Origin: an uncultured delta proteobacterium | Lineage (GTDB): Bacteria; Desulfobacterota; Binatia; Binatales; Binataceae | Assembly: GCA_963832395.1 (NCBI GenBank) | Contig: CAWHTV010000003.1 | Coordinates: forward strand, 199,323-263,322 | Direction: 5' to 3' | DNA: 64,000 bases | In this document: in pieces, positions 1 to 64,000 of the stretch | Numbering within the stretch: the first letter of the stretch is position 1 | Layout of the letters: every line of letters begins with the position of its first letter | Notes under the pieces: model-generated | What the model saw: only the letters and a program-made list of their open reading frames with translations | Told to the model about the DNA's origin: nothing | Databases searched by the model: none | Translations under genes and position numbers: made by a program

Positions 1-378
1 CTCGGGCTTGCCCGGCGGATGAAACGGATAGCCAAGGCATACGAGCCCGCGCACGCCGGTTTCATCGGCGATCATGCTCGCAATCCGGCCGCCGAGGGAC
101 TTGCCGCCGATCACGAGCCGCTTTCCGCCGCCGAGTTTCTCGATCGTGTCGCGCCAGGATTGCATCAGCGCGGGCCCCGGATTTGGCGCGCCGCCTTGGC
201 CGGTTTCGCGCCGCCGCCGCATGTAGGGAAACTCGAATCGCGCGACGCGGATGCCGGCCGTGGCGACCCCTACCGCGATCGTTTCCATGAACGGCGAATC
301 CATAGGGCTGCCCGCGCCGTGCGCGAGAACCAGGGTAATCGCCGCGGTCTTCGGTCCGTTGAACAGAAACTCGGCCAT
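1..378 (-). CDS. alpha/beta-hydrolase fold protein (dienelactone-hydrolase/KANL3-like); N-terminal 126 codons, continues past the left window edge
   Basis: Not in the ORF track (no stop inside the window). Hand translation from the reverse-strand ATG at 376-378 gives MAEFLFNGPKTAAITLVLAHGAGSPMDSPFMETIAVGV...KRLVIGGKSLGGRIASMIADE. This shows an HG motif and a GxSxG-type nucleophile elbow (GKSLG). Confidence 0.65.
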   Translation of the reverse strand, partial: MAEFLFNGPKTAAITLVLAHGAGSPMDSPFMETIAVGVATAGIRVARFEFPYMRRRRETGQGGAPNPGPALMQSWRDTIEKLGGGKRLVIGGKSLGGRIASMIADETGVRGLVCLGYPFHPPGKPE

Positions 379-504
379 GGCCCTCGATCATCGGATGACG
401 GATTCGTTTGCGCAAGCAGCTTGCGGGCTTGGTGCGGTTTCGTAGACACAGTAAAATTCAAGTATCCGCAGCACACGTGGAACGCTTCATGAGGAGTACG
501 GTCT

Positions 505-1476
<972 letters not shown>

Positions 1477-1524
1477 GCCTGATACTCAATTGACCACAGC
1501 GGCGAGGAAAATGACGGGAAGGTA

Positions 1525-1947
1525 ATGCGATCGCATACGAAATATCTCACCGTGAACGTTCCCGAGCGGATGGCCTTCGTGAACATCACGGATGACGTCG
1601 TGAAGGCGGTACAGGAAAGTGGCGTTCGCGAAGGATTGTGCCTGGTGAACGCGATGCACATTACCGCCTCGGTCTTTATCAACGACGATGAGCCGGGACT
1701 GCATGAAGACTATGCGCGGTGGCTCGAATGGCTCGCGCCGTACGATCCCAGTCCCGAGCGGTATCATCACAACCGCACCGGTGAGGACAACGGCGACGCC
1801 CATCAAAAGCGCCAGGTGATGGGCCGCGAGGTGGTCGTTGCGATCACCGCGGGCAAGCTCGATTTCGGAAGGTGGGAGCAAATCTTCTACGGCGAGTTCG
1901 ACGGCCGCCGTCGCAAGCGCATCCTAATCAAGGTGATTGGCGAGTAG
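1525..1947 (+). CDS. YjbQ/UPF0047 family protein (secondary thiamine-phosphate synthase-type)
   Basis: 140-aa [24 protein letters not shown]...[25 protein letters not shown]...NGDAHQK. The size and motifs are typical of the YjbQ family. Confidence 0.85.
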
Positions 1948-2003
1948 CTCCGCTTGGCCGGCGAGCGCTCGATTTCTCCGGCTCGCTTCCATATCATTCG
2001 CCG

Positions 2004-4388
2004 TCAAACTCTCGTGGCCTTGTCCGGGTGGAGCAGGCGCCAGATATATTCGGTCTTGAGCGGCAGGTCGGTAATCTTGATGCCGAAGGGACTAAGCGCG
2101 TCTTCGATCGCGTTGGCCAGCGCTGCCGGGACCATCCCTGGAACTCCTTCGCCCTTGCCCTTGGATCCCAGCGGCGTATGGGGAGAGGCGACGTCGTGGT
2201 GGATGACCTCGAACTCGCGCGGCATATCCATTGCCGACAGCAGGTGATAATCCACCAAGGTGGCGGTCAACTGCTGGCCCGCTTCGTCGTATACATACTC
2301 CTCTGTCGTCGCATTACCCAGTCCCATCCAGACCCCGCCGTGAATCTGCCCCCGCACGACCATCGGGTTGATACACAGTCCCGAATCGTCCACCGCCACG
2401 TACTTCAGCACCGTGAACTTGCCCGTGTCGGGAAATACCTCGACGGTGAGGACGTGCACGTTGCAGCTATGCATGCCGGAGGCGGCGGCCTCGAAATGAT
2501 AGGTATGCTCCAATCCGGGATCGGTTCCGGGCGCCAACTTGGTCGGCGCCAGGGTCGCGGTGTGAGCGATCTCGCGCAGCGTGATCCGTTTGGCCGGATC
2601 CTTCGTCCAGATTAGCTCGCCGCCGGCGAATCGAAATTGCTCGGCTTCGCCAGCCTCGGGCGGAAGTTTGAGCAGGTGGGCGGCGATCCGGCAAAGCTTG
2701 GGCCTCAGGGCGCGCGCCGCCAAAACCGCGGCGCTCAGCGTGTACGACGCGCCACGGCTACCGAGCGTGCCGGTCGAAAAGGGCGTCGAGAAAGTGTCAC
2801 CGTAGGTGACGTAGACGTCGTCGGGAGCTAGTCCCAGCTCGCTGGCCACCCCTTGAGCGAAGGTCGTCTCATGGCTCTGGCCGTGCGGCGAATCGCCCTC
2901 GGCGACGTGAACCTTGCCCTGCGCGTCGATATTGACCGTGGCAACGCCGTAGCCGGGCGTGTTCTCCATTTCGACCAGCACCTCGGACGGCACCCCCGAT
3001 AACTCGACGCCCATCGAGAAGCCCACTCCCAGGTAGCGACCATGGTCGCGAGCTCGGATCTGTTCAGCGCGAAAGGTCTCGTAGTCGACGGCGGCGGCCG
3101 CCTCGTCCAGGGCGCCAATGAAATCTCCGCTGTCGACATGCACGCCGACAGGGCTGGTATGAGGAAACTTCTTGATTGCGTTGCGCTTGCGCATCTCCAG
3201 CGGGTCGATACCCAGACGGCGGCCGGCGATATCCAGGATTCGGTCGAGGGCGAAGCGGCCGGGATAGGAGCCGAAAGCGCGCACCGGGGTGAGGCTCGCC
3301 TTGTTGGTCACCACGCAGGTCAGGTCGATGTCGACCGCGGAGACGTCGTTGCCGTTGACCAAGTACATGGCGCCCAGATGCGGCATCGCGAAGCCCGCAT
3401 AGATTCCGACCTGGCCGTCGCCGCAGTTGGCGATGATGCGGTCGCGCACGGCCAACAAAGTGCCGTCCTTGCGCAACGCCGCGTCCACGTAGTGAATCTG
3501 GTCGCGCTCCTGGCCGACGTTCATCAGGCTTTCCATCCGGTTCTCGATCCATCGGATGGGCTGGCCCAGCTTCATCGCGAGATGACTGGCGACGATCTCC
3601 TCGCGGTAAAAGGGCGCCTTGCTGCCGAAAGCCGAGCCCATGTCGCGCGGCTGGATGACGCGCACCCGGTCGTGCGGGATTTGCATATAGGAGGCGAGCA
3701 AGTCGCGGATGTTATGGGGACGCTGAGTCGTCAGCCACAAGGTCAGCCCCTGGGCTTCGTCGTAAGTCGCCAGCATCCCGCGCGTCTCCATCGGCTGGGC
3801 GCCTGTCCGATGGCATTGGAAACGCTCGCTTATCACGAGGTCAGCGTCCGCGAAGCCCTTTTCGGCGTCGCCGCCCTGGATGTGCTGATGGTAGATTATG
3901 TTGTCGCCCCACTCAGGGTACAAAAGCGGCGCGCCCGGCTTGAGCGCCTCTTCGGAATCGACCACGACCGGCAGCGGCTCGTAGTCGATGTCGACCATTT
4001 CCATTGCGTCTTCGAGCAGGTACTTGTCGCGGGCCACCACTGCCACCACCGGCTCGCCGACGTGGTAGACCTTGTCGGGCGGCAGCGGCCAATACAGCGG
4101 GCGTTTGGTCTCGCCGGGCAGGTTGGGGATCGAAGCATCGGTCAGCACCGAGGCCCAGCCCTTGAACTCCTGGCCGGTGATGACGGCAAGCACGCCCGGC
4201 ATCTTAGCGGCCTGACTCGTGTCGATGGACTTGATGCGGGCGTGAGCGTGGATGCTGCGAACGAAGCCCAGGTGCAGCATCCGCGGCACGACCATATCGG
4301 ACAAGTATTGGCCCTGGCCCCGGATCAGGCGGACGTCTTCCTTGCGCTTGATCGATTTACCGACCCACGAATCCGCGCTCTCGTTCAT
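2004..4388 (-). CDS. xanthine dehydrogenase-family molybdopterin-binding large subunit (CoxL-like; substrate unknown)
   Basis: The 958-aa track ORF overlaps the upstream small-subunit gene. The internal ATG at 4388 gives MNESADSWVGKSIKRKEDVRLIRGQGQYLSDM, the standard N-terminus of this family. A Mo-site region GDSPHGQSHETTFAQ is present, and the protein is 794 aa. Confidence 0.9.
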   Translation of the reverse strand: MNESADSWVGKSIKRKEDVRLIRGQGQYLSDMVVPRMLHLGFVRSIHAHARIKSIDTSQAAKMPGVLAVITGQEFKGWASVLTDASIPNLPGETKRPLYWPLPPDKVYHVGEPVVAVVARDKYLLEDAMEMVDIDYEPLPVVVDSEEALKPGAPLLYPEWGDNIIYHQHIQGGDAEKGFADADLVISERFQCHRTGAQPMETRGMLATYDEAQGLTLWLTTQRPHNIRDLLASYMQIPHDRVRVIQPRDMGSAFGSKAPFYREEIVASHLAMKLGQPIRWIENRMESLMNVGQERDQIHYVDAALRKDGTLLAVRDRIIANCGDGQVGIYAGFAMPHLGAMYLVNGNDVSAVDIDLTCVVTNKASLTPVRAFGSYPGRFALDRILDIAGRRLGIDPLEMRKRNAIKKFPHTSPVGVHVDSGDFIGALDEAAAAVDYETFRAEQIRARDHGRYLGVGFSMGVELSGVPSEVLVEMENTPGYGVATVNIDAQGKVHVAEGDSPHGQSHETTFAQGVASELGLAPDDVYVTYGDTFSTPFSTGTLGSRGASYTLSAAVLAARALRPKLCRIAAHLLKLPPEAGEAEQFRFAGGELIWTKDPAKRITLREIAHTATLAPTKLAPGTDPGLEHTYHFEAAASGMHSCNVHVLTVEVFPDTGKFTVLKYVAVDDSGLCINPMVVRGQIHGGVWMGLGNATTEEYVYDEAGQQLTATLVDYHLLSAMDMPREFEVIHHDVASPHTPLGSKGKGEGVPGMVPAALANAIEDALSPFGIKITDLPLKTEYIWRLLHPDKATRV

Positions 4389-4468
4389 CTTGATGGCCCT
4401 CCTGTCGATGGCCTTCCTGACCCGTCCTCTTTTTCGGAGCTGCCCCGGCGAGCGGCGATGCGTCTGCG

Positions 4469-4975
4469 CTAGAGCGGGAAGAACTTCTGCCGCTCCTGCG
4501 GACTCATGGCATCCAGTTTGGCGCGCGCGGCCTTGACCGCCTCGACGATATGGACGTAACCCGTGCAGGGACAGAGCACACCCGAAAGCGCCTCCCGTAT
4601 TTCCTCCTCCGAGCGCCGGTCGGACTTGAGCAAATCGTAAATCGTGCACATCTGACCCGGCGTGCAGAAGCCGCACTGCAGCGCGTGCTTTTCCCAGAAA
4701 CCCTCCTGGATCGGATGAAGCCGCCCGTCCTGCGCCAGTCCCTCGATCGTCAGTATCCGCGCACCATCGGCCTGCACCGCCAGCATCAGGCAGGATTTCA
4801 CCGCCTTGCCCTCGAGCACCACCGTGCAGACGCCGCAGCGGCCTTCCACGGAGCAGCCCACGTGAGTGCCGGTGAGGCACGCCACTTCTCGGATGAAATC
4901 GACCAGCAGCATCCGGTTCTCCACCGCCGCCTGGTAGAGCTGGCCGTTGATCGTGATCGACACATTGGCGCTCAT
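4469..4975 (-). CDS. (2Fe-2S)-binding small subunit of the molybdo-flavoenzyme (CoxS-like)
   Basis: MSANVSITINGQ... with both cluster motifs: GCSVEGRCGVCTV and CGFCTPGQ...CPCTGY. The start at 4975 was chosen so that it follows the stop of the medium-subunit gene at 4989. Confidence 0.9.
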   Translation of the reverse strand: MSANVSITINGQLYQAAVENRMLLVDFIREVACLTGTHVGCSVEGRCGVCTVVLEGKAVKSCLMLAVQADGARILTIEGLAQDGRLHPIQEGFWEKHALQCGFCTPGQMCTIYDLLKSDRRSEEEIREALSGVLCPCTGYVHIVEAVKAARAKLDAMSPQERQKFFPL

Positions 4976-4988
4976 GGCATTGCGCTCC

Positions 4989-5879
4989 TCATTTTTTCGC
5001 GCTCGCACCGCTGGCGCGTTCGCCAGCGCGCTTGATCATCGCAGGGACATAACTCGCGATGAGGCCGCGGCGATAGGCCTCGGAGGCGCGCACGTCGGTG
5101 CCCACTTCGACTTCGCCCGCGGCCGTTTCGCCCGCCCGCGCGCGGACGGCATCGTCCAGGACGACGCCGGCCAGAAGCGCGGCCGCCTGCCGCGCATACG
5201 CCGCCCGCGCCGGCAAACCACCAATTGCGATCATCGCCCGCTCGCATCGGCCATCGGCGCTCAGGGTCAACTGCACGCCCACCGAAACCAGGGCGAAGTC
5301 GCCAGCCACCAGGCTGTGCTTGATGTAGGCGCCGCCCGCTCGCGCGGCCGGCTTGGGTAGTTGGATCTCGGTCAACAGCTCATCGGCGGCCAGCACGCTC
5401 GTCAGCGGCCCGAGAAAGAATTTGTCCGCTTCCACGACGCGCTTGCTACCGCCCGCCTTGGAAAGAACCATCCGAGCCTCCAACGCCAGCATCGCGACCG
5501 GATAGTCGGCGCCCGGATCGGCATGCGCCAGCGAGCCACCGATCGTGCCGCGATTGCGTATCTGGAAGTCGCCGATCAGCCGCGCGGCGTCGGACAGCAG
5601 CGGGTAGGCGGCGGCGACCAACGGATTGGCCGCGACCTCCGCATGGCGGGCCATCGCGCCCAGGCGCAGGGCGCCGTCGGCCTCGCGAATCGCCGCGAGG
5701 GCCGGGATACGGTTGAGATCGATGAGGCAGCCGGTCTCGACCAGCCGCAGCTTAAGCATCGGCATCAGACTCTGGCCGCCGGCCAGGAGTTTGGCGCTGT
5801 CCCGATGTTCGGCCAGCAGCCTAAGCGCCTCATCTATGGTTGTGGGTGCGAAGTACGATTCGATCGCTTTCGGATACAT
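4989..5879 (-). CDS. FAD-binding medium subunit of the molybdo-flavoenzyme (CoxM-like)
   Basis: The internal ATG at 5879 gives MYPKAIESYFAPTTIDEALRLLAEH...LLAGGQSLMPMLKLR...RNRGTIGGSLAHADP, typical of the FAD-binding molybdopterin dehydrogenase subunit. The gene order M-S-L matches cox-type operons. Confidence 0.9.
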   Translation of the reverse strand: MYPKAIESYFAPTTIDEALRLLAEHRDSAKLLAGGQSLMPMLKLRLVETGCLIDLNRIPALAAIREADGALRLGAMARHAEVAANPLVAAAYPLLSDAARLIGDFQIRNRGTIGGSLAHADPGADYPVAMLALEARMVLSKAGGSKRVVEADKFFLGPLTSVLAADELLTEIQLPKPAARAGGAYIKHSLVAGDFALVSVGVQLTLSADGRCERAMIAIGGLPARAAYARQAAALLAGVVLDDAVRARAGETAAGEVEVGTDVRASEAYRRGLIASYVPAMIKRAGERASGASAKK

Positions 5880-6042
5880 GCGCCCTCGCCGCCGGGCAAC
5901 GGCCCGGTTCTTCCCCAATTTTTGAGCGTGGACGAAACCCGGGGCTACTAGTCACTCTTGTCGCGGCGGTTTGTCAAACTGGCCATAGACCAGTAATGAC
6001 CGGAAAAACTCGTTTGCGTTAACGCCGCGAAAGGAATAATGG

Positions 6043-7434
6043 GTGCTCGTCGGCTTGGGGTTTCTCAGCCTCTTTGGGGAGGGCGCTGTGATCCGAAGCA
6101 AGGCCGGTCGAAAATTCTTAGCCAGAGGTGCGAGCGTCCTGACGCAAGGTCCGGGACTGCTCGCCCTACTAGCCGTAGCGTTCGTAATCGTCGCGGCGGC
6201 CGTCTCGCTTCTGCGGGTCGACCCGGCCACCCGTTTCCCTTTCACCTCCGCACTAAGCGTCACCGACCCTTCGATGATCGTGATCAGCTCCATGGTGGAG
6301 CGGGGCGATCTATGGGGAGCCAGCGCCAAAGTTGGAAGCTCCTACCGATTCGACAAGCCTGCGGGCTTGAGGGCATTGCGCCGATTCTCGGTGCTCGTGC
6401 TGCGCCGCGGACTTCAAGAGTACGACCCGTACGAGCGCTGCTACGCCGCGAGCGCTTTGGCCGCCGCGGGTGACCGGGACAAGATCGCGCAACTGGTGAA
6501 GATCTTTCAGGCGACCCGGGCGGCAGACCTGAAAATGGCCGCCGCGGACGGACTGGGAGATGTCGGTGACGCGGACGCCGTGGAGGCGCTGGGGCAGCTC
6601 TACAGTTGGACCGAGCCTTCACACCGGCGGATCGTGGTGAATGGAGCGGCGGAGGCCCACGATCCCGGCGCAATCGAATTGCTGAGCCACGCTCTGACCG
6701 TTTCCGATCAGATGACGCGCCTGACCGCCGCACGAGGCCTAGGTCAACTCGGGAACCGCAGCGCCATCCGCGTCTTGCGGCGGTTCGAAGCTGGCGCGCA
6801 GGATCCCTTCGAAAAAGCCACGGCCGCGTATTCGCTATTGCGCCTGGGCGACAGCTCCGCGGAAGAAATCGCCGAGGCGATACTGCGTGGTCGCGTCGAT
6901 GATGATGCCAGGGCGATGGCGGCGGTGGCGCTGGGTCGTGCGCGCGACCCGCGAATAGTCACTCTGCTGCACGCGGCTATAAGGGACCACAATATCGACG
7001 TTCGGATCGGGGCGGCAGTTGCGCTCACGCACTACGGCGATCCCGCCGGCGCAGGGTACCTCAAGGGCGCCCTGCGGGACGGGGATCCGATCACACGGTT
7101 GCATGTCGGTCAACTGCTGGACGAGGTGGAGTTTCAAAACGCGCGCGACGTTGTGATGGCGGCGATCGCTTCGCCGGACCCCGACCTATCGTTGCTGGGG
7201 ATTCGGGCGATCGGCTTGTTGGGCGGCGCCAGCGACGTCGGCCTTCTGGTCAGGCTGTCGGACGGGGCCGTGGATCCGATCGCCCGTGCCGAAGTGGCGT
7301 GGGCGTTGGGCAGAATCGGCGGCCCTGGCTGTGTTGCACCGCTGATCGCAATGGTCGCGGAGCCTGACCATGCCGTCCGTTACACGGCCGCCGATGCTCT
7401 AGATCGCGCGGCGATGAGACTGCTCGGGGGGTGA
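6043..7434 (+). CDS. membrane-anchored HEAT-repeat protein
   Basis: GTG start preceded by AAGGA. One N-terminal hydrophobic helix (LLALLAVAFVIVAAAVSLL) is followed by about 10 degenerate HEAT/PBS-lyase-type repeats (R..AA.ALG.LGD..A...L......D....VR..AA.AL). Confidence 0.75.
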   Translation: MLVGLGFLSLFGEGAVIRSKAGRKFLARGASVLTQGPGLLALLAVAFVIVAAAVSLLRVDPATRFPFTSALSVTDPSMIVISSMVERGDLWGASAKVGSSYRFDKPAGLRALRRFSVLVLRRGLQEYDPYERCYAASALAAAGDRDKIAQLVKIFQATRAADLKMAAADGLGDVGDADAVEALGQLYSWTEPSHRRIVVNGAAEAHDPGAIELLSHALTVSDQMTRLTAARGLGQLGNRSAIRVLRRFEAGAQDPFEKATAAYSLLRLGDSSAEEIAEAILRGRVDDDARAMAAVALGRARDPRIVTLLHAAIRDHNIDVRIGAAVALTHYGDPAGAGYLKGALRDGDPITRLHVGQLLDEVEFQNARDVVMAAIASPDPDLSLLGIRAIGLLGGASDVGLLVRLSDGAVDPIARAEVAWALGRIGGPGCVAPLIAMVAEPDHAVRYTAADALDRAAMRLLGG

Positions 7435-7541
7435 AGAGTCGAGCGGGCGCTCGAACCAGGCACAGACAAGGAGAACATCCGTCGCAGGACGGGAGGGCCG
7501 CTAGACGAAACACTGAAACACCAAGGAGGACGCCGAAGGGT

Positions 7542-9002
7542 ATGGTAGTCAAAGCACGTGCGATTGGGGCAGCGAGACGCAAGTATGTCGCGTGGGCAGG
7601 GCTGTTAGTCATAGCCACTGCTCTGCTTTGCGTGCGTTCCGCTATGGCACAGGACGTAAAGGGCTATACCAGAGCCACGTTTGACCAGTGGCTGGCCAAA
7701 TACAAGGACGCGAAACCCGATTTCAAGGTCGGCGATGTCCTCACAGCCAAGGACATCGAACGGATGCGACCGTTCATCTTTCCTGGCTATGTCGAGCAGT
7801 TAAACTTCCCCGAGTTCAAAGCGCCGATCGCAGCGCCTGTAGACCACACTCCACGCCAGGACTACATGTCTTGCACGGAGAAGTACCAGTCGCAGGTGAA
7901 GCTGCTCCCCGACCACACGGTGGGCAACTACGTCTGTGGGCAGCCCTTCCCTAATGCGTCGCTCAAAGAGAACGACCCGGACTCGGGTTGGAAGACGGTG
8001 TGGAATTACGAGTACAGATGGCAGAGCTTTGGCTTCTCGTGCATGGCTCCGGCCACCTGGGACCGATTTGGCGGCACGCACGACCTTCCGACGTGGGAGC
8101 TGCCTCCGTCCGACTGGATGGCTAGCGCAGGTTGGACGGAATCGAACGTCCATCCAGTGCTGCCGTCCGCAGACGTGATGAAGCTGATGTATGGCGGCGG
8201 CGGAAACTTCCAGCGCACGCTGGACGCCTTCTACCGCAAGGTCTTTTACACCCACCTCGCCATGCTCGAAAACCATACGCTGCCTGTGCCCGGCGCCTCG
8301 AATTTCGAGTTCAAGGAATTCACGGGCTTCTACTCGCCGTTTGACATCCGCGGCACCGCTTTCATCATCTACCGTTACGCCGACCCCCATCGCGAAGACG
8401 ACGGCTGGGCCTACATCCCCAACCTGCGGCGCGTCCGCCGGATTTCGGCCGAGGTCAAGTCAGATTCGCTGCTGGGCACCGACCACACGCTGGAAGACTT
8501 CTACAGCTTCTCCGGCCGTGAGCTCGAGTGGCACTGGCGCTTCCTCGGATGGAAGGATCAGCTTGCGGTCGTCGATTCCGTGCACGCGTATACCTATCTG
8601 TATGGGCCCAACGGAATCATTCCGAACGATACGTGGACGATGCGCCGCTTCGCAGTCATGGAGCGCACACCGCTCAGCGAGCGCCATCCGTACAAGAGCG
8701 TCGTGGAAGATTGGGATTCACAGAACTACGACGCATGGCTGATGGAAGCTTTCGACCATAAGGACAAGCTCTGGAAGGTCTGGGAATTCCAGAAGAAGTG
8801 GAGCGAGAGCTTTGACCCGGGCGACTGGATGCAGCCGATCAACAAGGGCGCCTACACGACCGAATTCCAGTCGGTGCAAGTGCTCGACGTGCAGAACGAT
8901 CGTGGAACCATCTGGATCGTTCCCGGTGGATTCCCGAACTTGAAGGGACCCGAAGCCGAGAAGCTCTACGACATCAACAAGCTCGAAGAGATCCATCGCT
9001 AG
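7542..9002 (+). CDS. DUF1329 family secreted protein (LolA-like fold family)
   Basis: ATG at 7542 is 12 nt after AAGGAGGA. There is a signal peptide (AWAGLLVIATALLCVRSAMAQD). The central GQPFPNASLKENDPDSGWKTVWNYEYRW segment resembles the conserved DUF1329 core. The upstream part of the track ORF (from 7431) is Arg-rich and unlikely to be translated. Confidence 0.7.
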   Translation: MVVKARAIGAARRKYVAWAGLLVIATALLCVRSAMAQDVKGYTRATFDQWLAKYKDAKPDFKVGDVLTAKDIERMRPFIFPGYVEQLNFPEFKAPIAAPVDHTPRQDYMSCTEKYQSQVKLLPDHTVGNYVCGQPFPNASLKENDPDSGWKTVWNYEYRWQSFGFSCMAPATWDRFGGTHDLPTWELPPSDWMASAGWTESNVHPVLPSADVMKLMYGGGGNFQRTLDAFYRKVFYTHLAMLENHTLPVPGASNFEFKEFTGFYSPFDIRGTAFIIYRYADPHREDDGWAYIPNLRRVRRISAEVKSDSLLGTDHTLEDFYSFSGRELEWHWRFLGWKDQLAVVDSVHAYTYLYGPNGIIPNDTWTMRRFAVMERTPLSERHPYKSVVEDWDSQNYDAWLMEAFDHKDKLWKVWEFQKKWSESFDPGDWMQPINKGAYTTEFQSVQVLDVQNDRGTIWIVPGGFPNLKGPEAEKLYDINKLEEIHR

Positions 9003-9014
9003 GCGTGAACCTGG

Positions 9015-9046
9015 CCCTGCCGGGCCGTGAAAACGGCTCGGCAGGG
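9015..9046 (+). terminator. GC-rich hairpin downstream of the DUF1329 gene (possible intrinsic terminator)
   Basis: CCCTGCCGGGCCG-TGAAAA-CGGCTCGGCAGGG: a 13-bp stem with one mismatch, 12 nt after the stop codon. No clear U-tract follows, hence low confidence. Confidence 0.4.
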
Positions 9047-9160
9047 CATTTGACCTGGCGTGCTCGTGCTCGCGGCCGCCGCCGCACGAGTCCTTATCCG
9101 GCGGCAGGCAAAAAATTGCCGAAGAACCGTCACATCGGATCGTTTGCGTGACGGGTCGCC

Positions 9161-9595
9161 TTATTTCAGCAACCCAACCTGCCGCAGCACTGCGGCATGA
9201 TCCCAATAGATCCGCTCGGCCGCCATTTTGCCGTCACGAAACTCGACGAAAATTATGAACGTCACGTCGATCTCTTTGCCCGTCGGAGGTATGCCCGGCA
9301 GGAACCAGTCCATCCGCTGAGTATGATGGAATTGGATGCGTGCTTCTTCGGCAATGCATTCTTCGGTGGCAACCCGATTGAGTAACGTGTGCCGCCAGTC
9401 GGGCGGTATCGATGGAATGAATTCGTCGCGGTAGAGCGGACCCAGGTTGGCTTTGCCCGTGCCGCCCCAACCGGTGGGCAGAGTATACACCGAGGCACCC
9501 TCGACCATCGTGGCCAGCGACTCGTGATGGTTCTTGGTGAGGAATTCTCCTCGCAGATGCTCCTCCCACAGATAGATATTGTCCTGTGCTGACAT
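9161..9595 (-). CDS. NTF2/SnoaL-like fold protein
   Basis: 144-aa ORF ending ...VTFIIFVEFRDGKMAAERIYWDHAAVLRQVGLL. This is the typical C-terminal beta-sheet pattern of SnoaL-like/ketosteroid-isomerase-like proteins. It lies directly downstream of the Rieske oxygenase genes. Confidence 0.6.
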   Translation of the reverse strand: MSAQDNIYLWEEHLRGEFLTKNHHESLATMVEGASVYTLPTGWGGTGKANLGPLYRDEFIPSIPPDWRHTLLNRVATEECIAEEARIQFHHTQRMDWFLPGIPPTGKEIDVTFIIFVEFRDGKMAAERIYWDHAAVLRQVGLLK

Positions 9596-9631
9596 CGTTT
9601 TTATCCCTCGACCGGAATTTTTCTTCGCCCT

Positions 9632-10114
9632 TCAGATAGGCGTCACCAGCAGCGACTGAATCCGGCTCGTATCCGCTATCACGAGCCGCTCTTTGAACTT
9701 CGGCACGTCGCCGGCGAAGACGATCTTGTCGACGTATTCGCCCACGCTATAGACCTCGGTCGCGCCGTAGTGGATCGGATCGATGGCGGTGCGAAAGACG
9801 GAATAGTTGGTGCGCGCCGAGATCACGCCATTTTCGCGCCGGCCAATTCGCACGCCGCCCATCAGATGACGGTAAAGATGCGGCCCGAACAGGTTGGCCG
9901 TGCGATGGGCTGTAACACGGTCCTGCAACATCCGGCGGCTATCGCAGTAAATCAAGGCGATCCGCAAGCCATGATCGGCGTTCTCGCGCGGCAATATCTG
10001 GTACAGGCAATCCTCGGTGAAGAAATCAGGCCACTCCTCCAACCGATCGTCGTCGAGACATTGGCCGTATGCATTGATCAATTCTTCGATCGCGTAGCGA
10101 ATTTCCGTGTCCAT
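9632..10114 (-). CDS. aromatic-ring-hydroxylating dioxygenase, beta (small) subunit
   Basis: 160-aa ORF, MDTEIRYAIEELINAYGQCLDDDRLEEWPDFFTEDCLYQILPRENADHGL...IYCDSRRMLQDRV. This is the characteristic Rieske oxygenase small-subunit pattern, and it sits immediately after the alpha subunit. Confidence 0.85.
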   Translation of the reverse strand: MDTEIRYAIEELINAYGQCLDDDRLEEWPDFFTEDCLYQILPRENADHGLRIALIYCDSRRMLQDRVTAHRTANLFGPHLYRHLMGGVRIGRRENGVISARTNYSVFRTAIDPIHYGATEVYSVGEYVDKIVFAGDVPKFKERLVIADTSRIQSLLVTPI

Positions 10115-10147
10115 AGATGCTATCCGTAGTTGCTATCCGGCGGTTGC

Positions 10148-11401
10148 TCAGTTGAAGCCCATCAGCTCGCGGTAGTACTGCCAGAAGCCGCGAATCGCCG
10201 ATTCGGTTACCAGATGTTCCTGGCTGCCTGTGCCGCGTCCGCCCAGTTCGATGAAGGAGCAGGCGTCTTGCTCGCGCACGATCGCCTGCTGTACCAACTC
10301 GATCGCGTGCCCGTCTTCCAGCGAGATGAAGCCCGCTGGCCCGACCAGATTGGCTTGCTTGATGCGCATCATGCGCATCTCCTCGTCGTCATCCTCGTAG
10401 CCAAAGAAGGTGAAAATGAGCTCGAACTGATCCGGCCCCTTGGGTATGATCTGCCGGGCCGCGAGCGTGTTGGAGATCTGCTGCACGACCAGGCAGGGGA
10501 AAATCGCGTGGATTGAAAACGTCAACGCGACCTCATACTCCTGCCGCGACGCCATCAGCGAGGGATCCGCCAGCGCATACTGCGCCTGGTAGGTCTTGAT
10601 GCCCTCGGCAGTGTAGGCCGCCGTCTCGCCCTGAGCTTCCCGCTGATAGCCGTGCAGCAGATTGTGCCGCCCACGCTCATCGCTAAGCGTGCCGCCAATT
10701 TGCGAGGAGCGCGCTATCCTGAACGTCGCGTTGAACAGATGCAGCAAGCTTGCGTGGTAAGGATCCCGAACGTTCTCGTTGTAAAGTTTCCAGTTTCCCC
10801 CGATCCATTGCCGCGCATAACCGAGCACCCGCACCGGCCGGTTGAATACCCGGTCCAGCCACGGCCGCATGATCGGGCCAAGATAATCCTCAAGCGGTTC
10901 CACCTCTTCCGCGAAAGAAACGAACACCAGGCCGTGGTAGGCGGCGATCCTGAGCTTGCGCAGCGAATGCTGTGAAGCGTCGAAGTCGGGCGCGTAACCG
11001 CCCTTGCCGTCGATGCCCTTGCGGAAGGGCACGCCGATCAGATTGCCCTCCAGGTCGTAGCTCCATTGATGGTAGATGCAGAGATGGCTTGGGCGGTTGC
11101 CGCGCAATTCCCGGCAGACCAGCGCGCCGCGATGGGCGCAGCGGTTGACGAACGCGTGCAGCCCGCCCTCCTTGCCCCGGGTGATGACGATCGGAGTGTC
11201 GCCCACGAAGGCCGCCTTGAAATCACCCGGATTGGGGACCTCCGCTTCCAGCGCGACGTAGTTCCACACCGGCCCGCGAAACAACCGCTCCTGCTCCAGC
11301 GCGTGAATCGCCGGATCGAAAAAAACCCGATAGGGCACCCGCGCCGGACCTTCGGCGGGCCAAGCAACCTCGCTATGCGATTGGGCGTTGAACGTCGCCA
11401 T
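10148..11401 (-). CDS. Rieske non-heme iron oxygenase, alpha (large) subunit
   Basis: The internal ATG at 11401 gives MATFNAQSH.... The Rieske motif is CAHRGALVC...CIYHQWSY. The mononuclear Fe motif is NVRDPYHASLLH. The protein is 417 aa. Confidence 0.9.
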   Translation of the reverse strand: MATFNAQSHSEVAWPAEGPARVPYRVFFDPAIHALEQERLFRGPVWNYVALEAEVPNPGDFKAAFVGDTPIVITRGKEGGLHAFVNRCAHRGALVCRELRGNRPSHLCIYHQWSYDLEGNLIGVPFRKGIDGKGGYAPDFDASQHSLRKLRIAAYHGLVFVSFAEEVEPLEDYLGPIMRPWLDRVFNRPVRVLGYARQWIGGNWKLYNENVRDPYHASLLHLFNATFRIARSSQIGGTLSDERGRHNLLHGYQREAQGETAAYTAEGIKTYQAQYALADPSLMASRQEYEVALTFSIHAIFPCLVVQQISNTLAARQIIPKGPDQFELIFTFFGYEDDDEEMRMMRIKQANLVGPAGFISLEDGHAIELVQQAIVREQDACSFIELGGRGTGSQEHLVTESAIRGFWQYYRELMGFN

Positions 11402-11426
11402 GTTCGTTCTCCCTTGCTTGCGATCT

Positions 11427-12296
11427 CTATCGGTCTTGGCCGACTTCCTGGCTGATATCTCGCCTGGCCGCGCGTGGTTCGGCGAGGCGATAACCAAGCT
11501 CGGCCGACAGTTTGTCCGCCGCGCTGATGACTGTTGCGGCGAGTATCGCGAGGCTGTCATCGGGGATCCTGTAAGCCGGCCCAAGGATGCCCAGCGCCGC
11601 GGTTACCTGGCCGGAGTGCTCGCGCACAGCCGCGGCAATGCATCTCAGACCGTCTTCGGTCTCCTCATCGTCGAGCGCGAACCCACGCTTGCGCACTCGC
11701 TCCAATTCTCCGCGCAGCCGCGCGATCGAGGTGATCGTTTTTCGCGTGTAGGCACGCAGCCGGCCCTTGCCAAGCACGGCCATCAGTTTGCTCTCCGGCG
11801 CAAACGCCAGCAGAACCTTGCCCACCGCAGTGGAATGCGCCGGATGGCGCCAGCCGACGCTGGTGGGAACTCTTACCGCGCGCGAGGATTCGACTCGCTC
11901 CAGCACCAGCGCCTCGCCGCCATCCAGCACACTCAGATATGCGGTCTCGCCGGTGCGCGAAACCAACCGCTCCAGGTGCGGCCGCACCCGTTCGGTCAAA
12001 TCGAACTGCGCGACCGCCTTGCTTCCGAGTTCGAACAGCTTGAGTCCCAACCGGTACAGACCGCTCTCCGCGCTCTTTTGGACGAAGCGATGCCCCTCCA
12101 GGACCATCAGCAACCGCATCGTCGTACTTTTGGGGAGATCCAGGCTTTTGGAAAGCTTGACCAGCGACAACGGCTGGCCCTCGTCGGCCAGCACCTCGAG
12201 CACGCTGAGCGCCCGGTCGATAACCTGAACGCGGTAGGCCGGCCCCTTGAGTTTATTCGCGCTTGCTCCGTTCGCGTTCATTCGGTCGCGTTCCAA
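11427..12296 (-). CDS. IclR family transcriptional regulator
   Basis: 289-aa ORF with an N-terminal wHTH (VIDRALSVLEVLADEGQPLSLVKLSKSLDLPKSTTMRLL) and a C-terminal IclR effector domain (...GFALDDEETEDGLRCIAAAV). Its stop is 25 nt before the oxygenase alpha-subunit start. Confidence 0.9.
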   Translation of the reverse strand: MERDRMNANGASANKLKGPAYRVQVIDRALSVLEVLADEGQPLSLVKLSKSLDLPKSTTMRLLMVLEGHRFVQKSAESGLYRLGLKLFELGSKAVAQFDLTERVRPHLERLVSRTGETAYLSVLDGGEALVLERVESSRAVRVPTSVGWRHPAHSTAVGKVLLAFAPESKLMAVLGKGRLRAYTRKTITSIARLRGELERVRKRGFALDDEETEDGLRCIAAAVREHSGQVTAALGILGPAYRIPDDSLAILAATVISAADKLSAELGYRLAEPRAARRDISQEVGQDR

Positions 12297-12465
12297 CTGG
12301 CGGAACTTCGTACCGTATAGCGCGACGAGCGCGAGGGCGTCAAACCTGGCAAATCACGCGGCACAAGAATGCCGCGCGAGATCATTCGAGTCCGCTCGCA
12401 GATTCACTTTGCTCAGGATGACGAGCTGTTGCGTGCAACTTATTAGTGGGACACTCCGACAATCG

Positions 12466-13089
12466 ATGGTCCGCAAAGAGTTTCGCCCGAGGGGACGGCT
12501 CGACGTAGCCGCGGACTATGCCTTCCTGCTGCCGGCTTGGGTGTTGTCCGATCTGCTGGGCGTGAAAGAGGAGGATCGCTCGAAGGTCGTGCAATGGTCG
12601 GTTGATTTCATCGATTTTTTCAACTTCGTGCCGATCACCGTGGACACGGCGAGCCGCATGGTTCGCAGCACGCGCGCGCTGCGCGAGTACACGGTCGGGC
12701 TTTTGGCCGAGCGCCGCGCGGCGCCGCGCCACGACTTCCTCGGCACCCTGCTCGAGGCCGGCGAGCTGAGCGATGACGAGATTGTCGCCAACGCCATGCT
12801 GCTGTTGATCGCCGGTCACGTCGCGGTGCGCAATCTGATCGGCAATGCGGTCTACCTGCTGCTGATCCATCCCGAACAGTTCGCGCGGCTTAAGTCCGAC
12901 CCCGCCCTGCTTTCGAACGCGATCGAGGAGACCCTGCGCTATGAGCCTCCCGTGGTGATGATCCCGCGCGTCGCGCTCGAGGCGCTCTTCGCCAGAAGCC
13001 CGGATCTGCGCCTGGACGATTCCCGGCAAATCGTGTGGTATCGCAACGCCGGCAATCGCGGCCCGATCAATCTGCCCATCCTGCTCTGA
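12466..13089 (+). pseudogene. cytochrome P450 remnant (N-terminal third and heme-binding loop missing)
   Basis: It contains the P450 substrate-recognition region (DYAFLLPAWVLSDLLGVKEEDR), the I-helix (MLLLIAGHVAVRN) and the K-helix ExxR (EETLRYEPP). It then jumps straight to the C-terminal tail (PDLRLDD...VWYRNAGNRGPINLPILL). No FxxGxHxCxG Cys-ligand loop is present in any frame here. Confidence 0.6.
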
Positions 13090-13185
13090 CGAAGCCCACC
13101 ACCGCGATGCGCCAGGATCCGCGGGCTCTTGCCGAGTATCCGTTCTTTGTGTCGATAATCATTGACGCCTGTACAGGAGAATTTC

Positions 13186-14607
13186 GTGCGTACCCGCATC
13201 ATTCATCTCATCAATCCGAAAACGGATTCGCTTACGACCCGCCCGCTGTACATGAATCGAGCGCTGTACTCTCCGCTTGCAGGCTTACTCGCAGTTGCCG
13301 CATCCATTCCACGCGACCAGTACGAAGTGGTGCTCACGGACGAGAACATCGAGACGATCGACTTCGATTTGAAGGCGGACCTCGTCGGGATTTCCGCGAT
13401 GACGAGTTACGTCAACCGCGGCTACGAAATCGCCGACCAATTCCGCGCCAAGGGCGTGCCCGTCGTCATGGGCGGCGTGCATCCAAGCTTCATGCCGCAG
13501 GAAGCGCTGAAGCATTGCGATGCTGTCGTTATCGGCGAAGTCGAGCTCGTGATCGACAAGCTGCTCGATGATCTCAAACAGGGGTCGATGCGCGGAACCT
13601 ACAAGTCGGACACGCTGCATCCGATGGTCGGGATGCCGATGCCGCGTTACGATCTCCTGAAGAAGAACCGCTACGTGAACCGCACTTTCGTCCAGACTTC
13701 GCGCGGCTGCCATCAAGGCTGCACGTTCTGCGCCGAGCCGCTGATGAACGGCCTCAAGTTCCGCTATCGGCCGGTCGACGAGGTGATTCACGAGATGGAG
13801 AACTGCGGTGCGCGCACCATCTCGATCAACGACGCCGACTTTTTCGGTACGCCGGAGCGTCCGAAGGAAGTGATGCGCGCGTTGAAGGGACGCGGCATCC
13901 AATGGCAGGCCGGCGTCACCTCCAAACTTGCGCAGGACGACCGCATGCTCGAGCTCGCGGCCGAAAGCGGCTGCACGATGCTGAGCATCGGCTTTGAGTC
14001 GATCTCGCGCGCGACGCTCAAAAGCGTGCACAAGCATGTCAATCGGCCGGAGACCTTCGCCGCCCTGGTGGAGAAGGTGCACTCCTACGGGATCATGGTG
14101 TTCGGCCTGTTCATGTTTGGCTTCGACGGCGACGATCGCTCGGTTTTCGACGAAACCGTCAACTTCAACATCGACGCCAAATACGATGCCTGCGCCTATT
14201 CGGCGCTTACGCCCTATCCGGGCACGCTCACCTGGTACGAGATGAAGAAGGCGAACCGCATCGTTTCCTTCGATTGGACGATGTACGATCAGGGCCACGT
14301 CGTCTATCGCCCGGCGCAGATGTCGGCGGACGAACTCCGCATCGGCCTAGGCGGCGCTTATGGAAGTTTCTATTCGACATCTTCAATCGCCAGCCGATTC
14401 CCGCTGCGCGGCAAGCGGCATCGCGCGCAATGGCTGATCTACAATCTTTTCATGCGCAAAGCCTCGCAGACCGAGAACATCGATTCAATCGCGGCGCCCA
14501 CGGCGGAGCCCGACGTTGCTCCGATGCCTCCTATCCTGCCCGTCAAGCGCGAATGGCGTGCGGCCGTGCTCGAGGCAGCAAGCGGACCGGGACCGCACCT
14601 GAGCTGA
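13186..14607 (+). CDS. B12-binding domain-containing radical SAM protein (class B)
   Basis: GTG at 13186 is 7 nt after AGGAG (the track ORF starts at an upstream TTG at 13162). The N-terminal cobalamin-binding-type Rossmann segment is DLVGISAMTSYVNRGYEIADQFRAKGVPVVMGGVHPS. The CxxxCxxC radical SAM cluster motif is SRGCHQGCTFC. Confidence 0.85.
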   Translation: MRTRIIHLINPKTDSLTTRPLYMNRALYSPLAGLLAVAASIPRDQYEVVLTDENIETIDFDLKADLVGISAMTSYVNRGYEIADQFRAKGVPVVMGGVHPSFMPQEALKHCDAVVIGEVELVIDKLLDDLKQGSMRGTYKSDTLHPMVGMPMPRYDLLKKNRYVNRTFVQTSRGCHQGCTFCAEPLMNGLKFRYRPVDEVIHEMENCGARTISINDADFFGTPERPKEVMRALKGRGIQWQAGVTSKLAQDDRMLELAAESGCTMLSIGFESISRATLKSVHKHVNRPETFAALVEKVHSYGIMVFGLFMFGFDGDDRSVFDETVNFNIDAKYDACAYSALTPYPGTLTWYEMKKANRIVSFDWTMYDQGHVVYRPAQMSADELRIGLGGAYGSFYSTSSIASRFPLRGKRHRAQWLIYNLFMRKASQTENIDSIAAPTAEPDVAPMPPILPVKREWRAAVLEAASGPGPHLS

Positions 14608-14689
14608 AGCGGTATCCACAAGAAAAACTTACGAAGTGTGCGTCAGGCGTGTCGGAAGGTATCCGCACAAGTACAAATCGAGGATCGAT

Positions 14690-15682
14690 ATGACTGCAGG
14701 CGCGCATGATCTTTCCGCCCCCTGGACGCTCGCGAACTACCTGGACAATTCCACGCGCGCCGATCGGCTTACGGGCGGTGTGCGACGCATCCCGATCACG
14801 ACGCCGCGTGGCATATTCAAGGTCTGGACCAAGCGCGTCGGCAACAATCCGCGCATCAAACTGTTGTTGTTGCACGGCGGCCCTGGTTGCACGCACGAGT
14901 ACTTCGAAGCGTGCGACTCCTATCTTCCCGCCGCGGGCATCGAATACTACTACTATGATCAGTTGGGCTCCTATTACAGCGACCAGCCCGATTTTGACGA
15001 TCTGTGGGAACTGCCACGCTTCGTCGACGAGGTTGAACAGGTTCGCCTGGCACTCGGCCTGGACGCCTCCAATTTCTTTCTGCTCGGCCATTCATGGGGC
15101 GGAGTACTCGCCATCGAGTACGCGCTGCACTACCAGCAGCACCTGAAGGGATTGGTGATCTCGAATATGATGGCGAGTTTCCAGGCCTACAACGCATACG
15201 CCGAGCGGGTGCTCATGCCCACCATGGATCCGGCGGCGCTTACGGAGATCAAGCAGTTTGAGGCGGCCAAGGATTACACGAACCCGCGTTATATGGAATT
15301 GCTGATGCAGCACCACTACATTCACCACGTGCTGCGCTTGCCGCTCGGCGAGTGGCCGGATCCGGTCGAGCGGACCTTCAAACACCTCAATTCAAAAGTC
15401 TACATCCCGATGCAGGGCCCGAGTGAGCTCGGGGCCAGCGGCAAGCTGATGCAATGGGACCGGACCGCTGAACTGCGTCATATCGGCGTTCCGAGTCTGA
15501 CTATCGGGGCGCGCCATGACACGATGGATCCGTCCCATATGGAAGCGATGGCTCGCAGCCTGCCGCATGGCCGCTATCTGGACTGTCCCGACGGCAGCCA
15601 CATGGCGATGTACGATGATCAGCAAAGGTACTTTGCTGGCCTGATCGGCTTTCTCCAAGATGTCGATCGCCAGCGGTCGTAA
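14690..15682 (+). CDS. proline iminopeptidase-family alpha/beta hydrolase
   Basis: ATG at 14690 follows GAGGA. Motifs are LLLLHGGPGCTHEYF, the nucleophile elbow LLGHSWGG, and C-terminal GARHDTMDP...DGSHMAMYDD. This is the typical prolyl aminopeptidase (tricorn F1-like) pattern. Confidence 0.85.
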   Translation: MTAGAHDLSAPWTLANYLDNSTRADRLTGGVRRIPITTPRGIFKVWTKRVGNNPRIKLLLLHGGPGCTHEYFEACDSYLPAAGIEYYYYDQLGSYYSDQPDFDDLWELPRFVDEVEQVRLALGLDASNFFLLGHSWGGVLAIEYALHYQQHLKGLVISNMMASFQAYNAYAERVLMPTMDPAALTEIKQFEAAKDYTNPRYMELLMQHHYIHHVLRLPLGEWPDPVERTFKHLNSKVYIPMQGPSELGASGKLMQWDRTAELRHIGVPSLTIGARHDTMDPSHMEAMARSLPHGRYLDCPDGSHMAMYDDQQRYFAGLIGFLQDVDRQRS

Positions 15683-17077
15683 GCCCGTGCCCTCCGATCA
15701 GCGAGCCCGGACTCGCGGCACAAGCGCCCGATCCCAGTTCTCGCCTGGAGCAGTTTGGCTACCAGGAGCAGTTACATCGCACGCTCACCACTCGGGATCT
15801 GGTCGTCTACGGCATGATCTTTATGGTGCCCATCGCGCCATATTCCGTATTCGGTTTCGTCTGGAATGATTCCAGGGGCATGGTCCCGCTCGCCTATTTG
15901 GTCGGCCTCATCGGCATGTTCTTCACTGCCCTGAGTTACGCCGCGATGTCGCGTGCGTTTCCGCTGGCCGGCTCGGTATACACATACGCACAACGGGGCT
16001 TGCATGATCTCGCTGGCTTCTTCTCCGGCTGGCTGATTCTGCTCGACTACATTCTTGTACCGGCGCTCTTGTACATCTTCAGTGCCATTGCTCTGCGGGG
16101 GCTGCTCCCAGTCATGCCCGAATGGGCGTGGCTCCTGGGATTCATCGGCTTCAACGCCGTCGTGAACCTGCTCGGAATCCAGTTCACGGCGCGGGTCAAT
16201 TGGTACATGCTGCTGATGGAACTGATTACTCTGACTCTGTTTGTCGCCTTTGGGCTCGCCGCGCTTTACCACGGTCGCGGCGCCGGTGGGCTGACCCTCA
16301 GGCCGATTTACAACCCGAGTGTATTTTCATTGGCCACGGTGGTCGGCGCCACGTCGATCGCGGTGCTGTCGTTTCTCGGTTTTGACGGGATTTCCACGCT
16401 GTCCGAAGAGAGCCGCGGCGGTCAGGGCGCGGTAGCCCGCGCCACGTTGCTGTCGCTCGCACTGATCGGCGGGCTATTTATTCTGCAGACCTGGATCGCC
16501 ACCGACTTGGCGCAAGGCATGCGGTTCTCTTCGCCAGCGACGGCGTTTTACGAGATTTCGGAGCGCGCTGGGGGAGCCTGGCTGCGCCTGAGTCACGATC
16601 GGCGCGGTGGCTGTCGCCTCGGGGATCGCCAACGCCCTGGTCGCGCAGGCCGCCGTAGCGCGCATCCTTTTCGCGATGGCCCGCGATGGCAAGTTGCCCG
16701 CGGTGTTGGCCAAGATTCATCCCCGCTATAAGACCCCGTACGTCAGCACGTTGGTCGTCGCCGGGGTGTCATTGATGGTCGGTCTGTTCTTCTCCGAGCG
16801 CGTGGATGATCTGACCCGGATAGTCAATTTCGGTGCGCTCACCAGTTTCCTGCTGCTCCATCTTTCGGTGATCAACCACTACTTTGTTCGCCAACGCAGT
16901 GGCGCGTGGTTACGCCACCTGATCTTGCCGATGGCAGGATTCACGGTTATTGCCTACGTTCTCTACGAAATGGACAACGCCGCGAAGGTTCTGGGAGCGT
17001 GCTGGATTGCAATCGGCGCGCTTTACTATCTCATCCTGTCTTACGTCCTGAAGAAACCGGTCGCGCTTGAGGTCTGA
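15660..17077 (+). pseudogene. APC-family amino acid/polyamine permease (PuuP-like), reading frame broken twice
   Basis: Three consecutive frames carry the gene. The ATG at 15660 gives MSIASGRKPV.... The next frame gives ...SSRLEQFGYQEQLHRTLTTRDLVVYGMIFMVPIAPYSVFG...AGGAWLRL (no start codon of its own upstream of 15814). The third frame, from about 16590, gives VTIGAVAVASGIANALVAQAAVARILFAMARDGKLP... and runs to 17077. Each break is consistent with a single-nucleotide insertion. Confidence 0.75.
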
Positions 17078-17995
17078 ACGAATCAGGCAACAACCGCAAC
17101 TGCCGATATCAATCGGAAAAACGCGATATGGCGCGAGCGCCTCGACTGCGCGATCATCAAGCGCGCCAGAGGCGTCAGATTGCAGCGGCTGAATACAAAC
17201 ATGAGTCGCGCCGGCGGCAAAGTGCTCCGATATCCGGTCGTGGATTTTGCTCTCCGATCCCCACGCCACGATCGCGTCAACGAGGCGGTCGCTGCCCCCC
17301 TCGGCGAGATCGGTATCTGTGAACCCCAGCGATTTAAGATTTTTCGTGTAGTTGGGCAGCGACAAATAAAAGCTCATGTATTGCCTGGCAGCCTGCCGCG
17401 CCCTGGCCTTATCGCTCTCGAGAACCACCGCCTGCTCAACGCAAATCCATGCCAGCGGACCCATTTCGGCTCTCGCTCTGGCCGTGTGTGAAGGCGGAAC
17501 AAAGTAGGTGTGGGTGCCTTTGGTCTCGGCGGCGGCAAGCTGGATCATCCGGGGATGGAGTGCGGCGATGACAATCGGAACTTCTTCCCGCGGCGCAACC
17601 GCGTTGTAAACCGCGCTTTTCAGACCTGCCACATAGTTCTTCATGTGGGTGAAGGGCTTGCTGTAGTCGTGCCCGCGAAGATCGACTACCAGCGGCTTGT
17701 GACTGACACCCAGTCCGAGCACGAAGCGGCCGCCTGCCAACTCGGCCACCGTCTTTGCGCAGGACATCATGGTCAGCGTGTCGCGCGACCAGATGTTGGC
17801 GATGCCGGTGGCGAGCGCGATGCGCTCGGTATGGCTCAGCAGATAAGCCGCGTGGCTGAAAGGGTCGCGGCCCCAGGCCTCGGGAATCCAAAATGCGCCA
17901 TAGCCGAGCCGTTCCAGCTTGGCGGCCAGCCGTAGAGTCTCGGCCGCGGGCATCTTATCGCAAATCGCCCACAGCCCCAGTTTTCCGATATTCAT
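16910..17995 (-). CDS. LLM-class (luciferase-like) F420/flavin-dependent oxidoreductase; 3' end uncertain
   Basis: The internal ATG at 17995 gives MNIGKLGLWAICDKMPAAETLRLAAKLERLGYGAFWIPEAWGRDPF...GLGVSHKPLV..., an LLM family pattern. After ...DDRAVEALAP the ORF runs about 60 further codons across the 3' end of the convergent permease gene. The alternative frame stops within 6 codons, so a terminal indel is possible. Confidence 0.75.
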   Translation of the reverse strand: MNIGKLGLWAICDKMPAAETLRLAAKLERLGYGAFWIPEAWGRDPFSHAAYLLSHTERIALATGIANIWSRDTLTMMSCAKTVAELAGGRFVLGLGVSHKPLVVDLRGHDYSKPFTHMKNYVAGLKSAVYNAVAPREEVPIVIAALHPRMIQLAAAETKGTHTYFVPPSHTARARAEMGPLAWICVEQAVVLESDKARARQAARQYMSFYLSLPNYTKNLKSLGFTDTDLAEGGSDRLVDAIVAWGSESKIHDRISEHFAAGATHVCIQPLQSDASGALDDRAVEALAPYRVFPIDIGSCGCCLIRSDLKRDRFLQDVRQDEIVKRADCNPARSQNLRGVVHFVENVGNNRESCHRQDQVA

Positions 17996-18107
17996 CGGGA
18001 TTTCCTTTTTACGCTCCGATTCCAACTCGCCTTGTAGACCCAAACGGCCTCCCTGGCAAGGTTCGGCGCGCGAACGCGGTGAGCGTACGTTGGGTGCGGA
18101 GCGGGTC

Positions 18108-18936
18108 TCACAGCCGAAGGCAGGCTTCGGCCGCGAGATGAAAAAGCCGCTCACGCACCGCGTGACGGTTCCATCCCCGCGGAGCCCATCGCCGGCCGGC
18201 GAGGCTGTCGCCGCCATACAGGATTTGCGCGAACTCGACGCGGCGGAAGCGCGCGACGGCGAAAAACGCCGCCGCCTCCATCTCGACCACGACACATCCT
18301 TCATTCTGCCGCCGCGTCATCCGCGGTCGCGTCTCGCGATACACCGCGTCGGTGGTCCAGGTCTTACCGCGGACGTAATCGTGATTGTTCTCGCGCAGTA
18401 CCGCCTCGATCGCCTTAAGCGCGCGCCGCGTGGGGGTGACCTCGCGCGCCGGCGGCAGATAGTGATACGAGGTGCCCTTCGTCGCGAATCGCGGCGGTCG
18501 GGACAACGATATGCCCGACGTCGATGGATCCGACGAGGACTCCGGCGCCGCCGCAGGCGACGAACTTGCGGCATCCGAGCGCTATCATGTGCTCCAGGCG
18601 CGCCGCCGCGTTGGGAGCGCCGACTCCGGGATGAACGACGGCGAGCCGCCGGCCTCCATAGTCCAGCTCGTAGACCGGGTAGTCGCCCGCTTCGCTCTCG
18701 CCATTGTGGACGTGGCGCGCCTGGGCACCCTCTCGAACGAGCTCCCTGATCACCTCCTGGAAGAAGCACAGAACGCAGTGCTCGGCGACGTCGATGGGTT
18801 TGATAATGCGGCTTGGTTCGATGATCGCGACGCGCGCGGAGTCGCGCTCGAGCAGCGGAACGTTCGATCCAGCCGCTGCGCGAGACGGCCGCACCAGCCG
18901 CGGAACCCCAGGGACTTTCGTTTTCCCTATTCGCAT
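18108..18936 (-). pseudogene. nucleoside phosphorylase (PNP/UDP family), one frame break
   Basis: The N-terminal ORF reads ...RLAVVHPGVGAPNAAARLEHMIALGCRKFVACGGAGVL...HIVVPTAAIRDEG. The C-terminal ORF in another frame reads GTSYHYLPPAREV...GKTWTTDAVYRET...EGCVVVEMEAAAFFAVA. They join at about 18480 if one C is removed (GAAGGG-C-ACCTCG). Confidence 0.7.
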
Positions 18937-19104
18937 GTTTGGAATGGTTTTTCCTCCACTTGACGTGTCCCCAAAATGCCCGGCCTTTGGCGTGATAGTA
19001 GTTCCAGAAAGTTTCTCGCGGAAACTCGTCGCTGGCGGGCAAGTCTGCTATCAGTGACACAGAGCCGCGATTCAAATTGCGCATGGGCGCCAGCGGAGTG
19101 TGAC

Positions 19105-19578
19105 ATGAATTCGATCCCTGCCGAATTCCGAGCCGACGAGGCAGCATTGGTGATCATCGACACCCAGGAAAAATGGGTGCCGATGATACCCAACCGGCAC
19201 ACGCTGGTTGCCAACATGCGGACCCTGCTCAAGCTGGCGCGTTGCTTCGAAATGCCGATCGTGGTGGCGGAGCATCTGCCGTGGGTGATCGGCGAGACGG
19301 TCAACGAGTTGCGCGAGCTCCTGGATTCCACGACCCCGGTCATCAAAAAGACGGTTTACAATACCTTCGACGATCCGTGGAACACCGTCGCCTTCGAAGG
19401 GCTGCGCCATATCGAGTTGCACGACGGCATTCCGGCCAACGCGAGATCGCAGGGAGTAAGCGATATCTGGCTCGCGGCGCTGCCTCACGTGCTCAATCAG
19501 TTCGCCTATCAGGCCGACAAAGACCCCGCCCGCCAGAACGTGCCGCAGGCGTCACCCGCGCGGCGGCGTAGCGCTTAG
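19105..19578 (+). CDS. isochorismatase-family (cysteine hydrolase) protein, probably degenerate C-terminal half
   Basis: The ATG at 19105 gives MNSIPAEFRADEAALVIIDTQEKW...MPIVVAEH...VIKKTVYNTFDD, a typical isochorismatase-like N-terminal half. I cannot recognise the catalytic Cys segment (usually G..T..CV..TA) after residue about 100 in any frame. Confidence 0.5.
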   Translation: MNSIPAEFRADEAALVIIDTQEKWVPMIPNRHTLVANMRTLLKLARCFEMPIVVAEHLPWVIGETVNELRELLDSTTPVIKKTVYNTFDDPWNTVAFEGLRHIELHDGIPANARSQGVSDIWLAALPHVLNQFAYQADKDPARQNVPQASPARRRSA

Positions 19579-19613
19579 CCCAGGGCCCGCCGCAAGCGAT
19601 AGGACGCAAGCTG

Positions 19614-20141
19614 ATGGCGACCGACCATCCAGACGATCGTAAGCCAGTGCGTAAGCCATTGCGTAAAGCATCGCGTAAACCATCGCACAAACCGCCGCCG
19701 CCGAGCGGCACCGGTCACCTCCGCACGGTCCATCACGAAGGCTACGACCCCGGCATCAACTCTCTGTTCGTACCGGCGATCAAGGTCGAGGCAGGCAAGC
19801 TGGTGTTCATCTCGGGCGTGACCTGCGCACCGGTCTATCATCAGCATCCGCATCGAACGGAAGACTTCGACACGATGCCTCGCGATGCGGCGGGACAAGC
19901 CGCAATCGCCTACCGCCACCTTGGGCAGGCGCTCGAGGCCGCGGGCTGCAAACCCTCGCACGTGGTCTCGCTCACCCGCTTCATGACCAACCTGGCCGGG
20001 GATCAGGACGCTATCAACCGCGTCCAGGGCGAGTTCTTCAACGGCCATCTACCTACCAGCACCACGGTGGAGGTAAACCGGATGGCTACCGATCCGCGTA
20101 TCCGCCTGGAGATCCAGGCCATCGCGGTGGCTCCGCCCTGA
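19614..20141 (+). CDS. RidA/YjgF/L-PSP family protein with basic Pro/Lys/Arg-rich N-terminal extension
   Basis: The core reads ...AIKVEAGKLVFISGVTC...AAIAYRHLGQALEAAGCKPSHVVSLTRFMTNL...TSTTVEVNRMATDPRIRLEIQAIA, matching the RidA fold family. The first about 30 residues are DRKPVRKPLRKASRKPSHKPPPP. Confidence 0.8.
   Translation: MATDHPDDRKPVRKPLRKASRKPSHKPPPPSGTGHLRTVHHEGYDPGINSLFVPAIKVEAGKLVFISGVTCAPVYHQHPHRTEDFDTMPRDAAGQAAIAYRHLGQALEAAGCKPSHVVSLTRFMTNLAGDQDAINRVQGEFFNGHLPTSTTVEVNRMATDPRIRLEIQAIAVAPP
19638..19697 (+). repeat. five tandem imperfect 12-bp repeats inside the RidA-like gene
   Basis: CGTAAGCCAGTG / CGTAAGCCATTG / CGTAAAGCATCG / CGTAAACCATCG / CACAAACCGCCG. The repeats are in frame and encode (R/H)KPx tetrapeptides. 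Confidence 0.8.
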
Positions 20142-20172
20142 CAGGAACCCCTTCGCCGGCGGCCCTTCAACC

Positions 20173-20812
20173 TCAGTAGCGCGTGGCCAGATTGAACCAG
20201 CCGAGCCCTGGCAGGCGAGCGATAGTCGAATCCAGTTCGAAGAGCCGCAGCCGGGCCGATTCATTGGGATATAGGTAATTTTGCAAACGTCGAGTCGCGG
20301 CTTCGCCGCGAACAGGCATACCGACCGGCGTCCAGAGATACTTGATGATGGCCGTCGTGAGCACTTGAGCGGCTCGCGGGCGCAGACGAGCTTTGGCTTG
20401 ATTGAAGTAGAATGAGAAGTGTCGGCGCTCATCCTTGATGATCTGATTGAGAATCGTTCCAAGCAGCGGGATGTTGCGTACGTTCCGCAAGCGCGCGGTA
20501 GGATTCGACGCCCACCATCTCGTTGATCGCGCCCCACGTCATCTGCACGGCGGGGAGGTGGCGCGTCATCCGCGACAATAGCCTTGCGCCTATTTGGGCC
20601 ATGCGATCGGCAGGTGTTTGCCGCCTCAGATCGGCGAAACGCTGGTCGTCGACTGTGACGCCCTGACTTGTCAGAAATTGCTTCAATACCTCGGAATGAA
20701 AGAACTCCTCGTAGTTCCAACAGGAGAGAAACGCGGTGATGGAAGGATCTTGGACAACGTTCGTGGACAAAAGCTCGCGCAGGTAAACTATCGTGTGCGC
20801 CTCGATGTCCAT
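20173..20812 (-). pseudogene. acyl-ACP-desaturase-like di-iron (ferritin-like) protein remnant: 5'-truncated and frame-broken
   Basis: There are two ORF pieces. The first is ...CWNYEEFFHSEVLKQFL...WGAINEMVGVESYRALAERT. The second is NIPLLGTILNQIIKDERRHFSFYFNQA.... The ExxH-type ligand motifs (EEFFH, DERRH) and spacing resemble soluble desaturase-type di-iron proteins. The gene begins abruptly at 20812, 9 nt from the IS3 fragment, with roughly the first 80-100 codons missing. Confidence 0.5.
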
Positions 20813-20820
20813 CCGCGATT

Positions 20821-21802
20821 GATCTGAAGTCGCTGCACGCGAAGATCGGCGAGCTGACGCTGGAGAATGATTTTTTGGGCGGAGCGCTCAGCAAGGCCGG
20901 TTTGCTGAGCGCAAAGCGATGATCGACCGTCAACACACACTGTCGATCAGCAAACCGGCGAAGGCCCTGAAGATCAGCCGTGGCAGTGTGTATTATCTGC
21001 CCCGACCGGTTTCCGCAGCCGACCTCGCCGTGATGCGCCGGATGGATGAGTTGCATCTTGACTTGCCCTTCGCGGGCAGTCGGATGCTGCGCGATCTCCT
21101 GAACGCGGAAGGGGTCGTCATCGGTCGTCAGCACGTGGCTACGTTGATGAAGCGCATGGGGGTCAAGGCAATTTATCGCAAGCCCAACACCTCGAAGCCG
21201 GCACCGGGACACAAGATTTACCCCTATCTTCTGCGCAACGTGCCGGTCATCAGGCCCAACCAGGTCTGGGCGATGGATCTCACCTACATCCCCATGGCGC
21301 GAGGCTTTGTCTATCTCGCGGCCGTCGTCGACTGGTTCAGCCGCCGGGTCCTCGCTTGGCGATTGTCGGTCACGATGGAAGCCGAGTTCTGCATCGAAGC
21401 ACTGGAGGAAGCTCTGGCCCGCCACGGCAAACCGCACATTTTCAATACCGATCAAGGCAGCCAATTCACCAGCACCAGCTTCACCGACGTTCTGCTCCAA
21501 GCCGGCATCGCCATCAGCATGGACGGCAAAGGATCGTGGCGGGATAATGTTTTCGTCGAGCGCCTTTGGCGATCAGTCAAATACGCGGAGGTTTATCTGA
21601 AGGCTTACGAAAGTGTCGCCGAGGCCCGCAGCGCAATCGGCGGTTACTTCGGATTTTACAATACCCGCAGACCTCATTCGAGCCTTCAACGGCGAACGCC
21701 GGATCAGGCTTACTTCAACTGGCTACCGCAGATCGCGGCGGCCTGAACCAGGCAGATGTTCCACTTATCAACCCGACACTCCTGTTCAGACAAACCCAGC
21801 CA
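20821..21802 (+). mobile_element. IS3-family insertion sequence, 5'-truncated (left end and most of orfA missing)
   Basis: 20821-20922 encodes only the last 33 codons of an IS3-type OrfA (DLKSLHAKIGELTLENDFLGGALSKAGLLSAKR*). An ATGA overlap leads into a complete OrfB. The probable right end is near 21802 (...AAACCCAGCCA), after which G+C drops by eye. Confidence 0.75.
20919..21746 (+). CDS. IS3 family transposase OrfB (DDE integrase domain)
   Basis: 275-aa ORF: MIDRQHTLSISKPAKALKISRGSVYYLP...NQVWAMDLTYIPMARGFVYLAAVVDWFSRRVLAWRLS...FNTDQGSQFTS...MDGKGSWRDNVFVERLWRSVKYAEVY...YNTRRPHSSL. This is the canonical rve-type DDE pattern. Confidence 0.92.
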   Translation: MIDRQHTLSISKPAKALKISRGSVYYLPRPVSAADLAVMRRMDELHLDLPFAGSRMLRDLLNAEGVVIGRQHVATLMKRMGVKAIYRKPNTSKPAPGHKIYPYLLRNVPVIRPNQVWAMDLTYIPMARGFVYLAAVVDWFSRRVLAWRLSVTMEAEFCIEALEEALARHGKPHIFNTDQGSQFTSTSFTDVLLQAGIAISMDGKGSWRDNVFVERLWRSVKYAEVYLKAYESVAEARSAIGGYFGFYNTRRPHSSLQRRTPDQAYFNWLPQIAAA

Positions 21803-21819
21803 GCTCTGTTTGTCACCTA

Positions 21820-22152
21820 ATGCGAGTTCTGCAAATCGGCCTCGAAGTCCTTGCCCAATCGTTGAAAGTACCTTTTGAGTACAAAGATTGGGGAAATGTG
21901 ATCAATGACATTGAAGGCGCGATAAAGAAGATCGAGAAAGGATCGAACAAGACCGAAAATTGGCGCGAAAACCAGACTTTTTATTCCGAATGCGCAACTC
22001 AGTTCCAGCACTTCAAGGATGCCTGGCGCAATCACGCGATGCATGGACGAGGATTCTACGATGAGGCGAAGGCGCGAATGATTTATATAAGCGTACGAGA
22101 GTTCATGCGCATGATGGCGTTACGCTTTCCGATATTGGCGACGACACAGTAG
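21820..22152 (+). CDS. hypothetical 110-aa all-helical protein with HEPN-like Rx4H motif
   Basis: ATG at 21820 lies just past the IS3 end, in a stretch that looks lower in G+C. The sequence is MRVLQIGLEVLAQSL...FQHFKDAWRNHAMHGRGFYDEAKARMIYISVREFMRMMA, with RNHAMH (22027-22044) at the position expected for a HEPN active-site motif. I recognise no other family. Confidence 0.4.
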   Translation: MRVLQIGLEVLAQSLKVPFEYKDWGNVINDIEGAIKKIEKGSNKTENWRENQTFYSECATQFQHFKDAWRNHAMHGRGFYDEAKARMIYISVREFMRMMALRFPILATTQ

Positions 22153-22338
22153 CCGCAAGGAAGGCGTGAATCTAGAGAGGTGAAACGAGATCAGGAATCA
22201 ATATTGTAGCCGCTGCCAATTGGCGTGTAAGCAGGATTGTATTGTTGCCGGTCAATATGCAATGCGCGTAGTTCCAGAATGTAGGAGCATGCTCGGGCAA
22301 TGTCCGTTCCGCTGTTGGAATTGAGTAGCGGCAACATA

Positions 22339-23755
22339 GTCAGTTAAGCGGCATCCCGTGCGGTGTCAAGTTTTCCTTCCGAGCGGTCGAGTTGGGCGTC
22401 GTGAGCGCGCAACGCGGCGACCAGGGTCGGCAGCGCACGATAGCCGGCGAGCTTGCGGAAGCCGCGCTCGGCCTCGATCACGCCAGCCGCGGTCCAGCGC
22501 AGCACCATGGTGCCGCTCTGCCAGCGTTTGACCCGGCGGCCGATTTCGCGCACGCGGCTGAACAGGTTTTCGATCAAGTTGGTCGAGGACAGAATGCGCT
22601 CGAGATTCTCGGGCAGCTCCAGGCGCATCACGGTCAGAGTTTCTTCGAGTCCCTCGCGCAGCGAGGCGGCGGCGCCGGGATGCTGATGTTCGAGTTGGCG
22701 CGCCAGGGTTTCGAGCAGGCGCCGCGCACGCTTGGCGTCACGCGCCACATAAGCCTGAACCATCGCGCTGCGGACCCCGGCGCGCAGCCGCTCGGGAAGG
22801 GCCTCGGTGACATTGCGCTTCTTGTGCTCGCGGCAGCGCTGAATCAATGCGCGGCGGCCGAACACCTCGGCCACCGCCTTGTGCAGCGCCTTGGCCCCGT
22901 CGATTACCACCAGCAACGCGCGCCCGGTATCCAAGCCGCGCTCGGCCAGATCGGCGAGCAAGGCTTTAACCGCCGCCGCGTTCTCGGTCGCACCCTCGCG
23001 CAGCCCCAAGACGTGCTTGTAGCCGCGCTCATCGACCCCCACCGCTGCCAGCACCACGTGCTCACCGAAGTGCACCCCGTCGATCATCAGCGCCACCAGC
23101 TTAAGCCCGTGCAAGTCGCGGCCCAGCAGTTCCCCAAGCTTGCGCTCGGTGCCGTACACGAACCGTTCGCTGACCGCGCTCTTGCTGGTGCCCCGTGCTG
23201 CGACCGCGGCCGGCAGCGGCTCCAGCGAACGCGCGTAGCCCCGGGTCGATACCCCCAGCACCATCTGCTCCAACGCCCGCGTCTCCAGCGGATCGCGCGC
23301 GCTCCACTCCCGCCAGCTCGGCAATTTAAGCTCGCGACCCTCAACGCTGCGCACCCGCGGGCGGCTCACCGCCACTCGCCGTCCGCCCAGCACCAGCGAA
23401 CTTGGCACGTGCCCCGCGCGCAGCGCCTGACGTTCGGCCTGATGCGCGTAGCGTGCGCCACACAGCACCGCGCGCTCGGCTTCCAGCACTTCATCCACGC
23501 ATGCCAGTCCCGTGACCATCACCGTGTCGTACAGTGCTTCGCGCACCATTGCCGACAACCGCAGCCACAACTGCCCCTCGTCCGCGGCTTTCCTTCCGTC
23601 TGCCCTCTTGGCACTCTTGTTCATGGCGGCCTCCTCCTCTTACCCAACCCGATCTTCCGATCGGGCGAGGAACGCCGCCACTCAAATCTCAACAACCTTC
23701 AGGACATCGCCCATGCTCGACCCGAAAACCTAGCGCAGTGGCGTCCTTAACTGAC
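22339..23755 (-). mobile_element. IS256-family insertion sequence (about 1.4 kb)
   Basis: Perfect 10-bp terminal inverted repeats: GTCAGTTAAG at 22339-22348 and its reverse complement at 23746-23755. They bracket a complete IS256-type transposase gene. I see no matching target-site duplication in the flanks (GCAACATA vs AGACTACC). Confidence 0.65.
22344..23624 (-). CDS. IS256 family (mutator-type) transposase
   Basis: 426-aa ORF: ...GTSKSAVSERFV...LVALMIDGVHFGEHVVLAAVGVDERGYKHVLGLREGATENAAAVKALLADLAERGL...LVVIDGAKALHKAV...QRCREHKKRNV...STNLIENLFSRVR. These are the typical Transposase_mut motifs. Confidence 0.93.
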   Translation of the reverse strand: MNKSAKRADGRKAADEGQLWLRLSAMVREALYDTVMVTGLACVDEVLEAERAVLCGARYAHQAERQALRAGHVPSSLVLGGRRVAVSRPRVRSVEGRELKLPSWREWSARDPLETRALEQMVLGVSTRGYARSLEPLPAAVAARGTSKSAVSERFVYGTERKLGELLGRDLHGLKLVALMIDGVHFGEHVVLAAVGVDERGYKHVLGLREGATENAAAVKALLADLAERGLDTGRALLVVIDGAKALHKAVAEVFGRRALIQRCREHKKRNVTEALPERLRAGVRSAMVQAYVARDAKRARRLLETLARQLEHQHPGAAASLREGLEETLTVMRLELPENLERILSSTNLIENLFSRVREIGRRVKRWQSGTMVLRWTAAGVIEAERGFRKLAGYRALPTLVAALRAHDAQLDRSEGKLDTARDAA

Positions 23756-24045
23756 AGACTACCAATACGGAAATTCGGCTTAGGTGTCTGAAAAAGGGTA
23801 TCGCGTGGCCCACGCGTCAGTGACGCGAGATCAAGGGAAGGTTCGGGATCTGGGTCGCCATTAAGCCGATAGACGGTGCCATTAGGCCGGCCGGTTTTTG
23901 TATCAATGCCGACTGGGGGAATGCGTTTATACAGAATATCGTCAAGTCCGATGACTACGTTCCTGACTAAAAGTCTTCGCGAACAACTCCAGCACAGCAG
24001 ACTGATCCAACTCCATAGCCTCATCACTTGCTTTAGACGGGTCAT
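23756..24045 (-). pseudogene. orphan ORF truncated by the IS256 insertion
   Basis: The reading frame ...VIGLDDILYKRIPPVGIDTKTGRPNGTVYRLNGDPDPEPSLDLASLTRGPRDTLFQTPKPNFRIGS runs directly into the IS256 terminal repeat at 23755. It has no convincing start of its own downstream of the stop of the preceding ORF (23942), so it may be a frame-shifted continuation of that ORF. Confidence 0.3.
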
Positions 24046-24472
24046 CGCTGTTGATCGTCAGGAAAGTTAGATTTCCGTCTGGGGTGGCTTCGACAATAAC
24101 TTCTGACTGATTGTTGCGCCATTCGATCTGGACGCTACCGTTTGGCACCGGACCCACTGTAAATGGTATTGCGTGTTCTCCGCAAAGTGGAAAATAGTCT
24201 GAAATAACGCTATGAATCAGATTTACAGTTAAGGAGAGCGCTTCCGTTGAAGGAGCCTCCGCTCCATACGAATCCCAATCCCTCTTCAGAGTAGAAATTG
24301 TTTCGAGACGATCGCGAATGTCATTAAAGGCAGCTATTGCGCTATTGCCTTGGACAACAGCAACCGCACTCGCAGAACGTGGAATGGTGGCTTCTCTCAC
24401 GGGTAGCCATATTGTTCCCACTTGAGTTGGGTTTGCAAACGGGAAACGACGGTCGAGCGTTAGCGCACTCAT
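23942..24472 (-). CDS. hypothetical protein (176 aa) with DWDSYGA motif
   Basis: The ORF sits in low-G+C context: ...IRDRLETISTLKRDWDSYGAEAPSTEALSLTVNLI...VPNGSVQIEWRNNQSEVIVEATPDGNLTFL. I cannot name a family. It is tightly packed (5 nt) behind the upstream small ORF. Confidence 0.45.
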   Translation of the reverse strand: MSALTLDRRFPFANPTQVGTIWLPVREATIPRSASAVAVVQGNSAIAAFNDIRDRLETISTLKRDWDSYGAEAPSTEALSLTVNLIHSVISDYFPLCGEHAIPFTVGPVPNGSVQIEWRNNQSEVIVEATPDGNLTFLTINSDDPSKASDEAMELDQSAVLELFAKTFSQERSHRT

Positions 24473-24477
24473 GATGT

Positions 24478-24759
24478 TTAGTTTGCTTTTCTCTTAAGAC
24501 CTGCTGGTGCTTCAACGACCATCAGACCAGCAGATTTTAGGAAGTAGAAGGGGTTCCCTTCTGGGTCGAACTTTTCGGTAAGGCGCCATACTTCCATTGC
24601 GACTTGCTTAACTCTTAGCTTGGTGCCGTCCGCAAGCGTATATTCAGCGAAAGGCTCCTTGGATTCTTCAATATCCACGCGCACAGCTTCTTCGAGCGGT
24701 TGGCCTGGCGCAAACTGTATTTTCATAACCCAACGACCCGTGCTACTGGTTGTAACCAT
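24478..24759 (-). CDS. hypothetical small protein (82-93 aa)
   Basis: The ORF reads MVTTSSTGRWVMKIQFAPGQPLEEAVRVDIEESKEPFAEYTLADGTKLRVKQVAMEVWRL...; the start may be the second Met at 24726. It is the first gene of a three-ORF minus-strand string in the low-G+C patch. Confidence 0.45.
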   Translation of the reverse strand: MVTTSSTGRWVMKIQFAPGQPLEEAVRVDIEESKEPFAEYTLADGTKLRVKQVAMEVWRLTEKFDPEGNPFYFLKSAGLMVVEAPAGLKRKAN

Positions 24760-25027
24760 TCAATCAGATCAATGCAAACCACGAGAAAAAAGCCGTATTT
24801 AGGACTCTTCAGCGCTGTGATCGGACCGAAGAAAGCGTCTCAGCGTTCCTTTGAGTTTGCGCGAAAGAGCGGCCTCACTAGCTGCTTGAACTTTTCAGGA
24901 TCGGCGTGGGCGAGTACCTGCCTTAAGCGCTCATCCTCGGCGCGCGTTTTCTCGCTGATTGTCGCGGGCTTCTTTGATCGCTTCTTGCGGGGCACCCTGA
25001 AAAGGTAACAGTTTTAGGTCGCTTCGG

Positions 25028-26017
25028 CTACTGACTGCACGTCGTAATCAAATCGGCGAACATATTTTCGTTCTTGCGATTGTTGAAGCGATAGCTAAAT
25101 TCGTTCAAATAAAAGGGCAGATATTTCTTGCTGACGTTGTGATAGTTGCCCACGATGCCGCGCTTCAGCAACGCCCAGAACGATTCTATCGAGTTTGTGT
25201 GGATGTTACCGCGCACATATTCGCCGCGTCCATGATTGACGGTTTCGTGCGGCAAATCCGCGCGAGCATACTGGTAGGCTGGATTCTCATCGGTCACGAC
25301 TATCGAGACCTTTTCGTCGGTAGCGCACGGAACGAAAGCGCCAAGAGTGGGAGCGTCTATCGAGCCAATCACGCGAGCCACGACGTTACCCTTACGCTCG
25401 ATAGCGCCAATCACGCCGACCTTGCCATAGCCGATAGCCTCGCCTAGAGGCTGTGGCCCTCTGGCCTTGCGTACCTGGGCGCTTTTCTTGGCCTTGTGGC
25501 GATTGCGGTCTTTCCCGCCGATATAGGTTTCGTCAATCTCGACTTCGCCGCTCAAGGGCTTGTACATGTCGCCAGCCATCGCGGCACGCCAGCGCAGGCA
25601 CATATACCAGCTTGTGTGATAATCGTGCGTGGAATTCTCGCCGAACATGACGCGATGAATCTGAAGCGCCGACATGCCTTTCTTCGCGGTCAGCATCATG
25701 TAACCGATCTTGAACCATAGGCTCATCGCGATCTTGGTGTCTTGGAAGATCGTTCCGCTAATCACGCTGAAGCGGTAGCCGTTACGTTTGTGGCAAGTGA
25801 CGACTTCTCCAGTTAGCGTGTCCACGGATTCTTTGCCGCTTTTGCACAGCCAGTGAAAGGGTCGCGCCTTGAGCACGTAAACCTTTTCGTTCTCACAGCG
25901 AGGGCAATGCACGCCGTTCGGCCAGCGCATCCCGACCAGAAATTGCTTGCATTGCTCGTCGGTTCCGAACTGCTTATCGAATTCGCCGATGGTCTGCACG
26001 CTCGAAGAATAGCCCAA
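25028..26017 (-). CDS. IS1595 family transposase
   Basis: 329-aa ORF with an N-terminal zinc-ribbon (CKQFLVGMRWPNGVHCPRCENEKVY) and an ISXO2-like DDE domain (EVEIDETYIGGK...VVTDENPAYQ...HTNSIESFWALLKRGIVGNYHNVSKKYLPFYLNEFSYRFNNR). I could not identify the element ends. Confidence 0.9.
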   Translation of the reverse strand: MGYSSSVQTIGEFDKQFGTDEQCKQFLVGMRWPNGVHCPRCENEKVYVLKARPFHWLCKSGKESVDTLTGEVVTCHKRNGYRFSVISGTIFQDTKIAMSLWFKIGYMMLTAKKGMSALQIHRVMFGENSTHDYHTSWYMCLRWRAAMAGDMYKPLSGEVEIDETYIGGKDRNRHKAKKSAQVRKARGPQPLGEAIGYGKVGVIGAIERKGNVVARVIGSIDAPTLGAFVPCATDEKVSIVVTDENPAYQYARADLPHETVNHGRGEYVRGNIHTNSIESFWALLKRGIVGNYHNVSKKYLPFYLNEFSYRFNNRKNENMFADLITTCSQ

Positions 26018-26158
26018 AACGGATTGAGTGTCAACATCAACCTAGCCCCCACTGAACCGGCTGCGGCGCCATGGCCGCTCCTTGTTGCATGGCCGAATCT
26101 TTCTTAGTAAGCCAGAACACGCTTCCAGAGGCGTTTTTACCCTTGCTCGATAGGGAAC

Positions 26159-27496
26159 GTGCTGATGTCGGGCCGTATGCGCACCAAGCTCACTGTCAGA
26201 ATGCCGCGCCGGCGGCCTCCGCCGCACCATCACCTTCTCGCCGATGCGCCCCGCCCTACCAGGCAGCACTACAAGATTCTCGCGCTGTGCTGGGCAGGAT
26301 GGGTTTTCGATATCTATGACCTGATCCTCTTTACCTTTCTGATCCGTCCGATCGGCACGACCTTCAGTCTCAGCAAGCTCGACCTCTCCTACGCATTGGG
26401 TGCCTCGCTCGCCGCCAGCGCGGTCGGAGGCATCGTCTTCGGCTCGCTAGCCGATCTCTATGGGCGTCGGCGCGTGCTGGAATGGACGATCGTGACATAC
26501 AGCCTGGGCACGTTGCTGAGTGGCCTGACGGGAGGCCTGGGCAGCCTGATCTTCTTTCGCGTTATCACCGGCCTGGGCGTGGGTGGCGAATGGGCGACCG
26601 GGCACACCTATATCGGTGAGACATTTCCGCCGCGCTACCGGGGCCGTTATGCCTCGGTGATGCAGACTGGCGGAGCGGTCGGCTGCCTGATGGCGGCCGC
26701 AGTGGGCGGGTTCCTCGAACCGAGAGTCGGATGGCGCTGGTGCTTCATCATCTCGGCTTTGCCCGCGATACTTTCGGCCTGCGTGCGTCGGGCGCTACCC
26801 GAATCGGACGTCTGGCTGGAACGCCATCCCGAGGTCCGCAAGGGACGACCGCTGATTCTGCCGTCGCCCAAGGCGATTATAGAGCCGATCCGCTCGCTAT
26901 TGACCGGTCCGCATCGTTTCGACTTCCTGCGCTCGACCGTCCTATGCACGCTCGACATGTCGGCGTTTTGGATCGCCTTTTCATGGCTTCCGACCTACTT
27001 CGAAGAGCAGCGCGGGATGTCGACCGGCTCGAGCGCCGCGATCGTCGCGATTGCCTACTTCGGCATCCTGGTCGGCCAGCTATCGTTTGGTTATATCGCT
27101 GACCTGATTGGGCGGCGTGCTTCCTTTACCGTCTTCTCCTTCGTGATGGCCGCCGGTCTGCTGGCAATCACGCGGTTCTGGGGCGAAACCAGCGAATCCA
27201 ACGTCTTCATCAATTGGGCGATGTTTGTGACCGGCTTCGGCGCCGGGATGTTCGGCGGTTACGGGCCGCTGTTCACCGAACTCTTTCCGACCGCCGTGCG
27301 CAACACCGCGATGGGCGGGGCGTACAACCTCGCCCGCGGCACGCAGTTCCTCACCCCGCTGCTGGTGGCGTTGATCGCCGAGCGTTACGGGTTGAGCGGG
27401 GGAATCTCTCTCGCCTCTCTATTTGCGATAGCGACCGGGCTGTTCGCGTGGTCGTTTCCCGGAAGTTCGAATCGGATGGCGACCGAGGTTGAATAG
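26159..27496 (+). CDS. MFS transporter
   Basis: 445-aa ORF with 12 predicted hydrophobic segments and MFS motifs (GSLADLYGRRRVL, FRVITGLGVGGEW, PPRYRGRYAS). The start codon is uncertain (GTG 26159, ATG 26165 or ATG about 26201). Confidence 0.85.
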   Translation: MLMSGRMRTKLTVRMPRRRPPPHHHLLADAPRPTRQHYKILALCWAGWVFDIYDLILFTFLIRPIGTTFSLSKLDLSYALGASLAASAVGGIVFGSLADLYGRRRVLEWTIVTYSLGTLLSGLTGGLGSLIFFRVITGLGVGGEWATGHTYIGETFPPRYRGRYASVMQTGGAVGCLMAAAVGGFLEPRVGWRWCFIISALPAILSACVRRALPESDVWLERHPEVRKGRPLILPSPKAIIEPIRSLLTGPHRFDFLRSTVLCTLDMSAFWIAFSWLPTYFEEQRGMSTGSSAAIVAIAYFGILVGQLSFGYIADLIGRRASFTVFSFVMAAGLLAITRFWGETSESNVFINWAMFVTGFGAGMFGGYGPLFTELFPTAVRNTAMGGAYNLARGTQFLTPLLVALIAERYGLSGGISLASLFAIATGLFAWSFPGSSNRMATEVE

Positions 27497-27545
27497 AGGG
27501 TGCGCCCCACCCTTCGCTCTCGGTTGCGATTTCTCGTCAGCACGA

Positions 27546-28718
27546 TCAATCGAAATGGATCGCGGCCCAGTCGAGCATTCCCTGGTCACTGCCGCGCGGT
27601 CCGATCATCGACAGTCCGAGCGGACAACCGTCGAACGTGCCGAGCGGAAGACTGATCTGCGGCAAGCGGGCGAGCCCCGCGATCGATAACAGCGCGAAGG
27701 CGCGGCCGCGGAAGACCTCGAGCTCGGCCGGCGGCGTGTTGAGCCTGGGCGCGATCCCCGGCGCCGTCGGCAGACACAGGATCGCGTCGTCTCCGAGGAG
27801 GCGCTCCATGTGGCGCGCCACTGCCTCGCGCCTGGGCATCGCCGCCGCCACCTCGGCGGCCGTGATGGTCGCGGTCCAGGCAAACCGCTCGCGGATGCCC
27901 GGTCCGAATTCCGGCCGGTAGCGATCGATCCAGGCGCCGTGCTGCGCGTGAATCTCGGCGCCCTGGAGAACGCGAAATATTGCGCGCCATTCGGCGGAGT
28001 CGCCGGTGTAGACCTTCACGCGGAGCCGTTTTCGCGATCGACGCCGTCACCTTTTCGATAGCGGAGGTGAGCGCCGCGGTGATCTCCGGATCGAGGCCGC
28101 AAACGCATCCGTCGCGATCAGCAGCCGTTTGGGCACGAACGGCTTCGCGGGCGGCAGCAGCACAGTCCCGACCCGGCGCATCAGGCTCGCCGAGCGCGCG
28201 AACCATCCCACCGTGTCGAAGCTCGTCGCCAGCGGAACCACGCCGTCGGCAGGCACCAGGCCATGGCTCGTCCGAATCCCATAGATGCCGCAATAGCTTG
28301 CCGGTATACGCACCGACCCGCCGCAGTCGGTGCCGAGCGCGAAATCAACGAGGCCGCCCGACACCGCGGCCGCCGACCCGCTCGACGATCCGCCGGGAAT
28401 GCGCCCGGGAGCCTTGGGATTGACCGGCGTACCGTAATGCACATTCTCGCCGTTGATGCTGTAGGTCATTTCATCGCAATAAGTCTTGCCGACCAGGCGG
28501 GCTCCGGCGGCGAGCAGGCGCTCGACAGCCGACGCAGTGCGCTCCGCGGGTGGATGGGTCTCGAGCCAGCGCGGATGGCCGTTGCCGGTACGATGTCCGG
28601 CGATATCGAACACGTCCTTGACGGCGAAGCTGCAGCCGAGCAAGGGGCCGGTTGCATTGCCTTCGAGAGCAACCTCGTCGTAGCGGCAGAACGCATTGAG
28701 CGGATCGTTGATGCTCAT
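27546..28718 (-). pseudogene. amidase (amidase-signature family), reading frame broken twice near 28020-28100
   Basis: ATG at 28718 gives MSINDPLNAF.... The AS signature is GGSSSGSAAAVSGGLVDFALGTDCGGSVRIPASYCG. A middle segment, LDPEITAALTSAIEKVTASIAKTAP, lies in a second frame. The C-terminal VKVYTGDSAEW...LPQISLPLG...PLGLSMIGPRGSD returns to the first frame. Confidence 0.8.
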
Positions 28719-28755
28719 ATTTCTCGATGGAGTCGCGCCGGCTCGCGCGAAACGG

Positions 28756-29948
28756 TCATGCGGCCGCTTTGAAAGCATAGAGTACCGGCGCTACCTCCGC
28801 CACCGCCATTTCGGGCTCGACCGCGTCGAGCACCACCAGGTCCGCGCACTTGCCGACCGCGACTCCATAGTCCCCGAGCCGCATCAGTTGAGCCGGCCGC
28901 CGCGTGATCATCGCGAAGCATTCCCGCAGGTCAGCCTTGCTGCCGACCTGACAGACATTGGCATAAAGATTCGCCATCCGAATCAGCGAGCAATCCCCGA
29001 ATGGCGTGAACGGATTGAGTATGTTGTTGCTCGACAGCGAGCAGTTCACTCCGTGAGCGCAGCAGTTTGTGGGCCGGCACCACCGCCGCGCGGCTGGTTG
29101 TGGTCGTGAGTGTGATTACGCCCCATCAGGTAAAGTTCGGTCGCGGGCAGCACGGTGAGCGCCACGCCGGCGTCCGCCAGCCGTCGCGCCATCCGCTCGA
29201 ACTCCGCGAGCGGCAGGCTGGCCGCCTTGGTGACGTGGCCGATGGTGACCCGTCCTCCGTACTTGTGCTCCTCGGTCCGCCGGCAGACGTGCCAGACATC
29301 CATGTCGTCGCAGGTGGGTCCGAAATCGAGATGCATGTCGATGTCGACGTCGAACTCGCGCGCCATCTCGAACACCCGGTCGATCTGGCCGCGAGGATCT
29401 GAATCCGTATAGGGCGCGGCGCCGACCGCGCGGCAACCGCGCCTAAGCGCCTCGACCATCAGTTGGTCGGTACCGGGATTGTTGAGCAGGCCCTCCTGGG
29501 GAAACACGCAGATCTGCAGATCGATCGCCCAGGCGTATTCCTTGATCAGCGGCAACACGCCCTCCAGGCCGCGCAACCCGACGCCGGGGTCGACCTCGAG
29601 ATGGGTGCGCATGTGGGTCGTGCCCTGGAGGATCGACTTCTCCAGCGTGCGGCTCGCGCGGGCGTGAACGTCCTCTGGCGTGAACGCGGCCTTGGCCTTG
29701 GCGGCTTCGCCGATCGCCTCGGCGAGATCGCCGCGCTCGGAAGCACAGCGGTCAAGGATGCAGGACTTGTCGAGATGGAGATGGGTCTCGATGAAGCCGG
29801 CAGAGACGAGCCGGCCGTCGAGGTCGATCGTCTCGCCCTCGGCTTCGAGCCGCGGTGCGATCGCCGCGATCTTTCCCGCGGCGATCCCGATGTCGCAGCG
29901 CTCGCGATCGTCGACTCGCGCGTTCTTCAGGATGAGGTCCAGTGCCAT
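28756..29948 (-). pseudogene. cytosine-deaminase-like metal-dependent amidohydrolase, two closely spaced frame breaks near 29050-29095
   Basis: ATG at 29948 gives MALDLILKNARV.... The HxH metal motif is GFIETHLHLDK. Further motifs are DIDMHLDF, then LYLMGRNHTHDHNQPRG, then (next frame) VVPAHKLL, then (third frame) AHGVNCSLSSNNILNPFTPFGDCSLIRMANLYAN. Removing one G and one C restores a single frame. Confidence 0.8.
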
Positions 29949-30177
29949 TCTTCGGCCACCCTTTGCTCTCAGGCCCTGGCGGGATTGGTCACTTCGTTTC
30001 TCATGGCAGTTCCCGCCTCCCGGCGCTGGCCTCGTTCGTCGTATGCCCTCCGGCTGCCAATCGTCCTTGACCTGGACGCGGCACGATCTTAACCCGAATT
30101 TTCGTAGATGGACATACAACTGCTGAGATCTCTGCTACCTCTCTCGTTCGGGAAGATCTCTCGGGAATGTCTCGCCG

Positions 30178-30885
30178 GTGAACAGACGAGAACGAACCTA
30201 TATTGTGAATTTCGCGGCCGGTATGTCCGCCGTCGCCGTCACCCTTGGTCTGATTCTGCTGATCCGGTCGTTTTGCGAACCAAGCTCGCGCAGCTTTGCT
30301 TCGCATACGGAGCCTTCCTTATTTCCCGTTGAAGTTTCCAGCCGTCCCAGCCTTGCACTGGTCCCCTGGTCGCAATCGCCTTCCAAGCTCGATTCCGAGT
30401 CCAACATTCTCGAGCTTCCAAAAGCCAGTTTCGATTTCGTCGGAAGTTGGGGTGGATATACGCATGATACCGCACCCTCCGAGGTAGAGAGTCCCGACCA
30501 TGTAAGCGTCGTGTTCGGCAGGCATGGCAATACTGTATTTTTCGCGACTAAACTTTATAGCCCATCAGGGCAACGGATTGTGAGTAAGCCCAGAGCTTGG
30601 ATCACCAGCCCTCGAGAAGTTCTCGTCACGTATGAAGCGGAAGATGACCAAGTCGATTACACTTATTTACATCGGTTTACGCTGCTCGATTCGGGCAAAA
30701 TGGCATATAAAGAAACTGTCGACTTGTATGACCGGCGCACACATAGCGCTGTGGGAACAGATGGACAGAACGCTTTGCTCCGCCGGTTGACGACGACTCG
30801 AGCGAAGCGTGTTTTTGCACAACCGTCTTCTCACGACGTCCTTACGGGAGAACTCGCGACGAGCAAGAAGATTCGCGCACGATAA
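30178..30885 (+). CDS. hypothetical membrane-anchored protein (235 aa)
   Basis: The ORF has one N-terminal hydrophobic helix (AAGMSAVAVTLGLILLI) and a globular remainder (…FDFVGSWGGYTHDT…VLVTYEAEDDQVDYTYLHRFTLLDSGKMAYKETVDLYD). G+C looks lower than the neighbours by eye. I recognise no family. Confidence 0.5.
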   Translation: MNRRERTYIVNFAAGMSAVAVTLGLILLIRSFCEPSSRSFASHTEPSLFPVEVSSRPSLALVPWSQSPSKLDSESNILELPKASFDFVGSWGGYTHDTAPSEVESPDHVSVVFGRHGNTVFFATKLYSPSGQRIVSKPRAWITSPREVLVTYEAEDDQVDYTYLHRFTLLDSGKMAYKETVDLYDRRTHSAVGTDGQNALLRRLTTTRAKRVFAQPSSHDVLTGELATSKKIRAR

Positions 30886-30944
30886 TTTTCACAAGACCTG
30901 GCGAGCCTTTACAGTATGATAAGCACCTTCAAACGGGGATTCTC

Positions 30945-32046
30945 ATGAAATCGTCACTCAGCGCGATCGACACACCTGGCCTTATCGTCGACATAGAAGC
31001 TCTCGACCGTAACATCGCTACGATGGCGGCACGCGCAAAAGCCTGGGGCGTTGCGCTGCGGCCGCATGCGAAGACGCACAAGTGCAGCGCTATCGCGCGG
31101 CGTCAAGTGGCGGCCGGAGCGCAGGGGAATTGCCTGCGCGACGATCGACGAAGCAGAGGTCATGGTCAACGCCGATCTGCCGGGCGTGCTTGTGACCTCA
31201 CCGCTTGCGACCGAGCACAAGGTCAACCGGCTGATGGAGCTGGCTCATCGACGGCCCGATATTGCCGTGGTCGCGGATCATCCTCAACACGTCGCGCTGC
31301 TCGATGAGATGGCGCGGCAGAGCGGCGTCTCGCTTTCAGTGGTGGTTGACCTCGACGTTGGCGATCATCGTACCGGCGCCGCGACGGTGGAAGCCGCCTT
31401 GAATCTCGCTCAACAGATCCAGGCGACACGCAATCTCCGCTTTGCCGGAATACAGGGCTATGCGGGACGCCTCCAGCACGTCGCGGATTTTGCGAAGCGC
31501 AGCTCCGAAGCGGCAAAGGCCGCGGAGCAACTCGCGGAACTCCGCACCCGGCTGCAAGTCCTGGGGTTGGCGCCTTCCGTCGTGACGGGCGCAGGCACCG
31601 GGACGCACGCGATCGACGGGCCTGGCGGCGTCTTCACGGAACTGCAAGTCGGATCGTATATCTTCATGGATGCCGAGTACGCCAACGTGGCGCTGGATGA
31701 AGGCGCACAAAATCCGTTTGAGCCCGCGCTCTTCGTACAGACCACGGTAGTCAGCAGCAATCACAGGATTTTGTTACTACCGACGGCGGAACCAAAGCGT
31801 TCGCGCTCAACGGACCGCCGCCGCAAATCCTTAGCGGACCCGCGGCAGGTTGCGCATATGAATTTCAGGGTGACGAGCACGGCAAAATCAATCTCAAGCC
31901 GGGAGTTCGGCTCGTCGCTCGGTGACCGCCTGGAGTGCCAGCCGCCTCACTGCGATCCGACGGTGTGTCTCTACGATCGCATCGTTTGCGTGAAGGGCGA
32001 TGAAGTGGTTGACATCTGGCCTATCGATGCCCGCGGACGGAGGTGA
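30945..32046 (+). pseudogene. DSD1/D-threonine-aldolase-type PLP enzyme (alanine racemase N-terminal domain family), three frame breaks
   Basis: MKSSLSAIDTPGLIVDIEALDRNI...ALRPHAKTHKC carries the PLP-Lys motif. After a shift near 31110 it reads IACATIDEAEVM...GIQGYAGRLQH...TELQVGSYIFMD. After a shift near 31764 it reads QDFVTTDGGTKAFALNGPPPQILSGPAAGCAYEFQGDEHGKINLKPGVRL. After a shift near 31915 it reads LGDRLECQPPHCDPTVCLYD...WPIDARG. Confidence 0.75.
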
Positions 32047-32052
32047 CAGCCC

Positions 32053-32832
32053 ATGGAATTGAAGGACTTGGTTTATGAAACTCGTAACCAGGCGGCGTGG
32101 ATCACTTTGAACCGGCCGCGAGTGCTTAATGCTTTATCGGCGGAAATGCTCGCGAGCATCAGGCGCGCCTACGAGGCCGCGGGCGAAGATCGCGACGTGA
32201 GAGCGGTCGTAATGACCGGTGCGGGGCGTGGGTTCTGCGCCGGCGCCGACATCCATGTGATGGACAACGCGAGCCTGGAAAGTTTCCGGGCCTTCCTGCT
32301 TCCCTTTACTCAGTTGTGTACCTTGATACGTACCTTTCCCAAACCCACGATCGCAGCGATTAATGGCGTCGCCGTTGGTGGCGGCTTCGAACTCACCCTG
32401 GTCTGCGATTTTCGAATCGCGGCGCATTCCGCAACTATTGGTTCGCACGAGGTCAATATCAACCAGCCGATGACCAACGGTTCGACTTATCTGCTGCCGC
32501 GTCTTATTGGCGAGGGCAGAGCGAAATTGCTGGGGATGACCGGAGAGATTATTGGTGCGCGGCAAGCCGAGGCCATCGGCCTGGTGAACTCGGTGGTTGA
32601 AGACCAGCGTCTCACGTCGGCAGTCGAAGAGTTGGTCGCGAAACTCGTCAGCGTTGGCCCGATCGCGGTCGCATGTGTCAAAGAATGCTTCGCACGCAGC
32701 CGCGACGTTGACATTGACACGGCTGTGATGTTTGAAAACGAAGCGGCGACAAGATGTTTCACCAGCGCGGATCAGCAGGAAGGCTTGCAAGCGTTTCTCG
32801 AGAAGCGAGGCCCGCGCTGGTCGGGCAGATAA
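32053..32832 (+). CDS. enoyl-CoA hydratase/isomerase (crotonase) family protein
   Basis: 259-aa ORF: AAWITLNRPRVLNALS...VVMTGAGRGFCAGADI...PTIAAINGVAVGGGFELTLVCDFRIAA...EGLQAFLEKRGPRW. These are the canonical crotonase motifs. Confidence 0.92.
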   Translation: MELKDLVYETRNQAAWITLNRPRVLNALSAEMLASIRRAYEAAGEDRDVRAVVMTGAGRGFCAGADIHVMDNASLESFRAFLLPFTQLCTLIRTFPKPTIAAINGVAVGGGFELTLVCDFRIAAHSATIGSHEVNINQPMTNGSTYLLPRLIGEGRAKLLGMTGEIIGARQAEAIGLVNSVVEDQRLTSAVEELVAKLVSVGPIAVACVKECFARSRDVDIDTAVMFENEAATRCFTSADQQEGLQAFLEKRGPRWSGR

Positions 32833-32896
32833 ATGCCGCGCCTCGGATTCTGCGTACGCATTCGCGATAAAAGGCTAGCGGAAGGGCACAGACGAG

Positions 32897-34070
32897 ATGG
32901 CTGAACCGATTTTCCCCAAAAGCGAGTTCGACGGACGCTATGAGCGGGCCCGCAAGCTCATGGTCGAAGCCGGCCTTCAGGCGATTATCGGTTACAGTCC
33001 GGGAAATCAATTTTGGCTCAGCGGCTTTCGTGGCAGCGCCGGGGCTGGACGAATCGCGGAGTACACGCAGCACGTGGTCCTGCCCAAAGTCGTACTTCCT
33101 TTGACTGGCGAGCCGGCTTTGACCGGCCTTACCGCTATGGCCGAGGCATACGCGCAGGAAACTCACTTTGGCGACATCCGGCCGGTGATGTCACCTGCCG
33201 ATCGGCCGCGCACGATTCGCCAGATCCTGGAGAGCCGAGGTATTCGCTCTGGCGCGGTGGGGCTCGACATCGGTTCCGCCTCCGGCATCAGCCCAGGAGA
33301 GCTCGACGTGCTGCGGCGCGAACTGAGTGGCTTCGACCTCCGCGATGCCAGCAAACTGTTCTGGCGCTTGCGCATGATCAAGACACCGGCTGAGATCGCA
33401 TGCATGCGCCGGGCGGTCGAAATCCAGAACGCCGCCTTCAAGAGCTTCTGCGGGCGAATCTCCCGCAAGATGACCGAATCCGATCTCATATTCGAGATGC
33501 TGTCGTGCCAGCGCGAGGCGGGAGCCAGTGAAATCGGTATGGTGCTCTCGACCACGCATCCGACCGGCGCTATTTTCGGCGCTCAGATCTCAGGCCGTTC
33601 GATGCAGCCCGGCGACTTGCAATGGTTTGACGCTGGCGCGACTTATAACGGCTACACTTGCGACTTCGACATTCTCATCGCGTGGGGTGATGCGAGCGCG
33701 GACCAGATTAAGACCCACACCCAACTCAGAGATGTCTACCGGGAAGCGATGGAGGCGTGGCGGCCGGGCCGCCCAGTGGCCGAGATCGCAAGGAGACACC
33801 ACCGCTGTGTTCGATAAACATGGCGCCAGGGATTTATTGCAAGGGAGCTTCCTGGGTCATTGCCTGGGCGCGGAGGTGGTCGAACGTCCTTGGTTCGGAA
33901 CACGGTCGCCCAAAGACCTGAGGTTGGAGCCGGGCATGATCATTTCCCCCGAATGGGTCACGGCCACTGCGCTGGGAAATCTCCTGTGGGAGAGAAACTT
34001 CCTGGTGACTGCGGACGGCTTGGAGGAACTCAGCAACTTTCCCGACGAGTTGACCGTGATCGCCAAGTGA
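32897..34070 (+). pseudogene. M24 family metallopeptidase (Xaa-Pro aminopeptidase/creatinase-like), one frame break near 33790
   Basis: The N-terminal creatinase-type domain plus the pita-bread start reads RMIKTPAEIACMRRAVEI...FDAGATYNGYTCDFDI...PVAEIAR. After the shift it reads DTTAVFDKHG...GHCLGAEVVERPWF...LEPGMIISPEW...LLWERNFLVTADGLEELS. Removing one A at about 33790 joins the frames. Confidence 0.8.
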
Positions 34071-34129
34071 CCACGGCTCCGAGTTTTGCGAATCACACAA
34101 GATCTTACCGTGTCGAGCGACAAACGCGA

Positions 34130-35037
34130 TTAAGTGTAGTACTGGATTTTGGCTCCGTCGGCCTCGACGCGCTTGCCGCTCTTCCGCGCGACGACGTGCT
34201 TATAGACATTGCTCACGTTCCATTTGTCCAGCCGGTCGCTCATTTCGAACAGTCTCTGCCCGATCGGGTAGGGATCCAGCTTGCTGACATCGAATTTTTT
34301 GCTCCAAGGCCTCCTTCTCACTCAATCCCCGCTGGACAAAGCCCTCGACCAATCCGATCCAGTTCTCGATGATCTCCGCTTGCCGCCGGAGGTAGCTTTT
34401 GTCGCAGGGTTCTCCGTGTCCCGGAACAATCGTTTCAACGTCGAGCGCTTCGATGCGCTTGAGTGCTCCGAGCCATTCCCACGGGTCAGCTTCCTGGACG
34501 AAGGTCTTGCACTTCTGGAAAACATTGTCGCCGGTGAAAATCACGCCTTCTTCCGGCAAATAGATTGAGGTCTGCGGCGCGGTATGACCGGGCGTGTGAA
34601 TGATCTTTATGGTGTGATTTCCGAGGTGCAGTGTCAGTTCATCCTTGAAAGTGCGCTTGGGCGGGTTGGACGCAGGATAGTCGGGATGGCCTATGAGAAA
34701 GACACTGTCGGGGTCTTCCGTCTTCATCCGTTCCAGACGCACCTCAGGAGTGAACATCATGTTGAGGTACTGATCGAAACAAGCCTGTAGCTTGACTTGA
34801 CCAATAACCTCGACGTCCGGGAAATACGCGTTACCCAGGAGTGTGATCGGCGTGCGGTTCGGTATTAACCAGGTGACGGATTGGTCCCTTCTCCTGCAAC
34901 ATCTCGCGCCATCGTACCGCGTCGATCGGCTGCTGGGGCGAATCGATCATGACCACGCCGTCGCTGGTTTCAACGAAGCCAGGGTTGCAGCCCCAGTAGT
35001 AGACTTCCGCATAGACGTTCTTGCTGACTCTTCTCAT
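34130..35037 (-). pseudogene. MBL-fold metallo-hydrolase, two frame breaks (about 34845 and about 34290)
   Basis: The N-terminal piece reads ...VMIDSPQQP...LVNTEPHADHT (HxHxDH-type motif). The middle piece reads LGNAYFPDVEVIG...IIHTPGHTAPQTSIYLPEEGVIFTGD...IVPGHGEP. The tail piece reads KKFDVSKLDPYPIGQRLFEMSDRL.... The first break is an extra C (ACTCCTGGG vs expected ACTCTGGG). Confidence 0.75.
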
Positions 35038-35275
35038 CGTGATCTCCTTTAGCCGGCCCCACTAGAACGGGATGCCTTGGAATATTGCGCAGTGATGGGT
35101 GGTAGCGCCAGACCCGGCGCAAACGATCGTTAGAGTTGGTGGCGTGCCGGCTTAAGCTCGCGCGCGGATTCAATGTGGCGGCGGTGTATGGCTGCAACCG
35201 CCGTCATCCTCTCAAGCAATTGCCTTTTCACTCGGGACCGGGTCCACATGAGGGTGCGGGTGTTCATGCGGTAAT

Positions 35276-36049
35276 TCAAAGTGCGAGCGGCCATTGCCAA
35301 CACGAAAGAGACCAGCCGCGTCCTTCCACCGCGAGAGCGGAAACGTAGCCTGGGTCAACACTCAACTCCTGTAGAGACCAGCGGCGAATTTCGTCTGGAT
35401 CTGCTTGCGTCCTCAGCAGCGCCGCAGGTTCCCCAGGAATCAGCGACACGTCGAACTGCTCCAAGGGCAGCGAGAGTCCTTCACCTCTCGCCTTGATGTA
35501 GGCTTCCTTGCGAGTCCAACAGAGAAAGAACGCGTGCTTCCGCAGGCTGACCGGAAGCCCCCGAAGCGTCGCAATCTCGCGTTGCGAGAAAAATCGCTCC
35601 GCGAGCTGCTCCACTTCCAGGCTCTCGCGGATAAATTCGAGGTCGATACCGATCTCGCGACCACGAGTAACCGCATAAAGAGCGACTCCGTGGGAATGGG
35701 ACATGTTGAAATGGATCGTGTTCCCGCCCGGGTCCTGGGCAAGGGCGGGCTTCCCGTGAGGGCCGTAACAGAACAACACGGATTTCGCTGCTCTGTTCAG
35801 ATAAACGCCAAGGATCTCTCTGAGCGCGCCGCGCGCGACGATAAAGCGCTCTCGATCAATCTGGAAGTAAAATCGCTCAGCTCTCGCTTGTTCATCTTCT
35901 GAAAGAGTGTGGAACAAGCTATTCATGCGTGATGGATTGTGGTCCAGATCCGCTCGCCAGACGTGTACCTCGTCGTTACTTAGTACTAAGCTTCCTCGCG
36001 GAGAAGGCCACGGAGAAACAGCAAGGGTGTTGGTAAGCGCTATCGTCAC
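35276..36049 (-). CDS. 4'-phosphopantetheinyl transferase, Sfp type
   Basis: 257-aa ORF: ...EVHVWRADLD...LSEDEQARAERFYFQIDRERFIVARGALREIL...FNMSHSHGVALYAV...IGIDLEFI...CWTRKEAYIKARGEGL. These are the classic Sfp/Gsp-type PPTase motifs. It is the last gene of the biosynthetic string. Confidence 0.9.
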   Translation of the reverse strand: MTIALTNTLAVSPWPSPRGSLVLSNDEVHVWRADLDHNPSRMNSLFHTLSEDEQARAERFYFQIDRERFIVARGALREILGVYLNRAAKSVLFCYGPHGKPALAQDPGGNTIHFNMSHSHGVALYAVTRGREIGIDLEFIRESLEVEQLAERFFSQREIATLRGLPVSLRKHAFFLCWTRKEAYIKARGEGLSLPLEQFDVSLIPGEPAALLRTQADPDEIRRWSLQELSVDPGYVSALAVEGRGWSLSCWQWPLAL

Positions 36050-36068
36050 GTGGCCGCTCTCGACAATC

Positions 36069-36830
36069 TCAGTCCAGTTCTTGTGAGATCATCTGAAGAA
36101 GGAGAGGTCGAGCCGTGTTCAGGAACAAATGGTCGCCAGGAAGCATTCGCAACGAGGAGCACGCGGTAGTCTCATCGCGCCAGGCTTCGAGATCGTTGCG
36201 CCTCACTTTGCCATCCTGCAAGCCACCAAAGGTTGAGATGGGGCAGTTCAAAGGAGGCTCAGCCGAGTACTCGTACGTCTCATAGAGGGCGAAATCGGCC
36301 CGCAAGATAGGAAGTACGATCTCCATTAGCTCTTCATGCCCCAACAGCTCCATGGGAATACCGTTGAGGCGACGCACCTCCGCTAAAAATTCCTTTGGCG
36401 GCAAAGTATGGATAGGCGAGTCTCGACGAGGAATCTGAGGCGCACGGCCAGCCGAGATAAACAGGCGAACGGGATTTACACCATACTGTCTGCGGAACTG
36501 GCGCGCGAGCTCGAAGCCAATCAATGCTCCCAAGCTGTGGCCGAAGATAACAAAGGGCTTGTCCAGAAGCGAAGACAGCGCGGGCGCGAGCACTTGGACG
36601 AGCGGCGACATCTCAGTGAAAAGACGCTCCATCAACCTGGTACTCCGTCCGGGAAGTTGAACCGGACAGACCTCGACATCCGCAGGCAAAGCGCTCGACC
36701 ACGTGCGAAATATCGAGGCACTGCCTCCCGCATATGGAAAGCAGAACAAACGCAGACGCGCCTGCGGGCTGGCCTTGCGCCCTGCTATCCAGGAGCTAAC
36801 AGTCGCAGTGTCGGTCGTGGACTGCTTCAT
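36069..36830 (-). CDS. type II (editing) thioesterase
   Basis: 253-aa ORF: RLFCFPYAGGSASIFRTW...PFVIFGHSLGALIGFELAR...MLPGDHLFL. This is the standard TEII pattern (GxSxG = GHSLG, C-terminal GDHFF-like). Confidence 0.9.
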   Translation of the reverse strand: MKQSTTDTATVSSWIAGRKASPQARLRLFCFPYAGGSASIFRTWSSALPADVEVCPVQLPGRSTRLMERLFTEMSPLVQVLAPALSSLLDKPFVIFGHSLGALIGFELARQFRRQYGVNPVRLFISAGRAPQIPRRDSPIHTLPPKEFLAEVRRLNGIPMELLGHEELMEIVLPILRADFALYETYEYSAEPPLNCPISTFGGLQDGKVRRNDLEAWRDETTACSSLRMLPGDHLFLNTARPLLLQMISQELD

Positions 36831-36847
36831 GCGTGAGATCCGTGCGA

Positions 36848-37066
36848 CTATCTTTCCCCCTTCTCCATTTCCTTCCTGAGCGTGAGCGGCCTCATGTCAG
36901 TCCACACTTCTTTGACATAAGCCAGGCATTCCGCCTTCGACCCGCTCTTCCCGCCATCGCTCCACCCAATAGGGTTGCCTCGCTCAGCAGGCCAGATCGA
37001 GTACTGCCCTTCATGATTCACGAGGACCTTGTAGCGCGCATTGCCTTCACTGTCGTCCGTATTCAT
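36848..37066 (-). CDS. MbtH family protein
   Basis: The internal ATG at 37066 gives [63 protein letters not shown], with the invariant N.E.QYS.WP / GW / W.DMRP pattern. Its ATG overlaps the NRPS stop codon (ATGA at 37063-37066). Confidence 0.92.
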
Positions 37067-38112
37067 TGAGCGTCCTTCATCAAGCTGCTTCGTGGATTGA
37101 TTCCGTCGGGCAACCATTCCTCTGCCGACTGTGCGTGGCTGAGGCAGGTCTTCAATTTCTCAGCCAATACTTCAACCTGAGGCCGGTAAACCATGTTAGC
37201 GTGATTGCCCGGGACGGCATGAACTTCCACTCCTCCAGCGGCCCATTTGTCCCACCCAAAGGTCGGGTCGGGAGACGCTCCCGCGGGCTCCTCATTCGCT
37301 CTAAATAGTATGATTCGACCTGGGTAGCGGTGCAGTACGTAGTTACGTGTCGCTCGAAAATCGTTTTTGCAGAGCTCGACAAACCGCTGAGCCTGGGAAA
37401 CCTCGACCTCCGGAGGCACCAAGCCGGCTTTCTTGGCCTGCTCAAGCACACGAGCCAATACTTCGTCCCTTGGAAGTTGCGATATATCCTCAAGGTTCAA
37501 AGAAAGACCGAAATAACGGACCACATCGGTCAACAAGGTCGCCTCAAAATCTTGCTCCACGAACTTCTCTTCAGGAGCCGGGATCCGACTATCCAGTAAG
37601 GCTAGCAAAGCCACTCCATGACCCTGCGCGCGAAGCTGCTGGGCCATCTCGAAGGCTACCGTCCCCCCCATGGACCATCCTCCCAGACGGTACGGACCCT
37701 CAGGCTGCACGGTCCGTAGTACTTCAATGTAGTGAGTAGCCATATCCTCGATACGCATGTACGGATCTTGGCCCTGTTCAAGACCTTTTGCCTGTAGTCC
37801 ATAGCATGGTTGATCGGGGCCCAAATACTGCGCCAGATGAACGTAGGGGAATACCTGGCCGCCAGCCGGATGTATCAGGAAAAGCGGCGGTTTGCTGCCA
37901 TCGGGTTGAATAGCCACCAAGGAGGATACGGGCGCTGGCTCGGCCTGTTGGCGAAGAAGCGTGGCAAGATGTTCAATGGTCGCTCCCTGAAACACGGCCG
38001 CCAACGGAAGTCTTCTACCCAACCTGTTCTCTATCAGGGCGAAAAGACGCACCGCTGCCAGAGAATGTCCTCCAAGCTCAAAAAAATTGTCTCTTACTCC
38101 AATAGATTCCAA
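37063..38112 (-). CDS. NRPS terminal fragment: thiolation (PCP) + thioesterase domains
   Basis: The ORF piece has the T-domain core [16 protein letters not shown] and a TE domain ([22 protein letters not shown], ...VPGNHANM). It continues in another frame from the upstream A-domain piece. Confidence 0.9.
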
Positions 38113-39897
38113 GACCCAGAACCTCCCTCCACAGATGAGTGAGCTGGAGTTCCAAAGCGTCTCGGGGCGCCACCAGCACTTTTTCCAACTCAGGCCTCGT
38201 TCGACCAGCCGCTGGCAGCGCGCGGCGATCCACCTTCCCGTTGAGCATCAGCGGCAGCGCGTCCAACAGCACGTACGCCGAAGGAACCATATACTCCGGC
38301 AGCTTCTGTTTCAGAAAGCCGCGCAGGTCATTAGCCGTGGGAAGGAGGTCCCGCTCGGCGACCACGTAAGCCACCAGCCGCTTTTCTCCAGGAGCGTCTT
38401 CCTGAGCCAGAACGACAGCGTCCCGAACGCCTGGGTGCTGGCCAAGCGTTGCCTCGATTTCCCCGAGCTCGATACGGAATCCGCGGATCTTGACTTGGTG
38501 GTCAACCCGGCCCAGAAATTCGATGTTCCCGTCAGGTAGATAACGAGCCAAGTCGCCGGTCTTGTACAGTCGTGCTCCCGGCTCGATGCTGAAGGGGTTT
38601 GGAATAAACTTCTCAGCGGTCAAATCGGGGCGATTCAGATAGCCCCGGGCCAGACACGCTCCGCCGATGTGCAGTTCACCGGGAACTCCAACAGGAACAG
38701 GGTTGCCGTACTTGGTCGAGAATGTATGTCTCTCTGTTGGCGAGGGGCCGGCCAATAGGAATTCTCTGAAAAGTCGCTCTCTCGAAGAGTCGAGGATCAA
38801 TTTCGAAGGCAGTTGCCGTTATAGTGGCCTCCGTCGGGCCATAGGCATTGAGTAGACGGATTGAATTCGCCGGTGTTCGCTGCCAGAGTTTGAGAACGTC
38901 GGGCAACAGGATGTCTCCGCCAACGGTAAACAGTCTGGCCTGAATGTTCGACGCCAGCTCGGGAAACTCCGCCCACTCTCGAGCCAGCTCTTGCCAGTAA
39001 CCGGTTGGAAGATTGAGTACCGTCAGTCCAAATTCCGAGATCTTTCTATGAAATTCCGCCGTATGCCATACGTCCGTGCCCATCATAACCAGCCGGGCTC
39101 CAACGATCAGAGTAGGCAGGATTTGCTCCAATGATAGATCGAAACTCAATGAAGCAAACTGGAGCACCCGATCACTCGGATCCAATTCGTAGTACCTTTG
39201 AATATCTCGGCAGTGAGCCGCAAGCGACGCGTGCGAAACGAGAACACCCTTTGGCTGTCCCGTGGATCCCGAGGTATAGATTACGTAAGCCAGATTTTCA
39301 GGTCTGGTTGAACTAATCGGGTTGCGCTCGCTTTCTCGGTCAATCGCCTCCCGCTCTGAATCCAGACAGACTATTGTCGCATCACATTCCGGCAGCGCCG
39401 CGAGCAAACGCTCCCGCGTCAATATCACCGGCGCTCGGGCCGTTTCCAGCATGAAAGCGAGGCGCTCTTTCGGATACGCTGGGTCCAGGGGCAGATACAC
39501 TCCGCCTGCCTTCAAAATGCCCAGCAACCCGACAATCATATCCGCCGAGGGCTCCAGGCAGATTCCGACCGGTATCTCCGGGCCCACTCCCAAAGCCTGC
39601 AAATGATGCGCAATTCGATTGGAGCGGCGGTTCAGTTCCGCATATGTCAATTGCTCATGCTTCAAAGACGACCGCTATAGCGTCAGGCGTTCGTTCGACC
39701 TGCGCCTCGAAAAGCTGCTGAATACACAGATCCTTCGGATAATCGATCTTGGTGTCGTTCCACTCGACAAGCAGTTGTTGTCGCTCTGCTTCGCTCAGGA
39801 TGGGCAGTTCCGACAGCCGCTCCTCAGGATTAGCGACCACAGCCTCAAGCAAGGTTCCGAAATGCCCGAGCATACGAGTCAATCGTGGCATCCTCAA
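38078..39897 (-). pseudogene. NRPS adenylation domain of the last module (in at least 3 frame pieces)
   Basis: The pieces are 39655-39897 (C-A linker, LFEAQVERTPDAIAVVFE), 38676-39665 (LTYAELNRRSN, YTSGSTGQPKGV, FDLSLEQ, NAYGPTE) and 38078-38800 ([49 protein letters not shown]). All core motifs A1-A10 are present. Confidence 0.88.
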
Positions 39898-41301
39898 ACA
39901 GGTCCTTGTTGTAGGCGAAGGTTGCGAGTCAGTCCTTGCTCGGTATCCGCGATATGCAGAGTCAAATCAAAGTGGGCGGTCCCGCTGTCGATCTCCACCG
40001 GACTTAGAGTCAAGCCTGGCAGCCCGATCGTTTGCAGCGACGCATTCTGCAACACGAACATCACCTGAAATAGCGGATTGCGTCCCAGATTCCGCTCCAG
40101 ATGTAATTCCTCCACCAGTCTCTCAAAAGGCAGGTCCTGATGCGCATACGCTCCCAGGCACACTTCCCGCACGCGCCGCGAAAGCTCCCGGAAAGTAGGA
40201 TTACCTGAAAGGTCAGTGCGCATAACCAGCGTGTTAACGAAGAATCCAATCAGTCCCTCGATCTCCAGCCGGTTGCGATTAGCAATCGGAGTGCCGACGA
40301 TGAGGTCGTCTTGATCCGTGTAGCGATGCAACAATATCTTGAACGCCGCCAGCAATGTCATGAACAGAGTAATCCCCTCCTGCCGGCTCAAGCGCCCTTA
40401 AACCTTCGCCGACCTTCCTCGGCAACAGCAACGATTGGATGTGAGCCCCGAAAAGTCTGCACGGCCGGCCTGGGATGGTCCGTCGGCAACTCCAACGGAG
40501 AGGCGCCGAGTAATTGCCGCTTCCAATAGGTAAGCTGGGTCTCCAGGACTTCACCCTGCAGCCACTGCCGCTGCCAATGCGCAAAGTCCGCATATTGGAT
40601 AGGCAGGTCAGGCAGCGGCGAGGATCTTCCGCCGGAGAAGGCTTCGTAGAGTACGGCCATCTCCCGGATCAGTATTCCGGTCGACCAGCCATCGGAAACG
40701 ATATGATGCATCGTCAGCAGCCCTACATGCTCCTCCTCTGCCCAGCCGCAAGCAGAGTGACCCGCAAAAGCGGGCCCCGGGCCAAGTTGAACGGCCTTTG
40801 GGCCTCCTCAATAGCCAGCCGTCGGACCTCGGCCTCCCGTCTCGCTTTCAGGCAGTTCCTGCAGATTCACTATCGGCGGTCTGACGGTCAGCGTTGGCGC
40901 GATAATTTGAGCCGGCCGCCCGTCCACTATCGTAAAGGTCGTCCGCAGGGATTCATGGCGCTTGACGATTTCGTTGATACTCTGTTCCAGCGCCGCCACG
41001 TTGAGCGGGCCCTTCAGGCGGACCGCGGCGGGAAAATTATAGGCGGAGTTGCCCGGCTCCAACTGATCGATGAACCATAGCCGCTGCTGGGCAAAGGAAA
41101 GGGGCAAATCTCCGTCTCGTGGAATAGGCAATATGGGCGGAGCCTGCAGCCTCTGCCCGGTCTCGCCGGGCTGCCTCGATACTTTCAGCCAGGCCCGCCA
41201 CGGTAGGCATCTCAAACAGACGCCGCAGCGGTATCTCCACCGCAAAGGCCTCGCGCATTCGAGACACAGCCTGAGTCGCCAGCAGCGAGTGTCCACCTAA
41301 C

Positions 41302-43054
<1,753 letters not shown>

Positions 43055-43059
43055 TCTCC

Positions 43060-44340
43060 AGCAACGTCTGAAACTGTGCGGCCAGGCGCTCGATATCTTC
43101 CATGTGGAACACGTTGCAGTCGTAATGAAGCTCGATGCTCAGCAGGTCCGCTTTTGAACACAGGACAACTTCAACGTGAACCGTTCGGTACAAGCGTGTC
43201 GCCTCTGAATCGCAAATGTCACATCGCCCGCGGAATACCGCACGGGCTGTTCGTCACAATTCGAAAATAACCGGGAAGAAGGGCGCACCGTCGCCAGTGG
43301 CATTCGAGCCGGCAACTGAATCCCAACTGAAAGTACTCCTGCCAATCGAGCGATTCCCGCGATCGACTCATTGACCTGCTTTAAAAGCTCACTGAAGTGA
43401 AGCTGTTCTTCCAGATGACACTGAAGCGGCACGGATTGCGCCAACAGTCCGGGTGTCTCTCTTAAGCTCATCGTACGTACGGCCATCGCCACAGATCGCG
43501 ACGAGGAAGTGCGATTGACTGGTGAGACGCCAGAGCAAATTTGCCAGCACGTCAACAAGATATACAGAAATTGACGTATCGTAGTTTCGAACCGCCGCTT
43601 TGAGTGCCATCGTCAGGTCGGTCTCGAGCTCAAACCTGAAAAATCGCGGATCGAACCCCGGCGTTGTCGGAACGGTGATTCTCAAAAGGGGAGAGTCAGA
43701 CGCGGGTACCGCCGAAAGATTTTGCTTGCCGCCAATAGTCTCTTCCTGCACTTTGTATCCTCCGACTCCAATAGTTCATTATCCATTGCGCGACATCGGC
43801 GTACTGCAGCGACGGAGCCGCTAGTGTTTCACCAACCAGGCAGGCTGAATAGCAACGGCTTAATTCGCGGACAAAAATCGTAAGGGTCGCCGTATCCGCA
43901 TAAAGAGCGCGATAGGGTAACAAACAACATGTGCTTGTCTGCCGACAGAGCGGCCAGCGACACATGCGCGGGCGGGCTCTTGTCCCGGTCAAAAGGCGCT
44001 TCGCTGGCAGCTTGCAAAAGCGATTCGAGTGCGGCCGTCGTTCGCGAGAGCTCCAGCCTACGCAGGTCGTGGCTGCTCGATGATGCGTCCGCTTCCGACG
44101 GTATCATCGCTTTCGGCATACAACCTGAACCGGGTGGTCGTTCCGGGCAGGCAAGCAATCGTGGTGCGAAAAATCTCATGTCGGGCGAAGACGCCTCGCA
44201 AAGCGGCTTCGAGCAGCTTATGTCAACAGGTCCTTCGATAAGAACCGCGCATTGAGCAAGATAAGGTGCGGCGTGGTCCGTCTGCTGCACCGACCACAGA
44301 TGCAATTGCTGAGGTGAAAGTCGAAACCCCTCAGATCATC
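43060..44340 (-). pseudogene. second, divergent condensation-family domain lacking the HHxxxDG histidines (many frame pieces)
   Basis: It begins FRLSPQQLHLWSVQQTDHAAPYLAQCAVLIEGPVD, then LEAALRGVFARHEIFRTT (alternate frame), ...APFDRDKSPPAHVSLAALSADKHMLFVTL, then (P)IALYADTATLTIFVRELSRCY at the place of the HHxxxDG motif (43894-43920). It continues SLQYADVAQW...YW, FELETDLTMALKAAVRNYDTSISVYLVDVLANLLWRLT, ...DGRTYDEL. The C-domain fold order is preserved. Confidence 0.7.
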
Positions 44341-44559
44341 GGGCTCGGGAGTTCGCACTTATCAATTGCCTGCTCAGTGTTTGAGCCGAGAAGAGGCTCC
44401 GTTGAAATGAGATGGGGCCGATCGCCCGGTGGACTGGGCATTCCATACCCGTCGCGCCATCACTACCCAGTTTGGATACGCTAATCGCCACCCGTCTCGC
44501 GAGTCTTCAGTCTTTGGAGGTTGGTCTCTCTATACTGTTGCCGGACGCCACCGTCGTTG

Positions 44560-45678
44560 CCTATCTATCCCGGCAAGTATGTCCCTTAGTGCATTCAACC
44601 TGGCATCGGGTTGTGTAGTGATATGGTGCAGAAGCGTTTCGAAGTGTCTTGCGATTCGCGCGATGGTAGCGGCATCGAACAGATCGCTGTTGTAGCGCAT
44701 GGAAATAGAAAGCGAGCGGGCCGTCTCAATATCAACATCACCAGATCGAGAGTGGCCGCCCGATGTTCCAAGGGCAAAGCTTCCAGCTCGAGTCCTCCTG
44801 GATTCATACGCAGTCCGCGCTCGCCCAGCGCGAACGCGGTGCTCCCTGTTCAGCTAGCTGATGCGGTTTATCCAGCACGAACATGACCTGGCACAGTGGC
44901 GGTCGGCTGAGATCCCGGGCCGGATGGAGTCGTTCGACCAGCAGTAGAGTTGGGTAGTCCTGATGCTCGAGCGCGGCCAGCACGGTTTGGCGCACCTGGC
45001 CTAGAAACGCCTCGAAGGCCGGGTTTCCGGAACAATCCGCTCTCAAGATGACGGGATTGGTGAAGAGGCCGACGACGCCTTCGAACTCGGCCCGACTCCG
45101 GCCGAGCACGGGAGAGCCCACCAGGATGATCCTCCTGACCAGTGTGGTGATGCAGTATCACTTGAAATGCGGCCAGGAGAACCATGTACAAGGTCGCGCC
45201 CTGGACCTTCGCGAGAGCTTTCAGCCGCAAGCTCAGTTCATCGTTCAAATTGAAATCGTACGAGGCGCCGCGATATGTCGGCACCGGCGGTCGCGGCCGA
45301 TCGGTCGGAAGCTCCAGCAAAGGCAAGTGTCCAGCCAATTGCTTCTGCCAGTAGGCCCAAAGCCGATCACCTTCGGGGCCCGCCAGCATTTCGGCCTGCC
45401 ATCGAACATAGTCGGTGTATTGCGAACCGAGCGCGGGCAGCAGCGCGGGTACGCCGGCCTTTTCCGCCGGATATAGCGCGCCGAGTTCACGTGAGAAGCA
45501 GCGCGAGGGACCAGAAATCGATCACGATATGATGTACTACCAGCAGCAGAACGTGTTCCTTTGCCGAGCAGGTGAACAGGTTCACCCGCAGTACAGGCCC
45601 TCGTTCCAAATCAAAGGGCCGATAGGCTTCCTCGAGCAGCCGGGTTTTCAGAATCTCGCTCGTCCCAGCCCGACGCAT
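44560..45678 (-). pseudogene. condensation domain following the PKS ACP (core and C-terminal half; at least 5 frame pieces)
   Basis: RPFDLERGPVLRVNLFTCSAKEHVLLLVVHHIVIDFWSL carries the catalytic motif at about 45508-45534. It is followed by YWQKQLAGHLPLLELPTDRPRP...YRGASYDF, LKALAKVQGATLYMVLLAAFQVILHHHTGQED, GSPVLGRSRAEFEGVVGLFTNPVILRAD, and ...ARIARHFETLLHHITTQPDARLNAL. Confidence 0.8.
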
Positions 45679-45684
45679 CGGTCT

Positions 45685-46368
45685 CTACGAAGTGGACGGC
45701 CGTAACTGCTGATGGACCCGTTGAGCGGGCTTGCCGGAGCGCACGGAAAAAGTGGTCCGCAGTGCAGGATGGCGATCGACCAGCGCCTGAAACGCGCGCC
45801 GCAAGGCCGGAATATCCACGTCGGAGCGGATGCGCGCGGCGAAGTTGACATTGTAGACCATGCTCTCCGGGGCGAGCTGGTACAGAAACCATATCCCTTG
45901 CTGATTGTAAGACAGCGGCTGAAACGATTGAGACGTCGGCGTCTTCTGACGCCTCTTTCCGAAGGAGCTGTGGCAAGCAGAGCGCGCTTTTCTCCTGGCG
46001 AAAGATCGGCGATTCTTTGGGAGGCGCTGCATCAGGATTCCACTAATTTCCGCTTTGTCCAACATATCGGCGAGCAGTGAATCCACTTCCTCATCCGAAA
46101 GCCGATCGAGTTTTGCCAACAGCTCTCCATTCGCCGCGCCGTTGCTGTACTCCTGCTGGCGTTGCGCGACCGTCGGGGCAGGTGGCGCCGATGACGCGGA
46201 AAGCTCCGCGGTCAATTGATCAAGGATCTGCGTGGCAGCCTGGGCAACGCTCGGTCCCTGGAGAAATTTGACCATCGGCACGTTCACGCCCAAGTCAACC
46301 GCGATCCGGTTCTTCAGCTCGACCGCCATCAGGGAATCCAGTCCGAGATTGCTGAGCGGCTGCTCCAC
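45685..46368 (-). CDS. PKS acyl carrier domain + N-terminal start of the condensation domain (ORF fragment)
   Basis: The ACP core is LSNLGLDSLMAVELKNRI. A long Ala/Pro/Gln linker follows, then the C-domain start QPLSYNQQGIWFLYQLAPESMVYNVNFAARIRSDVDIPALRRAFQALVDRHPALRTTF. Confidence 0.85.
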   Translation of the reverse strand: MEQPLSNLGLDSLMAVELKNRIAVDLGVNVPMVKFLQGPSVAQAATQILDQLTAELSASSAPPAPTVAQRQQEYSNGAANGELLAKLDRLSDEEVDSLLADMLDKAEISGILMQRLPKNRRSFARRKARSACHSSFGKRRQKTPTSQSFQPLSYNQQGIWFLYQLAPESMVYNVNFAARIRSDVDIPALRRAFQALVDRHPALRTTFSVRSGKPAQRVHQQLRPSTS

Positions 46369-46415
46369 GTCCAGCCTGGAAGCGGAAAGTCCGAGTACGC
46401 GGGCTACTTGTTCGC

Positions 46416-47546
46416 TCAGGTAGGAACGCAGCAGTTGAGAGCGCGCCGCGGGTTCCGCGGCAAAAGAGTTTCCCTCTTCTCTCCCGCATGGGCCGCCTGC
46501 GGTTGGACCTCGACCTCCTCATTAGCAAGTTGAGAGAGCAACGGCGATTCACTACCCACTGAGTAAAACTGGCGATACTGCCTCCAGTCGACGGGCACCG
46601 CCGCGACCTGGGCTGCGTCCTGCCGGAGCATCCGTTCCAGCACTTCCAGCGCCTGCCTGGGCGCCATACTCCTGATTCCCACTAGCGCGAGATGTGCTGC
46701 GAGACGCTTGCCCCCGGCCGTTTGCGCAAAGCCCAACTCGGCCCAGGCACCCCAGTTGACGCTCAGGGCCGGCCGGCCTTGGGCTTTTCGGTGATGCGCC
46801 AGGGCATCGAGGAAGGCATTGGCGGCGGCATAGTTTGCCTGGCCGGGCTGGCCCAGGAGCGAGCCCGCGGAAGAAAAGAGTACGAAGAAATCCAGCGGAG
46901 CGTGTTCGAGCAAGCGATGCAACAGCCAACCACCCATCACCTTGGGCCGCAATACGGTATTCAGCGCGGCCTGATCAAGCTGCGAGAGCAGTCCGTCCCG
47001 CAGTACTCCGGCCGCGTGCACTACGCCACGGATCGGCGGCCAACCCTCGGCGCTAAACTCTTCGAGAAAGGCGCTCAACTGTGCTTCATCTGCCACGTCC
47101 ACCGAGGCCAGATGCACGCTCGCGCCCAAGGCTTCCAGCTCTCGAATGGCACCGACTTGATGGGCCAAGCGGCTTCCCGCCTCTGCCGCGCTCCAACCCG
47201 ATCGCGGCGGGAGCTTCGTGCGTCCCAAAAGGATCAACCGCCGAGCGCCCTGCTCGACCATCCAACGGGCGACCGCGAGACCGAGGTCCCCGAGTCCTCC
47301 AGTAATCAGATAACTGCCGTCCGTCGGCCACGCGAGCGGAGGGCGTTGCGCCACGGACTGGCGTTTGCGTACCAGGCGCCCCACGTATCGCCGCCCCTGA
47401 CGAAACGCGATCTGATCCTCTCCATCGGGGTTGGAGATTTCCTCCCACAACCGACTAGCAACGGCGTCAGGCGGCGAGGCCCCGGGCTCCAGGTCGATCA
47501 GGCCTCCCCACGATGCGGCGTGCTCCTGCGCAATAACGCGACCCAT
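46416..47546 (-). CDS. PKS ketoreductase domain (ORF fragment)
   Basis: The Rossmann motif is YLITGGLGDLGLAVARWMVEQGARRLILLGR. The fragment also has SVDVAD...VVHAAGVLRDGLL (LxD of B-type KRs) and FFVLFSSAGSLLGQPGQANYAAANAFLDALA (catalytic S/Y/N region). Confidence 0.88.
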   Translation of the reverse strand: MGRVIAQEHAASWGGLIDLEPGASPPDAVASRLWEEISNPDGEDQIAFRQGRRYVGRLVRKRQSVAQRPPLAWPTDGSYLITGGLGDLGLAVARWMVEQGARRLILLGRTKLPPRSGWSAAEAGSRLAHQVGAIRELEALGASVHLASVDVADEAQLSAFLEEFSAEGWPPIRGVVHAAGVLRDGLLSQLDQAALNTVLRPKVMGGWLLHRLLEHAPLDFFVLFSSAGSLLGQPGQANYAAANAFLDALAHHRKAQGRPALSVNWGAWAELGFAQTAGGKRLAAHLALVGIRSMAPRQALEVLERMLRQDAAQVAAVPVDWRQYRQFYSVGSESPLLSQLANEEVEVQPQAAHAGEKRETLLPRNPRRALNCCVPT

Positions 47547-47639
47547 CCCCCAAAGAGGCGCCTGCGCTACATCAAGAGGTAGAGGGCTCTTCGCCCGCCG
47601 CCTGAGCCCCTCGGGTTACCAGCCATAGGCGCGGGAGCA

Positions 47640-48501
47640 TCACGCAGGTCGGCGTCGCGAGCCAGATCCTGTCGAGTCAGTTCCTGTCGGGCCAGTTCCT
47701 GAACCAACGGCAGCACGGCGCCGCAGCCCAGACTCTGGGCCTTCGATAGCGAAGCCGCGGTGGGTATCCCGCGGCGTAGAAGGATCAAGACAATCGAGAC
47801 TCCAGAGATGGACAATCCGCCGGCAGGCCGCCCGATTGGCCGGCATCGCCGCCTCGAAAAGCAGTCGGAGGTCTTCCGGCCTTTCTGGACGAATACGAAA
47901 ATGCCTACTGTCCGCGACCTCGTACGATTCGCCCCGAGCGACAAGGATGCTTTCCGCGCCTTGCGCTTCCAACAGTGCCGCCAGCGCTTCTCCTACGCCG
48001 CCGCGGTCGGCAAAGATAAGCCAGCTCTCTCTATCGGCTCGCGCGGAATGCTCCGCGGCTACTGGTTCATCAGCGCGTGGTTTGAGCTGCCACTGAAACT
48101 CATATAGCCAGTCGTTTATATTTTCTTTCCGTATATTTCCTTCCCGACTCGTTTCGACCGCGCGGTGCGCATGGCTGCCCAGGGATTCGAAGCGCAGTCC
48201 CGACAATCTCGACTACCGCTTGCCCGGCTTCATCCAGCAGCCGTACATCTCCTTTGACCGCATTGGCGTCTCGCTCTTGCAGATGGGCGTAACTCCATAG
48301 ATGCGGTTCCGGACAGCCGTGGACCCGGACCTCATCTATGTGCGTCGGCATGAAGATGTTCTGTTTGCCGTTTCCCGTTACCTCAGTCGCGACAGCGGCT
48401 CCAGCAACCTGCAGGCAGGCATCCAGGACCGCTGGATGAATCTGATAGGTACTGCATTCACCTTCAGGACATTGAGGAACACCGTATTTCACCGAGCACA
48501 T
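47640..48501 (-). pseudogene. PKS dehydratase C-terminal half + structural (pseudo-KR) linker, two ORF pieces
   Basis: 48100-48501 reads ...YQIHPAVLDACLQVAG... (the DH DxxxQ motif), then ...DVRLLDEAGQAVVEIVG. 47640-48206 reads WLYEFQWQLKPR...SWLIFADRGGVGEALAALLEAQGAESILV...RIVHLWSLD (KR structural subdomain). Confidence 0.8.
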
Positions 48502-51500
48502 CTCCGTCGTGCCACCACAACTGAGTAATGCTCTGGAGGAAGGAGCCGTAATGGATACCGTTTTCGCTCAGTCTCGCGTAATAGTCCTGTCCAGAGATCT
48601 TTTCCAGACATCGAGCCTGGATCTCCGCGAGCGTCTCCTGCCCTGCCGCAAAGACGCTGCCGTCTTCTTGGGAAGAAACTCCGCCCGTCGCATGCAGCGT
48701 CCATGATTTAGCGGGTTGGCCGATTCCCGCAGGGCAACTGTAGATTTGAAAAGCCGCCGCTCCATCCGTTCCGGAAGAGAGGATCAACTGAAGCAGGCGG
48801 GTTTCGTCGTCGGGCAAGAAAAGCGCCCGGTGAAATTCGATATCCTTCAGCACGAAGGATTGTGCCAGTGCGAAGGATTGTGCGCCGAAGGCCTCCGCCG
48901 CGGCCGCCAAGGCCATCTCCACGTAGGCCGAGGCGGGCAGCACCGCAACTCCTTCAATACGATGGTCATTCAGATAACGGCAGCGCGCGCTTGTCGAGCG
49001 TGACTTCCCAGAAGATGGGTTTCCGCAGGATGTGCCGATTTGAAATGCCGGCCCAGCAGCGGATGGTGCTCTTTCGTGCTGCGCGCTTTCCCCGAGCGCA
49101 TCCCCGCGCGTATCCGATAGATAGTCGGTTTCATCTGCCGCACTGTCCATCCAGCAGCGCTCTCGCCGCCAGGGATGCGACGGAAGCCGGACGCAGCGGC
49201 CTCCGGCCGGGTAAACAAGACTCCAGTCCACTGGGTATCCCAGGGTATAAAGCGCGCCGAGGGATCCAAGCATCACCGTGCGTTCTTCTTCATCACGCCG
49301 CATCGACGCCACCACCGCGCCTTCATGGCCGAGGTGATGAAGTCCCTGCTGGATGCCACTTAGAAGAATGGGATGCGGACTGATTTCAAGAAAAATGTCA
49401 TGTCCATCTTCCAGCAAGCGTTGAACCGCCGGTGAAAACAGCACCGGCTCTCTGAGGTTTCTCGCCCAATAGCGCGCTTCGAACTCGAGCCCACCGCTGA
49501 CCATACCGGTCACGGTCGAGTAAATGGGTATCGATGCGGGTCGCGGCTCCAGACCTTCCAGGGCCTGCAACAAATCCGCGCGTAGGGGATCCATCTGCGG
49601 GCTGTGCGAAGCGAAATCCACTTTCACCATGCCGCAGAAGATGTCTCGACGCCGCAATTGATCGAGGATTGTTTCCAGCGCCGCCGGATCTCCCGACAAC
49701 ACGGTGGAGGTGGGACTGTTGCTGGCCGCGATCGATACGCGATCTTCGTAGCCGGAGCCGGCGAGAACGCCGCGCGCCTGTTCCATGGAAAGCTCGACCG
49801 CGGCCATCGCGCCCTGTCCGACTGCGCGCCTGACCAGGCGGCTGCGATGACAAATAACCCGCGCCGCATCTTCGAGGCTCAGCGCACCGGCGACGTGCGC
49901 CGCCGCGACTTCGCCCATGCTGTGGCCGACCACGGCCTGTGGCTCGATACCCCAGGAACGCCACAAGGCCGCCAGGGCGACCTGAATCGCAAACAGGGCC
50001 GGCTGAACGATATCGACTTCGTTCAGCCGGGACTGAGCCGCATCGGTTGCCGTGAGCTCGCCGAGCAAAGACCAATCTCCGTACCGCCGCATCGCCCGGT
50101 CACAGCGTTCCACGACCTCGCGAAAAACCGGTTCCTGCTCCAGGAGGCTTCGCCCCATGCCAAACCATTGGGATCCTTGTCCCGGAAACACGAACACAAG
50201 TTTTCTTTGACGACCTGAATCCTTGCGGCCGAAAGACAGTCCGGGACGGGCCTCTCCGTGCAAAAACGCCTGGAGCCCTTCACTCAGTTGCTCGCGTGAA
50301 TAGCCTGTCACGGCGAGACGGTAGTCGTGATGATCACGCCGCATACCGGCCGTGTAACAAATGTCGTTTAGCGACAGTTCGGATTCCGGGGACGCCAGGA
50401 AATCCTGGTACGCTCGAGCAAGAGACTGGAGTGCCTCGGGGCTGCGCGCCGAAAGTGGCAGCAAGTGCGCGGACTTGGTATTGCGAATTTCGGCATGTGG
50501 ACTATCTATTGCGCATTCCGCACTCTGGATCCATGAATTGGACTGGGGGGCCTCTTCGAGAACCACATGAGCATTGGTTCCGCCAAAACCGAATGAGCTC
50601 ACCCCGGCCAGAGCGGGGCCCGACTCGACCGGCCATGGACCGAGCGTCGTCTGCACCCGCAGCGGGAGCCGATCGAAAGGAATGTGCGGATTGGGCTCCA
50701 CGAAGTGCAGGTTCGGCGGGATCTCGCGATGCTTGAGCGCGAGCGCCACCTTGATCAAGCCTGCAATGCCGGCTGCGGCCTCGAGATGGCCGATATTGGT
50801 CTTGACCGCGCCCAGGGCGCACGGTCTTCCCGGGGGACGGTCGAGGCCAAGCACCGCGCCCAGCGCCTTCACCTCGATCGGGTCGCCGAGCAAGGTGCCA
50901 GTGCCATGGGCTTCGACATATTGAACCCCGCCGGGCGAAACTCCAGCGCGCCGATAGGCTTCTCGCAGAACGGCTTCCTGGGCCAGCGGATTGGGAGCCA
51001 TCAGGCCGTTGCTGCGTCCGTCCTGATTCACCGCGCTGCCTCGCACGACGGCGTAAATCGGATCGGCGTCGGCCAAGGCTCTGGATAGCGGTTTCAGCAC
51101 GACGACACCGGCGCCTTCGCTGCGAACGTAGCCGTTGGCTCGGGCATCGAAGGCCTTGCAGCGGCCGTCGGGAGCCATGACCCCGGCCTTGGTAAAATTG
51201 ATGGTAATCGCGGGCGACAGGATCAGATTCACGCCGCCGGCAAGAGCGAGACTGGACTCTCCGTTCCAAAGACTGCGGCAGGCCAGATGAACCGCGACGA
51301 GTGACGAGGAACAGGCGGTGTCGATAGCCATGCTCGGCCCGCGAAAATCAAACAGGTAGGAAATACGATTGGCCGCGATACTCAGTGCGTTGCCGGTGCC
51401 CGCGTAGGCATCGATACGATGCGGATCGCCGAACTGAATCCGGCCATAGTCATTGTTCGAGATGCCGATGAATACACCGGCCCGGGTGCCGGCCAGACGC

Positions 51501-52240
51501 TCCGCCACCTGTCCAGCGTCTTGCAATGCTTCCCACGCCACCTCCAGCAACAGACGTTGCTGAGGATCCATACGCGCCGCTTCACGAGGAGAGATGCCGA
51601 AAAAATGAGGATCGAACCGATCGATCTGCTTGAGGAAGCCGCCCCAGCGGGTGTTCGTCTTGCCCGGAGCCGCGGGGTCCGGATCGTAAAAAGCGTCAAG
51701 CTTGAAGCGCTCCGCCGGAACCTCTGTGATCGCGTCCACTCCGTCCCGCAGCAGTTGCCAGAACGCTTGTGGATCATTGGCTCCGGGAAACCGGCAGCCG
51801 AGGCCGATGATCGCGATCGGCTCGCTGGTTGCTTCCCGCCCGCGGTCAGCCACGGCGCCCGACTGCGTGCCGCCGGAGTCCGAGGCATCCGCTGACCCCG
51901 CCAAATAACGGGCGAGCGTCTCGATGGTGGGGTACTCATAGGGGAGCGCGGGAGAAATTTGTCGCCCAAGCCGATCCGCCAGTTCGCCGGAAAGACCGAC
52001 CATCTCGCTTGAGCCGAGGCCATAACTGGCGAAGGGCTCGCGGACATCGATCTCGCGAGGCTCAAGCCCCAGCAACTCGGACAGCCGGGAGACCAACCAG
52101 GTTTGGATGACTTCAGCGGTCAGAGAATCCGTTGATGAGTTTGGCTGGTCGCGTTTGTCTCGATCGTCGAAACTCCGTTCGACAGAGCCTCGTTCGACAG
52201 AACTTGGCGACGCGCCGTTGGTTGAATTCTCCGACATCAC
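48464..52240 (-). CDS. type I polyketide synthase: N-terminal carrier domain-KS-AT-DH (N-half); longest open piece of the megasynthase
   Basis: 1258-aa ORF. The carrier domain is FASYGLGSSEMVGL. The KS motifs are IDTACSSSLVAVHLA, YVEAHGTGTLLGDP and KTNIGHLEAAAGIAG. The AT motifs are VVGHSMGEVAAAHVAG and VKVDFASHSPQM. The DH motif is YLNDHRIEGVAVLPAS (HxxxGxxxxP). Around 48990-49080 the expected HPLLG segment is only readable in an alternate frame (HHPLLGRHFKSAHPAETH), so even this ORF hides a compensated double shift. Confidence 0.92.
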   Translation of the reverse strand: MMSENSTNGASPSSVERGSVERSFDDRDKRDQPNSSTDSLTAEVIQTWLVSRLSELLGLEPREIDVREPFASYGLGSSEMVGLSGELADRLGRQISPALPYEYPTIETLARYLAGSADASDSGGTQSGAVADRGREATSEPIAIIGLGCRFPGANDPQAFWQLLRDGVDAITEVPAERFKLDAFYDPDPAAPGKTNTRWGGFLKQIDRFDPHFFGISPREAARMDPQQRLLLEVAWEALQDAGQVAERLAGTRAGVFIGISNNDYGRIQFGDPHRIDAYAGTGNALSIAANRISYLFDFRGPSMAIDTACSSSLVAVHLACRSLWNGESSLALAGGVNLILSPAITINFTKAGVMAPDGRCKAFDARANGYVRSEGAGVVVLKPLSRALADADPIYAVVRGSAVNQDGRSNGLMAPNPLAQEAVLREAYRRAGVSPGGVQYVEAHGTGTLLGDPIEVKALGAVLGLDRPPGRPCALGAVKTNIGHLEAAAGIAGLIKVALALKHREIPPNLHFVEPNPHIPFDRLPLRVQTTLGPWPVESGPALAGVSSFGFGGTNAHVVLEEAPQSNSWIQSAECAIDSPHAEIRNTKSAHLLPLSARSPEALQSLARAYQDFLASPESELSLNDICYTAGMRRDHHDYRLAVTGYSREQLSEGLQAFLHGEARPGLSFGRKDSGRQRKLVFVFPGQGSQWFGMGRSLLEQEPVFREVVERCDRAMRRYGDWSLLGELTATDAAQSRLNEVDIVQPALFAIQVALAALWRSWGIEPQAVVGHSMGEVAAAHVAGALSLEDAARVICHRSRLVRRAVGQGAMAAVELSMEQARGVLAGSGYEDRVSIAASNSPTSTVLSGDPAALETILDQLRRRDIFCGMVKVDFASHSPQMDPLRADLLQALEGLEPRPASIPIYSTVTGMVSGGLEFEARYWARNLREPVLFSPAVQRLLEDGHDIFLEISPHPILLSGIQQGLHHLGHEGAVVASMRRDEEERTVMLGSLGALYTLGYPVDWSLVYPAGGRCVRLPSHPWRRERCWMDSAADETDYLSDTRGDALGESAQHERAPSAAGPAFQIGTSCGNPSSGKSRSTSARCRYLNDHRIEGVAVLPASAYVEMALAAAAEAFGAQSFALAQSFVLKDIEFHRALFLPDDETRLLQLILSSGTDGAAAFQIYSCPAGIGQPAKSWTLHATGGVSSQEDGSVFAAGQETLAEIQARCLEKISGQDYYARLSENGIHYGSFLQSITQLWWHDGDVLGEIRCSSMS

Positions 52241-52247
52241 GCACTTC

Positions 52248-54038
52248 TTACAGACTGGCGAGAGTGCCGTTCAGGAAGCTGACCTGGCACGCATTGCGCT
52301 GAACCTTGCCGCTTGGAGTCTTCGGCAGGCTCCCGGCCCTGAGCAGTACCGCCGCGTGCACCCGCACGTCGTGCTCTTCCGCCACCGCTCGCCGAATGGC
52401 TCGTACCATCGCCCCGACGTCCAGCAACAGCCGCGGAGGCGAGTGCGGGGGCCGATTGCGATCGTGGCTATCCGCCGGCCGGTAGCGGCGCTCAACCTCG
52501 GCTGCGACGATCAAACGTTCTTCGTGGGCGACGTCGACCGAAAACGCCGCGCAACAGCCCGACCGTATTGCGGGATGGCTTTGTTCCACCGTCAACTCGA
52601 TGTCGTTGGGGTAAAGGTTGCGGCCCCCGATGATGATCAGATCTTTCAGCCGGCCGGTGACAAACAATTCGCCATCTTTCAGAAATCCCAAATCTCCGGT
52701 GCGCAGAAATGGCCCTTCTCCGCTGTCCGCGAGGTAGGCTCGCAACGTGCGCTCTGTCTCCTCGGGGCGGTTCCAATAACCTCGCGAAACGGTCGGGCCT
52801 GATACCCAGATTTCGCCCACCGCCTCCGGTGCGCAACGAGTCAACGATTCGGGATGAACGATGACAATCCTGGTACCGGGCATCGCGTGGCCACATCCAA
52901 CCAGGGTCCGCACATTCTGTTGCTGGTCGGGAGCCTCCGCGACGCGATTCTGTTCAAGCGCCGCCGCCTGAGCCGCATACAAGGTAGGCTCATCTTTCAA
53001 AGGACCGCCTGACACCATGAGAGTGGCTTCGGCGAGTCCATAGCAGGGATACAGGAAGCGTGGGCGGAACCCGTATTTTGCAAAGGCCGCGGCAAACCGT
53101 TTCAGAGTGTCCGCCCGGACTGGCTCTGCGCCATTGTACGCCGCATACCAACCGCTGAGGTCGAGATTTTCGCACTGTTCGGGAGTAATTTTGCGGGCGC
53201 ACAGCTCGTAGGCGAAATTGGGACCTCCACTGACGGTGCCGTTGTATCGCGAAATTGCCTGAAGCCAACGCACCGGCCGCTGAAGGAAGGATTGTGGCGG
53301 CAAGATGAAACATGGACGTCCAACATAGGTCGGTTGAACGATTCCATTAGTAAGTCCCATATCATGAAAGACCGGCAGCCATGACACTGATACCCCACTG
53401 TCCGGAGTGAGCTCGAACGCGTGATTGACGTTGGCCGAATTATGCAGAAGGTTCCCGTGACTGACCATCACACCCCGGGGTACGGTGGTTGAGCCTGAGG
53501 TGTATTGGAGCAAGGCCAGACTGTTGCTGGTCACGACAGGATTTTGCCATCCCGGCGCCAGCCCGCCGGTGAGCTTGTCGGTGGCCACCCAGCGCATCGT
53601 CGCCAGTTCTTGAGCCTGCGTGAACAGGGCCTCAACCTTCGACAGGATCGATGACGTGGTGAGCGCCACCGACGGCTGAGCATCGTTCGCGATGGCTCGT
53701 AACCTGGGGAAAGTCCGCTGTTGCTGAGCCGCAGTCGGCGGGGGCACCGGGACGGCAATCACGCCGGCATACAGGCAACCGAAAAAGGCCGCGATGAATT
53801 CGAGACCGGTTGGATAGATCAGCAGCGCCCGCTGCCCACTTGCGCAGTAAGTCTGGAGCAGCGCCGCAATAGTCCGGGCCTCGCGGTCCAACTCCGCATA
53901 GGTCAGACGGCCTCCCTCTACCTCTCCATCGAGCAAATAGGCGTAGGCCAGCTGCTCAGGCTGACGAAGCGCTCGCCAGCGAAGGACCTCAACCAGCGTG
54001 GAAAAACTAACCGTTTCATCGGTAGAAGCTCTATTCAT
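52248..54038 (-). CDS. fatty acyl-AMP ligase (FAAL)
   Basis: 596-aa intact ORF with the typical FAAL N-terminus (TLVEVLRWRALRQPEQLAYAYLLDGEVEGGRLTYAELDREARTIAALL). Adenylate-forming motifs are LQYTSGSTTVPRGVMVSH, YGLAE, GEIWVSGPTVSRGYW, RTGDLGF and PKTPSGKVQR. Its stop is 7 nt before the PKS carrier-domain start. Confidence 0.9.
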   Translation of the reverse strand: MNRASTDETVSFSTLVEVLRWRALRQPEQLAYAYLLDGEVEGGRLTYAELDREARTIAALLQTYCASGQRALLIYPTGLEFIAAFFGCLYAGVIAVPVPPPTAAQQQRTFPRLRAIANDAQPSVALTTSSILSKVEALFTQAQELATMRWVATDKLTGGLAPGWQNPVVTSNSLALLQYTSGSTTVPRGVMVSHGNLLHNSANVNHAFELTPDSGVSVSWLPVFHDMGLTNGIVQPTYVGRPCFILPPQSFLQRPVRWLQAISRYNGTVSGGPNFAYELCARKITPEQCENLDLSGWYAAYNGAEPVRADTLKRFAAAFAKYGFRPRFLYPCYGLAEATLMVSGGPLKDEPTLYAAQAAALEQNRVAEAPDQQQNVRTLVGCGHAMPGTRIVIVHPESLTRCAPEAVGEIWVSGPTVSRGYWNRPEETERTLRAYLADSGEGPFLRTGDLGFLKDGELFVTGRLKDLIIIGGRNLYPNDIELTVEQSHPAIRSGCCAAFSVDVAHEERLIVAAEVERRYRPADSHDRNRPPHSPPRLLLDVGAMVRAIRRAVAEEHDVRVHAAVLLRAGSLPKTPSGKVQRNACQVSFLNGTLASL

Positions 54039-54493
54039 CTGTCAGACGCGGAAACACGCGGATCGAGCCGGGCCCAAACAGAGCTATGGTCGCATGTTCA
54101 CTTCCAGCGTTCACACAAGTGATATTCGCGACGGCGGCTACCGGTATCTGAACTTTTTGGGCCGCCAACTCCGCTGCGCGAAGAACAACCTCCTTGCTTT
54201 TGAACTCGGCTGCCGCGGATCTCTCCACGATTCTTGTGGACTTTGCGGTCAAACGCCGCGATAGAGCTCTCAGCCGAATCAACCGATGGGGGTTCGTATC
54301 ACGCGCTTTCTTTCGTATTTTCAATTCACACCGATCAACTCTTATGAGCTTACACCCGCTGAGGGCGAAGGCGGAAGTGCAATGTAACCGGCCAAAGTGA
54401 AATTATGTAACACAAAGAACAATAGGGACAACAGCCGGCTGAATCAAATTGCTCTCCAATTCATCTTGTCCCGGTCCAGGAGACTCGTCTTCG

Positions 54494-55791
54494 CTAAAGC
54501 ACTTTCAATGCGTCTGGCAGTTTGGTCCGCGCCGCTTTCAATGCCGGATAAAAGGAGATGACCGTCGCCATTATGAACACAATGATCACCGACGAAACGA
54601 TTCGCGCCACGCTCAGGCGGGAATAGAGAATCGGATCAACGACGAGTGCACGGGGAAGGCCAGTTCTGAATACCAGGCGCAAATCCAACCCGGCGGTGGC
54701 GAAATAATGCTCGACGCTCAAACCCAGCGCAAGTCCGAACGCGAGGCTGAGCGCCGTGAGCGCGAGCGATTCCCCGATGATCATCATTGCCAACTGCGCA
54801 GGCCGAAGGCCCAGAGCCTTACAGACGCCAAATTCATAGCGGCGTTCCAGAACCCGCATGAGAATGGTATTGAGTATTCCCAATCCGACCATCGCCAGTA
54901 CCACACCGTTCATGACGTAGTTGAAAGCGTGGTCCAGCCCAAGGATCTGCGCCAGCATCGGCATCGATTCCCGCCAGGTCAGAATTTCAACCGGAGCTCC
55001 CTCCAACCGCTTGCGCAAGCCCTTCGCCACCTTCAGTGAGTCGCCCTCGTGCCGAAGAAAGAGCGCAACCTGAGTCACCTGGTTGTCCGGTACTCCGAGC
55101 AGCGTCTGGGCGGCGGGCAAAGGCAGATGGATGACATCGGCATCCACCGTTTCGATGCCGGTGCGAAAGATCCCGTTCACCCGCAACAGAGTGCTTTGCA
55201 TTTCTCCGCCGGTTACGTCCTTGACCTTGGTTCCAGGCGTGTCGCACCGCCTGCGTCATGAGCACTACTTTGGAACCCGTCCTTCACCTCGAGCTTGCGG
55301 GCCAGGTCGGCGCCAATGACTATTCCGGTGGCGCTTGTCGTCACTGAGATATGTCCCCTGCGACTATCCGCTGAGGAATCAGGGACACGGCGCGCTCCTC
55401 TCGCGGTATGACCCCAATAATGGTCACGCTGGCGGAGTTGGCTGCGGAACTCAGCAGCCCGGTGGCCAGAAGCTGCGGACTCACGCCTAGCAGCGACCTG
55501 CTTCATGGATCGCGTTTGCAGGAACTCGTTGATCGTGGATACCACCCGGGCCGGAAGCAGTAGCTCCTGGGAGCCGGTATCTTGATACCCCTTGGCCTGG
55601 ATGACAACGTGCCCTGGGCCAAACCTCACTCCGTTGGCAATCGTCTGCTCGTGGCCACCGTCGAGCAGGCCCAAGGAGATCAGCAGCAAGGCGAGACCCA
55701 GACCCAGGGCCAGGGCAGTCAACAGGGTACCGCGGGGATTGCGCCAGACATTGCGCCAGCTGATTTTCACCAGAAGAAGAACGCTTGTCAC
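54494..55791 (-). pseudogene. FtsX/MacB-LolE-type ABC transporter permease, several frame breaks
   Basis: The N-terminus is MTSVLLLVKISWRNVWRNPRGTLLTALALGLGLALLL. The periplasmic domain pieces are in shifting frames (…GIVIGADLARKLEVKDG / VVLMTQA…). The C-terminal FtsX domain is intact (54494-55201: ...VLAMVGLGILNTILMRVLERRYEFGVCKALGLRPAQL...FYPALKAAR). Confidence 0.8.
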
Positions 55792-55793
55792 TG

Positions 55794-57059
55794 CTAGACC
55801 TTACGGATCGCTTCCGTTGGCCGAAAGTGAGCGGCCCGCCACGCCGGATAGAGCGCGGACACGAGCGCGGTGACGCCCAGCCCCACAGCCGCCTGGGCGT
55901 AGGCGGAAAAATCCTGCCGCCCGTACCAGAGATGGCCCACCACTACTCCGGCGACAGAGACGACCTCGCCCGTGGCGCCGCCCAGGTCCAGGCCATGAGC
56001 CTGCAGATACCACAGCAGCGGAGCGCCAATCGCTCCTCCCAAAACCAGACTGGCCGCGGCCAAACCCGCCGCCTCCGCCATGATCAGGCCAATCACCTGA
56101 ACCGGACGCATTCCCAGGGCCATCAGCATGCCCAGCTCACGGGTGCGCTCAAAGACCGCCATCAGCATGGTGTTCATGATGCCGATGACCGCCAACAGGA
56201 AAAAAATAAAAAAGAGCACAAACGTGACGCCGCGATTGAACTGCACGTAATCGGCCAGCTCCGGCGCCAGTTCCGGCCACGCACTCACCCGCACGGGAAG
56301 CGCTTTTACTCAGTCGAGCCTGAAGCGCCGAGGCCACCGTCGTAGCGTCGGTTATGTTGTACAGCTTGATGCCAACTTCATGGATCCTTGCCGGCGCCAG
56401 GTGCAAAAGCTCCTGTAGAGAGGAGAGCGGCATCAGCACCAGGTTCCGGTCCATGACATCAAGACCGGTGTGAAAAATCCCGCCAACCGTGTACAGGTCA
56501 TTGCCCATCGAGCCGTCGGCCGCCTGCGTCAGCAGAACGATTTCCGACCCTACCTCGACGCCAATTATGCTGGCGAGCTTGTCTCCCACCACGACCCTGT
56601 TTGGCATCAGCTTCGGTCAGATAGCCCCCTTTTACTATCTGCGTGTTCAGGACCGTAACCTTTGGTTCCTGGTCGGGCGCCACCCCCATAAGCGCAACCC
56701 CGGCGGAAGAGCCATGCGAAGCGCTTACCAGTCCGTAGCCGTACACCCGCGGAGCCGCGGCATAGACCCGGGGGTCGGCGGTGATGGCGGCAAGCAAGCG
56801 CGCCGACGTCCGTCCCTTTTCCCCCTCCCAAGGTCTTCTGAATGGAACGGCTGGGGTAGTAACCCGGGGCGTGCACCTGGATCTCGGAGAGAACCAGCCG
56901 CGTGCCGTTCTCAATCATCTGCCAGCGCAGGCCCGCCATCAGACACGCAACAAACAGCAGCATGGCATAGCCCAGAGCGATGGCGGCCATGGCGATGAAG
57001 GTACGCCGCGGATTGCGCCAGAGATTGCGCCACGCAAGCTGAAGCAGGCGTCCGCTCAT
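55794..57059 (-). pseudogene. FtsX/MacB-LolE-type ABC transporter permease (paralogue), several frame breaks
   Basis: The N-terminus is MSGRLLQLAWRNLWRNPRRTFIAMAAIALGYAMLLF (56607-57059). The periplasmic part is PNRVVVGDKLASIIGVEVGSEIVLLTQAADGSMGNDLYTVGGIFHTG (56149-56607). The FtsX domain is FFIFFLLAVIGIMNTMLMAVFERTRELGMLMALGMRPVQV...LYPAWRAA (55794-56294). Confidence 0.8.
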
Positions 57060-57817
57060 CGTTTCAGATTGGGCAGGGAAAACGTCTCCGCGCTGATCGG
57101 CACGTCGAATGCGACATCCTCGTACACGATGGTAGTTTGCTGACCAGGCTTGTCCACGGATCGCATGACCAGGCGTGTAGGCATGAGCCTTCCGCCCGTA
57201 GTTTTGTAATCGGAAAAGGTCAGGTCCCGGACCAGCTTGCCGTCTTCGTCATAGAAACCCTGCCATGCCGGCATCAGGTTGGCTTGACGAACCTGCAACA
57301 CGATTTTGCCCCACACCACCACCGCGCCGGGCTTGGGTGTCAGAGTATATTCATACACCGCAACCTCGCCCCGCTTGCCCTCAAAAGAATTCGCCAGAGA
57401 ATAGTCGCGCACCAGGCCGCTTTCTTTCACCAGATCATCGAGGGTGAAATCACTTCCCATCCACGAGGTCATCGTCATCGAAGAAGGGGCCTTGATCGTG
57501 CGGTTCGCTTTCGGCAGATAGTACCAGATGTCGTTGCCTATTTTCAGGATGGCCGTGCCCGCGTCCTTTTCGGGGCTGATGATACGCACAAGAGCGTTCT
57601 CTCCCTGCGTCCAGATCTTCATCGTGAGATCGCGTTGCCCATTTTCTCCGGCGATCTGCATTTGCAGCGTAGCGATGCTGGATTTGCCGCTGAAAAGCCG
57701 AGCCACCCGATCCACGATCTCACGCGCGCGTTGATCGTCCGTGGCGTGAGAGATCCGGCCGAGACTCAGTAGAAGCAGTCCGGCCAGCACAGCCATAGTT
57801 GTTTTGTGCCATCGCAT
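57056..57817 (-). CDS. LolA-like outer-membrane lipoprotein-sorting family protein (periplasmic)
   Basis: 253-aa ORF with a signal peptide (MAVLAGLLLLSLGRISHA). It reads ...IATLQMQIAGENGQRDLTMKIWTQGENALVRIISPEKDAGTAILKIGNDIWYYLPKANRTIK...SWMGSDFTLDDL..., typical of the LolA-like family that accompanies FtsX permease pairs. Its stop overlaps the permease start. Confidence 0.8.
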   Translation of the reverse strand: MRWHKTTMAVLAGLLLLSLGRISHATDDQRAREIVDRVARLFSGKSSIATLQMQIAGENGQRDLTMKIWTQGENALVRIISPEKDAGTAILKIGNDIWYYLPKANRTIKAPSSMTMTSWMGSDFTLDDLVKESGLVRDYSLANSFEGKRGEVAVYEYTLTPKPGAVVVWGKIVLQVRQANLMPAWQGFYDEDGKLVRDLTFSDYKTTGGRLMPTRLVMRSVDKPGQQTTIVYEDVAFDVPISAETFSLPNLKR

Positions 57818-57860
57818 AACAGACCCACTCGCGCATACGTAAAAGAAACAGTGGCAACGA

Positions 57861-58844
57861 TTAACTGCCGGAATCGCCGCGTAGTACGTTCACCGGCTTC
57901 ACGCGCTCCGTTCTGAATTCGCGCTTGACCTCGACCGCCTCTTCAAGCGGTGATTTCATCGCCAGTCCCATCGGTATCCGGACCAGAACGTTAAAGGCGC
58001 TCACGGCAAGCGAGAGCGCGAACAGATCGCTTTTGCCGGCGAACCCGGCAAACCCGATCGTGAAGACGAGCTGAGTCGTTCCGATTCCCCCGGGTGAGAA
58101 CGGTGAATTTCCTATCGCCACAATCAATGGCGTCAATGCCAGTACCTGCGCTAGCGGGACCCGGATATGAAAACTGGCTAATTGTCCGTATAACGCGAAG
58201 CCCGCGCCCAGAGAAATCAGGAATCTGATACCGAGCAGCTTGACGAACTGCGAAGGCCGCGCCATACGGAAACTCAACATCGACGGCCGTTCATAGAGCC
58301 ATCGGAGCCAATTGCCGCGACTGAGCCGCGCGCCCCACAAGAGCCAAAACGAGGCGATGAGACAGCCTGCGCCTAGCACACCTGCCGCGTAATAGCGGCC
58401 GGGCCGAATCGGTGACGTAGGCACCAAGGCGATTGCTAAGAGCGACAATATGGCCAGCAGCATGACGTCGACATAGCCCTGGAACATCAAGGTGCATCCG
58501 CCGGTTATCCAGGGCACTCGCTTGCGCGCGTGGAGGAAGAGCACATACGCGCCGCCAGCAACGTAAGAGTTGATCAGTTGCAGAAAGTAAACGGAGGCCA
58601 TGGTCGGAAGCAGTTCGCGCGCCCCGGTCGGACCATGAAAATAACTGAACAGGCGGGAATACAGAAATGTATCGCCGACAAACCAGCATAGAAAGCCACC
58701 GAGGCTCGCGCCAACAAAGAGCGCGACCGTGGCGTGGCCGGAGGCGTCGACCATCTGCCTCCACGAGACGCTGCGCGCGGCGTAATAGACGATCGCGGCC
58801 GCGACCATATAGGCGATAAGGTTTTGCAGCGCCGTCTTTCGCAC
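57861..58844 (-). CDS. flippase-like / lysylphosphatidylglycerol-synthase-TM-region family membrane protein
   Basis: 327-aa polytopic membrane ORF (about 8 hydrophobic segments). The C-terminal ...NSPFSPGGIGTTQLVF... motif resembles the UPF0104/LPG_synthase_TM family. There is no soluble catalytic domain. Confidence 0.6.
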   Translation of the reverse strand: MRKTALQNLIAYMVAAAIVYYAARSVSWRQMVDASGHATVALFVGASLGGFLCWFVGDTFLYSRLFSYFHGPTGARELLPTMASVYFLQLINSYVAGGAYVLFLHARKRVPWITGGCTLMFQGYVDVMLLAILSLLAIALVPTSPIRPGRYYAAGVLGAGCLIASFWLLWGARLSRGNWLRWLYERPSMLSFRMARPSQFVKLLGIRFLISLGAGFALYGQLASFHIRVPLAQVLALTPLIVAIGNSPFSPGGIGTTQLVFTIGFAGFAGKSDLFALSLAVSAFNVLVRIPMGLAMKSPLEEAVEVKREFRTERVKPVNVLRGDSGS

Positions 58845-59401
58845 CGGACTTTCACTCGCTCAGCTCACAAACGTAAAGACCGCGCATTCACCTGTGTTAC
58901 GGAACAGACTCATTGGCCAAAAACTACGGTGTAAAGCTTGGCAAACGCCCAGCATTGCAACAACTATGTCCATCGAATCCACGTGACAACTTAGCTATCG
59001 TACCTGCCCTTACCGGGTGAATCGCTGCCCTCTCACGACGGCGCATATGTCCGGCGCGAGATGCAAGCGTCGTGTATCTGTGCCCTGGCAGACAAAGGTC
59101 ATCTGGCCGTGTTGCGGACCATTTGTCTGAACATCAGAGCCCAAACATCTTACGCCAGGTGTTAAAGGGATAAAAAGGCGATGTGACTCGACTGATGGAA
59201 ACGGTTCTCCAAAGAACCACACTCGGAGCCCTTCCGAAGGAATTTGATCATTCTGGCAATCCTCGCTCTCCGCCGCGCGGCCCTTTAGCAGGATCGCAAG
59301 ATGAGAACCAGCCCGGTCAGGAACGCAACTATCCACGTTCCAGGAGCCCCCGGTGCTACCTCAATCCGACACCAGCTTCCTAAGTTGAAAGATGGAGTGT
59401 C

Positions 59402-59668
59402 CTAGTATGGCTTGAGGCGAGGATCATCGCTCGCAACGCAAACCGCATGACTCATGCGGACGGCCGCATCTCCAGCCTGCTCCTGAGTAGCCAGCCGAGC
59501 CGCCTCACATACCGACGCCTTGTCGAATGACCGGTCAATCGTCCACCTGGCGAGCGGCGCGGCGTCATCGTAGCGTTGCTCGCCGATCCACCAAAATCTG
59601 GTCTGCGGCGGTACAAACAGATACCAGCCCATGAGGGCCAGCGCAGCGGTGTGGCGGAGTTTTATCAT
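59402..59668 (-). CDS. hypothetical small secreted protein (88 aa)
   Basis: The ORF has an N-terminal hydrophobic leader (AALALMGWYLFVPP) and two Cys residues (…SVCEAARL…HAVCVASDDPRLK). I cannot name a family. Confidence 0.45.
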   Translation of the reverse strand: MIKLRHTAALALMGWYLFVPPQTRFWWIGEQRYDDAAPLARWTIDRSFDKASVCEAARLATQEQAGDAAVRMSHAVCVASDDPRLKPY

Positions 59669-59822
59669 TCATTTCCTCGTCGTTCGGAAGTAATCAGACT
59701 GCGGACGCGAATCCGATCGCGCCCGCATCGTTCGTCAACCACTGCGAACTCGACTCACCTTTCGGACGGTCTTCAGTTTGGCGGCGCGCACACGATCGCG
59801 GCCGCGCCGCCATTTGGTCTCT

Positions 59823-60236
59823 CTAGTTCTGAGAACTTGGAGACGACACTTGCAGATCGTTGGTAACACCTCGGACGCCGCTCGTATTTCTCGCGATTGC
59901 CACAACGCGTGCTGCCATGGCAGAATTCTGTACCTGGCCGCCGAGCGTCACGACGCCGGCCGTGGTGGTGACATGGATATCGTTGGAATTAATGTCTTTG
60001 CCACTGGCGAAAGCCGTCTTCACTTTTGTAGTGATTGTGGTATCGCTTAACGCGGTAGCTGTTCCGGTATAGGCGTTCTTCGCGGCCCCTTCAGTGTCTT
60101 GGCCTGCCCGATGCATCGACGTGCTGGCTGGAACCGGAGCGCTGGCGCTCGAGTCCTGTGCGAAAGCTGGTATCGTTAGCCCGATTCCTAACGCGATCGC
60201 CGGCACCATAGCCAATATCTTGTGTTTGCCATTCAT
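59823..60236 (-). CDS. BON domain-containing (OsmY-like) periplasmic protein
   Basis: 137-aa ORF with a signal peptide (ILAMVPAIALGIGLTIPAFAQ). The BON domain is SDTTITTKVKTAFASGKDINSNDIHVTTTAGVVTLGGQVQNSAMAARVVAIARNTSGVRGVTNDLQV. Confidence 0.85.
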   Translation of the reverse strand: MNGKHKILAMVPAIALGIGLTIPAFAQDSSASAPVPASTSMHRAGQDTEGAAKNAYTGTATALSDTTITTKVKTAFASGKDINSNDIHVTTTAGVVTLGGQVQNSAMAARVVAIARNTSGVRGVTNDLQVSSPSSQN

Positions 60237-60302
60237 AACCTTATCTCCTCATTAAACTCTGCTTTAGTCTGTCGCTTCACGGGACTCCAGGAATATTCCC
60301 TG

Positions 60303-60458
60303 CTAACTTTTTGCATTGTCGATCACGCGTTCCACCGCCTTCTTTACCTTGCCGACGACTTGGTCCTTTCGTCCCTCGTTCTTAAGGCGCTGATTATCCG
60401 TCACAGCACCGACTGCTTCCTTCACACGGCCTTTAATCTGGTCCGTTGTTCCACTCAT
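60303..60458 (-). CDS. CsbD family stress-response protein (51 aa)
   Basis: It is below the ORF-track size cut-off and was found by hand. AGGAGGA lies 5 nt upstream of the ATG at 60458. The protein is MSGTTDQIKGRVKEAVGAVTDNQRLKNEGRKDQVVGKVKKAVERVIDNAKS, the canonical CsbD repeat pattern. Confidence 0.8.
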   Translation of the reverse strand: MSGTTDQIKGRVKEAVGAVTDNQRLKNEGRKDQVVGKVKKAVERVIDNAKS

Positions 60459-60919
60459 CGCACTGTCCTCCTGTCAAGCTGTCAGACGTTTACTCGTACA
60501 GATACTTTCTACGCGTAAAAACGATCGCGCCGCAGCCCCGGCGACGCTGATGTGTTCAAATGACTCGGCACAGCAGTTTCACGGGCAAGCCCTCCAATGC
60601 TTCCAAAAAATATGCGAAGCCAGGCAAGAGCCTTCCGGGCGAGCCTTCGATACTTGTTCTTTTGAGGTTGGTCTAGCGAGACGTTGGTCAAAGGCGAGCG
60701 GAAGGGCCACCGTGGAGCTGGATCAAGCTCGGACTCGACTCCTATATCGATCCCGATTCATCCACTTTACATTGGACGTCATGCAAGAGCCACCTCAGGG
60801 CTCCCCGATTTGGTTATGTCGAGAACCAGAAATGCCGCTTCAAGAAGCCATCCGGATTGCTTCAGCAGGCCCCGCCAAGATCCCGAACGCAACTGCCCCC
60901 GCGAGTTGCTAGGTCACAG

Positions 60920-61342
60920 CTACTGCCGTGATTCGTCGAACCCATATTTAAGCTGACGCTGGTAAGCAGTATTGTCGAAGTGACCCTGTGACTCGACGAT
61001 CAGTCCGTCAACACCGATCTTCCATACTTCGAACCCGCTGATGCGAATTCGCTTTCCAGTCCCGCCCGGGCCAGCGTTGGTACCGGCGAGTGTCCAATGA
61101 TAAACGGCGCGGTCGTCCTCAACGAGGACGTTGTCCATCATCACCTCTATATCCGGAAAAGCGGTCATGAATCCCTGAGCAACCTCTCCGATCGCACTTC
61201 GCCCCACTGCCGGAACTTGATCGTTGACACTGAGCGAGCCATTCGGTGAGTAGAACGCGGCCACGCTCGCCGGGTCTTTACTACACCACGCCGCGGTATA
61301 ACGCTTTGCAAAATCTCGCAACTGCGCTGGGTCAATTTTCAT
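60920..61342 (-). CDS. SnoaL-like / ester-cyclase NTF2-fold protein
   Basis: The internal ATG at 61342 gives MKIDPAQLRDFAKRYTAAWCSKDPASVAAFYSPNGSLSVNDQ...GRSAIGEVAQGFMTAFPDIEVMMDNVLVEDDRAVYHWTLAGTN...ISGFEVWKIG, matching the SnoaL-like polyketide-cyclase fold family. Confidence 0.7.
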   Translation of the reverse strand: MKIDPAQLRDFAKRYTAAWCSKDPASVAAFYSPNGSLSVNDQVPAVGRSAIGEVAQGFMTAFPDIEVMMDNVLVEDDRAVYHWTLAGTNAGPGGTGKRIRISGFEVWKIGVDGLIVESQGHFDNTAYQRQLKYGFDESRQ

Positions 61343-61416
61343 AAAGTGTTTTTTACGTTGCTTCCTACTAGCTCCAGACTCACGTTCCGCATTTAGTCCT
61401 GTGGCTATCAAAGCTT

Positions 61417-61614
61417 TCACTTAAGGTTAGGAATGCGAAGGCCTTGGATAGGACCGATCAGACCAAACACTTGTAATAGCCATATCAATACGACCACGAA
61501 TACCACGATATTGAGCAGGCTTTTGATCGCACCCGCCATCGGAATGTAGGTATTGATGAGCCAGAGGATCAGGCCGACTACGACTAGAACCACGACGATG
61601 CCTACTAGGGTCAT
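61417..61614 (-). CDS. small two-TM membrane protein (resembles Thivi_2564-type family)
   Basis: 65-aa ORF: MTLVGIVVVLVVVGLILWLINTYIPMAGAIKSLLNIVVFVVVLIWLLQVFGLIG. The ...WLINTYIPM..IK..LN.VV... pattern recalls a conserved tiny membrane protein family. Confidence 0.55.
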   Translation of the reverse strand: MTLVGIVVVLVVVGLILWLINTYIPMAGAIKSLLNIVVFVVVLIWLLQVFGLIGPIQGLRIPNLK

Positions 61615-61660
61615 CGGTAAGCCTCCTGTTGAGATTGGGTTCGAACAAACGCGCTAACTC

Positions 61661-61885
61661 TCAGCGCCTCTGGTAAAGTCCCGCGCCGATAAGAATGACG
61701 CCTAAAGCGAGTACCCCAGCACTCAAAGCCTGGGGAACCACGTGAGTGGATTGCTCGGTGCTCTGGATTTTCAGACCTCCCAATTTTGCCACGTCTTTGG
61801 TCTGCGACGTTGTAAACACGGGGATGGCCAATCCCGCGATCCCTAAAACAGCGAGCAGCGCCCCAAGCCATACAATCGATTTCAT
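61661..61885 (-). CDS. small membrane protein (74 aa, two hydrophobic helices)
   Basis: MKSIVWLGALLAVLGIAGLAIPVF...VVPQALSAGVLALGVILIGAGLYQRR. The gene is tightly spaced within the small-protein string. I cannot name a family. Confidence 0.5.
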   Translation of the reverse strand: MKSIVWLGALLAVLGIAGLAIPVFTTSQTKDVAKLGGLKIQSTEQSTHVVPQALSAGVLALGVILIGAGLYQRR

Positions 61886-62022
61886 CAGCGTCGCTCCTTG
61901 GCGCTAGGGGTTTGTCGCGACTCGCGAGACAGCCTCTGGCTGGGGCAGATCCGATTTCGTGTCGCGCCACTTTGCATTCGCACAAGCCGGCCTTACGTCA
62001 CGGACTACGCACCCCTGCTGAC

Positions 62023-62943
62023 TCACCAGGCTGCCACGGGCGGGACGCCGATGGCATTTCCGATCTTGTCCACGCGCACAATCAATTGCCGGCCTTGACG
62101 AATAACCAGGTGCTCGCGCTCCAATTCAGACAAATGCTCCGTGACTCTTGGCCGCGAAGCGCCGACGAGCTCGGCGATGTCCTGATGGCTGAACGATGGA
62201 CTCAGAAGCGTGCCGCGCGACTCTTTGACTCCAAAGTCTGAACATAGTTCAAGCAGCGTGATTGCGATACGTTCGTGAAGACCGAGGTTCAGGAAGCCGG
62301 AGCCGCGCAGCAGCAGTCGATACCACTGCTGCAAATCGTTCTCATGAAATTTCTTGAACGTCGAGTCTGAGCTGTGCGCCGTCATACGGTTAAAATCGTT
62401 CCAGTTGAGGCTGCCAACTCTGCAATCATGGTAAGCCTCGCACCGAAAGTCGAACCGGCTGAGCGGCAGCGAAGGAAACTCGAGGATCGGACCCGGCCTC
62501 AGCAGGGCGATCGTGACCCGTTCCCTGCGAGCATTGCGGCAGGTGATGCGCGCGATACCCCTTAACAGGATGTGCGCTTCCGATGCGAGCGCGGCTTCAC
62601 GCAGAATTACCTCAGGCCTCTTGAAGTCCGCGAGCGCAAGCGCGTCTGTCAGCAGCCTCAGCTCTGAAGTGGAGAGCCGCGAAAAGGCTTGCAGACTGCT
62701 CAGGTTTTCGAAGTCAGCGTCTGGGGGATTTCCTGTTCCATTCAAAGTCGCACCCCGTATGCTTCTTTGACGACCGTACGTCAGGCGGCTCGATAAGGCA
62801 AACGGAATGTCACCTGAAGAACAGTCTGGGGATCCCGCCTGGCACGACTCGCGGAAGGCATAAGACCGCTGACGAAGGTTATGGCGCGATGCGGTCTGAC
62901 GGGCTCTGCGCAAGAAACCTCTCCAGTTGTTCGCGTCTAACAA
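62023..62943 (-). CDS. Crp/Fnr-type transcriptional regulator (start uncertain; possibly TTG at 62745)
   Basis: The C-terminal HTH is SHQDIAELVGASRPRVTEHLSELEREHLVIRQGRQLIV. A beta-roll-like sensor region (ILLRGIARITCRNARRERVTIALLRPGPILEF) precedes it. The first 66 codons of the track ORF overlap the upstream paralogue and look non-coding. Confidence 0.7.
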   Translation of the reverse strand: MLDANNWRGFLRRARQTASRHNLRQRSYAFRESCQAGSPDCSSGDIPFALSSRLTYGRQRSIRGATLNGTGNPPDADFENLSSLQAFSRLSTSELRLLTDALALADFKRPEVILREAALASEAHILLRGIARITCRNARRERVTIALLRPGPILEFPSLPLSRFDFRCEAYHDCRVGSLNWNDFNRMTAHSSDSTFKKFHENDLQQWYRLLLRGSGFLNLGLHERIAITLLELCSDFGVKESRGTLLSPSFSHQDIAELVGASRPRVTEHLSELEREHLVIRQGRQLIVRVDKIGNAIGVPPVAAW

Positions 62944-63601
62944 TTAGCTGACGTCCGTCGCGCGCAATCAGATGCTTGCGCTCAAAGCTGGTGAGATACT
63001 CGGTCACTCGCGGACGTGAGGCCCCCGCCAGCTCGGCGAGATCCTTGTGCGTCGCTGGCACCGTTAGCCGCATTCCGCGTTGATCGGGCTGCCCAAAATT
63101 TTCGCTCAGCTCCAGCAGTATCAGTGCGACACGTTCCTCGAGGGTGCAGGACATGAAATTCGAGCAGCGCAACTGCACCAGATCCCATCGCCCAGAATAG
63201 CTGGCGGCCATGCGCGTGAAGTCCGCAGAGGCGATCCCCAGGGCGATTTTGATGAATGTCGCCAGCGTGACGGTTCCGATCTGACAGTCGGTAACCGCTT
63301 CGCAACGGAAGTTATATCTAATCCCGGTAACCGCCGGAGGAACGCCCGGGATCATGCCCGGCGCGACCATAATCAGCATCGTGCGATCGCCCTTGCGATT
63401 GCGGCATGTGATGCGCGCGACTCCCGAGAGCAAGACGTACGCAGATTCGGGAGCGCGTTTCTCATTGAAAATGATGCCGCGCTTTTTAACCCGGCTCATC
63501 ATGAGCGCTTCGGCGAGTCTGTTCAGTTGGCGCGAGGTGAGCCAGGAAATATTCTTAAGTCCCCGCAATCTTCGGATTCCTGACACTCCAACGGCGCGCA
63601 T
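62879..63601 (-). CDS. Crp/Fnr-type transcriptional regulator (paralogue of the downstream gene)
   Basis: 240-aa ORF: VLLSGVARITCRNRKGDRTMLIMVAPGMIPG...LEERVALILLELSENFG...THKDLAELAGASRPRVTEYLTSFERKHLIARDGRQLIV. Its domain order is the same as the neighbour's and it shares motifs with it (ARITCRN, GASRPRVTE, GRQLIVR). Confidence 0.8.
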   Translation of the reverse strand: MRAVGVSGIRRLRGLKNISWLTSRQLNRLAEALMMSRVKKRGIIFNEKRAPESAYVLLSGVARITCRNRKGDRTMLIMVAPGMIPGVPPAVTGIRYNFRCEAVTDCQIGTVTLATFIKIALGIASADFTRMAASYSGRWDLVQLRCSNFMSCTLEERVALILLELSENFGQPDQRGMRLTVPATHKDLAELAGASRPRVTEYLTSFERKHLIARDGRQLIVRREQLERFLAQSPSDRIAP

Positions 63602-63760
63602 GGCGTCAGTCTGACAGAGAGCGCTGGTAGTACATTTGGCGCACGTCGATCAATGCAAGAACCAGGATCGACCAACGGCAACTGACCAAGGCAACTGCAC
63701 GTCTACTTCAACGAGCCTCCAGCGATGCTGCATGGGCGCTAAGCGGTCCTAGTCCCCTAC

Positions 63761-63922
63761 TCACCGACACATCCCATCGCTCTGAAGCTGCGTCCCGGCC
63801 GGGCACGTAGTGGTGGTGGTCGTAGTGGTCTCCTGCTTTGGGTAGGATTCGAAGGGAGCACAACTCGCCAGCAACATCGCCTCCAACACCAACAGCAACA
63901 ACAGGCGAAGCTTTTTACTCAT
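63761..63922 (-). CDS. small predicted lipoprotein (53 aa)
   Basis: Found by hand. GGAGGGG lies upstream of the ATG at 63922. The protein is MSKKLRLLLLLVLEAMLLASCAPFESYPKQETTTTTTTTCPAGTQLQSDGMCR, with a signal peptide, a lipobox (LLASC) and a Thr-rich linker. Confidence 0.5.
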   Translation of the reverse strand: MSKKLRLLLLLVLEAMLLASCAPFESYPKQETTTTTTTTCPAGTQLQSDGMCR

Positions 63923-64000
63923 CAAGGCCCCTCCGTTTAGTCGACCACTCGACGACTCGCTACGACTACTCAGCCGACTCCGAGTAAAGTCAGCCTCGGT

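Follow-up and report, generated by a model that had tools for sequence, protein, structure and literature searches.

Background

Whether a run of broken reading frames records the decay of genes in a living lineage, or faults in the assembly that reports them, is the question raised by this locus. The window analysed here is a stretch of 64,000 nucleotides (C3:199323-263322) from G000, a highly contiguous metagenome-assembled genome from an uncultured soil bacterium of the Binataceae group. G000 has 13 contigs, 4.49 Mb and an estimated completeness of 77%, whereas most genomes of the same genus, at 4.2-5.4 Mb, reach 92-96%. A sequence-only reading of the window had described frame breaks that are lacking in the first 15.6 kb and numerous afterwards, and had leaned towards long-read indel error with uneven polishing. 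Here we report that the breaks are very probably errors in the consensus of an assembly of uneven quality rather than mutations of the organism, so that the affected genes, the PKS-NRPS included, should not be read as dead.

Methods

Indels were called by nucleotide alignment to relatives with gap clustering, and a window-specific indel is a state found in none of the available relatives. G001, from the same genus, served as reference genome, and the PKS-NRPS comparison used four independent relatives, L001 (= G001), L004, L010 and L036. Independent population data came from Logan contigs of several soil and peat metagenome runs. These contigs derive from samples other than the source of G000 and strictly show that closely related strains, rather than the G000 strain itself, are intact.

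Three other procedures were abandoned. Chaining of tblastn HSPs of the relatives' ORFs under-counted closely spaced shifts, and nucleotide alignment took its place. A frameshift detector built ab initio, a six-frame Viterbi model with G000 codon usage as its training data, recovered only about one fifth of the breaks, owing to weak codon bias across the PKS region. Polarising events by the longest ORF that spans them gave noisy calls, since at 63% GC antisense ORFs are long. Among candidate essential genes, rpoB, rpoC and secA were dropped as tests, being absent or cut by a contig end in G000; recA, which a codon tally had suggested was broken, gave a single tblastn segment with only compensated or C-terminal differences and was not used.

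Results

Distribution of frame breaks over the window

No gene is broken in the first 15,660 nucleotides, by ORF list and frame plot, and about 78 frame-breaking indels fall between 15.7 and 57 kb, 53 of them in the 38.1-49.1 kb of the PKS-NRPS (Table 1). The later density predicts about 30 events for the first 15.6 kb and about 25 for 49.1-54.3 kb; both have zero, and the unevenness along the window is far beyond chance. Frame plot, ORF list, Pfam and alignments thus all bear out the contrast first described. Differences from G001 within 1-15660 are intergenic, lie at gene ends or leave the G000 ORF open, and over 10000-15660 the only indel relative to near-identical metagenome contigs is at intergenic position 11408.

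Table 1. Stretches, genes and frame-breaking sites of the window
Feature	Position	Strand	Observation	Basis
Clean stretch	1-15660		13-14 contiguous genes, no frame-breaking indel	ORF list, frame plot
Lightly affected stretch	15700-19165		Window-specific sites 15701, 16592, 17117, 18477
+1 insertion	15701		Upstream of APC permease ORF
APC permease	ORF pieces 15814-16731 and 16607-17077	+	Break at 16592	Pfam
Luciferase-like monooxygenase	16910-18304	-	Break at 17117
Gene	18107-19165	-	Break at 18477
IS element, rve-type transposase	20814-21808		Break-free; further copies partly partial	Pfam
IS element	22294-23717		Break-free; further copies full-length
Amidase and amidohydrolase	27546-30119	-	28023 (+1), 28095 (-1), 28767 (-1), 29057 (+1), 29086 (+1)
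DSD1-like (Ala_racemase_N) gene	30945-32046	+	31123 (+1), 31763 (-1), 31914 (+1)
M24 peptidase	within 32897-35200	+	Break at 33794	Pfam
MBL hydrolase	within 32897-35200	-	Breaks at 34292, 34838, 35068 (-1)	Pfam
Densest patch	38112-49093	-	53 frame-breaking indels, 4.8 per kb, nearly all +1
Clean patch	49094-54343	-	5' half of PKS and FAAL; same megasynthase gene and operon
FtsX-type permease genes	55213-57059	-	Eight +1: 55239, 55282, 55332, 55360, 55495, 56303, 56612, 56797

Pfam verified the splitting of the APC permease, amidase, amidohydrolase, DSD1-like gene, M24 peptidase and MBL hydrolase. The genes for the MFS protein, crotonase, PPTase, thioesterase II and FAAL are free of breaks within the affected region, as had been claimed, and the earlier assignment of the gene at 16910-18304 is corrected to a luciferase-like monooxygenase.

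The densest patch spans the NRPS, a stand-alone C-domain gene and the 3' half of the PKS. That the PKS-NRPS is heavily broken holds, and the first count of more than 20 breaks in some 15 kb was too low: we find about 53 in 11 kb. Its open 3.8-kb ORF does conceal a compensated shift, made up of three mutually compensating +1 insertions (48978, 49015 and 49093) instead of the two supposed. Within the same PKS gene and operon, break density is 4.8 per kb as far as 49093 and 0 over the next 5.2 kb, and a step of this kind in mid-gene is not predicted by gene decay. Multi-base and complex differences were also observed around 44.0-46.0 kb and at gene ends.

Relatives and independent contigs

Comparison with orthologues, which had been proposed from the start, gave a uniform answer: window-specific frame changes were not seen in the relatives, which were unanimous (4/4, 8/8 and 6/6) in the three best-covered stretches. 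The extra bases of 38112-49093 are missing from all four relatives, and in G001 the orthologues of the three PKS-NRPS genes are intact ORFs of 2419, 549 and 2053 aa. All eight relatives contradict the window at the amidase and amidohydrolase sites, with contigs of other metagenomes agreeing with them, and six of six lack the inserted bases of the FtsX-type permease genes. Across the adjoining clean patch (49094-54343), four independent relatives, covering it at five loci, show no event.

At about 20 sites, contigs that are 96-99.7% identical and come from independent runs either have no extra base or carry the missing one, and none of them shows the window's indel there. Near-identical contigs are without the extra bases at every event site that they cross in 38112-49093, and metagenome contigs are gap-free over 49110-49500. 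In contigs of runs X4, X6 and X26 (98-100% identity) no extra base is present at 15700, 16590, 17117 and 18475. The sites 17117, 31123, 31763 (-1) and 31914 are additions to the list from metagenome contigs; those in the DSD1-like gene rest on contigs of X1, X2 and X5, 30945-32046 being outside the coverage of the relative genomes. One contig of 302 bp differs from the window by one mismatch and one gap, and contigs at least 99% identical in substitutions depart from it by 1-3 indels per 200-300 bp.

Among all the window-specific sites that near-identical contigs cross, only 19009 shows the window state. The +1 at this position relative to other species is also present in independent contigs (X4, X6 and X26) and so is a real population-level difference rather than one specific to the window. 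The contig test can therefore discriminate, because 19009 survives it.

Indel spectrum and selection

Isolated one-nucleotide events comprise 233 insertions and 48 deletions (about 5:1), and 73% of the inserted bases differ from both neighbours, that is, they lie outside any homopolymer. The impression of mostly +1 changes not confined to long homopolymers was therefore sound. Inserted bases occur at the frequencies of the genome composition, and no common motif or homopolymer context was found at the break sites. The deletion-biased spectrum concentrated in repeats and homopolymers, as expected of genuine bacterial pseudogenes, was not seen in G000; the spectrum of these indels is not biological.

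Once frames are corrected, the three PKS-NRPS genes contain no stop in 4,989 codons despite 52 breaks, in keeping with the near absence of nonsense changes noticed at first sight, and those with 10, 12 and 30 breaks have dN/dS of 0.20, 0.125 and 0.17. The hallmarks of pseudogenes, nonsense codons beside frameshifts and dN/dS moving towards 1, are thus absent from them. Weighted dN/dS is 0.126 for break-free genes and 0.169 where genes carry 3 or more breaks per kb, and stops number 0.2-0.6 per 1000 codons across break-density classes. Selection on the frame-corrected genes is still in force: the dN/dS comparison suggested beforehand returned 0.13-0.20 for the PKS-NRPS genes, as in intact genes, and points to sequencing error.

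We considered whether two strain alleles had both been written into the consensus. This was ruled out, as mismatches to G001 are not enriched beside insertions (0.07-0.09, against 0.13 nearby). Substitutions found only in G000 at sites invariant in the relatives run at 33.7 per kb in the dirty patch and 27.9 per kb in the comparison (z about 1.6, not significant), an absence of significant excess that sits less easily with error.

Genome-wide pattern

The window is not exceptional within G000, and breaks occur across the genome. Comparison of 298 genes (113,924 codons) with G001 yielded 588 frame-breaking indels inside ORFs open in G001, affecting 200 genes; of the events polarised in 401 kb, 344 break G000 alone and 54 break G001 alone. 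G001 and G003 also have breaks, at a low rate. Density in G000 averages about 1 per kb and reaches 4-5 per kb in dirty patches of roughly 1.5-20 kb, separated by clean ones of comparable size. The clumping is on the scale of read lengths: counted in bins of 2 kb, the breaks have a dispersion index of 4.5 and leave 56 bins empty where 15.7 are expected, and adjacent bins correlate at 0.38. There is a weak positive correlation between break density and divergence from G001 (rho 0.25).

One essential gene is also broken. valS, single-copy in G000 (C7:388.9-391.4 kb), bears seven +1 insertions within 1.6 kb, whereas its counterparts in G001 and G002 are intact ORFs of 896-897 aa. ileS and gyrA are unbroken, and no break was seen over 27 kb of the ribosomal-protein and elongation-factor operon. 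Both IS elements of the window have several more copies elsewhere in G000 at 99-100% identity, and several IS families have 4-7 identical copies each.

Discussion

Watson and Warr are said to have reported in 2019 that residual indel errors of long-read assemblies truncate predicted proteins. The window resembles such assemblies in that single-base indels break conserved ORFs, producing apparent pseudogenes and lowered completeness, in that relatives and short-read-derived contigs have intact frames, and in that the effect is tied to consensus support. It differs from the residual errors typical of Nanopore data, which are deletions in homopolymers, as G000 has mostly insertions and avoids homopolymers; this excess is unlike the textbook profile and is an observation against error. 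Its errors are also sharply patchy (0 versus 4-5 per kb), unlike those of typical long-read assemblies. The Microflora Danica paper on long-read MAGs describes lower-coverage MAGs with reduced coding density (PMC12313526).

Indel spectrum, absence of stops, normal dN/dS, relatives, contigs, valS and genome-wide patchiness together uphold the initial leaning towards long-read indel error with uneven polishing. We suggest that the dirty patches would be places where very few reads, or reads that agreed poorly, supported the consensus, whether because a low-abundance strain had little local depth or because the sequence varies among strains. Conserved sequence, of which the ribosomal-protein operon is an example, and multi-copy IS elements may be clean through greater read support. 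Positions 1-15660 are one clean patch, and 38.1-49.1 kb is among the dirtiest.

Mass pseudogenisation with IS expansion characterises reductive evolution of the Mycobacterium leprae, M. ulcerans, Shigella and Bordetella pertussis types. A genuine and recent decay of this sort, of an accessory island and other non-essential genes amid IS expansion and genome reduction, is very improbable here, although parts of the picture invite it. As in those genomes, frame-broken and mostly accessory genes stand beside identical multi-copy IS elements, in families of 4-7 copies that are also typical of IS-driven decay, while core translation genes are intact; unbroken ribosomal genes, ileS and gyrA alongside broken accessory genes would be expected under real decay too. 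The weak rise of break density with divergence and the one real frame-changing difference from other species, at 19009, point the same way. Unlike those genomes, however, G000 lacks nonsense codons and deletion bias, has normal dN/dS and an essential tRNA ligase that is broken, and has break densities unrelated to gene borders. Two thirds of its sampled genes are affected, yet dN/dS stays at about 0.13-0.17 with stops nearly absent; the largely non-homopolymer insertion excess is the reverse of the known bacterial indel bias; density falls to 0 inside a single gene; and sister strains at 99% identity or more are without its breaks. The insertions might instead be real and so recent, a patchy burst of non-templated single-base additions in the living lineage, that substitutions and stops have had no time to follow. 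This would call jointly for a source of insertions in tracts of 1.5-20 kb, such as a polymerase or repair process prone to them, and for survival through a second valS-like activity or read-through, and we regard it, whole and in its combined parts, as extremely improbable.

A mixture, in which errors account for most breaks and a smaller share, perhaps 5-10%, consists of real lineage-specific frameshifts or changes at gene ends, together with real IS insertions and truncations, is unlikely but deserves more weight. The sharing of 19009 with independent contigs, the complex differences noted above, the low break rates of G001 and G003, and the IS copies, which are real repeats, are consistent with it. 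Against it, every other window-specific site crossed by near-identical contigs lacks the window state, and no site in a dense patch has positive evidence of being real. Biological read-through, whether it took the form of programmed ribosomal frameshifting, of transcript slippage or of an altered code, came into consideration solely on account of the strong conservation of the corrected frames; no supporting evidence was found. Breaks reach 5 per kb, no site is conserved in any relative, and in related genomes a single frame encodes each of these proteins. With the insertions absent from every relative and no sequence context, motif or homopolymer common to the sites, this explanation is effectively refuted.

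The value of consensus error as the explanation is practical rather than biological, as a warning for the annotation of G000. About two thirds of sampled genes have at least one frame-breaking indel relative to their orthologue, which makes the completeness estimate unreliable, along with any call of a pseudogene, split gene, unusual overlap or odd domain order. The low completeness of G000 fits consensus error, but part of it reflects sequence that is truly missing: neither rpoB nor secA is present, and a contig end truncates rpoC. Other findings in G000 that depend on a single frame break or in-frame stop should be compared with relatives before they are believed. In the living organism the FAAL-PKS-NRPS cluster and the other broken genes are most probably intact, and we propose that the cluster be treated as such and read by frame-corrected comparison with relatives, for which G001 supplies ORFs of 2053, 549 and 2419 aa.

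Frame breaks within the window

Here we report that the frame-breaking indels (breaks; net length not a multiple of three) of this window are very probably residual long-read indel errors in an unevenly polished assembly; their uneven distribution is not a biological feature. All available relatives were aligned to the window, indel clusters with a net length not a multiple of three were kept, and events supported by every relative covering the site were termed window-specific. With the four sites added by contigs of other metagenomes, the total is about 78, nearly all ±1 and most +1 (see table). Both the list of ORFs and a plot of GC by codon position show 13-14 contiguous genes at 1-15660 and frames that switch repeatedly downstream; the sequence-only reading had noted this division, which is confirmed and extended here. 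Its gene identities agree in outline with Pfam, for split genes (APC permease, amidase, amidohydrolase, Ala_racemase_N/DSD1-like, M24 peptidase, MBL hydrolase) and unbroken ones (MFS, crotonase, PPTase, thioesterase II, FAAL) alike. Its count of more than 20 breaks in the PKS-NRPS rises to 53, with support counted as four independent genomes because L001 is the same record as the same-genus genome G001. The compensated double shift that it saw in a 3.8-kb ORF is indeed compensated but not double: three +1 events (48978, 49015, 49093) cancel out.

Location of breaks, checked sites and mobile elements (window positions unless a contig of the source genome, G000, is named)
Feature	Position	Basis or type
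Window-specific events	15701, 16592, 18477	alignment to relatives
Window-specific events	28023, 28095, 28767, 29057, 29086	8/8 relatives
Window-specific events	33794, 34292, 34838, 35068	alignment to relatives
Window-specific events, n=53	38112 to 49093	4 independent genomes
Window-specific events, n=8	55239 to 56797	6/6 relatives
Window-specific events	17117, 31123, 31763, 31914	contigs of other metagenomes
Sites checked in other samples	15700, 16590, 17117, 18475, 38711, 44837, 45127, 45661	Logan contigs
Sites checked in other samples	45700, 47582, 47633, 47766, 48198, 48975, 49016, 49084	Logan contigs
IS element	20814-21808	rve-integrase type
IS element	22294-23717	no Pfam hit on strand scanned
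IS element	25028-26017	IS1595-family transposase
Further dirty patches	C4:28-48 kb; C4:90 kb; C8:4-9 kb; C8:116-119 kb	

Sequencing error or genuine decay

Real decay would fit the abundance of IS elements and the heavier burden on accessory than on core genes, but it is opposed by the type of indel observed. Indels arising spontaneously in bacteria are biased towards deletions and cluster in homopolymers, whereas isolated one-base events in frames open in G001 comprised 233 insertions and 48 deletions; 73% of inserted bases were unlike both neighbours, only 2% lay in runs of four or more, and their composition (C 74, G 69, A 47, T 43) mirrors that of the genome. Decay also sits poorly with selection: the three PKS-NRPS genes (10, 12 and 30 breaks), once frame-corrected, are free of stops over 4,989 codons and have dN/dS values of 0.20, 0.125 and 0.17, respectively. 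Across all genes, weighted dN/dS was 0.126 without breaks versus 0.169 with at least three per kb, and stops numbered 0.2-0.6 per 1000 codons in every break-density class. Likewise, the only valS, an essential gene (C7:388.9-391.4 kb; matched piecewise by NCBIfam valS equivalog models), has seven +1 insertions when compared with the genomes G001 and G002, in each of which it is a single open frame of 896-897 aa. Nor do breaks respect gene borders: density falls from 4.8 per kb over the 53-event stretch to zero over the next 5.2 kb, still inside that PKS gene and its operon, against an expectation of about 25. The cluster is intact in G001 (ORFs of 2053, 549 and 2419 aa).

Independent data point the same way. 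Several unrelated runs from soil, peat and wetland, all of samples other than that of G000, yielded Logan contigs of a population with 96-100% identity to the window, and at every window-specific site crossed they lack the extra base or carry the missing one; contig gaps over 38112, ~41570 and 48481 follow this pattern. Many alignments end exactly at window-specific sites, and two contigs combine few mismatches with gaps (302 bp, one mismatch and one gap; 248 bp, two and three); coding DNA that diverged naturally would not be expected to show an indel-to-substitution ratio of at least 1. The sequence-only reading had noted mostly +1 events not confined to long homopolymers, had favoured error over decay on the near absence of nonsense changes, and had proposed dN/dS and orthologue comparisons; all of these now support error, the window-specific indels occurring in none of the covering relatives (four, eight of eight and six of six, by stretch).

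A small minority of the differences is probably genuine, for example 19009 and some multi-base changes at gene ends and around 44-46 kb. At 19009 the window is matched by four contigs, which come from two runs; therefore this difference from other species is real, and the contig test can go the other way. The event is +1 relative to two other species, lies in gene 18107-19165 (minus strand) and is common to independent metagenome contigs of this population; in this species the gene really has a differing N-terminal frame or else a differing start, an ATG at 19147.

A genome-wide mosaic

When 480 kb of G001, syntenic with G000 (88-92% nucleotide identity), was compared with G000, 588 frame-breaking differences (448 insertions and 140 deletions in G000) fell inside 298 G001 ORFs (113,924 codons), affecting 200 of the 298 genes. 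When events were assigned by which genome retains the open frame, 344 broke only G000 and 54 only G001 over 401 polarised kb. Bins of 2 kb averaged 2.3 events with a variance-to-mean ratio of 4.5, an excess of empty bins (56 versus 15.7 expected) and of bins with six or more (19 versus 5.2), and a correlation of 0.38 between neighbours. The window's clean 15.6 kb and dirty remainder are therefore one case of a general mosaic. Of the patches observed elsewhere in G000, the densest is a P450-reductase fusion with 25 breaks (C8:116004-119319); no break falls in the operon for ribosomal proteins and elongation factors (C9:262-288 kb). All annotation of G000, including the window's PKS-NRPS cluster, calls for caution.

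Patches span 1.5-20 kb, the scale of read length. The density of breaks shows a weak increase with divergence from G001 (rho 0.25) but none with GC content; insertions were not beside mismatches, and substitutions were not clearly raised in a dirty patch. Most simply, the quality of the consensus would have tracked how well reads supported each place: in an organism of low abundance, stretches that are strain-specific or variable would have few or discordant reads, and conserved or repeated stretches more, leaving the most conserved operon clean. Repeat sequence may have been called once from pooled, deeper reads, giving break-free, near-identical IS copies. The first two IS elements contain no breaks, and further copies, 99-100% identical and some partial, lie on contigs C1, C2, C3, C4, C6 and C7.

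Source genome and neighbouring features

The window is C3:199323-263322 of G000. This genome (4.49 Mb, 13 contigs, 63% GC) has an estimated completeness of 76.9% and contamination of 0.7%; most same-genus genomes of 4.2-5.4 Mb reach 92-96% completeness. A whole-genome search gave no match to rpoB or secA, and rpoC is truncated where contig C9 ends; besides being error-laden, the assembly therefore really is incomplete, and part of its deficit is sequence genuinely absent. Loci related to the window come nearly all from metagenome-assembled genomes labelled uncultured delta proteobacterium, Candidatus Binatia or Binataceae, many of them part of the long-read (Nanopore) catalogue of Microflora Danica (PMC12313526). 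The insertion-rich, non-homopolymer profile of G000 is unlike usual Nanopore residual errors. Other assemblies of the genus also contain breaks at lower rates: valS of G003, a further same-genus genome, is split into two frames of 621 and 388 aa (C2:514134-516727). The organism appears widespread, since many independent metagenomes of soil, peat, wetlands and bioreactors (runs X1-X31) contain, at low depth, a population 96-100% identical to G000.

Synteny between 12347-26164 and G001 (C6:29.6-42 kb) is patchy: about 7.5 kb of G001 (29.6-37.1 kb) maps to contig C8 of G000, and in its place the window has the genes for the permease and the monooxygenase together with IS elements. This pattern suggests that the region is variable, rearranged and rich in IS elements. 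The P450 fused to a flavodoxin/FAD reductase on C8, 1112 aa in G001, is BM3-like by eye. Within the PKS-NRPS cluster, 44340-44560 corresponds to the boundary between two separate G001 genes, a 549-aa stand-alone C-domain ORF (C6:9857-11503) and a 2419-aa NRPS (11522-18778); the "back-to-back C domains" there probably belong to two proteins.

Follow-up and report, generated by a model that had tools for sequence, protein, structure and literature searches.

Assembly lines in which a FAAL primes a PKS and an NRPS are known in several forms, with the mycosubtilin/iturin, microginin and puwainaphycin types as generic examples. In mycobacteria, FadD-Pks-PapA assembly is found in the PDIM, sulfolipid and glycopeptidolipid loci. 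Accessory proteins of such lines belong to families with established roles: MbtH-like proteins aid A domains, type II thioesterases clear mis-primed carriers, and phosphopantetheinyl transferases activate carrier domains. Here, a gene cluster found in a 64,000-nucleotide stretch of Binatia DNA (the window) is compared with these systems. Judged from its genes, the region 35276-54038 is a real gene cluster with a fatty-acid-tailed dipeptide as its putative product. It probably encodes a hybrid assembly line of functional type whose product is a small N-acylated dipeptide, and the long-read assembly that records it is most likely laden with errors. The class of the cluster is ordinary, while the family is notably widespread and unstudied and, with relatives at 420 loci, not a one-off.

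The gene order is FAAL, PKS, a free-standing condensation protein (Cs), NRPS, MbtH, a type II (editing) thioesterase (TEII) and a 4'-phosphopantetheinyl transferase (PPTase), and these genes, like the transporter-block genes and regulator ORFs described below, lie on the minus strand. Pfam matches across the cluster comprise AMP-binding, PP-binding, KS, AT, DH, KR, Condensation, Thioesterase, MbtH and ACPS. The FAAL stop and the PKS start at 52240 are 7 nt apart, the MbtH ATG overlaps the NRPS stop (ATGA), and spacers of 17 nt and 19 nt lie between the NRPS-side gene MbtH and TEII and between TEII and the PPTase, respectively. An earlier note on this DNA described an uninterrupted minus-strand string; its open reading frames and short spacers are as claimed, but about 80 frame-shifting indels, mostly 1-nt insertions, break the coding between 38109 and 49100. 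The genes lie within the limits that it drew (35276-54038), but the functional unit runs past 54038 into a conserved transporter block. The 72 single-base events comprise 55 insertions and 17 deletions, and 25% adjoin an identical base. This profile is insertion-biased and not tied to homopolymers, unlike the classic Nanopore pattern, and the events are patchy.

The FAAL (52248-54038) is intact, with 596 amino acids, a Pfam AMP-binding domain and a DIP2-like C-terminal domain, and the same protein sequence recurs on four JGI contigs. The best NCBIfam matches are the FAAL models PRK05850, FadD32 and FadD21/28 (E 1e-106 to 1e-139), against 1e-30 to 1e-48 for CoA-ligase models, save one long-chain CoA-ligase model at 1e-101; because all these matches fall under the curated equivalog cut-offs, the assignment is at class level only. 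At the other end of the cluster are the MbtH-like protein (36848-37066, 72 aa; Pfam MbtH, E 5e-21), TEII (36069-36830, 253 aa, intact; Pfam Thioesterase, E 5e-48) and an intact Sfp/HetI-type PPTase (35276-36049, 257 aa; Pfam ACPS and AASDHPPT_N), which matches the NCBIfam HetI model at E 3e-74, under the model cut-off. A 72-aa MbtH orthologue with the same ATGA overlap is present in three related loci (L002, L083 and L085), and the synteny of TEII and PPTase is kept in most. Both the FAAL position and the cluster's own MbtH, type II thioesterase and Sfp-type PPTase had been proposed earlier, and the coordinates and domain matches agree with this.

The type I PKS (46032-52240) has the order ACP-KS-AT-DH-KR-ACP and about 2061 amino acids after frame repair. 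Its frame is unbroken between 52240 and about 49100, and 1-nt indels occur below that; the repaired translation holds no internal stops, and the protein is 94% identical to the intact P0001 (2063 aa). The N-terminal carrier is a PP-binding domain (residues 48-113), followed by a complete module with intact active sites. A motif search located the KS motifs DTACSSS (51322-51302), EAHGTGT (50914-50894) and NIGHLE (50797-50780), the AT motif GHSMGE (49927-49910), the DH motif LDACLQ (48426-48409) and the C-terminal ACP motif LGLDSL (46347-46330); the KR motifs LRD and YAAAN are also present. Thus, the catalytic motifs that had been listed were all found, except that the DH motif HxxxGxxxxP reads HPLLGRHFKS, with S instead of P at position 10, a form conserved family-wide. 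The AT motifs (EVDIVQ, GHSMGE and DFASH) do not clearly discriminate a malonyl from a methylmalonyl extender. Domains and motifs bear out the proposal of one reducing and dehydrating ketide module after the FAAL.

In the stretch after the PKS, the C, two A, two T and TE motifs that the earlier note reported are present, but they belong to two genes; the separate Cs had been missed. Cs (44374-46039, about 549-554 aa) is frame-broken here, and its orthologue is a separate 549-aa gene in five related loci (L001, L002, L083, L085 and L090). It has at least 2311 homologues. Its active-site motif HHIVIDFWS (45534-45514) recurs as HHIV[IV]DFWS, with slight variation in the bracketed letters, in 79 of 80 loci, the exception being the frame-broken L009. 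The domain at the NRPS N-terminus, C0*, is without the HHxxxDG motif: it reads ALYADTAT at about 43908-43885, with both catalytic histidines lost, and [SP][SA][LF]CAD at this site in every split-type locus. With a dN/dS of 0.29-0.30, against 0.14-0.15 for Cs, C0* is still constrained. The line has three C domains, namely the free-standing catalytic Cs, the histidine-less C0* and C2, so that the motif-bearing domain at the PKS-to-NRPS junction is Cs and not the NRPS's own first C domain. Cs is free-standing in the window, as it is in about half of the loci; in the other half, its orthologue is fused before A1-T1, the canonical position. The closest PDB sequences are NRPS elongation C domains, Txo2 (Txo1/2) at 6.6e-82 and TycC at 6e-67. 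No PapA5 or VibH chain is among the PDB matches at E <= 1e-5, and this search does not place Cs in the PapA/PapA5 clade.

The bimodular NRPS (37063-44339) has the order C0*-A1-T1-C2-A2-T2-TE. As recorded, it is heavily frame-broken down to 38109; after repair, it is full length (2417 aa), with all A-T and TE motifs, and co-linear with the intact orthologues, including the 2418-aa gene of L002. One stop, adjoining an indel, is left in the repaired translation. The C2 motif HHIVSDGWS (40708-40688), two copies of the T-domain motif FFELGGHSL (41309-41283 and 38085-38059) and the TE motif GWSMGG (37680-37663) were located, and there are exactly two A-T modules, in line with the two amino-acid modules and TE claimed previously. 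The A-domain codes are DARHMGVIDK for A1, which is found in 44 loci, and DLENTGAITK for A2, which reads D[LV]EN[ITV]GAITK or DLEDLGAITK across loci; the codes are nearly invariant among relatives. Pocket position 239 is Arg or Lys in A1 and Glu in A2. Compared with the Stachelhaus codes that we take to stand for Glu (DAWHFGGVDK) and Orn (DMENLGLINK), 6 of 10 positions match. These pocket residues weakly suggest an acidic residue for A1 and a basic one for A2.

Intact syntenic clusters, which the earlier note had proposed to look for, are present in related genomes at DNA identities of 96.5% (L001, L088 and L089), 94.6% (L090) and 89% (L002). Among GTDB species genomes, the 420 loci occur in Binatia, Acidobacteriota, Verrucomicrobiota and Alphaproteobacteria, with soil and peat bacteria, in hundreds of species, as hosts. 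Protein identity across these four phyla is 63-88%, on Mb-sized contigs, and this distribution shows horizontal spread. The lower G+C that had been taken as a sign of horizontal origin is real relative to the first 15 kb (0.590 against 0.619), but it is unconvincing as an argument, since the decrease is slight and is shared by other parts of the window: 15-35 kb has 0.599, and 58.8-64 kb is lower still at 0.561. No characterised counterpart was found in the literature text searched on the A-domain codes, Binatia BGCs and Acidobacteria FAAL clusters, which agrees, for a comparison made through literature text only, with the claim that the domain string is unlike any characterised pathway.

Upstream of the FAAL, two FtsX/MacB_PCD permease genes (LolC/LolE-like; 54494-57059) carry nine frame-breaking 1-nt insertions in the interval 55238-56894, and their intact counterparts in L001, L083 and L088 encode 420 aa and 407-430 aa. 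These are followed by an intact LolA-like periplasmic carrier protein (57056-57817, 253 aa; Pfam LolA_like, E 5e-46), which has 873 homologues and adjoins the cluster in four loci (L083, L086, L088 and L076), and by a membrane protein with an LPG_synthase_TM domain, the MprF flippase-type transmembrane region (57861-58844; PF03706, E 1e-13), found at the same position in L083, L086 and L088. Alignments to L001, L088, L089 and L090 all break at 54428/54429, where about 2.07 kb is missing. In the relatives, this segment carries a LolD-like ABC ATPase and a conserved 325-aa secreted protein, and tblastn with both proteins as queries found neither in the window. Clusters from Binatia, Acidobacteriota, Verrucomicrobiota and Alphaproteobacteria have the ABC ATPase (75-88% identity) and an FtsX permease either next to the PPTase or upstream of the FAAL. 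The LolCDE/LolA-like set is complete in L083, L086 and L088, whereas in the window the permeases are broken and the ATPase gene is absent. Because its linkage to the cluster is conserved, the block probably serves to export the product or to deliver it to the cell envelope. Two overlapping Crp/Fnr-type ORFs (62023-63601; Pfam cNMP_binding and HTH_Crp_2), with homologues adjoining the cluster in six loci (L085, L086, L015, L034, L026 and L029), are candidate regulators.

From the domain order, the FAAL would adenylate a fatty acid and load it onto the N-terminal ACP of the PKS, after which KS and AT would add one C2 or C3 unit and the B-type KR and DH would leave the C-terminal ACP with a 2,3-unsaturated acyl chain. 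Cs would join this chain to amino acid 1 on T1, with C0* as a putative non-catalytic scaffold or docking domain; C2 would then add amino acid 2, and the TE would release the acyl-dipeptide. MbtH, TEII and PPTase presumably act as described for their families, the PPTase on four carrier domains. Export may proceed via the MprF-type membrane protein, the LolA-like carrier, the two FtsX permeases and the ABC ATPase, as their conserved linkage suggests.

The frame breaks are most likely long-read assembly errors rather than gene decay. The earlier note had named a dead relic as an alternative. For the region as analysed here, this would mean real frameshifts in PKS, Cs, NRPS and permeases and a real loss of the ABC ATPase. 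The number of indels in the cluster and adjacent permease genes, a profile unlike the usual homopolymer-linked Nanopore error, and the absence of the 2.07 kb that in four related strains carries the ATPase and a conserved gene would fit such a relic. If the deletion is real, export in this strain would be impaired, which leaves some room for real decay. However, the same indels are seen against three independent references, and once they are removed, no substitution-derived stops are found in 1,745 codons, and third-position and synonymous changes dominate throughout the broken stretch, as under purifying selection. Non-synonymous to synonymous changes there number 21:34 in the window lineage and 34:53 in the L001 lineage (Fisher p = 1; 0 nonsense), so the window lineage has neither a substitution excess nor a non-synonymous shift. 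The same stretch holds 44 frame-shifting indels against 55 lineage-specific substituted codons, a ratio far from that of bacterial pseudogenes, and the roughly 3:1 excess of insertions is opposite to the general deletion bias of bacterial mutation. An unrelated amidase gene (27546-28778) is broken likewise, as are the FtsX permease genes. Over 78 loci, frame switches affect 20 of the 43 that come from Nanopore-only MFD MAGs and none of the 35 from short-read assemblies; the MFD assemblies are Nanopore-only, with one Medaka polishing round to reduce indels (PMC12313526). Since purifying selection persists, unrelated genes are broken and the breaks follow sequencing technology, assembly error is the best explanation, and with intact orthologues at hand a genuine pseudogene relic is quite improbable.

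For a line taken as functional, two other assignments of role and product were weighed. Cs could act like PapA5 or VibH and pass the acyl chain to a free alcohol or amine, leaving the NRPS to make a separate dipeptide; its free-standing form, the N-terminal C-like domain retained by the NRPS, and the FadD-Pks-PapA gene order of mycobacterial lipid loci would agree with this. The fusion of the orthologue before A1-T1, in the canonical donor/acceptor position, in the other half of the loci and its nearest solved relatives speak for an NRPS elongation role instead, and as C0* is histidine-less in all split-type loci, the NRPS could not start without Cs; the separate-dipeptide scheme is thus very improbable. 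A lipopeptide metallophore (amphiphilic siderophore), leaving the cell through a MacB-type pump in the way that PvdRT exports pyoverdine, is an improbable product. The MbtH, the predicted charged residues, the MacB/FtsX-type ABC exporter and the PvdL-type NCBIfam model PRK05691 as the best match for FAAL, Cs and NRPS point towards it. Against it, the PRK05691 scores are far under the cut-off, the binding pocket of A1 does not closely resemble that of PvdL, and two unmodified residues offer few metal ligands. Moreover, neither a TonB-dependent receptor nor a hydroxylase, N-monooxygenase, catechol or hydroxamate tailoring gene was seen among the genes next to the cluster in the window, L083-L086 or L088.

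For the N-acylated dipeptide favoured here, a tentative and rather unlikely extension is that it is a charged lipodipeptide serving as an envelope lipid, not a secreted antibiotic, and that the module is shared horizontally as an envelope trait. The lipid may be synthesised in the cytoplasm by the FAAL-PKS-NRPS line and flipped across the inner membrane by the MprF-type protein; a dedicated LolCDE-like ABC complex may then extract it and hand it to the LolA-like carrier for delivery to the outer membrane. If true, an adaptive envelope module would be passing between acid-soil and peat bacteria that belong to at least four phyla.

Compared with LolCDE-LolA and MacB-type exporters, the block has the same two FtsX/MacB_PCD permeases, LolA-fold protein and, in relatives, ABC ATPase, but its genes form a paralogous set beside a secondary-metabolite cluster, with an MprF-type transmembrane protein attached and, in the window, no ATPase gene. 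With PvdL, the pyoverdine precursor synthetase (PRK05691; PDB 9lco and 9up2), the line shares an acyl-adenylating starter, a carrier, the order C-A(acidic)-T-C-A-T and, as predicted, export of an acylated peptide through a MacB-type exporter. It differs in its separate FAAL and full PKS module as starter, its two modules instead of three, a weakly matching A1 pocket region (25 bits) and the lack of chromophore or siderophore genes. A PvdL-type synthetase was rejected, as the PRK05691 scores (FAAL 580 bits, Cs 352 and NRPS 1829) lie under the cut-off of 4090, the FAAL has a gene of its own and a PKS module stands between it and the NRPS.

As in the mycosubtilin/iturin, microginin and puwainaphycin types, a FAAL loads a carrier, followed by one PKS module, NRPS modules and a TE, with MbtH, TEII and PPTase as common accessories. 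Here, the chain would receive just two amino acids, a free-standing C protein would carry out the first condensation next to a C domain that lacks its histidines, and the host range covers uncultured Binatia and other phyla from soil. There is also no aminotransferase, so the chain would be joined via its thioester carbonyl as an N-acyl group and not as a beta-amino acid. As in mycobacterial FadD-Pks-PapA assembly, a reducing type I PKS would be loaded by a FAAL at its N-terminal ACP, with a free-standing protein of the condensation fold next in line, and the top NCBIfam matches include FadD32/21/28 for the FAAL and Pks2/Pks13 for the PKS, all under family cut-offs. The Cs sequence, however, is not PapA-like, and the predicted acceptor is most likely an NRPS-bound amino acid.

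All the genes named in the earlier note are present on the minus strand of the window at 35276-54038, in a compact cluster of seven genes (~19 kb). Their order, read from close relatives in which the genes are uninterrupted, is FAAL, PKS, Cs, NRPS, MbtH, TEII and PPTase. The FAAL gene (52248-54038, 596 aa) is followed, 7 nt after its stop, by a PKS gene starting at 52240 that encodes a protein of ~2050 aa with the domain order ACP-KS-AT-DH-KR-ACP. The FAAL-PKS-NRPS line described from the first reading stands, but the stretch after the PKS consists of two genes, which were placed by alignment to the homologous loci L001 and L002: one for a separate condensation protein (Cs, ~44374-46039, 549 aa) and one for the NRPS (37063-44339, ~2418 aa). 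The ATG of the MbtH gene (36848-37066, 72 aa) overlaps the NRPS stop, and TEII (36069-36830) and the PPTase (35276-36049) follow after spacers of 17 and 19 nt, respectively. Each domain class was recovered by Pfam, and all quoted motifs were located, except that the DH histidine motif, HPLLGRHFKS, has S at position 10, as is the norm in this family. Intact syntenic relatives were also found, such as L001 and L002, with 96.5% and 89% DNA identity to the window. At the PKS/Cs junction (45930-46040), extra bases of 4, 1, 1, 2, 7 and 1 nt abolish the PKS stop codon. Some of these bases seem to form a true in-frame insertion near the start of Cs, as Cs variants of 552-554 aa exist (e.g., the homologous proteins P0160 and P0129), and the rest resemble a 1-nt error.

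The NRPS has the domain string C0*-A1-T1-C2-A2-T2-TE. Catalytic motifs are complete in the FAAL, KS, AT, KR, DH, ACP, Cs, C2, both A, both T and the TE domains, and the KR motif LRD is B-type. In the window, the active-site motif is HHIVIDFWS in Cs and HHIVSDGWS in C2. C0*, at the NRPS N-terminus, is a diverged C domain by sequence, with ALYADTAT at the place of the expected HHxxxDG in the window. In every locus with the split Cs and C0* architecture this site reads [SP][SA][LF]CAD, both histidines being gone and the aspartate retained. Despite this loss, purifying selection acts on C0*, with a dN/dS of 0.29-0.30, compared with 0.14-0.15 for Cs and 0.06-0.23 for the other NRPS domains. A PapA-like identity of Cs was also considered and rejected on sequence, which places Cs among ordinary C domains of the elongation type and not with PapA5 or VibH.

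Based on these domains, a fatty acid would be loaded by the FAAL onto the N-terminal ACP of the PKS and undergo a single extension with ketoreduction and dehydration. The enoyl chain would then be passed to aminoacyl-T1 by Cs, a role suggested by a fused layout in other loci that puts Cs exactly there. C2 would make the dipeptide, which would be released by the TE.

Specificity codes of the A domains were taken by alignment to GrsA-PheA (1AMU). The A1 code is DARHMGVIDK in 44 loci, with DMKN[FL]GIANK as an alternative in ~15, and the A2 code is D[LV]EN[ITV]GAITK or DLEDLGAITK. The substrate codes are almost invariant over the family's range, which suggests that the product is conserved across phyla. 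A1 resembles DAWHFGGVDK, which we take to be the Glu(1) code, and A2 resembles DMENLGLINK, presumably that of Orn(1). The Arg at position 239 of A1 (Lys in the alternative code) hints at an acidic substrate, and the Glu at the same position of A2 at a basic one. The AT motifs EVDIVQ, GHSMGE and DFASH lean to the methylmalonyl signature, though ambiguously. When just the segment around the A1 pocket was searched against the PDB, the matches were Ser-/Gly-type scaffolds (FscH, EntF and LgrA) and, weakly, PvdL, which allowed no substrate assignment. In L048, a locus of the same framework from an Acidobacteriota MAG, the A domains at 11960 and 15169 carry differing codes, DLTKVGEVGK (Asn/Asp-like) and DVWHISLVDK (Ser-like), suggesting module or subdomain exchange inside the family.

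The reading frames of the larger genes are heavily broken in the window. Compared with L002, 80 frame-shifting indels are found between 38109 and 49100, including 72 single-base events (55 insertions and 17 deletions). Their density is maximal around 43-45 kb (17-19 per kb), and an identical base adjoins the indel in only 25% of cases. The identical events were recovered against L001 and L088, so these indels are window-specific. When the indels are taken out, PKS, Cs and NRPS are full-length, with a single internal stop that adjoins an indel. In the broken stretch, as in the intact one, third-position and synonymous changes prevail between the window and its relatives. In a three-way comparison of the window and L001 with L002 as outgroup (1745 codons), window-specific changes were 21 non-synonymous to 34 synonymous and L001-specific changes 34 to 53 (Fisher p = 1), with no nonsense substitutions; the window lineage carries fewer substitutions than the L001 lineage, not more. 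Frame breaks are also not confined to the cluster, since an amidase gene with no relation to it (27546-28778, minus strand) is spread over three or more frames, with Pfam profile positions 33-201 and 348-444 on different ORFs. In addition, two FtsX permease genes carry nine 1-nt insertions (55238-56894). Among the homologous loci, 20 of 43 from Nanopore-only Microflora Danica MAGs showed frame switches in PKS/NRPS genes, versus none of the 35 that came from other MAGs, built from short reads. The Microflora Danica assemblies received one Medaka polishing round to cut indel errors (PMC12313526).

The full-length repair, the synonymous bias, the lineage test, the broken unrelated genes and the Nanopore association make a strong but indirect case that the frame breaks are assembly errors, and the organism itself very probably has an intact cluster. 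The insertion bias and the patchiness of the indels are without explanation under the assembly-error reading. No near-identical intact copy exposing the indels directly was found among the 554-aa Cs proteins, which are not close to the Cs of the window, the JGI contigs of four related strains (L001, L088, L089 and L090), which have an identical FAAL and a DNA identity of only ~94.6-96.5%, or the Logan contig ERR11594406_2375022 (L087). This 2.9-kb contig, independently assembled from the public run ERR11594406, matches 35157-38057 at 99.8% (6 SNPs, no gaps), but its end falls 52 nt before position 38109, where the frame breaks begin. A GC3-filtered longest-ORF profile for mapping frame breaks over the window was discarded, as it was confounded by the lower G+C in the second half. 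In practice, when megasynthase genes are frame-broken in a long-read MAG, substitution patterns or reads should be checked before the genes are taken for pseudogenes.

Upstream of the FAAL, the two FtsX/MacB_PCD permease genes are accompanied by a LolA-like gene (57056-57817) and an LPG_synthase_TM gene (57861-58844). The same block, enlarged by genes for an ABC ATPase and for a protein of 254-325 aa with no Pfam match, adjoins the biosynthetic genes in L001, L083, L086, L088 and L089, where it lies upstream of the FAAL or runs convergently to the PPTase. In loci of all four phyla, the PPTase is followed by genes for an FtsX permease and the ATPase (75-88% identity). In the window, ~2.07 kb is absent at 54428/54429, where the alignments to L001, L088, L089 and L090 all break; the absent stretch holds the ABC ATPase and a conserved 325-aa signal-peptide protein without Pfam match. 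Either a genuine deletion in this strain or a collapse in the assembly could account for this gap. Farther upstream are a BON-domain gene (59823-60236) and a SnoaL-like gene (60920-61420), both recurring in L088, and two Crp/Fnr-type regulator genes (62023-63601, minus strand), a pair also seen beside the cluster in L085, L086, L015, L034, L026 and L029. On the other side of the cluster (32897-35197), two further genes look frame-broken: one for an M24 peptidase, whose profile match is cut off at 140 of 208, and one for an MBL-fold protein, matched over profile positions 92-196 only. The MBL-fold gene also comes after the PPTase in L003. A LolA-like protein 89% identical to that of the window (P0260) lies on a 119-kb contig labelled Candidatus Dormiibacterota, which may represent a further phylum with the transporter block or a binning error.

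Homologs of the PKS number in the hundreds (70-94% identity), and those of Cs at least 2311. When one genome was scanned for each GTDB species, 420 loci were recovered, with proteins 63-88% identical. The best 80 of these are chiefly from Binatia/Binataceae, many labelled "uncultured delta proteobacterium", with Acidobacteriota (Terriglobia, Acidiferrales and Edaphobacter), Verrucomicrobiota and Alphaproteobacteria as further hosts. Mis-binning is unlikely, since several loci lie on Mb-sized contigs. Three layouts were observed: split Cs and C0*, as in the window; a Cs ortholog fused as the first NRPS domain, without C0*; and a fused NRPS with no FAAL-PKS nearby. The only alphaproteobacterial locus examined (L070, from a MAG) has the third layout, with a free-standing FabF-like KS (8646-9854) before the fused Cs-NRPS and methylmalonyl-CoA mutase genes just upstream of this ketosynthase. 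In a Binatia-type MAG (CAWDMI010000002.1, 514584-563431; L008 and L028), two Cs copies lie 27 kb apart with an additional NRPS set between them, apparently an enlarged form of the cluster.

The G+C content had been put forward as a sign of horizontal origin, and this was dropped: the cluster has 0.590 and the first 15 kb 0.619, a 3-point difference that is not cluster-specific, as the adjoining non-cluster DNA has 0.599 (15-35 kb) and 0.561 (58.8-64 kb). The evidence for horizontal spread of the family is instead the level of identity across phyla. The family is unusually widespread and conserved, with a linked Lol-like transport set, and it deserves attention for its 63-88% identity over 420 loci, near-invariant codes and the transporter set kept alongside. 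This wide conservation, together with the codes and the transporters, suggests that the metabolite serves some general function, ecological or in the envelope, in acidic soils and peat. The main points of interest are how the family is distributed and the testable idea of the product as an envelope lipid, and heterologous expression is realistic because the cluster is small.

Orphan NRPS/PKS clusters number in the thousands, and one more is unremarkable per se. The observation of the earlier note was borne out, and its interpretation was right in part. In the literature searched, the A-domain codes had no exact match, whether or not the last K was included, and nothing on this cluster family turned up in work on BGCs of Binatia, acidobacterial FAAL clusters or NRPS transfer between phyla. 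Among the NCBIfam models, FAAL, Cs and NRPS all match the PvdL-type PRK05691 best, with every score far under the cut-off, and the mycobacterial FadD and Pks2/Pks13 models are matched by the FAAL and PKS, also under the cut-off. The class to which the cluster belongs is well known, but this member of it is uncharacterised.

Follow-up and report, generated by a model that had tools for sequence, protein, structure and literature searches.

A free-standing condensation protein and a histidine-less interface-type domain in FAAL-PKS-NRPS clusters of Binatia-like soil bacteria

Introduction

The interface (I) domain of NRPSs has so far been tied to the Asp beta-hydroxylases of siderophore pathways. 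Characterised proteobacterial examples come from delftibactin, cupriachelin and pyoverdine GB-1. Such "interface" domains of beta-hydroxy-aspartate siderophore NRPSs were reportedly described by Reitz et al. 2019 (PNAS 116:19805). In the literature the I subtype is a recognised subtype of condensation (C) domains (PMC10212144; PMC12230676). One of the proteins concerned is CcsL from the cyanochelin B cluster, which is Asp-specific and is preceded by the stand-alone hydroxylase CcsK (PMC12628792). While the interface family as such is already known, unusual is the occurrence presented here, namely in a lipopeptide cluster without the partner hydroxylase.

Location and fold of the two condensation-type domains

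The window, i.e. the whole stretch of DNA that was analysed (64 kb), encodes on its minus strand two condensation-type domains, the second of which adjoins the first without an A or T domain in between. A sequence-only reading had noticed two full-length C domains back to back, the second one without the histidines of the HHxxxDG motif, and this observation holds: all quoted peptides are found on the minus strand, at or a few bases off the places given for them, and both folds are complete. In the first domain the C1 motif PLSYNQQGIWFLYQL is located at 45918-45874 and the active site HHIVIDFWS at 45534-45508. This domain is full-length (Pfam Condensation E 9e-101, profile positions 2-444 of 456, with the orthologue being scanned) and the active-site sequence HHI(V/A/I)IDF is found in 16 orthologues. 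By its full-length fold and its HHxxxD motif the first domain (46039-44374) is classified as a canonical catalytic condensation domain.

The second domain, hereafter pseudo-C domain, contains FRLSPQQLHLW (44326-44294) in its N-terminal part and ALYADTATL (43908-43882) at the active-site position. Its complete two-lobe condensation-superfamily fold is seen in sequence, Pfam and AlphaFold2 prediction. The closest homologue aligns to the TycC C domain (residues 7-436, E 1e-34, PDB sequence match), Pfam counts the pseudo-C domain among the two Condensation stretches of the NRPS from the orthologous locus L006, and the AlphaFold2 model (pLDDT 85, pTM 0.88) superimposes on canonical C domains with TM values of 0.72-0.84. 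The motif had been read as LP(I)ALYADTATL. Both histidines are indeed replaced and the Asp is kept, but the residues in front of it were misread: after removal of single-base indels against L006 the stretch is HMLFVTLSALYADTATL, which means that the window shows LSALYAD in place of HHxxxDG (LFVTLS followed by ALYADTATL, 43927-43882). The frame break on this motif goes back to an insertion of 1 nt at about 43910, and the corrected domain is still without a normal HHxxxDG.

Gene boundaries and composition of the cluster

The intact orthologues L006 and L012 (74-89% nucleotide identity) served as reference for the gene boundaries. Their open reading frames encode a PKS of 2046 aa, a free-standing ("solo") C protein of 549 and 524 aa and an NRPS of 2419 and 2428 aa, so the three genes represent a PKS ending in an ACP, a single C domain and an NRPS with the order pseudo-C-A-T-C-A-T-TE. 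One of the earlier readings had placed the first C domain on the PKS protein; in the orthologues it is a separate gene whose ATG overlaps the PKS stop (GAATGAGC), and this ATGA stop/start overlap is found in four orthologues. That the ACP and the C domain share one frame in the window is a chance effect of indels (+5, +1 and +10 nt). Similarly, what was regarded as an unstructured linker (44340-44560) turns out to be the tail of the solo C protein with its TGA stop (44376-44374), a spacer of 34 nt (44340-44373, minus strand, from DNA alignment with L006, L001 and L012) and the ATG of the NRPS gene (44339, MIEGFRLSPQQLHLW). This TGA and this ATG, which form the stop/start pair between the two genes, are common to the window and L006. 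No A-T pair is present in the 220-nt gap 44340-44560, which is too short for one, and the intact orthologues have none there either. As judged from these reading frames, the two adjacent condensation-type domains are parts of two separate proteins, and the region can be described as part of a lipopeptide assembly line of the FAAL-PKS-NRPS type in which a split module extends over three proteins. The protein boundary considered before is thus retained, but there are two of them (PKS/solo C and solo C/NRPS), and the second domain belongs to the interface clade and not to the starter-type C domains.

All genes of the cluster are located on the minus strand. The FAAL gene (52248-54038) is intact in a single frame and its product shares 93% of its residues with the L006 FAAL, in which Pfam detects AMP-binding and AMP-dom_DIP2-like domains. 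The PKS gene (46031-52240) is colinear with the 2046-aa PKS of L006 and shows the predicted order ACP-KS-AT-DH-KR-ACP (Pfam, orthologue); the initial 1245 codons are intact and the remainder is broken by a few indels. Behind its C-terminal ACP (LMAVELKNRIAVDLG, 46332-46288) lies a docking helix (LSDEEVDSLLADMLDKAEIS). The solo C gene (44374-46039) encodes about 549 aa with 87% identity to the L006 protein after frame correction and without internal stops. It starts with an N-terminal docking helix (SQRIADLSPGEKRALLA, 46022-45972) and ends in a basic tail (RQQYRETNLQRLKTARRV, about 44560-44377), both of which are conserved across 24 solo C proteins. The pseudo-C domain (42952-44339; 77% identity to L006, frame-corrected) opens the NRPS. 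The remaining part (37063-42951, A-T-C-A-T-TE) is colinear with the 2419-aa L006 NRPS and comprises A1 (42920-41397), T1 (41364-41183), the catalytic C2 (41113-39768), A2 (39708-38233) as well as T2 and TE (37887-37066), in accordance with two Condensation, two AMP-binding, two PP-binding and one Thioesterase domain found by Pfam in the orthologue. Then come genes for a type II thioesterase (TEII; 36069-36929, 79% aa identity to L006, Pfam Thioesterase) and for a phosphopantetheinyl transferase (35249-36049, 78% aa identity to L006, Pfam ACPS). Next to the cluster, probable export genes (54494-58844, Pfam) encode a frameshifted MacB/FtsX-type permease, a LolA-like protein and a further product bearing an LPG_synthase_TM-like domain; the same genes directly follow the TEII gene in the orthologous locus L007. 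The product is probably an exported N-acyl dipeptide. No P450 was found among the genes scanned around the cluster, and plasmid sequences yielded no megablast match to the region.

The interface-domain family and its Binatia-type clade

Homologues of the pseudo-C domain occur at no fewer than 567 loci of GTDB representative genomes. In all 83 loci examined the domain stands at the N-terminus, preceded by no more than 58 in-frame codons. Both active-site histidines are absent from the 30 homologues inspected, which show L(P/S)A(L/F)CAD variants and in no case HH; most members have L(P/S)ALCAD (LSAFCAD in L006) and the Asp of the motif is invariant. Homologues with the LPxLxAD-type motif, whose existence and flanks the sequence-only reading had suggested to check, do exist; they come after a protein with a terminal catalytic C domain and directly precede an A domain. 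In nearly every locus a canonical HHxxxD C domain forms the end of the upstream protein, 3-60 nt before the stop. The window shows the same arrangement, i.e. the pseudo-C domain directly before the A domain at the start of the NRPS and the catalytic C domain on the preceding protein. In 50 of the 83 loci a TauD gene is inserted between the two genes, directly upstream of the domain, and there the A-domain code is of the Asp type (DLTKIGHVGK).

With the N-terminal domain of CcsL (BAU16061) the pseudo-C domain of the window shares 39% identity (E 2e-102), and both fall in a single clade of the neighbour-joining tree. On the basis of this homology and of its genomic context, the domain is assigned to the already described NRPS interface (I) family; since the family includes CcsL, it would correspond to the interface domain of Reitz et al. 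2019. Pfam and NCBIfam contain generic C or NRPS models only, and in NCBIfam, which has no specific model, both groups of pseudo-C domains match generic NRPS models below the cut-off. No solved I-domain structure was recognised among the structure matches. The entry 8z0q of the PDB, named "special condensation domain", was considered as I domain and rejected, as it represents HtmB2-CT.

Within this family the Binatia-type clade (group B) comprises 20 loci with the order FAAL, PKS, solo C, pseudo-C-NRPS and TEII, and every group B locus has the TEII gene behind the NRPS gene. The cluster is widespread; Candidatus Binatus soli (L016), for example, has an intact copy. In soil Binatia and Acidobacteriota, at least 20 genomes of species rank have retained the domain without a hydroxylase and together with another A domain. 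A TauD-type beta-hydroxylase as partner, either adjacent or fused to the upstream C domain, is missing: a TauD profile HMM gave no match in the 64-kb window and in 22 group B loci, with locus L008 as positive control (3e-193). The downstream A domain of the window does not carry the Asp-type code either, its A1 signature being D-A-R-H-M-G-V-I-D-K as deduced from alignment to the TauD-associated members with their DLTKIGHVGK. According to profile searches and signatures, then, the TauD partner is absent from the Binatia-type clade and the A domain is not of the Asp type. A literature search on Binatia NRPS clusters yielded nothing relevant.

Selection and frame breaks

For the pseudo-C domain dN/dS is 0.277 between window and L006, and it is 0.24-0.27 in the comparison pairs (L009, L007 or L001 versus L006). 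This is about twice the value of the catalytic domains (0.11-0.18; solo C 0.14). The pseudo-C domain is under purifying selection. The sequence-only reading had also proposed the loss of an A-T pair during decay; this has to be abandoned, as at least 16 intact orthologous clusters show the identical order C, pseudo-C, A on their proteins and selection is not relaxed.

The cluster in the window contains roughly 75 frameshifts. Relative to L006 there are 89 indels, mostly 1-nt insertions; most of them lie outside homopolymers, and homopolymer-associated error was rejected as their cause for this reason. About 48 are concentrated in 42-46.6 kb, so that no open reading frame there extends beyond about 170 aa. 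One could conclude that the cluster is a true pseudogene in which the frameshifts are real mutations and the C/pseudo-C region is the most decayed part, all the more as TGG codons of solo C and of A1 have turned into stop codons in the related metagenomic locus L001, in the case of A1 in two samples. We regard this as unlikely. Real gene decay is generally deletion-biased, unlike the 1-nt insertions that prevail here, and frame correction leaves not a single internal stop in 5014 codons. The indel density varies between 0 and 15 per kb within one operon, with its maximum at 43-45 kb, and the unrelated neighbours (MBL, M24 peptidase, MacB) are frameshifted too. Moreover, in no domain does the dN/dS of the window differ from that of the comparison pairs. 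Because nonsense codons are missing and dN/dS is not raised, the frame breaks are most likely single-base errors of sequence or assembly and not decay, and the earlier caveat concerning manual stitching of frames was justified. A very recent real inactivation of the window copy is conceivable; the related population L001 does have nonsense codons. Even if the cluster were a pseudogene, the identity of both domains would be unchanged.

Possible function of the pseudo-condensation domain

Taken as a whole, the explanation we consider probable is a split module of three proteins in which the pseudo-C domain acts as I-type scaffold without hydroxylase and in which the frame breaks are technical. 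The free-standing C protein would dock on the PKS via its own N-terminal helix and on the NRPS via its basic tail and the pseudo-C domain, and it would N-acylate the amino acid held by T1 with the ACP-bound acyl chain. The pseudo-C domain itself would perform no chemistry; as structural partner of A1 it may fill the place of the cis C domain that is lacking, and it may serve as landing platform for the trans-acting C protein. In relatives, this platform would additionally receive the hydroxylase. Gene order, the conserved termini and the missing histidines are the grounds for proposing this docking role. A non-catalytic, scaffolding C-like domain had already been among the earlier readings, and it is the best-supported functional one since both histidines are absent, a catalytic C domain is encoded just upstream and the domain is under purifying selection.

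A different partner has to be weighed as well. The domain could be the interface for a trans-acting tailoring enzyme, either a hydroxylase from a different family or one whose gene is located elsewhere, and the product could then be beta-hydroxylated, for example. The TauD neighbours of 50 among 83 family members fit this idea, as does the Binatia locus L008, which belongs to the same subclade and combines TauD with a non-Asp A domain; furthermore, Arg239 and His278 of A1 could bind an acidic side chain, as in modules for hydroxylated Asp. Nevertheless, besides the negative TauD search in window and group B loci, tblastn searches of the window with the cyanobacterial TauD and with a CmlA-like hydroxylase gave a match to the C-domain part of the CmlA-C fusion and nothing else. 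The oxygenase-like genes of the window are more than 15 kb away in an unrelated metabolic context. An MBL-fold gene adjoining the cluster was considered as CmlA-type hydroxylase and rejected on account of its resemblance to zinc hydrolases and its lack of conservation in the other group B loci. This makes a tailoring interface rather improbable. Still less can be said for a pseudo-C domain that is active by a non-canonical mechanism, be it starter-type acyl transfer or a modification via the conserved Asp/Cys. The invariant Asp, the Cys that is common at the preceding position and the complete, confidently predicted fold are compatible with it. However, in place of this Cys the window has Tyr and further members have N, L, Q or S, both histidines are absent in all members and the dN/dS is roughly double the value of the catalytic domains. 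With a canonical C domain encoded immediately upstream, a second condensation catalyst would have no substrate to join, and we consider such activity very unlikely. For the same reasons, i.e. the lack of histidines and the separate catalytic C domain, a starter C domain (lipoinitiation) was rejected as identity of the pseudo-C domain.

Since the domain is kept under purifying selection without a hydroxylase and next to a different A domain, a hydroxylase-independent structural or docking role is suggested. It is even possible, although we put this forward only tentatively, that the core task of I-type domains is not substrate presentation to a hydroxylase but to provide the acceptor-side scaffold on which a C domain, either free-standing or upstream-terminal, acts in trans on a split module, with recruitment of the hydroxylase as an add-on. 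If so, the Binatia-type clusters would be the natural hydroxylase-free case, and solo C protein, basic tail and I domain would form a portable, self-contained PKS-NRPS docking system. Should the docking role be confirmed, a natural docking pair for engineering of split PKS-NRPS modules would be at hand. For annotation this means that a histidine-less C domain after a C domain should be read as a split module with an interface-type domain rather than as decay or as a missing A-T pair.

Comparison with known systems

With its length of about 549 aa and its intact HHxxxD motif, the solo C protein of the window resembles the free-standing trans condensation enzymes VibH and SgcC5 (PDB 4znm), and like these it must reach carrier domains on other proteins. 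It differs from them by dedicated N- and C-terminal docking segments and by always being paired with an I-type acceptor domain. VibH accepts a soluble amine, and the solo C protein is not such an enzyme.

The X domain of teicoplanin Tcp12 (PDB 4tx2, 4tx3) likewise has a C fold without condensation activity and recruits trans-acting enzymes. Among the structural neighbours of the predicted pseudo-C model is this X domain (TM about 0.78), which with about 22% identity is no closer in sequence than ordinary C domains. The X domain recruits P450s from a C-terminal position, between the last T domain of the final module and the TE, whereas the pseudo-C domain is N-terminal. Identity with the glycopeptide X domain was rejected because of this position and because only the fold is similar, so the likeness is best taken as an analogy and not as family membership.

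The closest known counterpart is the I domain of beta-hydroxy-aspartate siderophore NRPSs, for example that of CcsL from Leptolyngbya sp. NIES-3755 (cyanochelin B). The pseudo-C domain shares with this family the full C fold without HHxxxDG histidines, an L(P/S)ALCAD-type motif and the place as first domain of the NRPS, directly before the A domain; also shared is a catalytic C domain with a basic LQ(R/K)LKxx(K/R)R tail at the end of the protein before it. In contrast with these siderophore systems, the cluster of the window has no TauD-type hydroxylase adjacent to it or elsewhere in the 64 kb and no siderophore uptake genes, and its A1 domain carries D-A-R-H-M-G-V-I-D-K in place of the Asp code. 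What is found in the Binatia-like soil bacteria is a compact lipopeptide cluster of the FAAL-PKS-NRPS type, accompanied by export genes of the MacB/LolA type.

Two condensation domains and the gene boundary between them

The NRPS/PKS coding sequence on the minus strand (~37-48.5 kb) is broken into short ORFs; the adjoining ORF of 1258 aa (48464-52240) is intact. Here the sequence-only reading had described two complete C-fold domains back to back with neither A nor T domain between them, and this is correct since all quoted peptides are present (minus strand): PLSYNQQGIWFLYQL (45918-45874) and HHIVIDFWS (45534-45508) in the first C domain, FRLSPQQLHLW (44326-44294) and ALYADTATL (43908-43882) in the second C-like domain. 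An A domain (17-letter peptide, 42860-42810) comes after the latter. The first domain is a free-standing condensation protein (solo C, 44374-46039, minus strand), and the second (C*, 42952-44339, minus strand) heads the NRPS. The frame break noted exactly on the motif of C* is real, being a 1-nt insertion at ~43910, and the residues read there change in part, from LP(I)ALYAD to LS-ALYAD: the frame-corrected stretch is HMLFVTLSALYADTATL (LSAFCADRATL in L006, the main intact reference locus). The catalytic HHxxxDG histidines, which had been reported as replaced in C*, are still missing in its frame-corrected sequence and also in its homologues.

Four of the 80 fetched loci align lengthwise with the window, namely L006 (86-89% nucleotide identity over window 54403-32878), L009 (83%), L007 (76-78%) and L012 (73-75%). 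All are MAGs labelled 'uncultured delta proteobacterium', with close relatives in the locus list labelled Binatia or Binataceae. In L006 and L012 the cluster genes are intact and encode, according to Pfam, a fatty acyl-AMP ligase (FAAL, 609 aa), a PKS (ACP-KS-AT-DH-KR-ACP, 2046 aa), a separate C protein (549 or 524 aa), an NRPS (2419 or 2428 aa), a type II thioesterase (TEII) and then a PPTase. The NRPS contains two Condensation, two AMP-binding, two PP-binding and one Thioesterase stretches and therefore has the order C*-A-T-C-A-T-TE. The ATG of the C gene is overlapped by the PKS stop (GAATGAGC) in L006, L001, L012 and L009.

The stop of the C gene (TGA, 44376-44374) and the ATG of the next gene (44339, 34 nt past this stop) are common to the window and the intact orthologues. 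Thus, the stretch taken for an unstructured linker, with stop codons in all frames, does contain a real stop but is no linker; it comprises the C-terminal tail of solo C, stop, spacer and start codon, and the genuine stop/start pair sought between two genes exists. At the PKS/solo C junction (45940-46040, minus strand) indels of +5, +1 and +10 nt take the PKS stop out of frame and bring ACP and C domain into one frame, mimicking an ACP-C fusion; the N-terminal helix of solo C is still encoded but divided between two other frames.

Origin of the frame breaks

Compared with L006 the window has 89 indels, mostly single-base insertions outside homopolymers; the density of indels whose length is not divisible by three peaks at 15 per kb (43-45 kb) and falls to zero at 50-53 kb. 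With the L006 frame imposed on the window, PKS, solo C and NRPS together (5014 codons) contain no internal stop, and identity to L006 is 87% for solo C and 77% for C*. Domain by domain, dN/dS of the window corresponds to that of the comparison pairs (L009, L007 or L001 versus L006), with 0.137 versus 0.11-0.17 for solo C, 0.277 versus 0.24-0.27 for C* and 0.123 versus 0.175-0.18 for A1, the first A domain. Frameshifts are also found in unrelated neighbours, i.e. a MacB/FtsX permease (54494-57059, minus strand), an MBL-fold gene (34130-35037, minus strand) and an M24 peptidase (32897-34061, plus strand), which is consistent with indel errors arising across the whole window, most densely at 43-45 kb. 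The pattern of indels alone, very uneven in density and accompanied by neither nonsense codons nor relaxed selection, indicates errors in sequence or assembly, or inactivation that is very recent at most; the apparent decay of the cluster is probably an artefact.

L001, the closest Illumina metagenome relative (83% nucleotide identity), has a TGG-to-TAG change at the Trp of HHIVIDFW in solo C (861-863) and an in-frame stop in A1 where L006 has Trp after LVNAVN (3934-3936; present in two samples, also L002). In this population the cluster may be genuinely inactivated.

The C* family

The stitched C* translation has homologues at 61-63% identity and many, mostly cyanobacterial, at 35-45%; all start within a few residues of M..EGFRLSPQQxxLW and have L(P/S)A(L/F)CAD at the HHxxxDG position. 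A scan of GTDB species representatives gave at least 567 loci, 80 of which were fetched. C* has the complete C fold, with an alignment to TycC over residues 7-436 (E 1e-34) and an AlphaFold2 model (pLDDT 85, pTM 0.88) that matches canonical C domains in Foldseek with TM 0.72-0.84 and the teicoplanin X domain with TM 0.78. An NJ tree, indicative only as it has no support values, groups all C* sequences in a single clade, distant from canonical C domains; in this tree the Binatia-type group, which includes L008 (Binatia, with an adjacent TauD gene), sits among TauD-associated sequences.

Across 83 loci C* is always N-terminal, and very regularly the last domain of the protein encoded before it is a canonical HHxxxD C, 3-60 nt from the stop; in many loci this protein is a solo C of 515-550 aa. 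These C proteins share an N-terminal helix (MSxxSQRIAxLSPxEKRALL) and a basic C-terminal tail, LQ(R/K)LKxx(K/R)R (window 44560-44377, minus strand; L086 2680-2775; solo C of 24 loci). The tail, a candidate docking peptide, is present both in hydroxylase-bearing clusters, including that of cyanochelin B, and in hydroxylase-free ones. A gene of the TauD hydroxylase family lies between the upstream C gene and the C* gene in 50 of the 83 loci, ending ~26-330 bp before C*, and is fused to the upstream C in a few; in the loci with adjacent TauD that were examined, C* is followed by an A domain with the Asp code DLTKIGHVGK. In L005, a cluster without nearby TauD, a single protein (2510-5548) encoded two genes upstream of the C*-A gene consists of a CmlA-like diiron hydroxylase (CmlA_N plus metallo-beta-lactamase fold) fused to a C domain; a different hydroxylase class may be used with interface-type domains.

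The clade without TauD

The order FAAL, PKS, solo C, C*-A-T-C-A-T-TE, TEII is found in the window and in 20 fetched MAG loci labelled 'uncultured delta proteobacterium', Deltaproteobacteria, Binataceae, Candidatus Binatus soli, Terriglobales or Candidatus Acidiferrales. A profile HMM built from eight TauD proteins associated with I domains detected no TauD in the window (64 kb) or in 22 Binatia-type loci of this kind (group B); it scored the positive control at 3e-193. No CmlA-like hydroxylase matched in the window. Aligned to Asp modules, A1 (window 42920-41397, minus strand; L006 NRPS residues 472-975) has the signature D-A-R-H-M-G-V-I-D-K in most group B loci and ~DMKNLGIANK in L012 and L042. 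The former is unusual and loosely Glu-code-like, with Arg239 and His278; A1 of L012, L042 and the TauD-bearing L008 is of another unusual type, which approaches the Orn code but has Lys at position 239. The substrates may be acidic.

The cluster is flanked by MacB/FtsX, LolA-like and LPG_synthase_TM-like genes, not by siderophore uptake genes. They lie upstream in the window (54494-58844, minus strand) and directly after TEII in L007 (18366-21343), and their co-occurrence suggests a lipidic product exported to the envelope. A Mutator-family transposase gene (22344-23624, minus strand) is located ~10 kb past the cluster end, within a local low-GC stretch (GC 0.52 at 24-26 kb).

Proposed function

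Three proteins are involved, with a catalytic free-standing C, an NRPS headed by the histidine-less, selectively constrained C*, and conserved termini of solo C. Among the options of the sequence-only reading, loss of an A-T pair in decay is refuted by the orthologues, as the L006 and L012 genes are intact without any A-T between solo C and C*. A protein boundary holds in corrected form, and it is favoured in combination with the option of a non-catalytic, scaffolding C-like domain.

In this combined reading, a fatty acid would be loaded on the PKS by FAAL and extended by one reduced C2 unit. Solo C would pair its N-terminal helix with a PKS docking helix, dock on the NRPS via its basic tail and C*, and acylate the amino acid on T1; the NRPS domain C2 would add the second residue, and the N-acyl dipeptide would be released by the TE and exported by the MacB/LolA-type system. 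C* would stand in for the missing cis C domain as A1 partner and landing platform, and in TauD-bearing relatives the same platform would place the hydroxylase.

Relation to interface domains

A member of the C* family is found on plasmid 2 of Leptolyngbya sp. NIES-3755 in the order NRPS BAU16063 (C-terminal part HHLILDGWS ... LSLQRLKLTKRRKQH), TauD BAU16062 and BAU16061, whose N-terminal domain (IEGYRLSPQQKHLW ... LNLPSLCAD) shares 39% identity with the corrected window C* (E 2e-102). The study of the cyanochelin B cluster (PMC12628792, citing Reitz et al. 2019) names BAU16061 as CcsL and reports an Asp-specific module with the self-standing beta-hydroxylase CcsK in front of it. Within the C superfamily, 'interface' (I) domains are an established subtype, which antiSMASH 8 now detects (PMC12230676; PMC10212144). 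Based on fold, locus context and homology to CcsL, C* is assigned to this interface-domain clade; the domain type and the split between C and I-A-T are already known. For the hydroxylase-free, non-Asp, PKS-linked version no description was found in the limited sample of literature searched. In contrast with TauD-associated I-domain loci, the clade of the window has no TauD, a non-Asp A1 and no siderophore uptake genes. In this version, which many soil genomes keep, the I domain's role as a scaffold is set apart from the recruitment of a hydroxylase, which is of moderate specialist interest.
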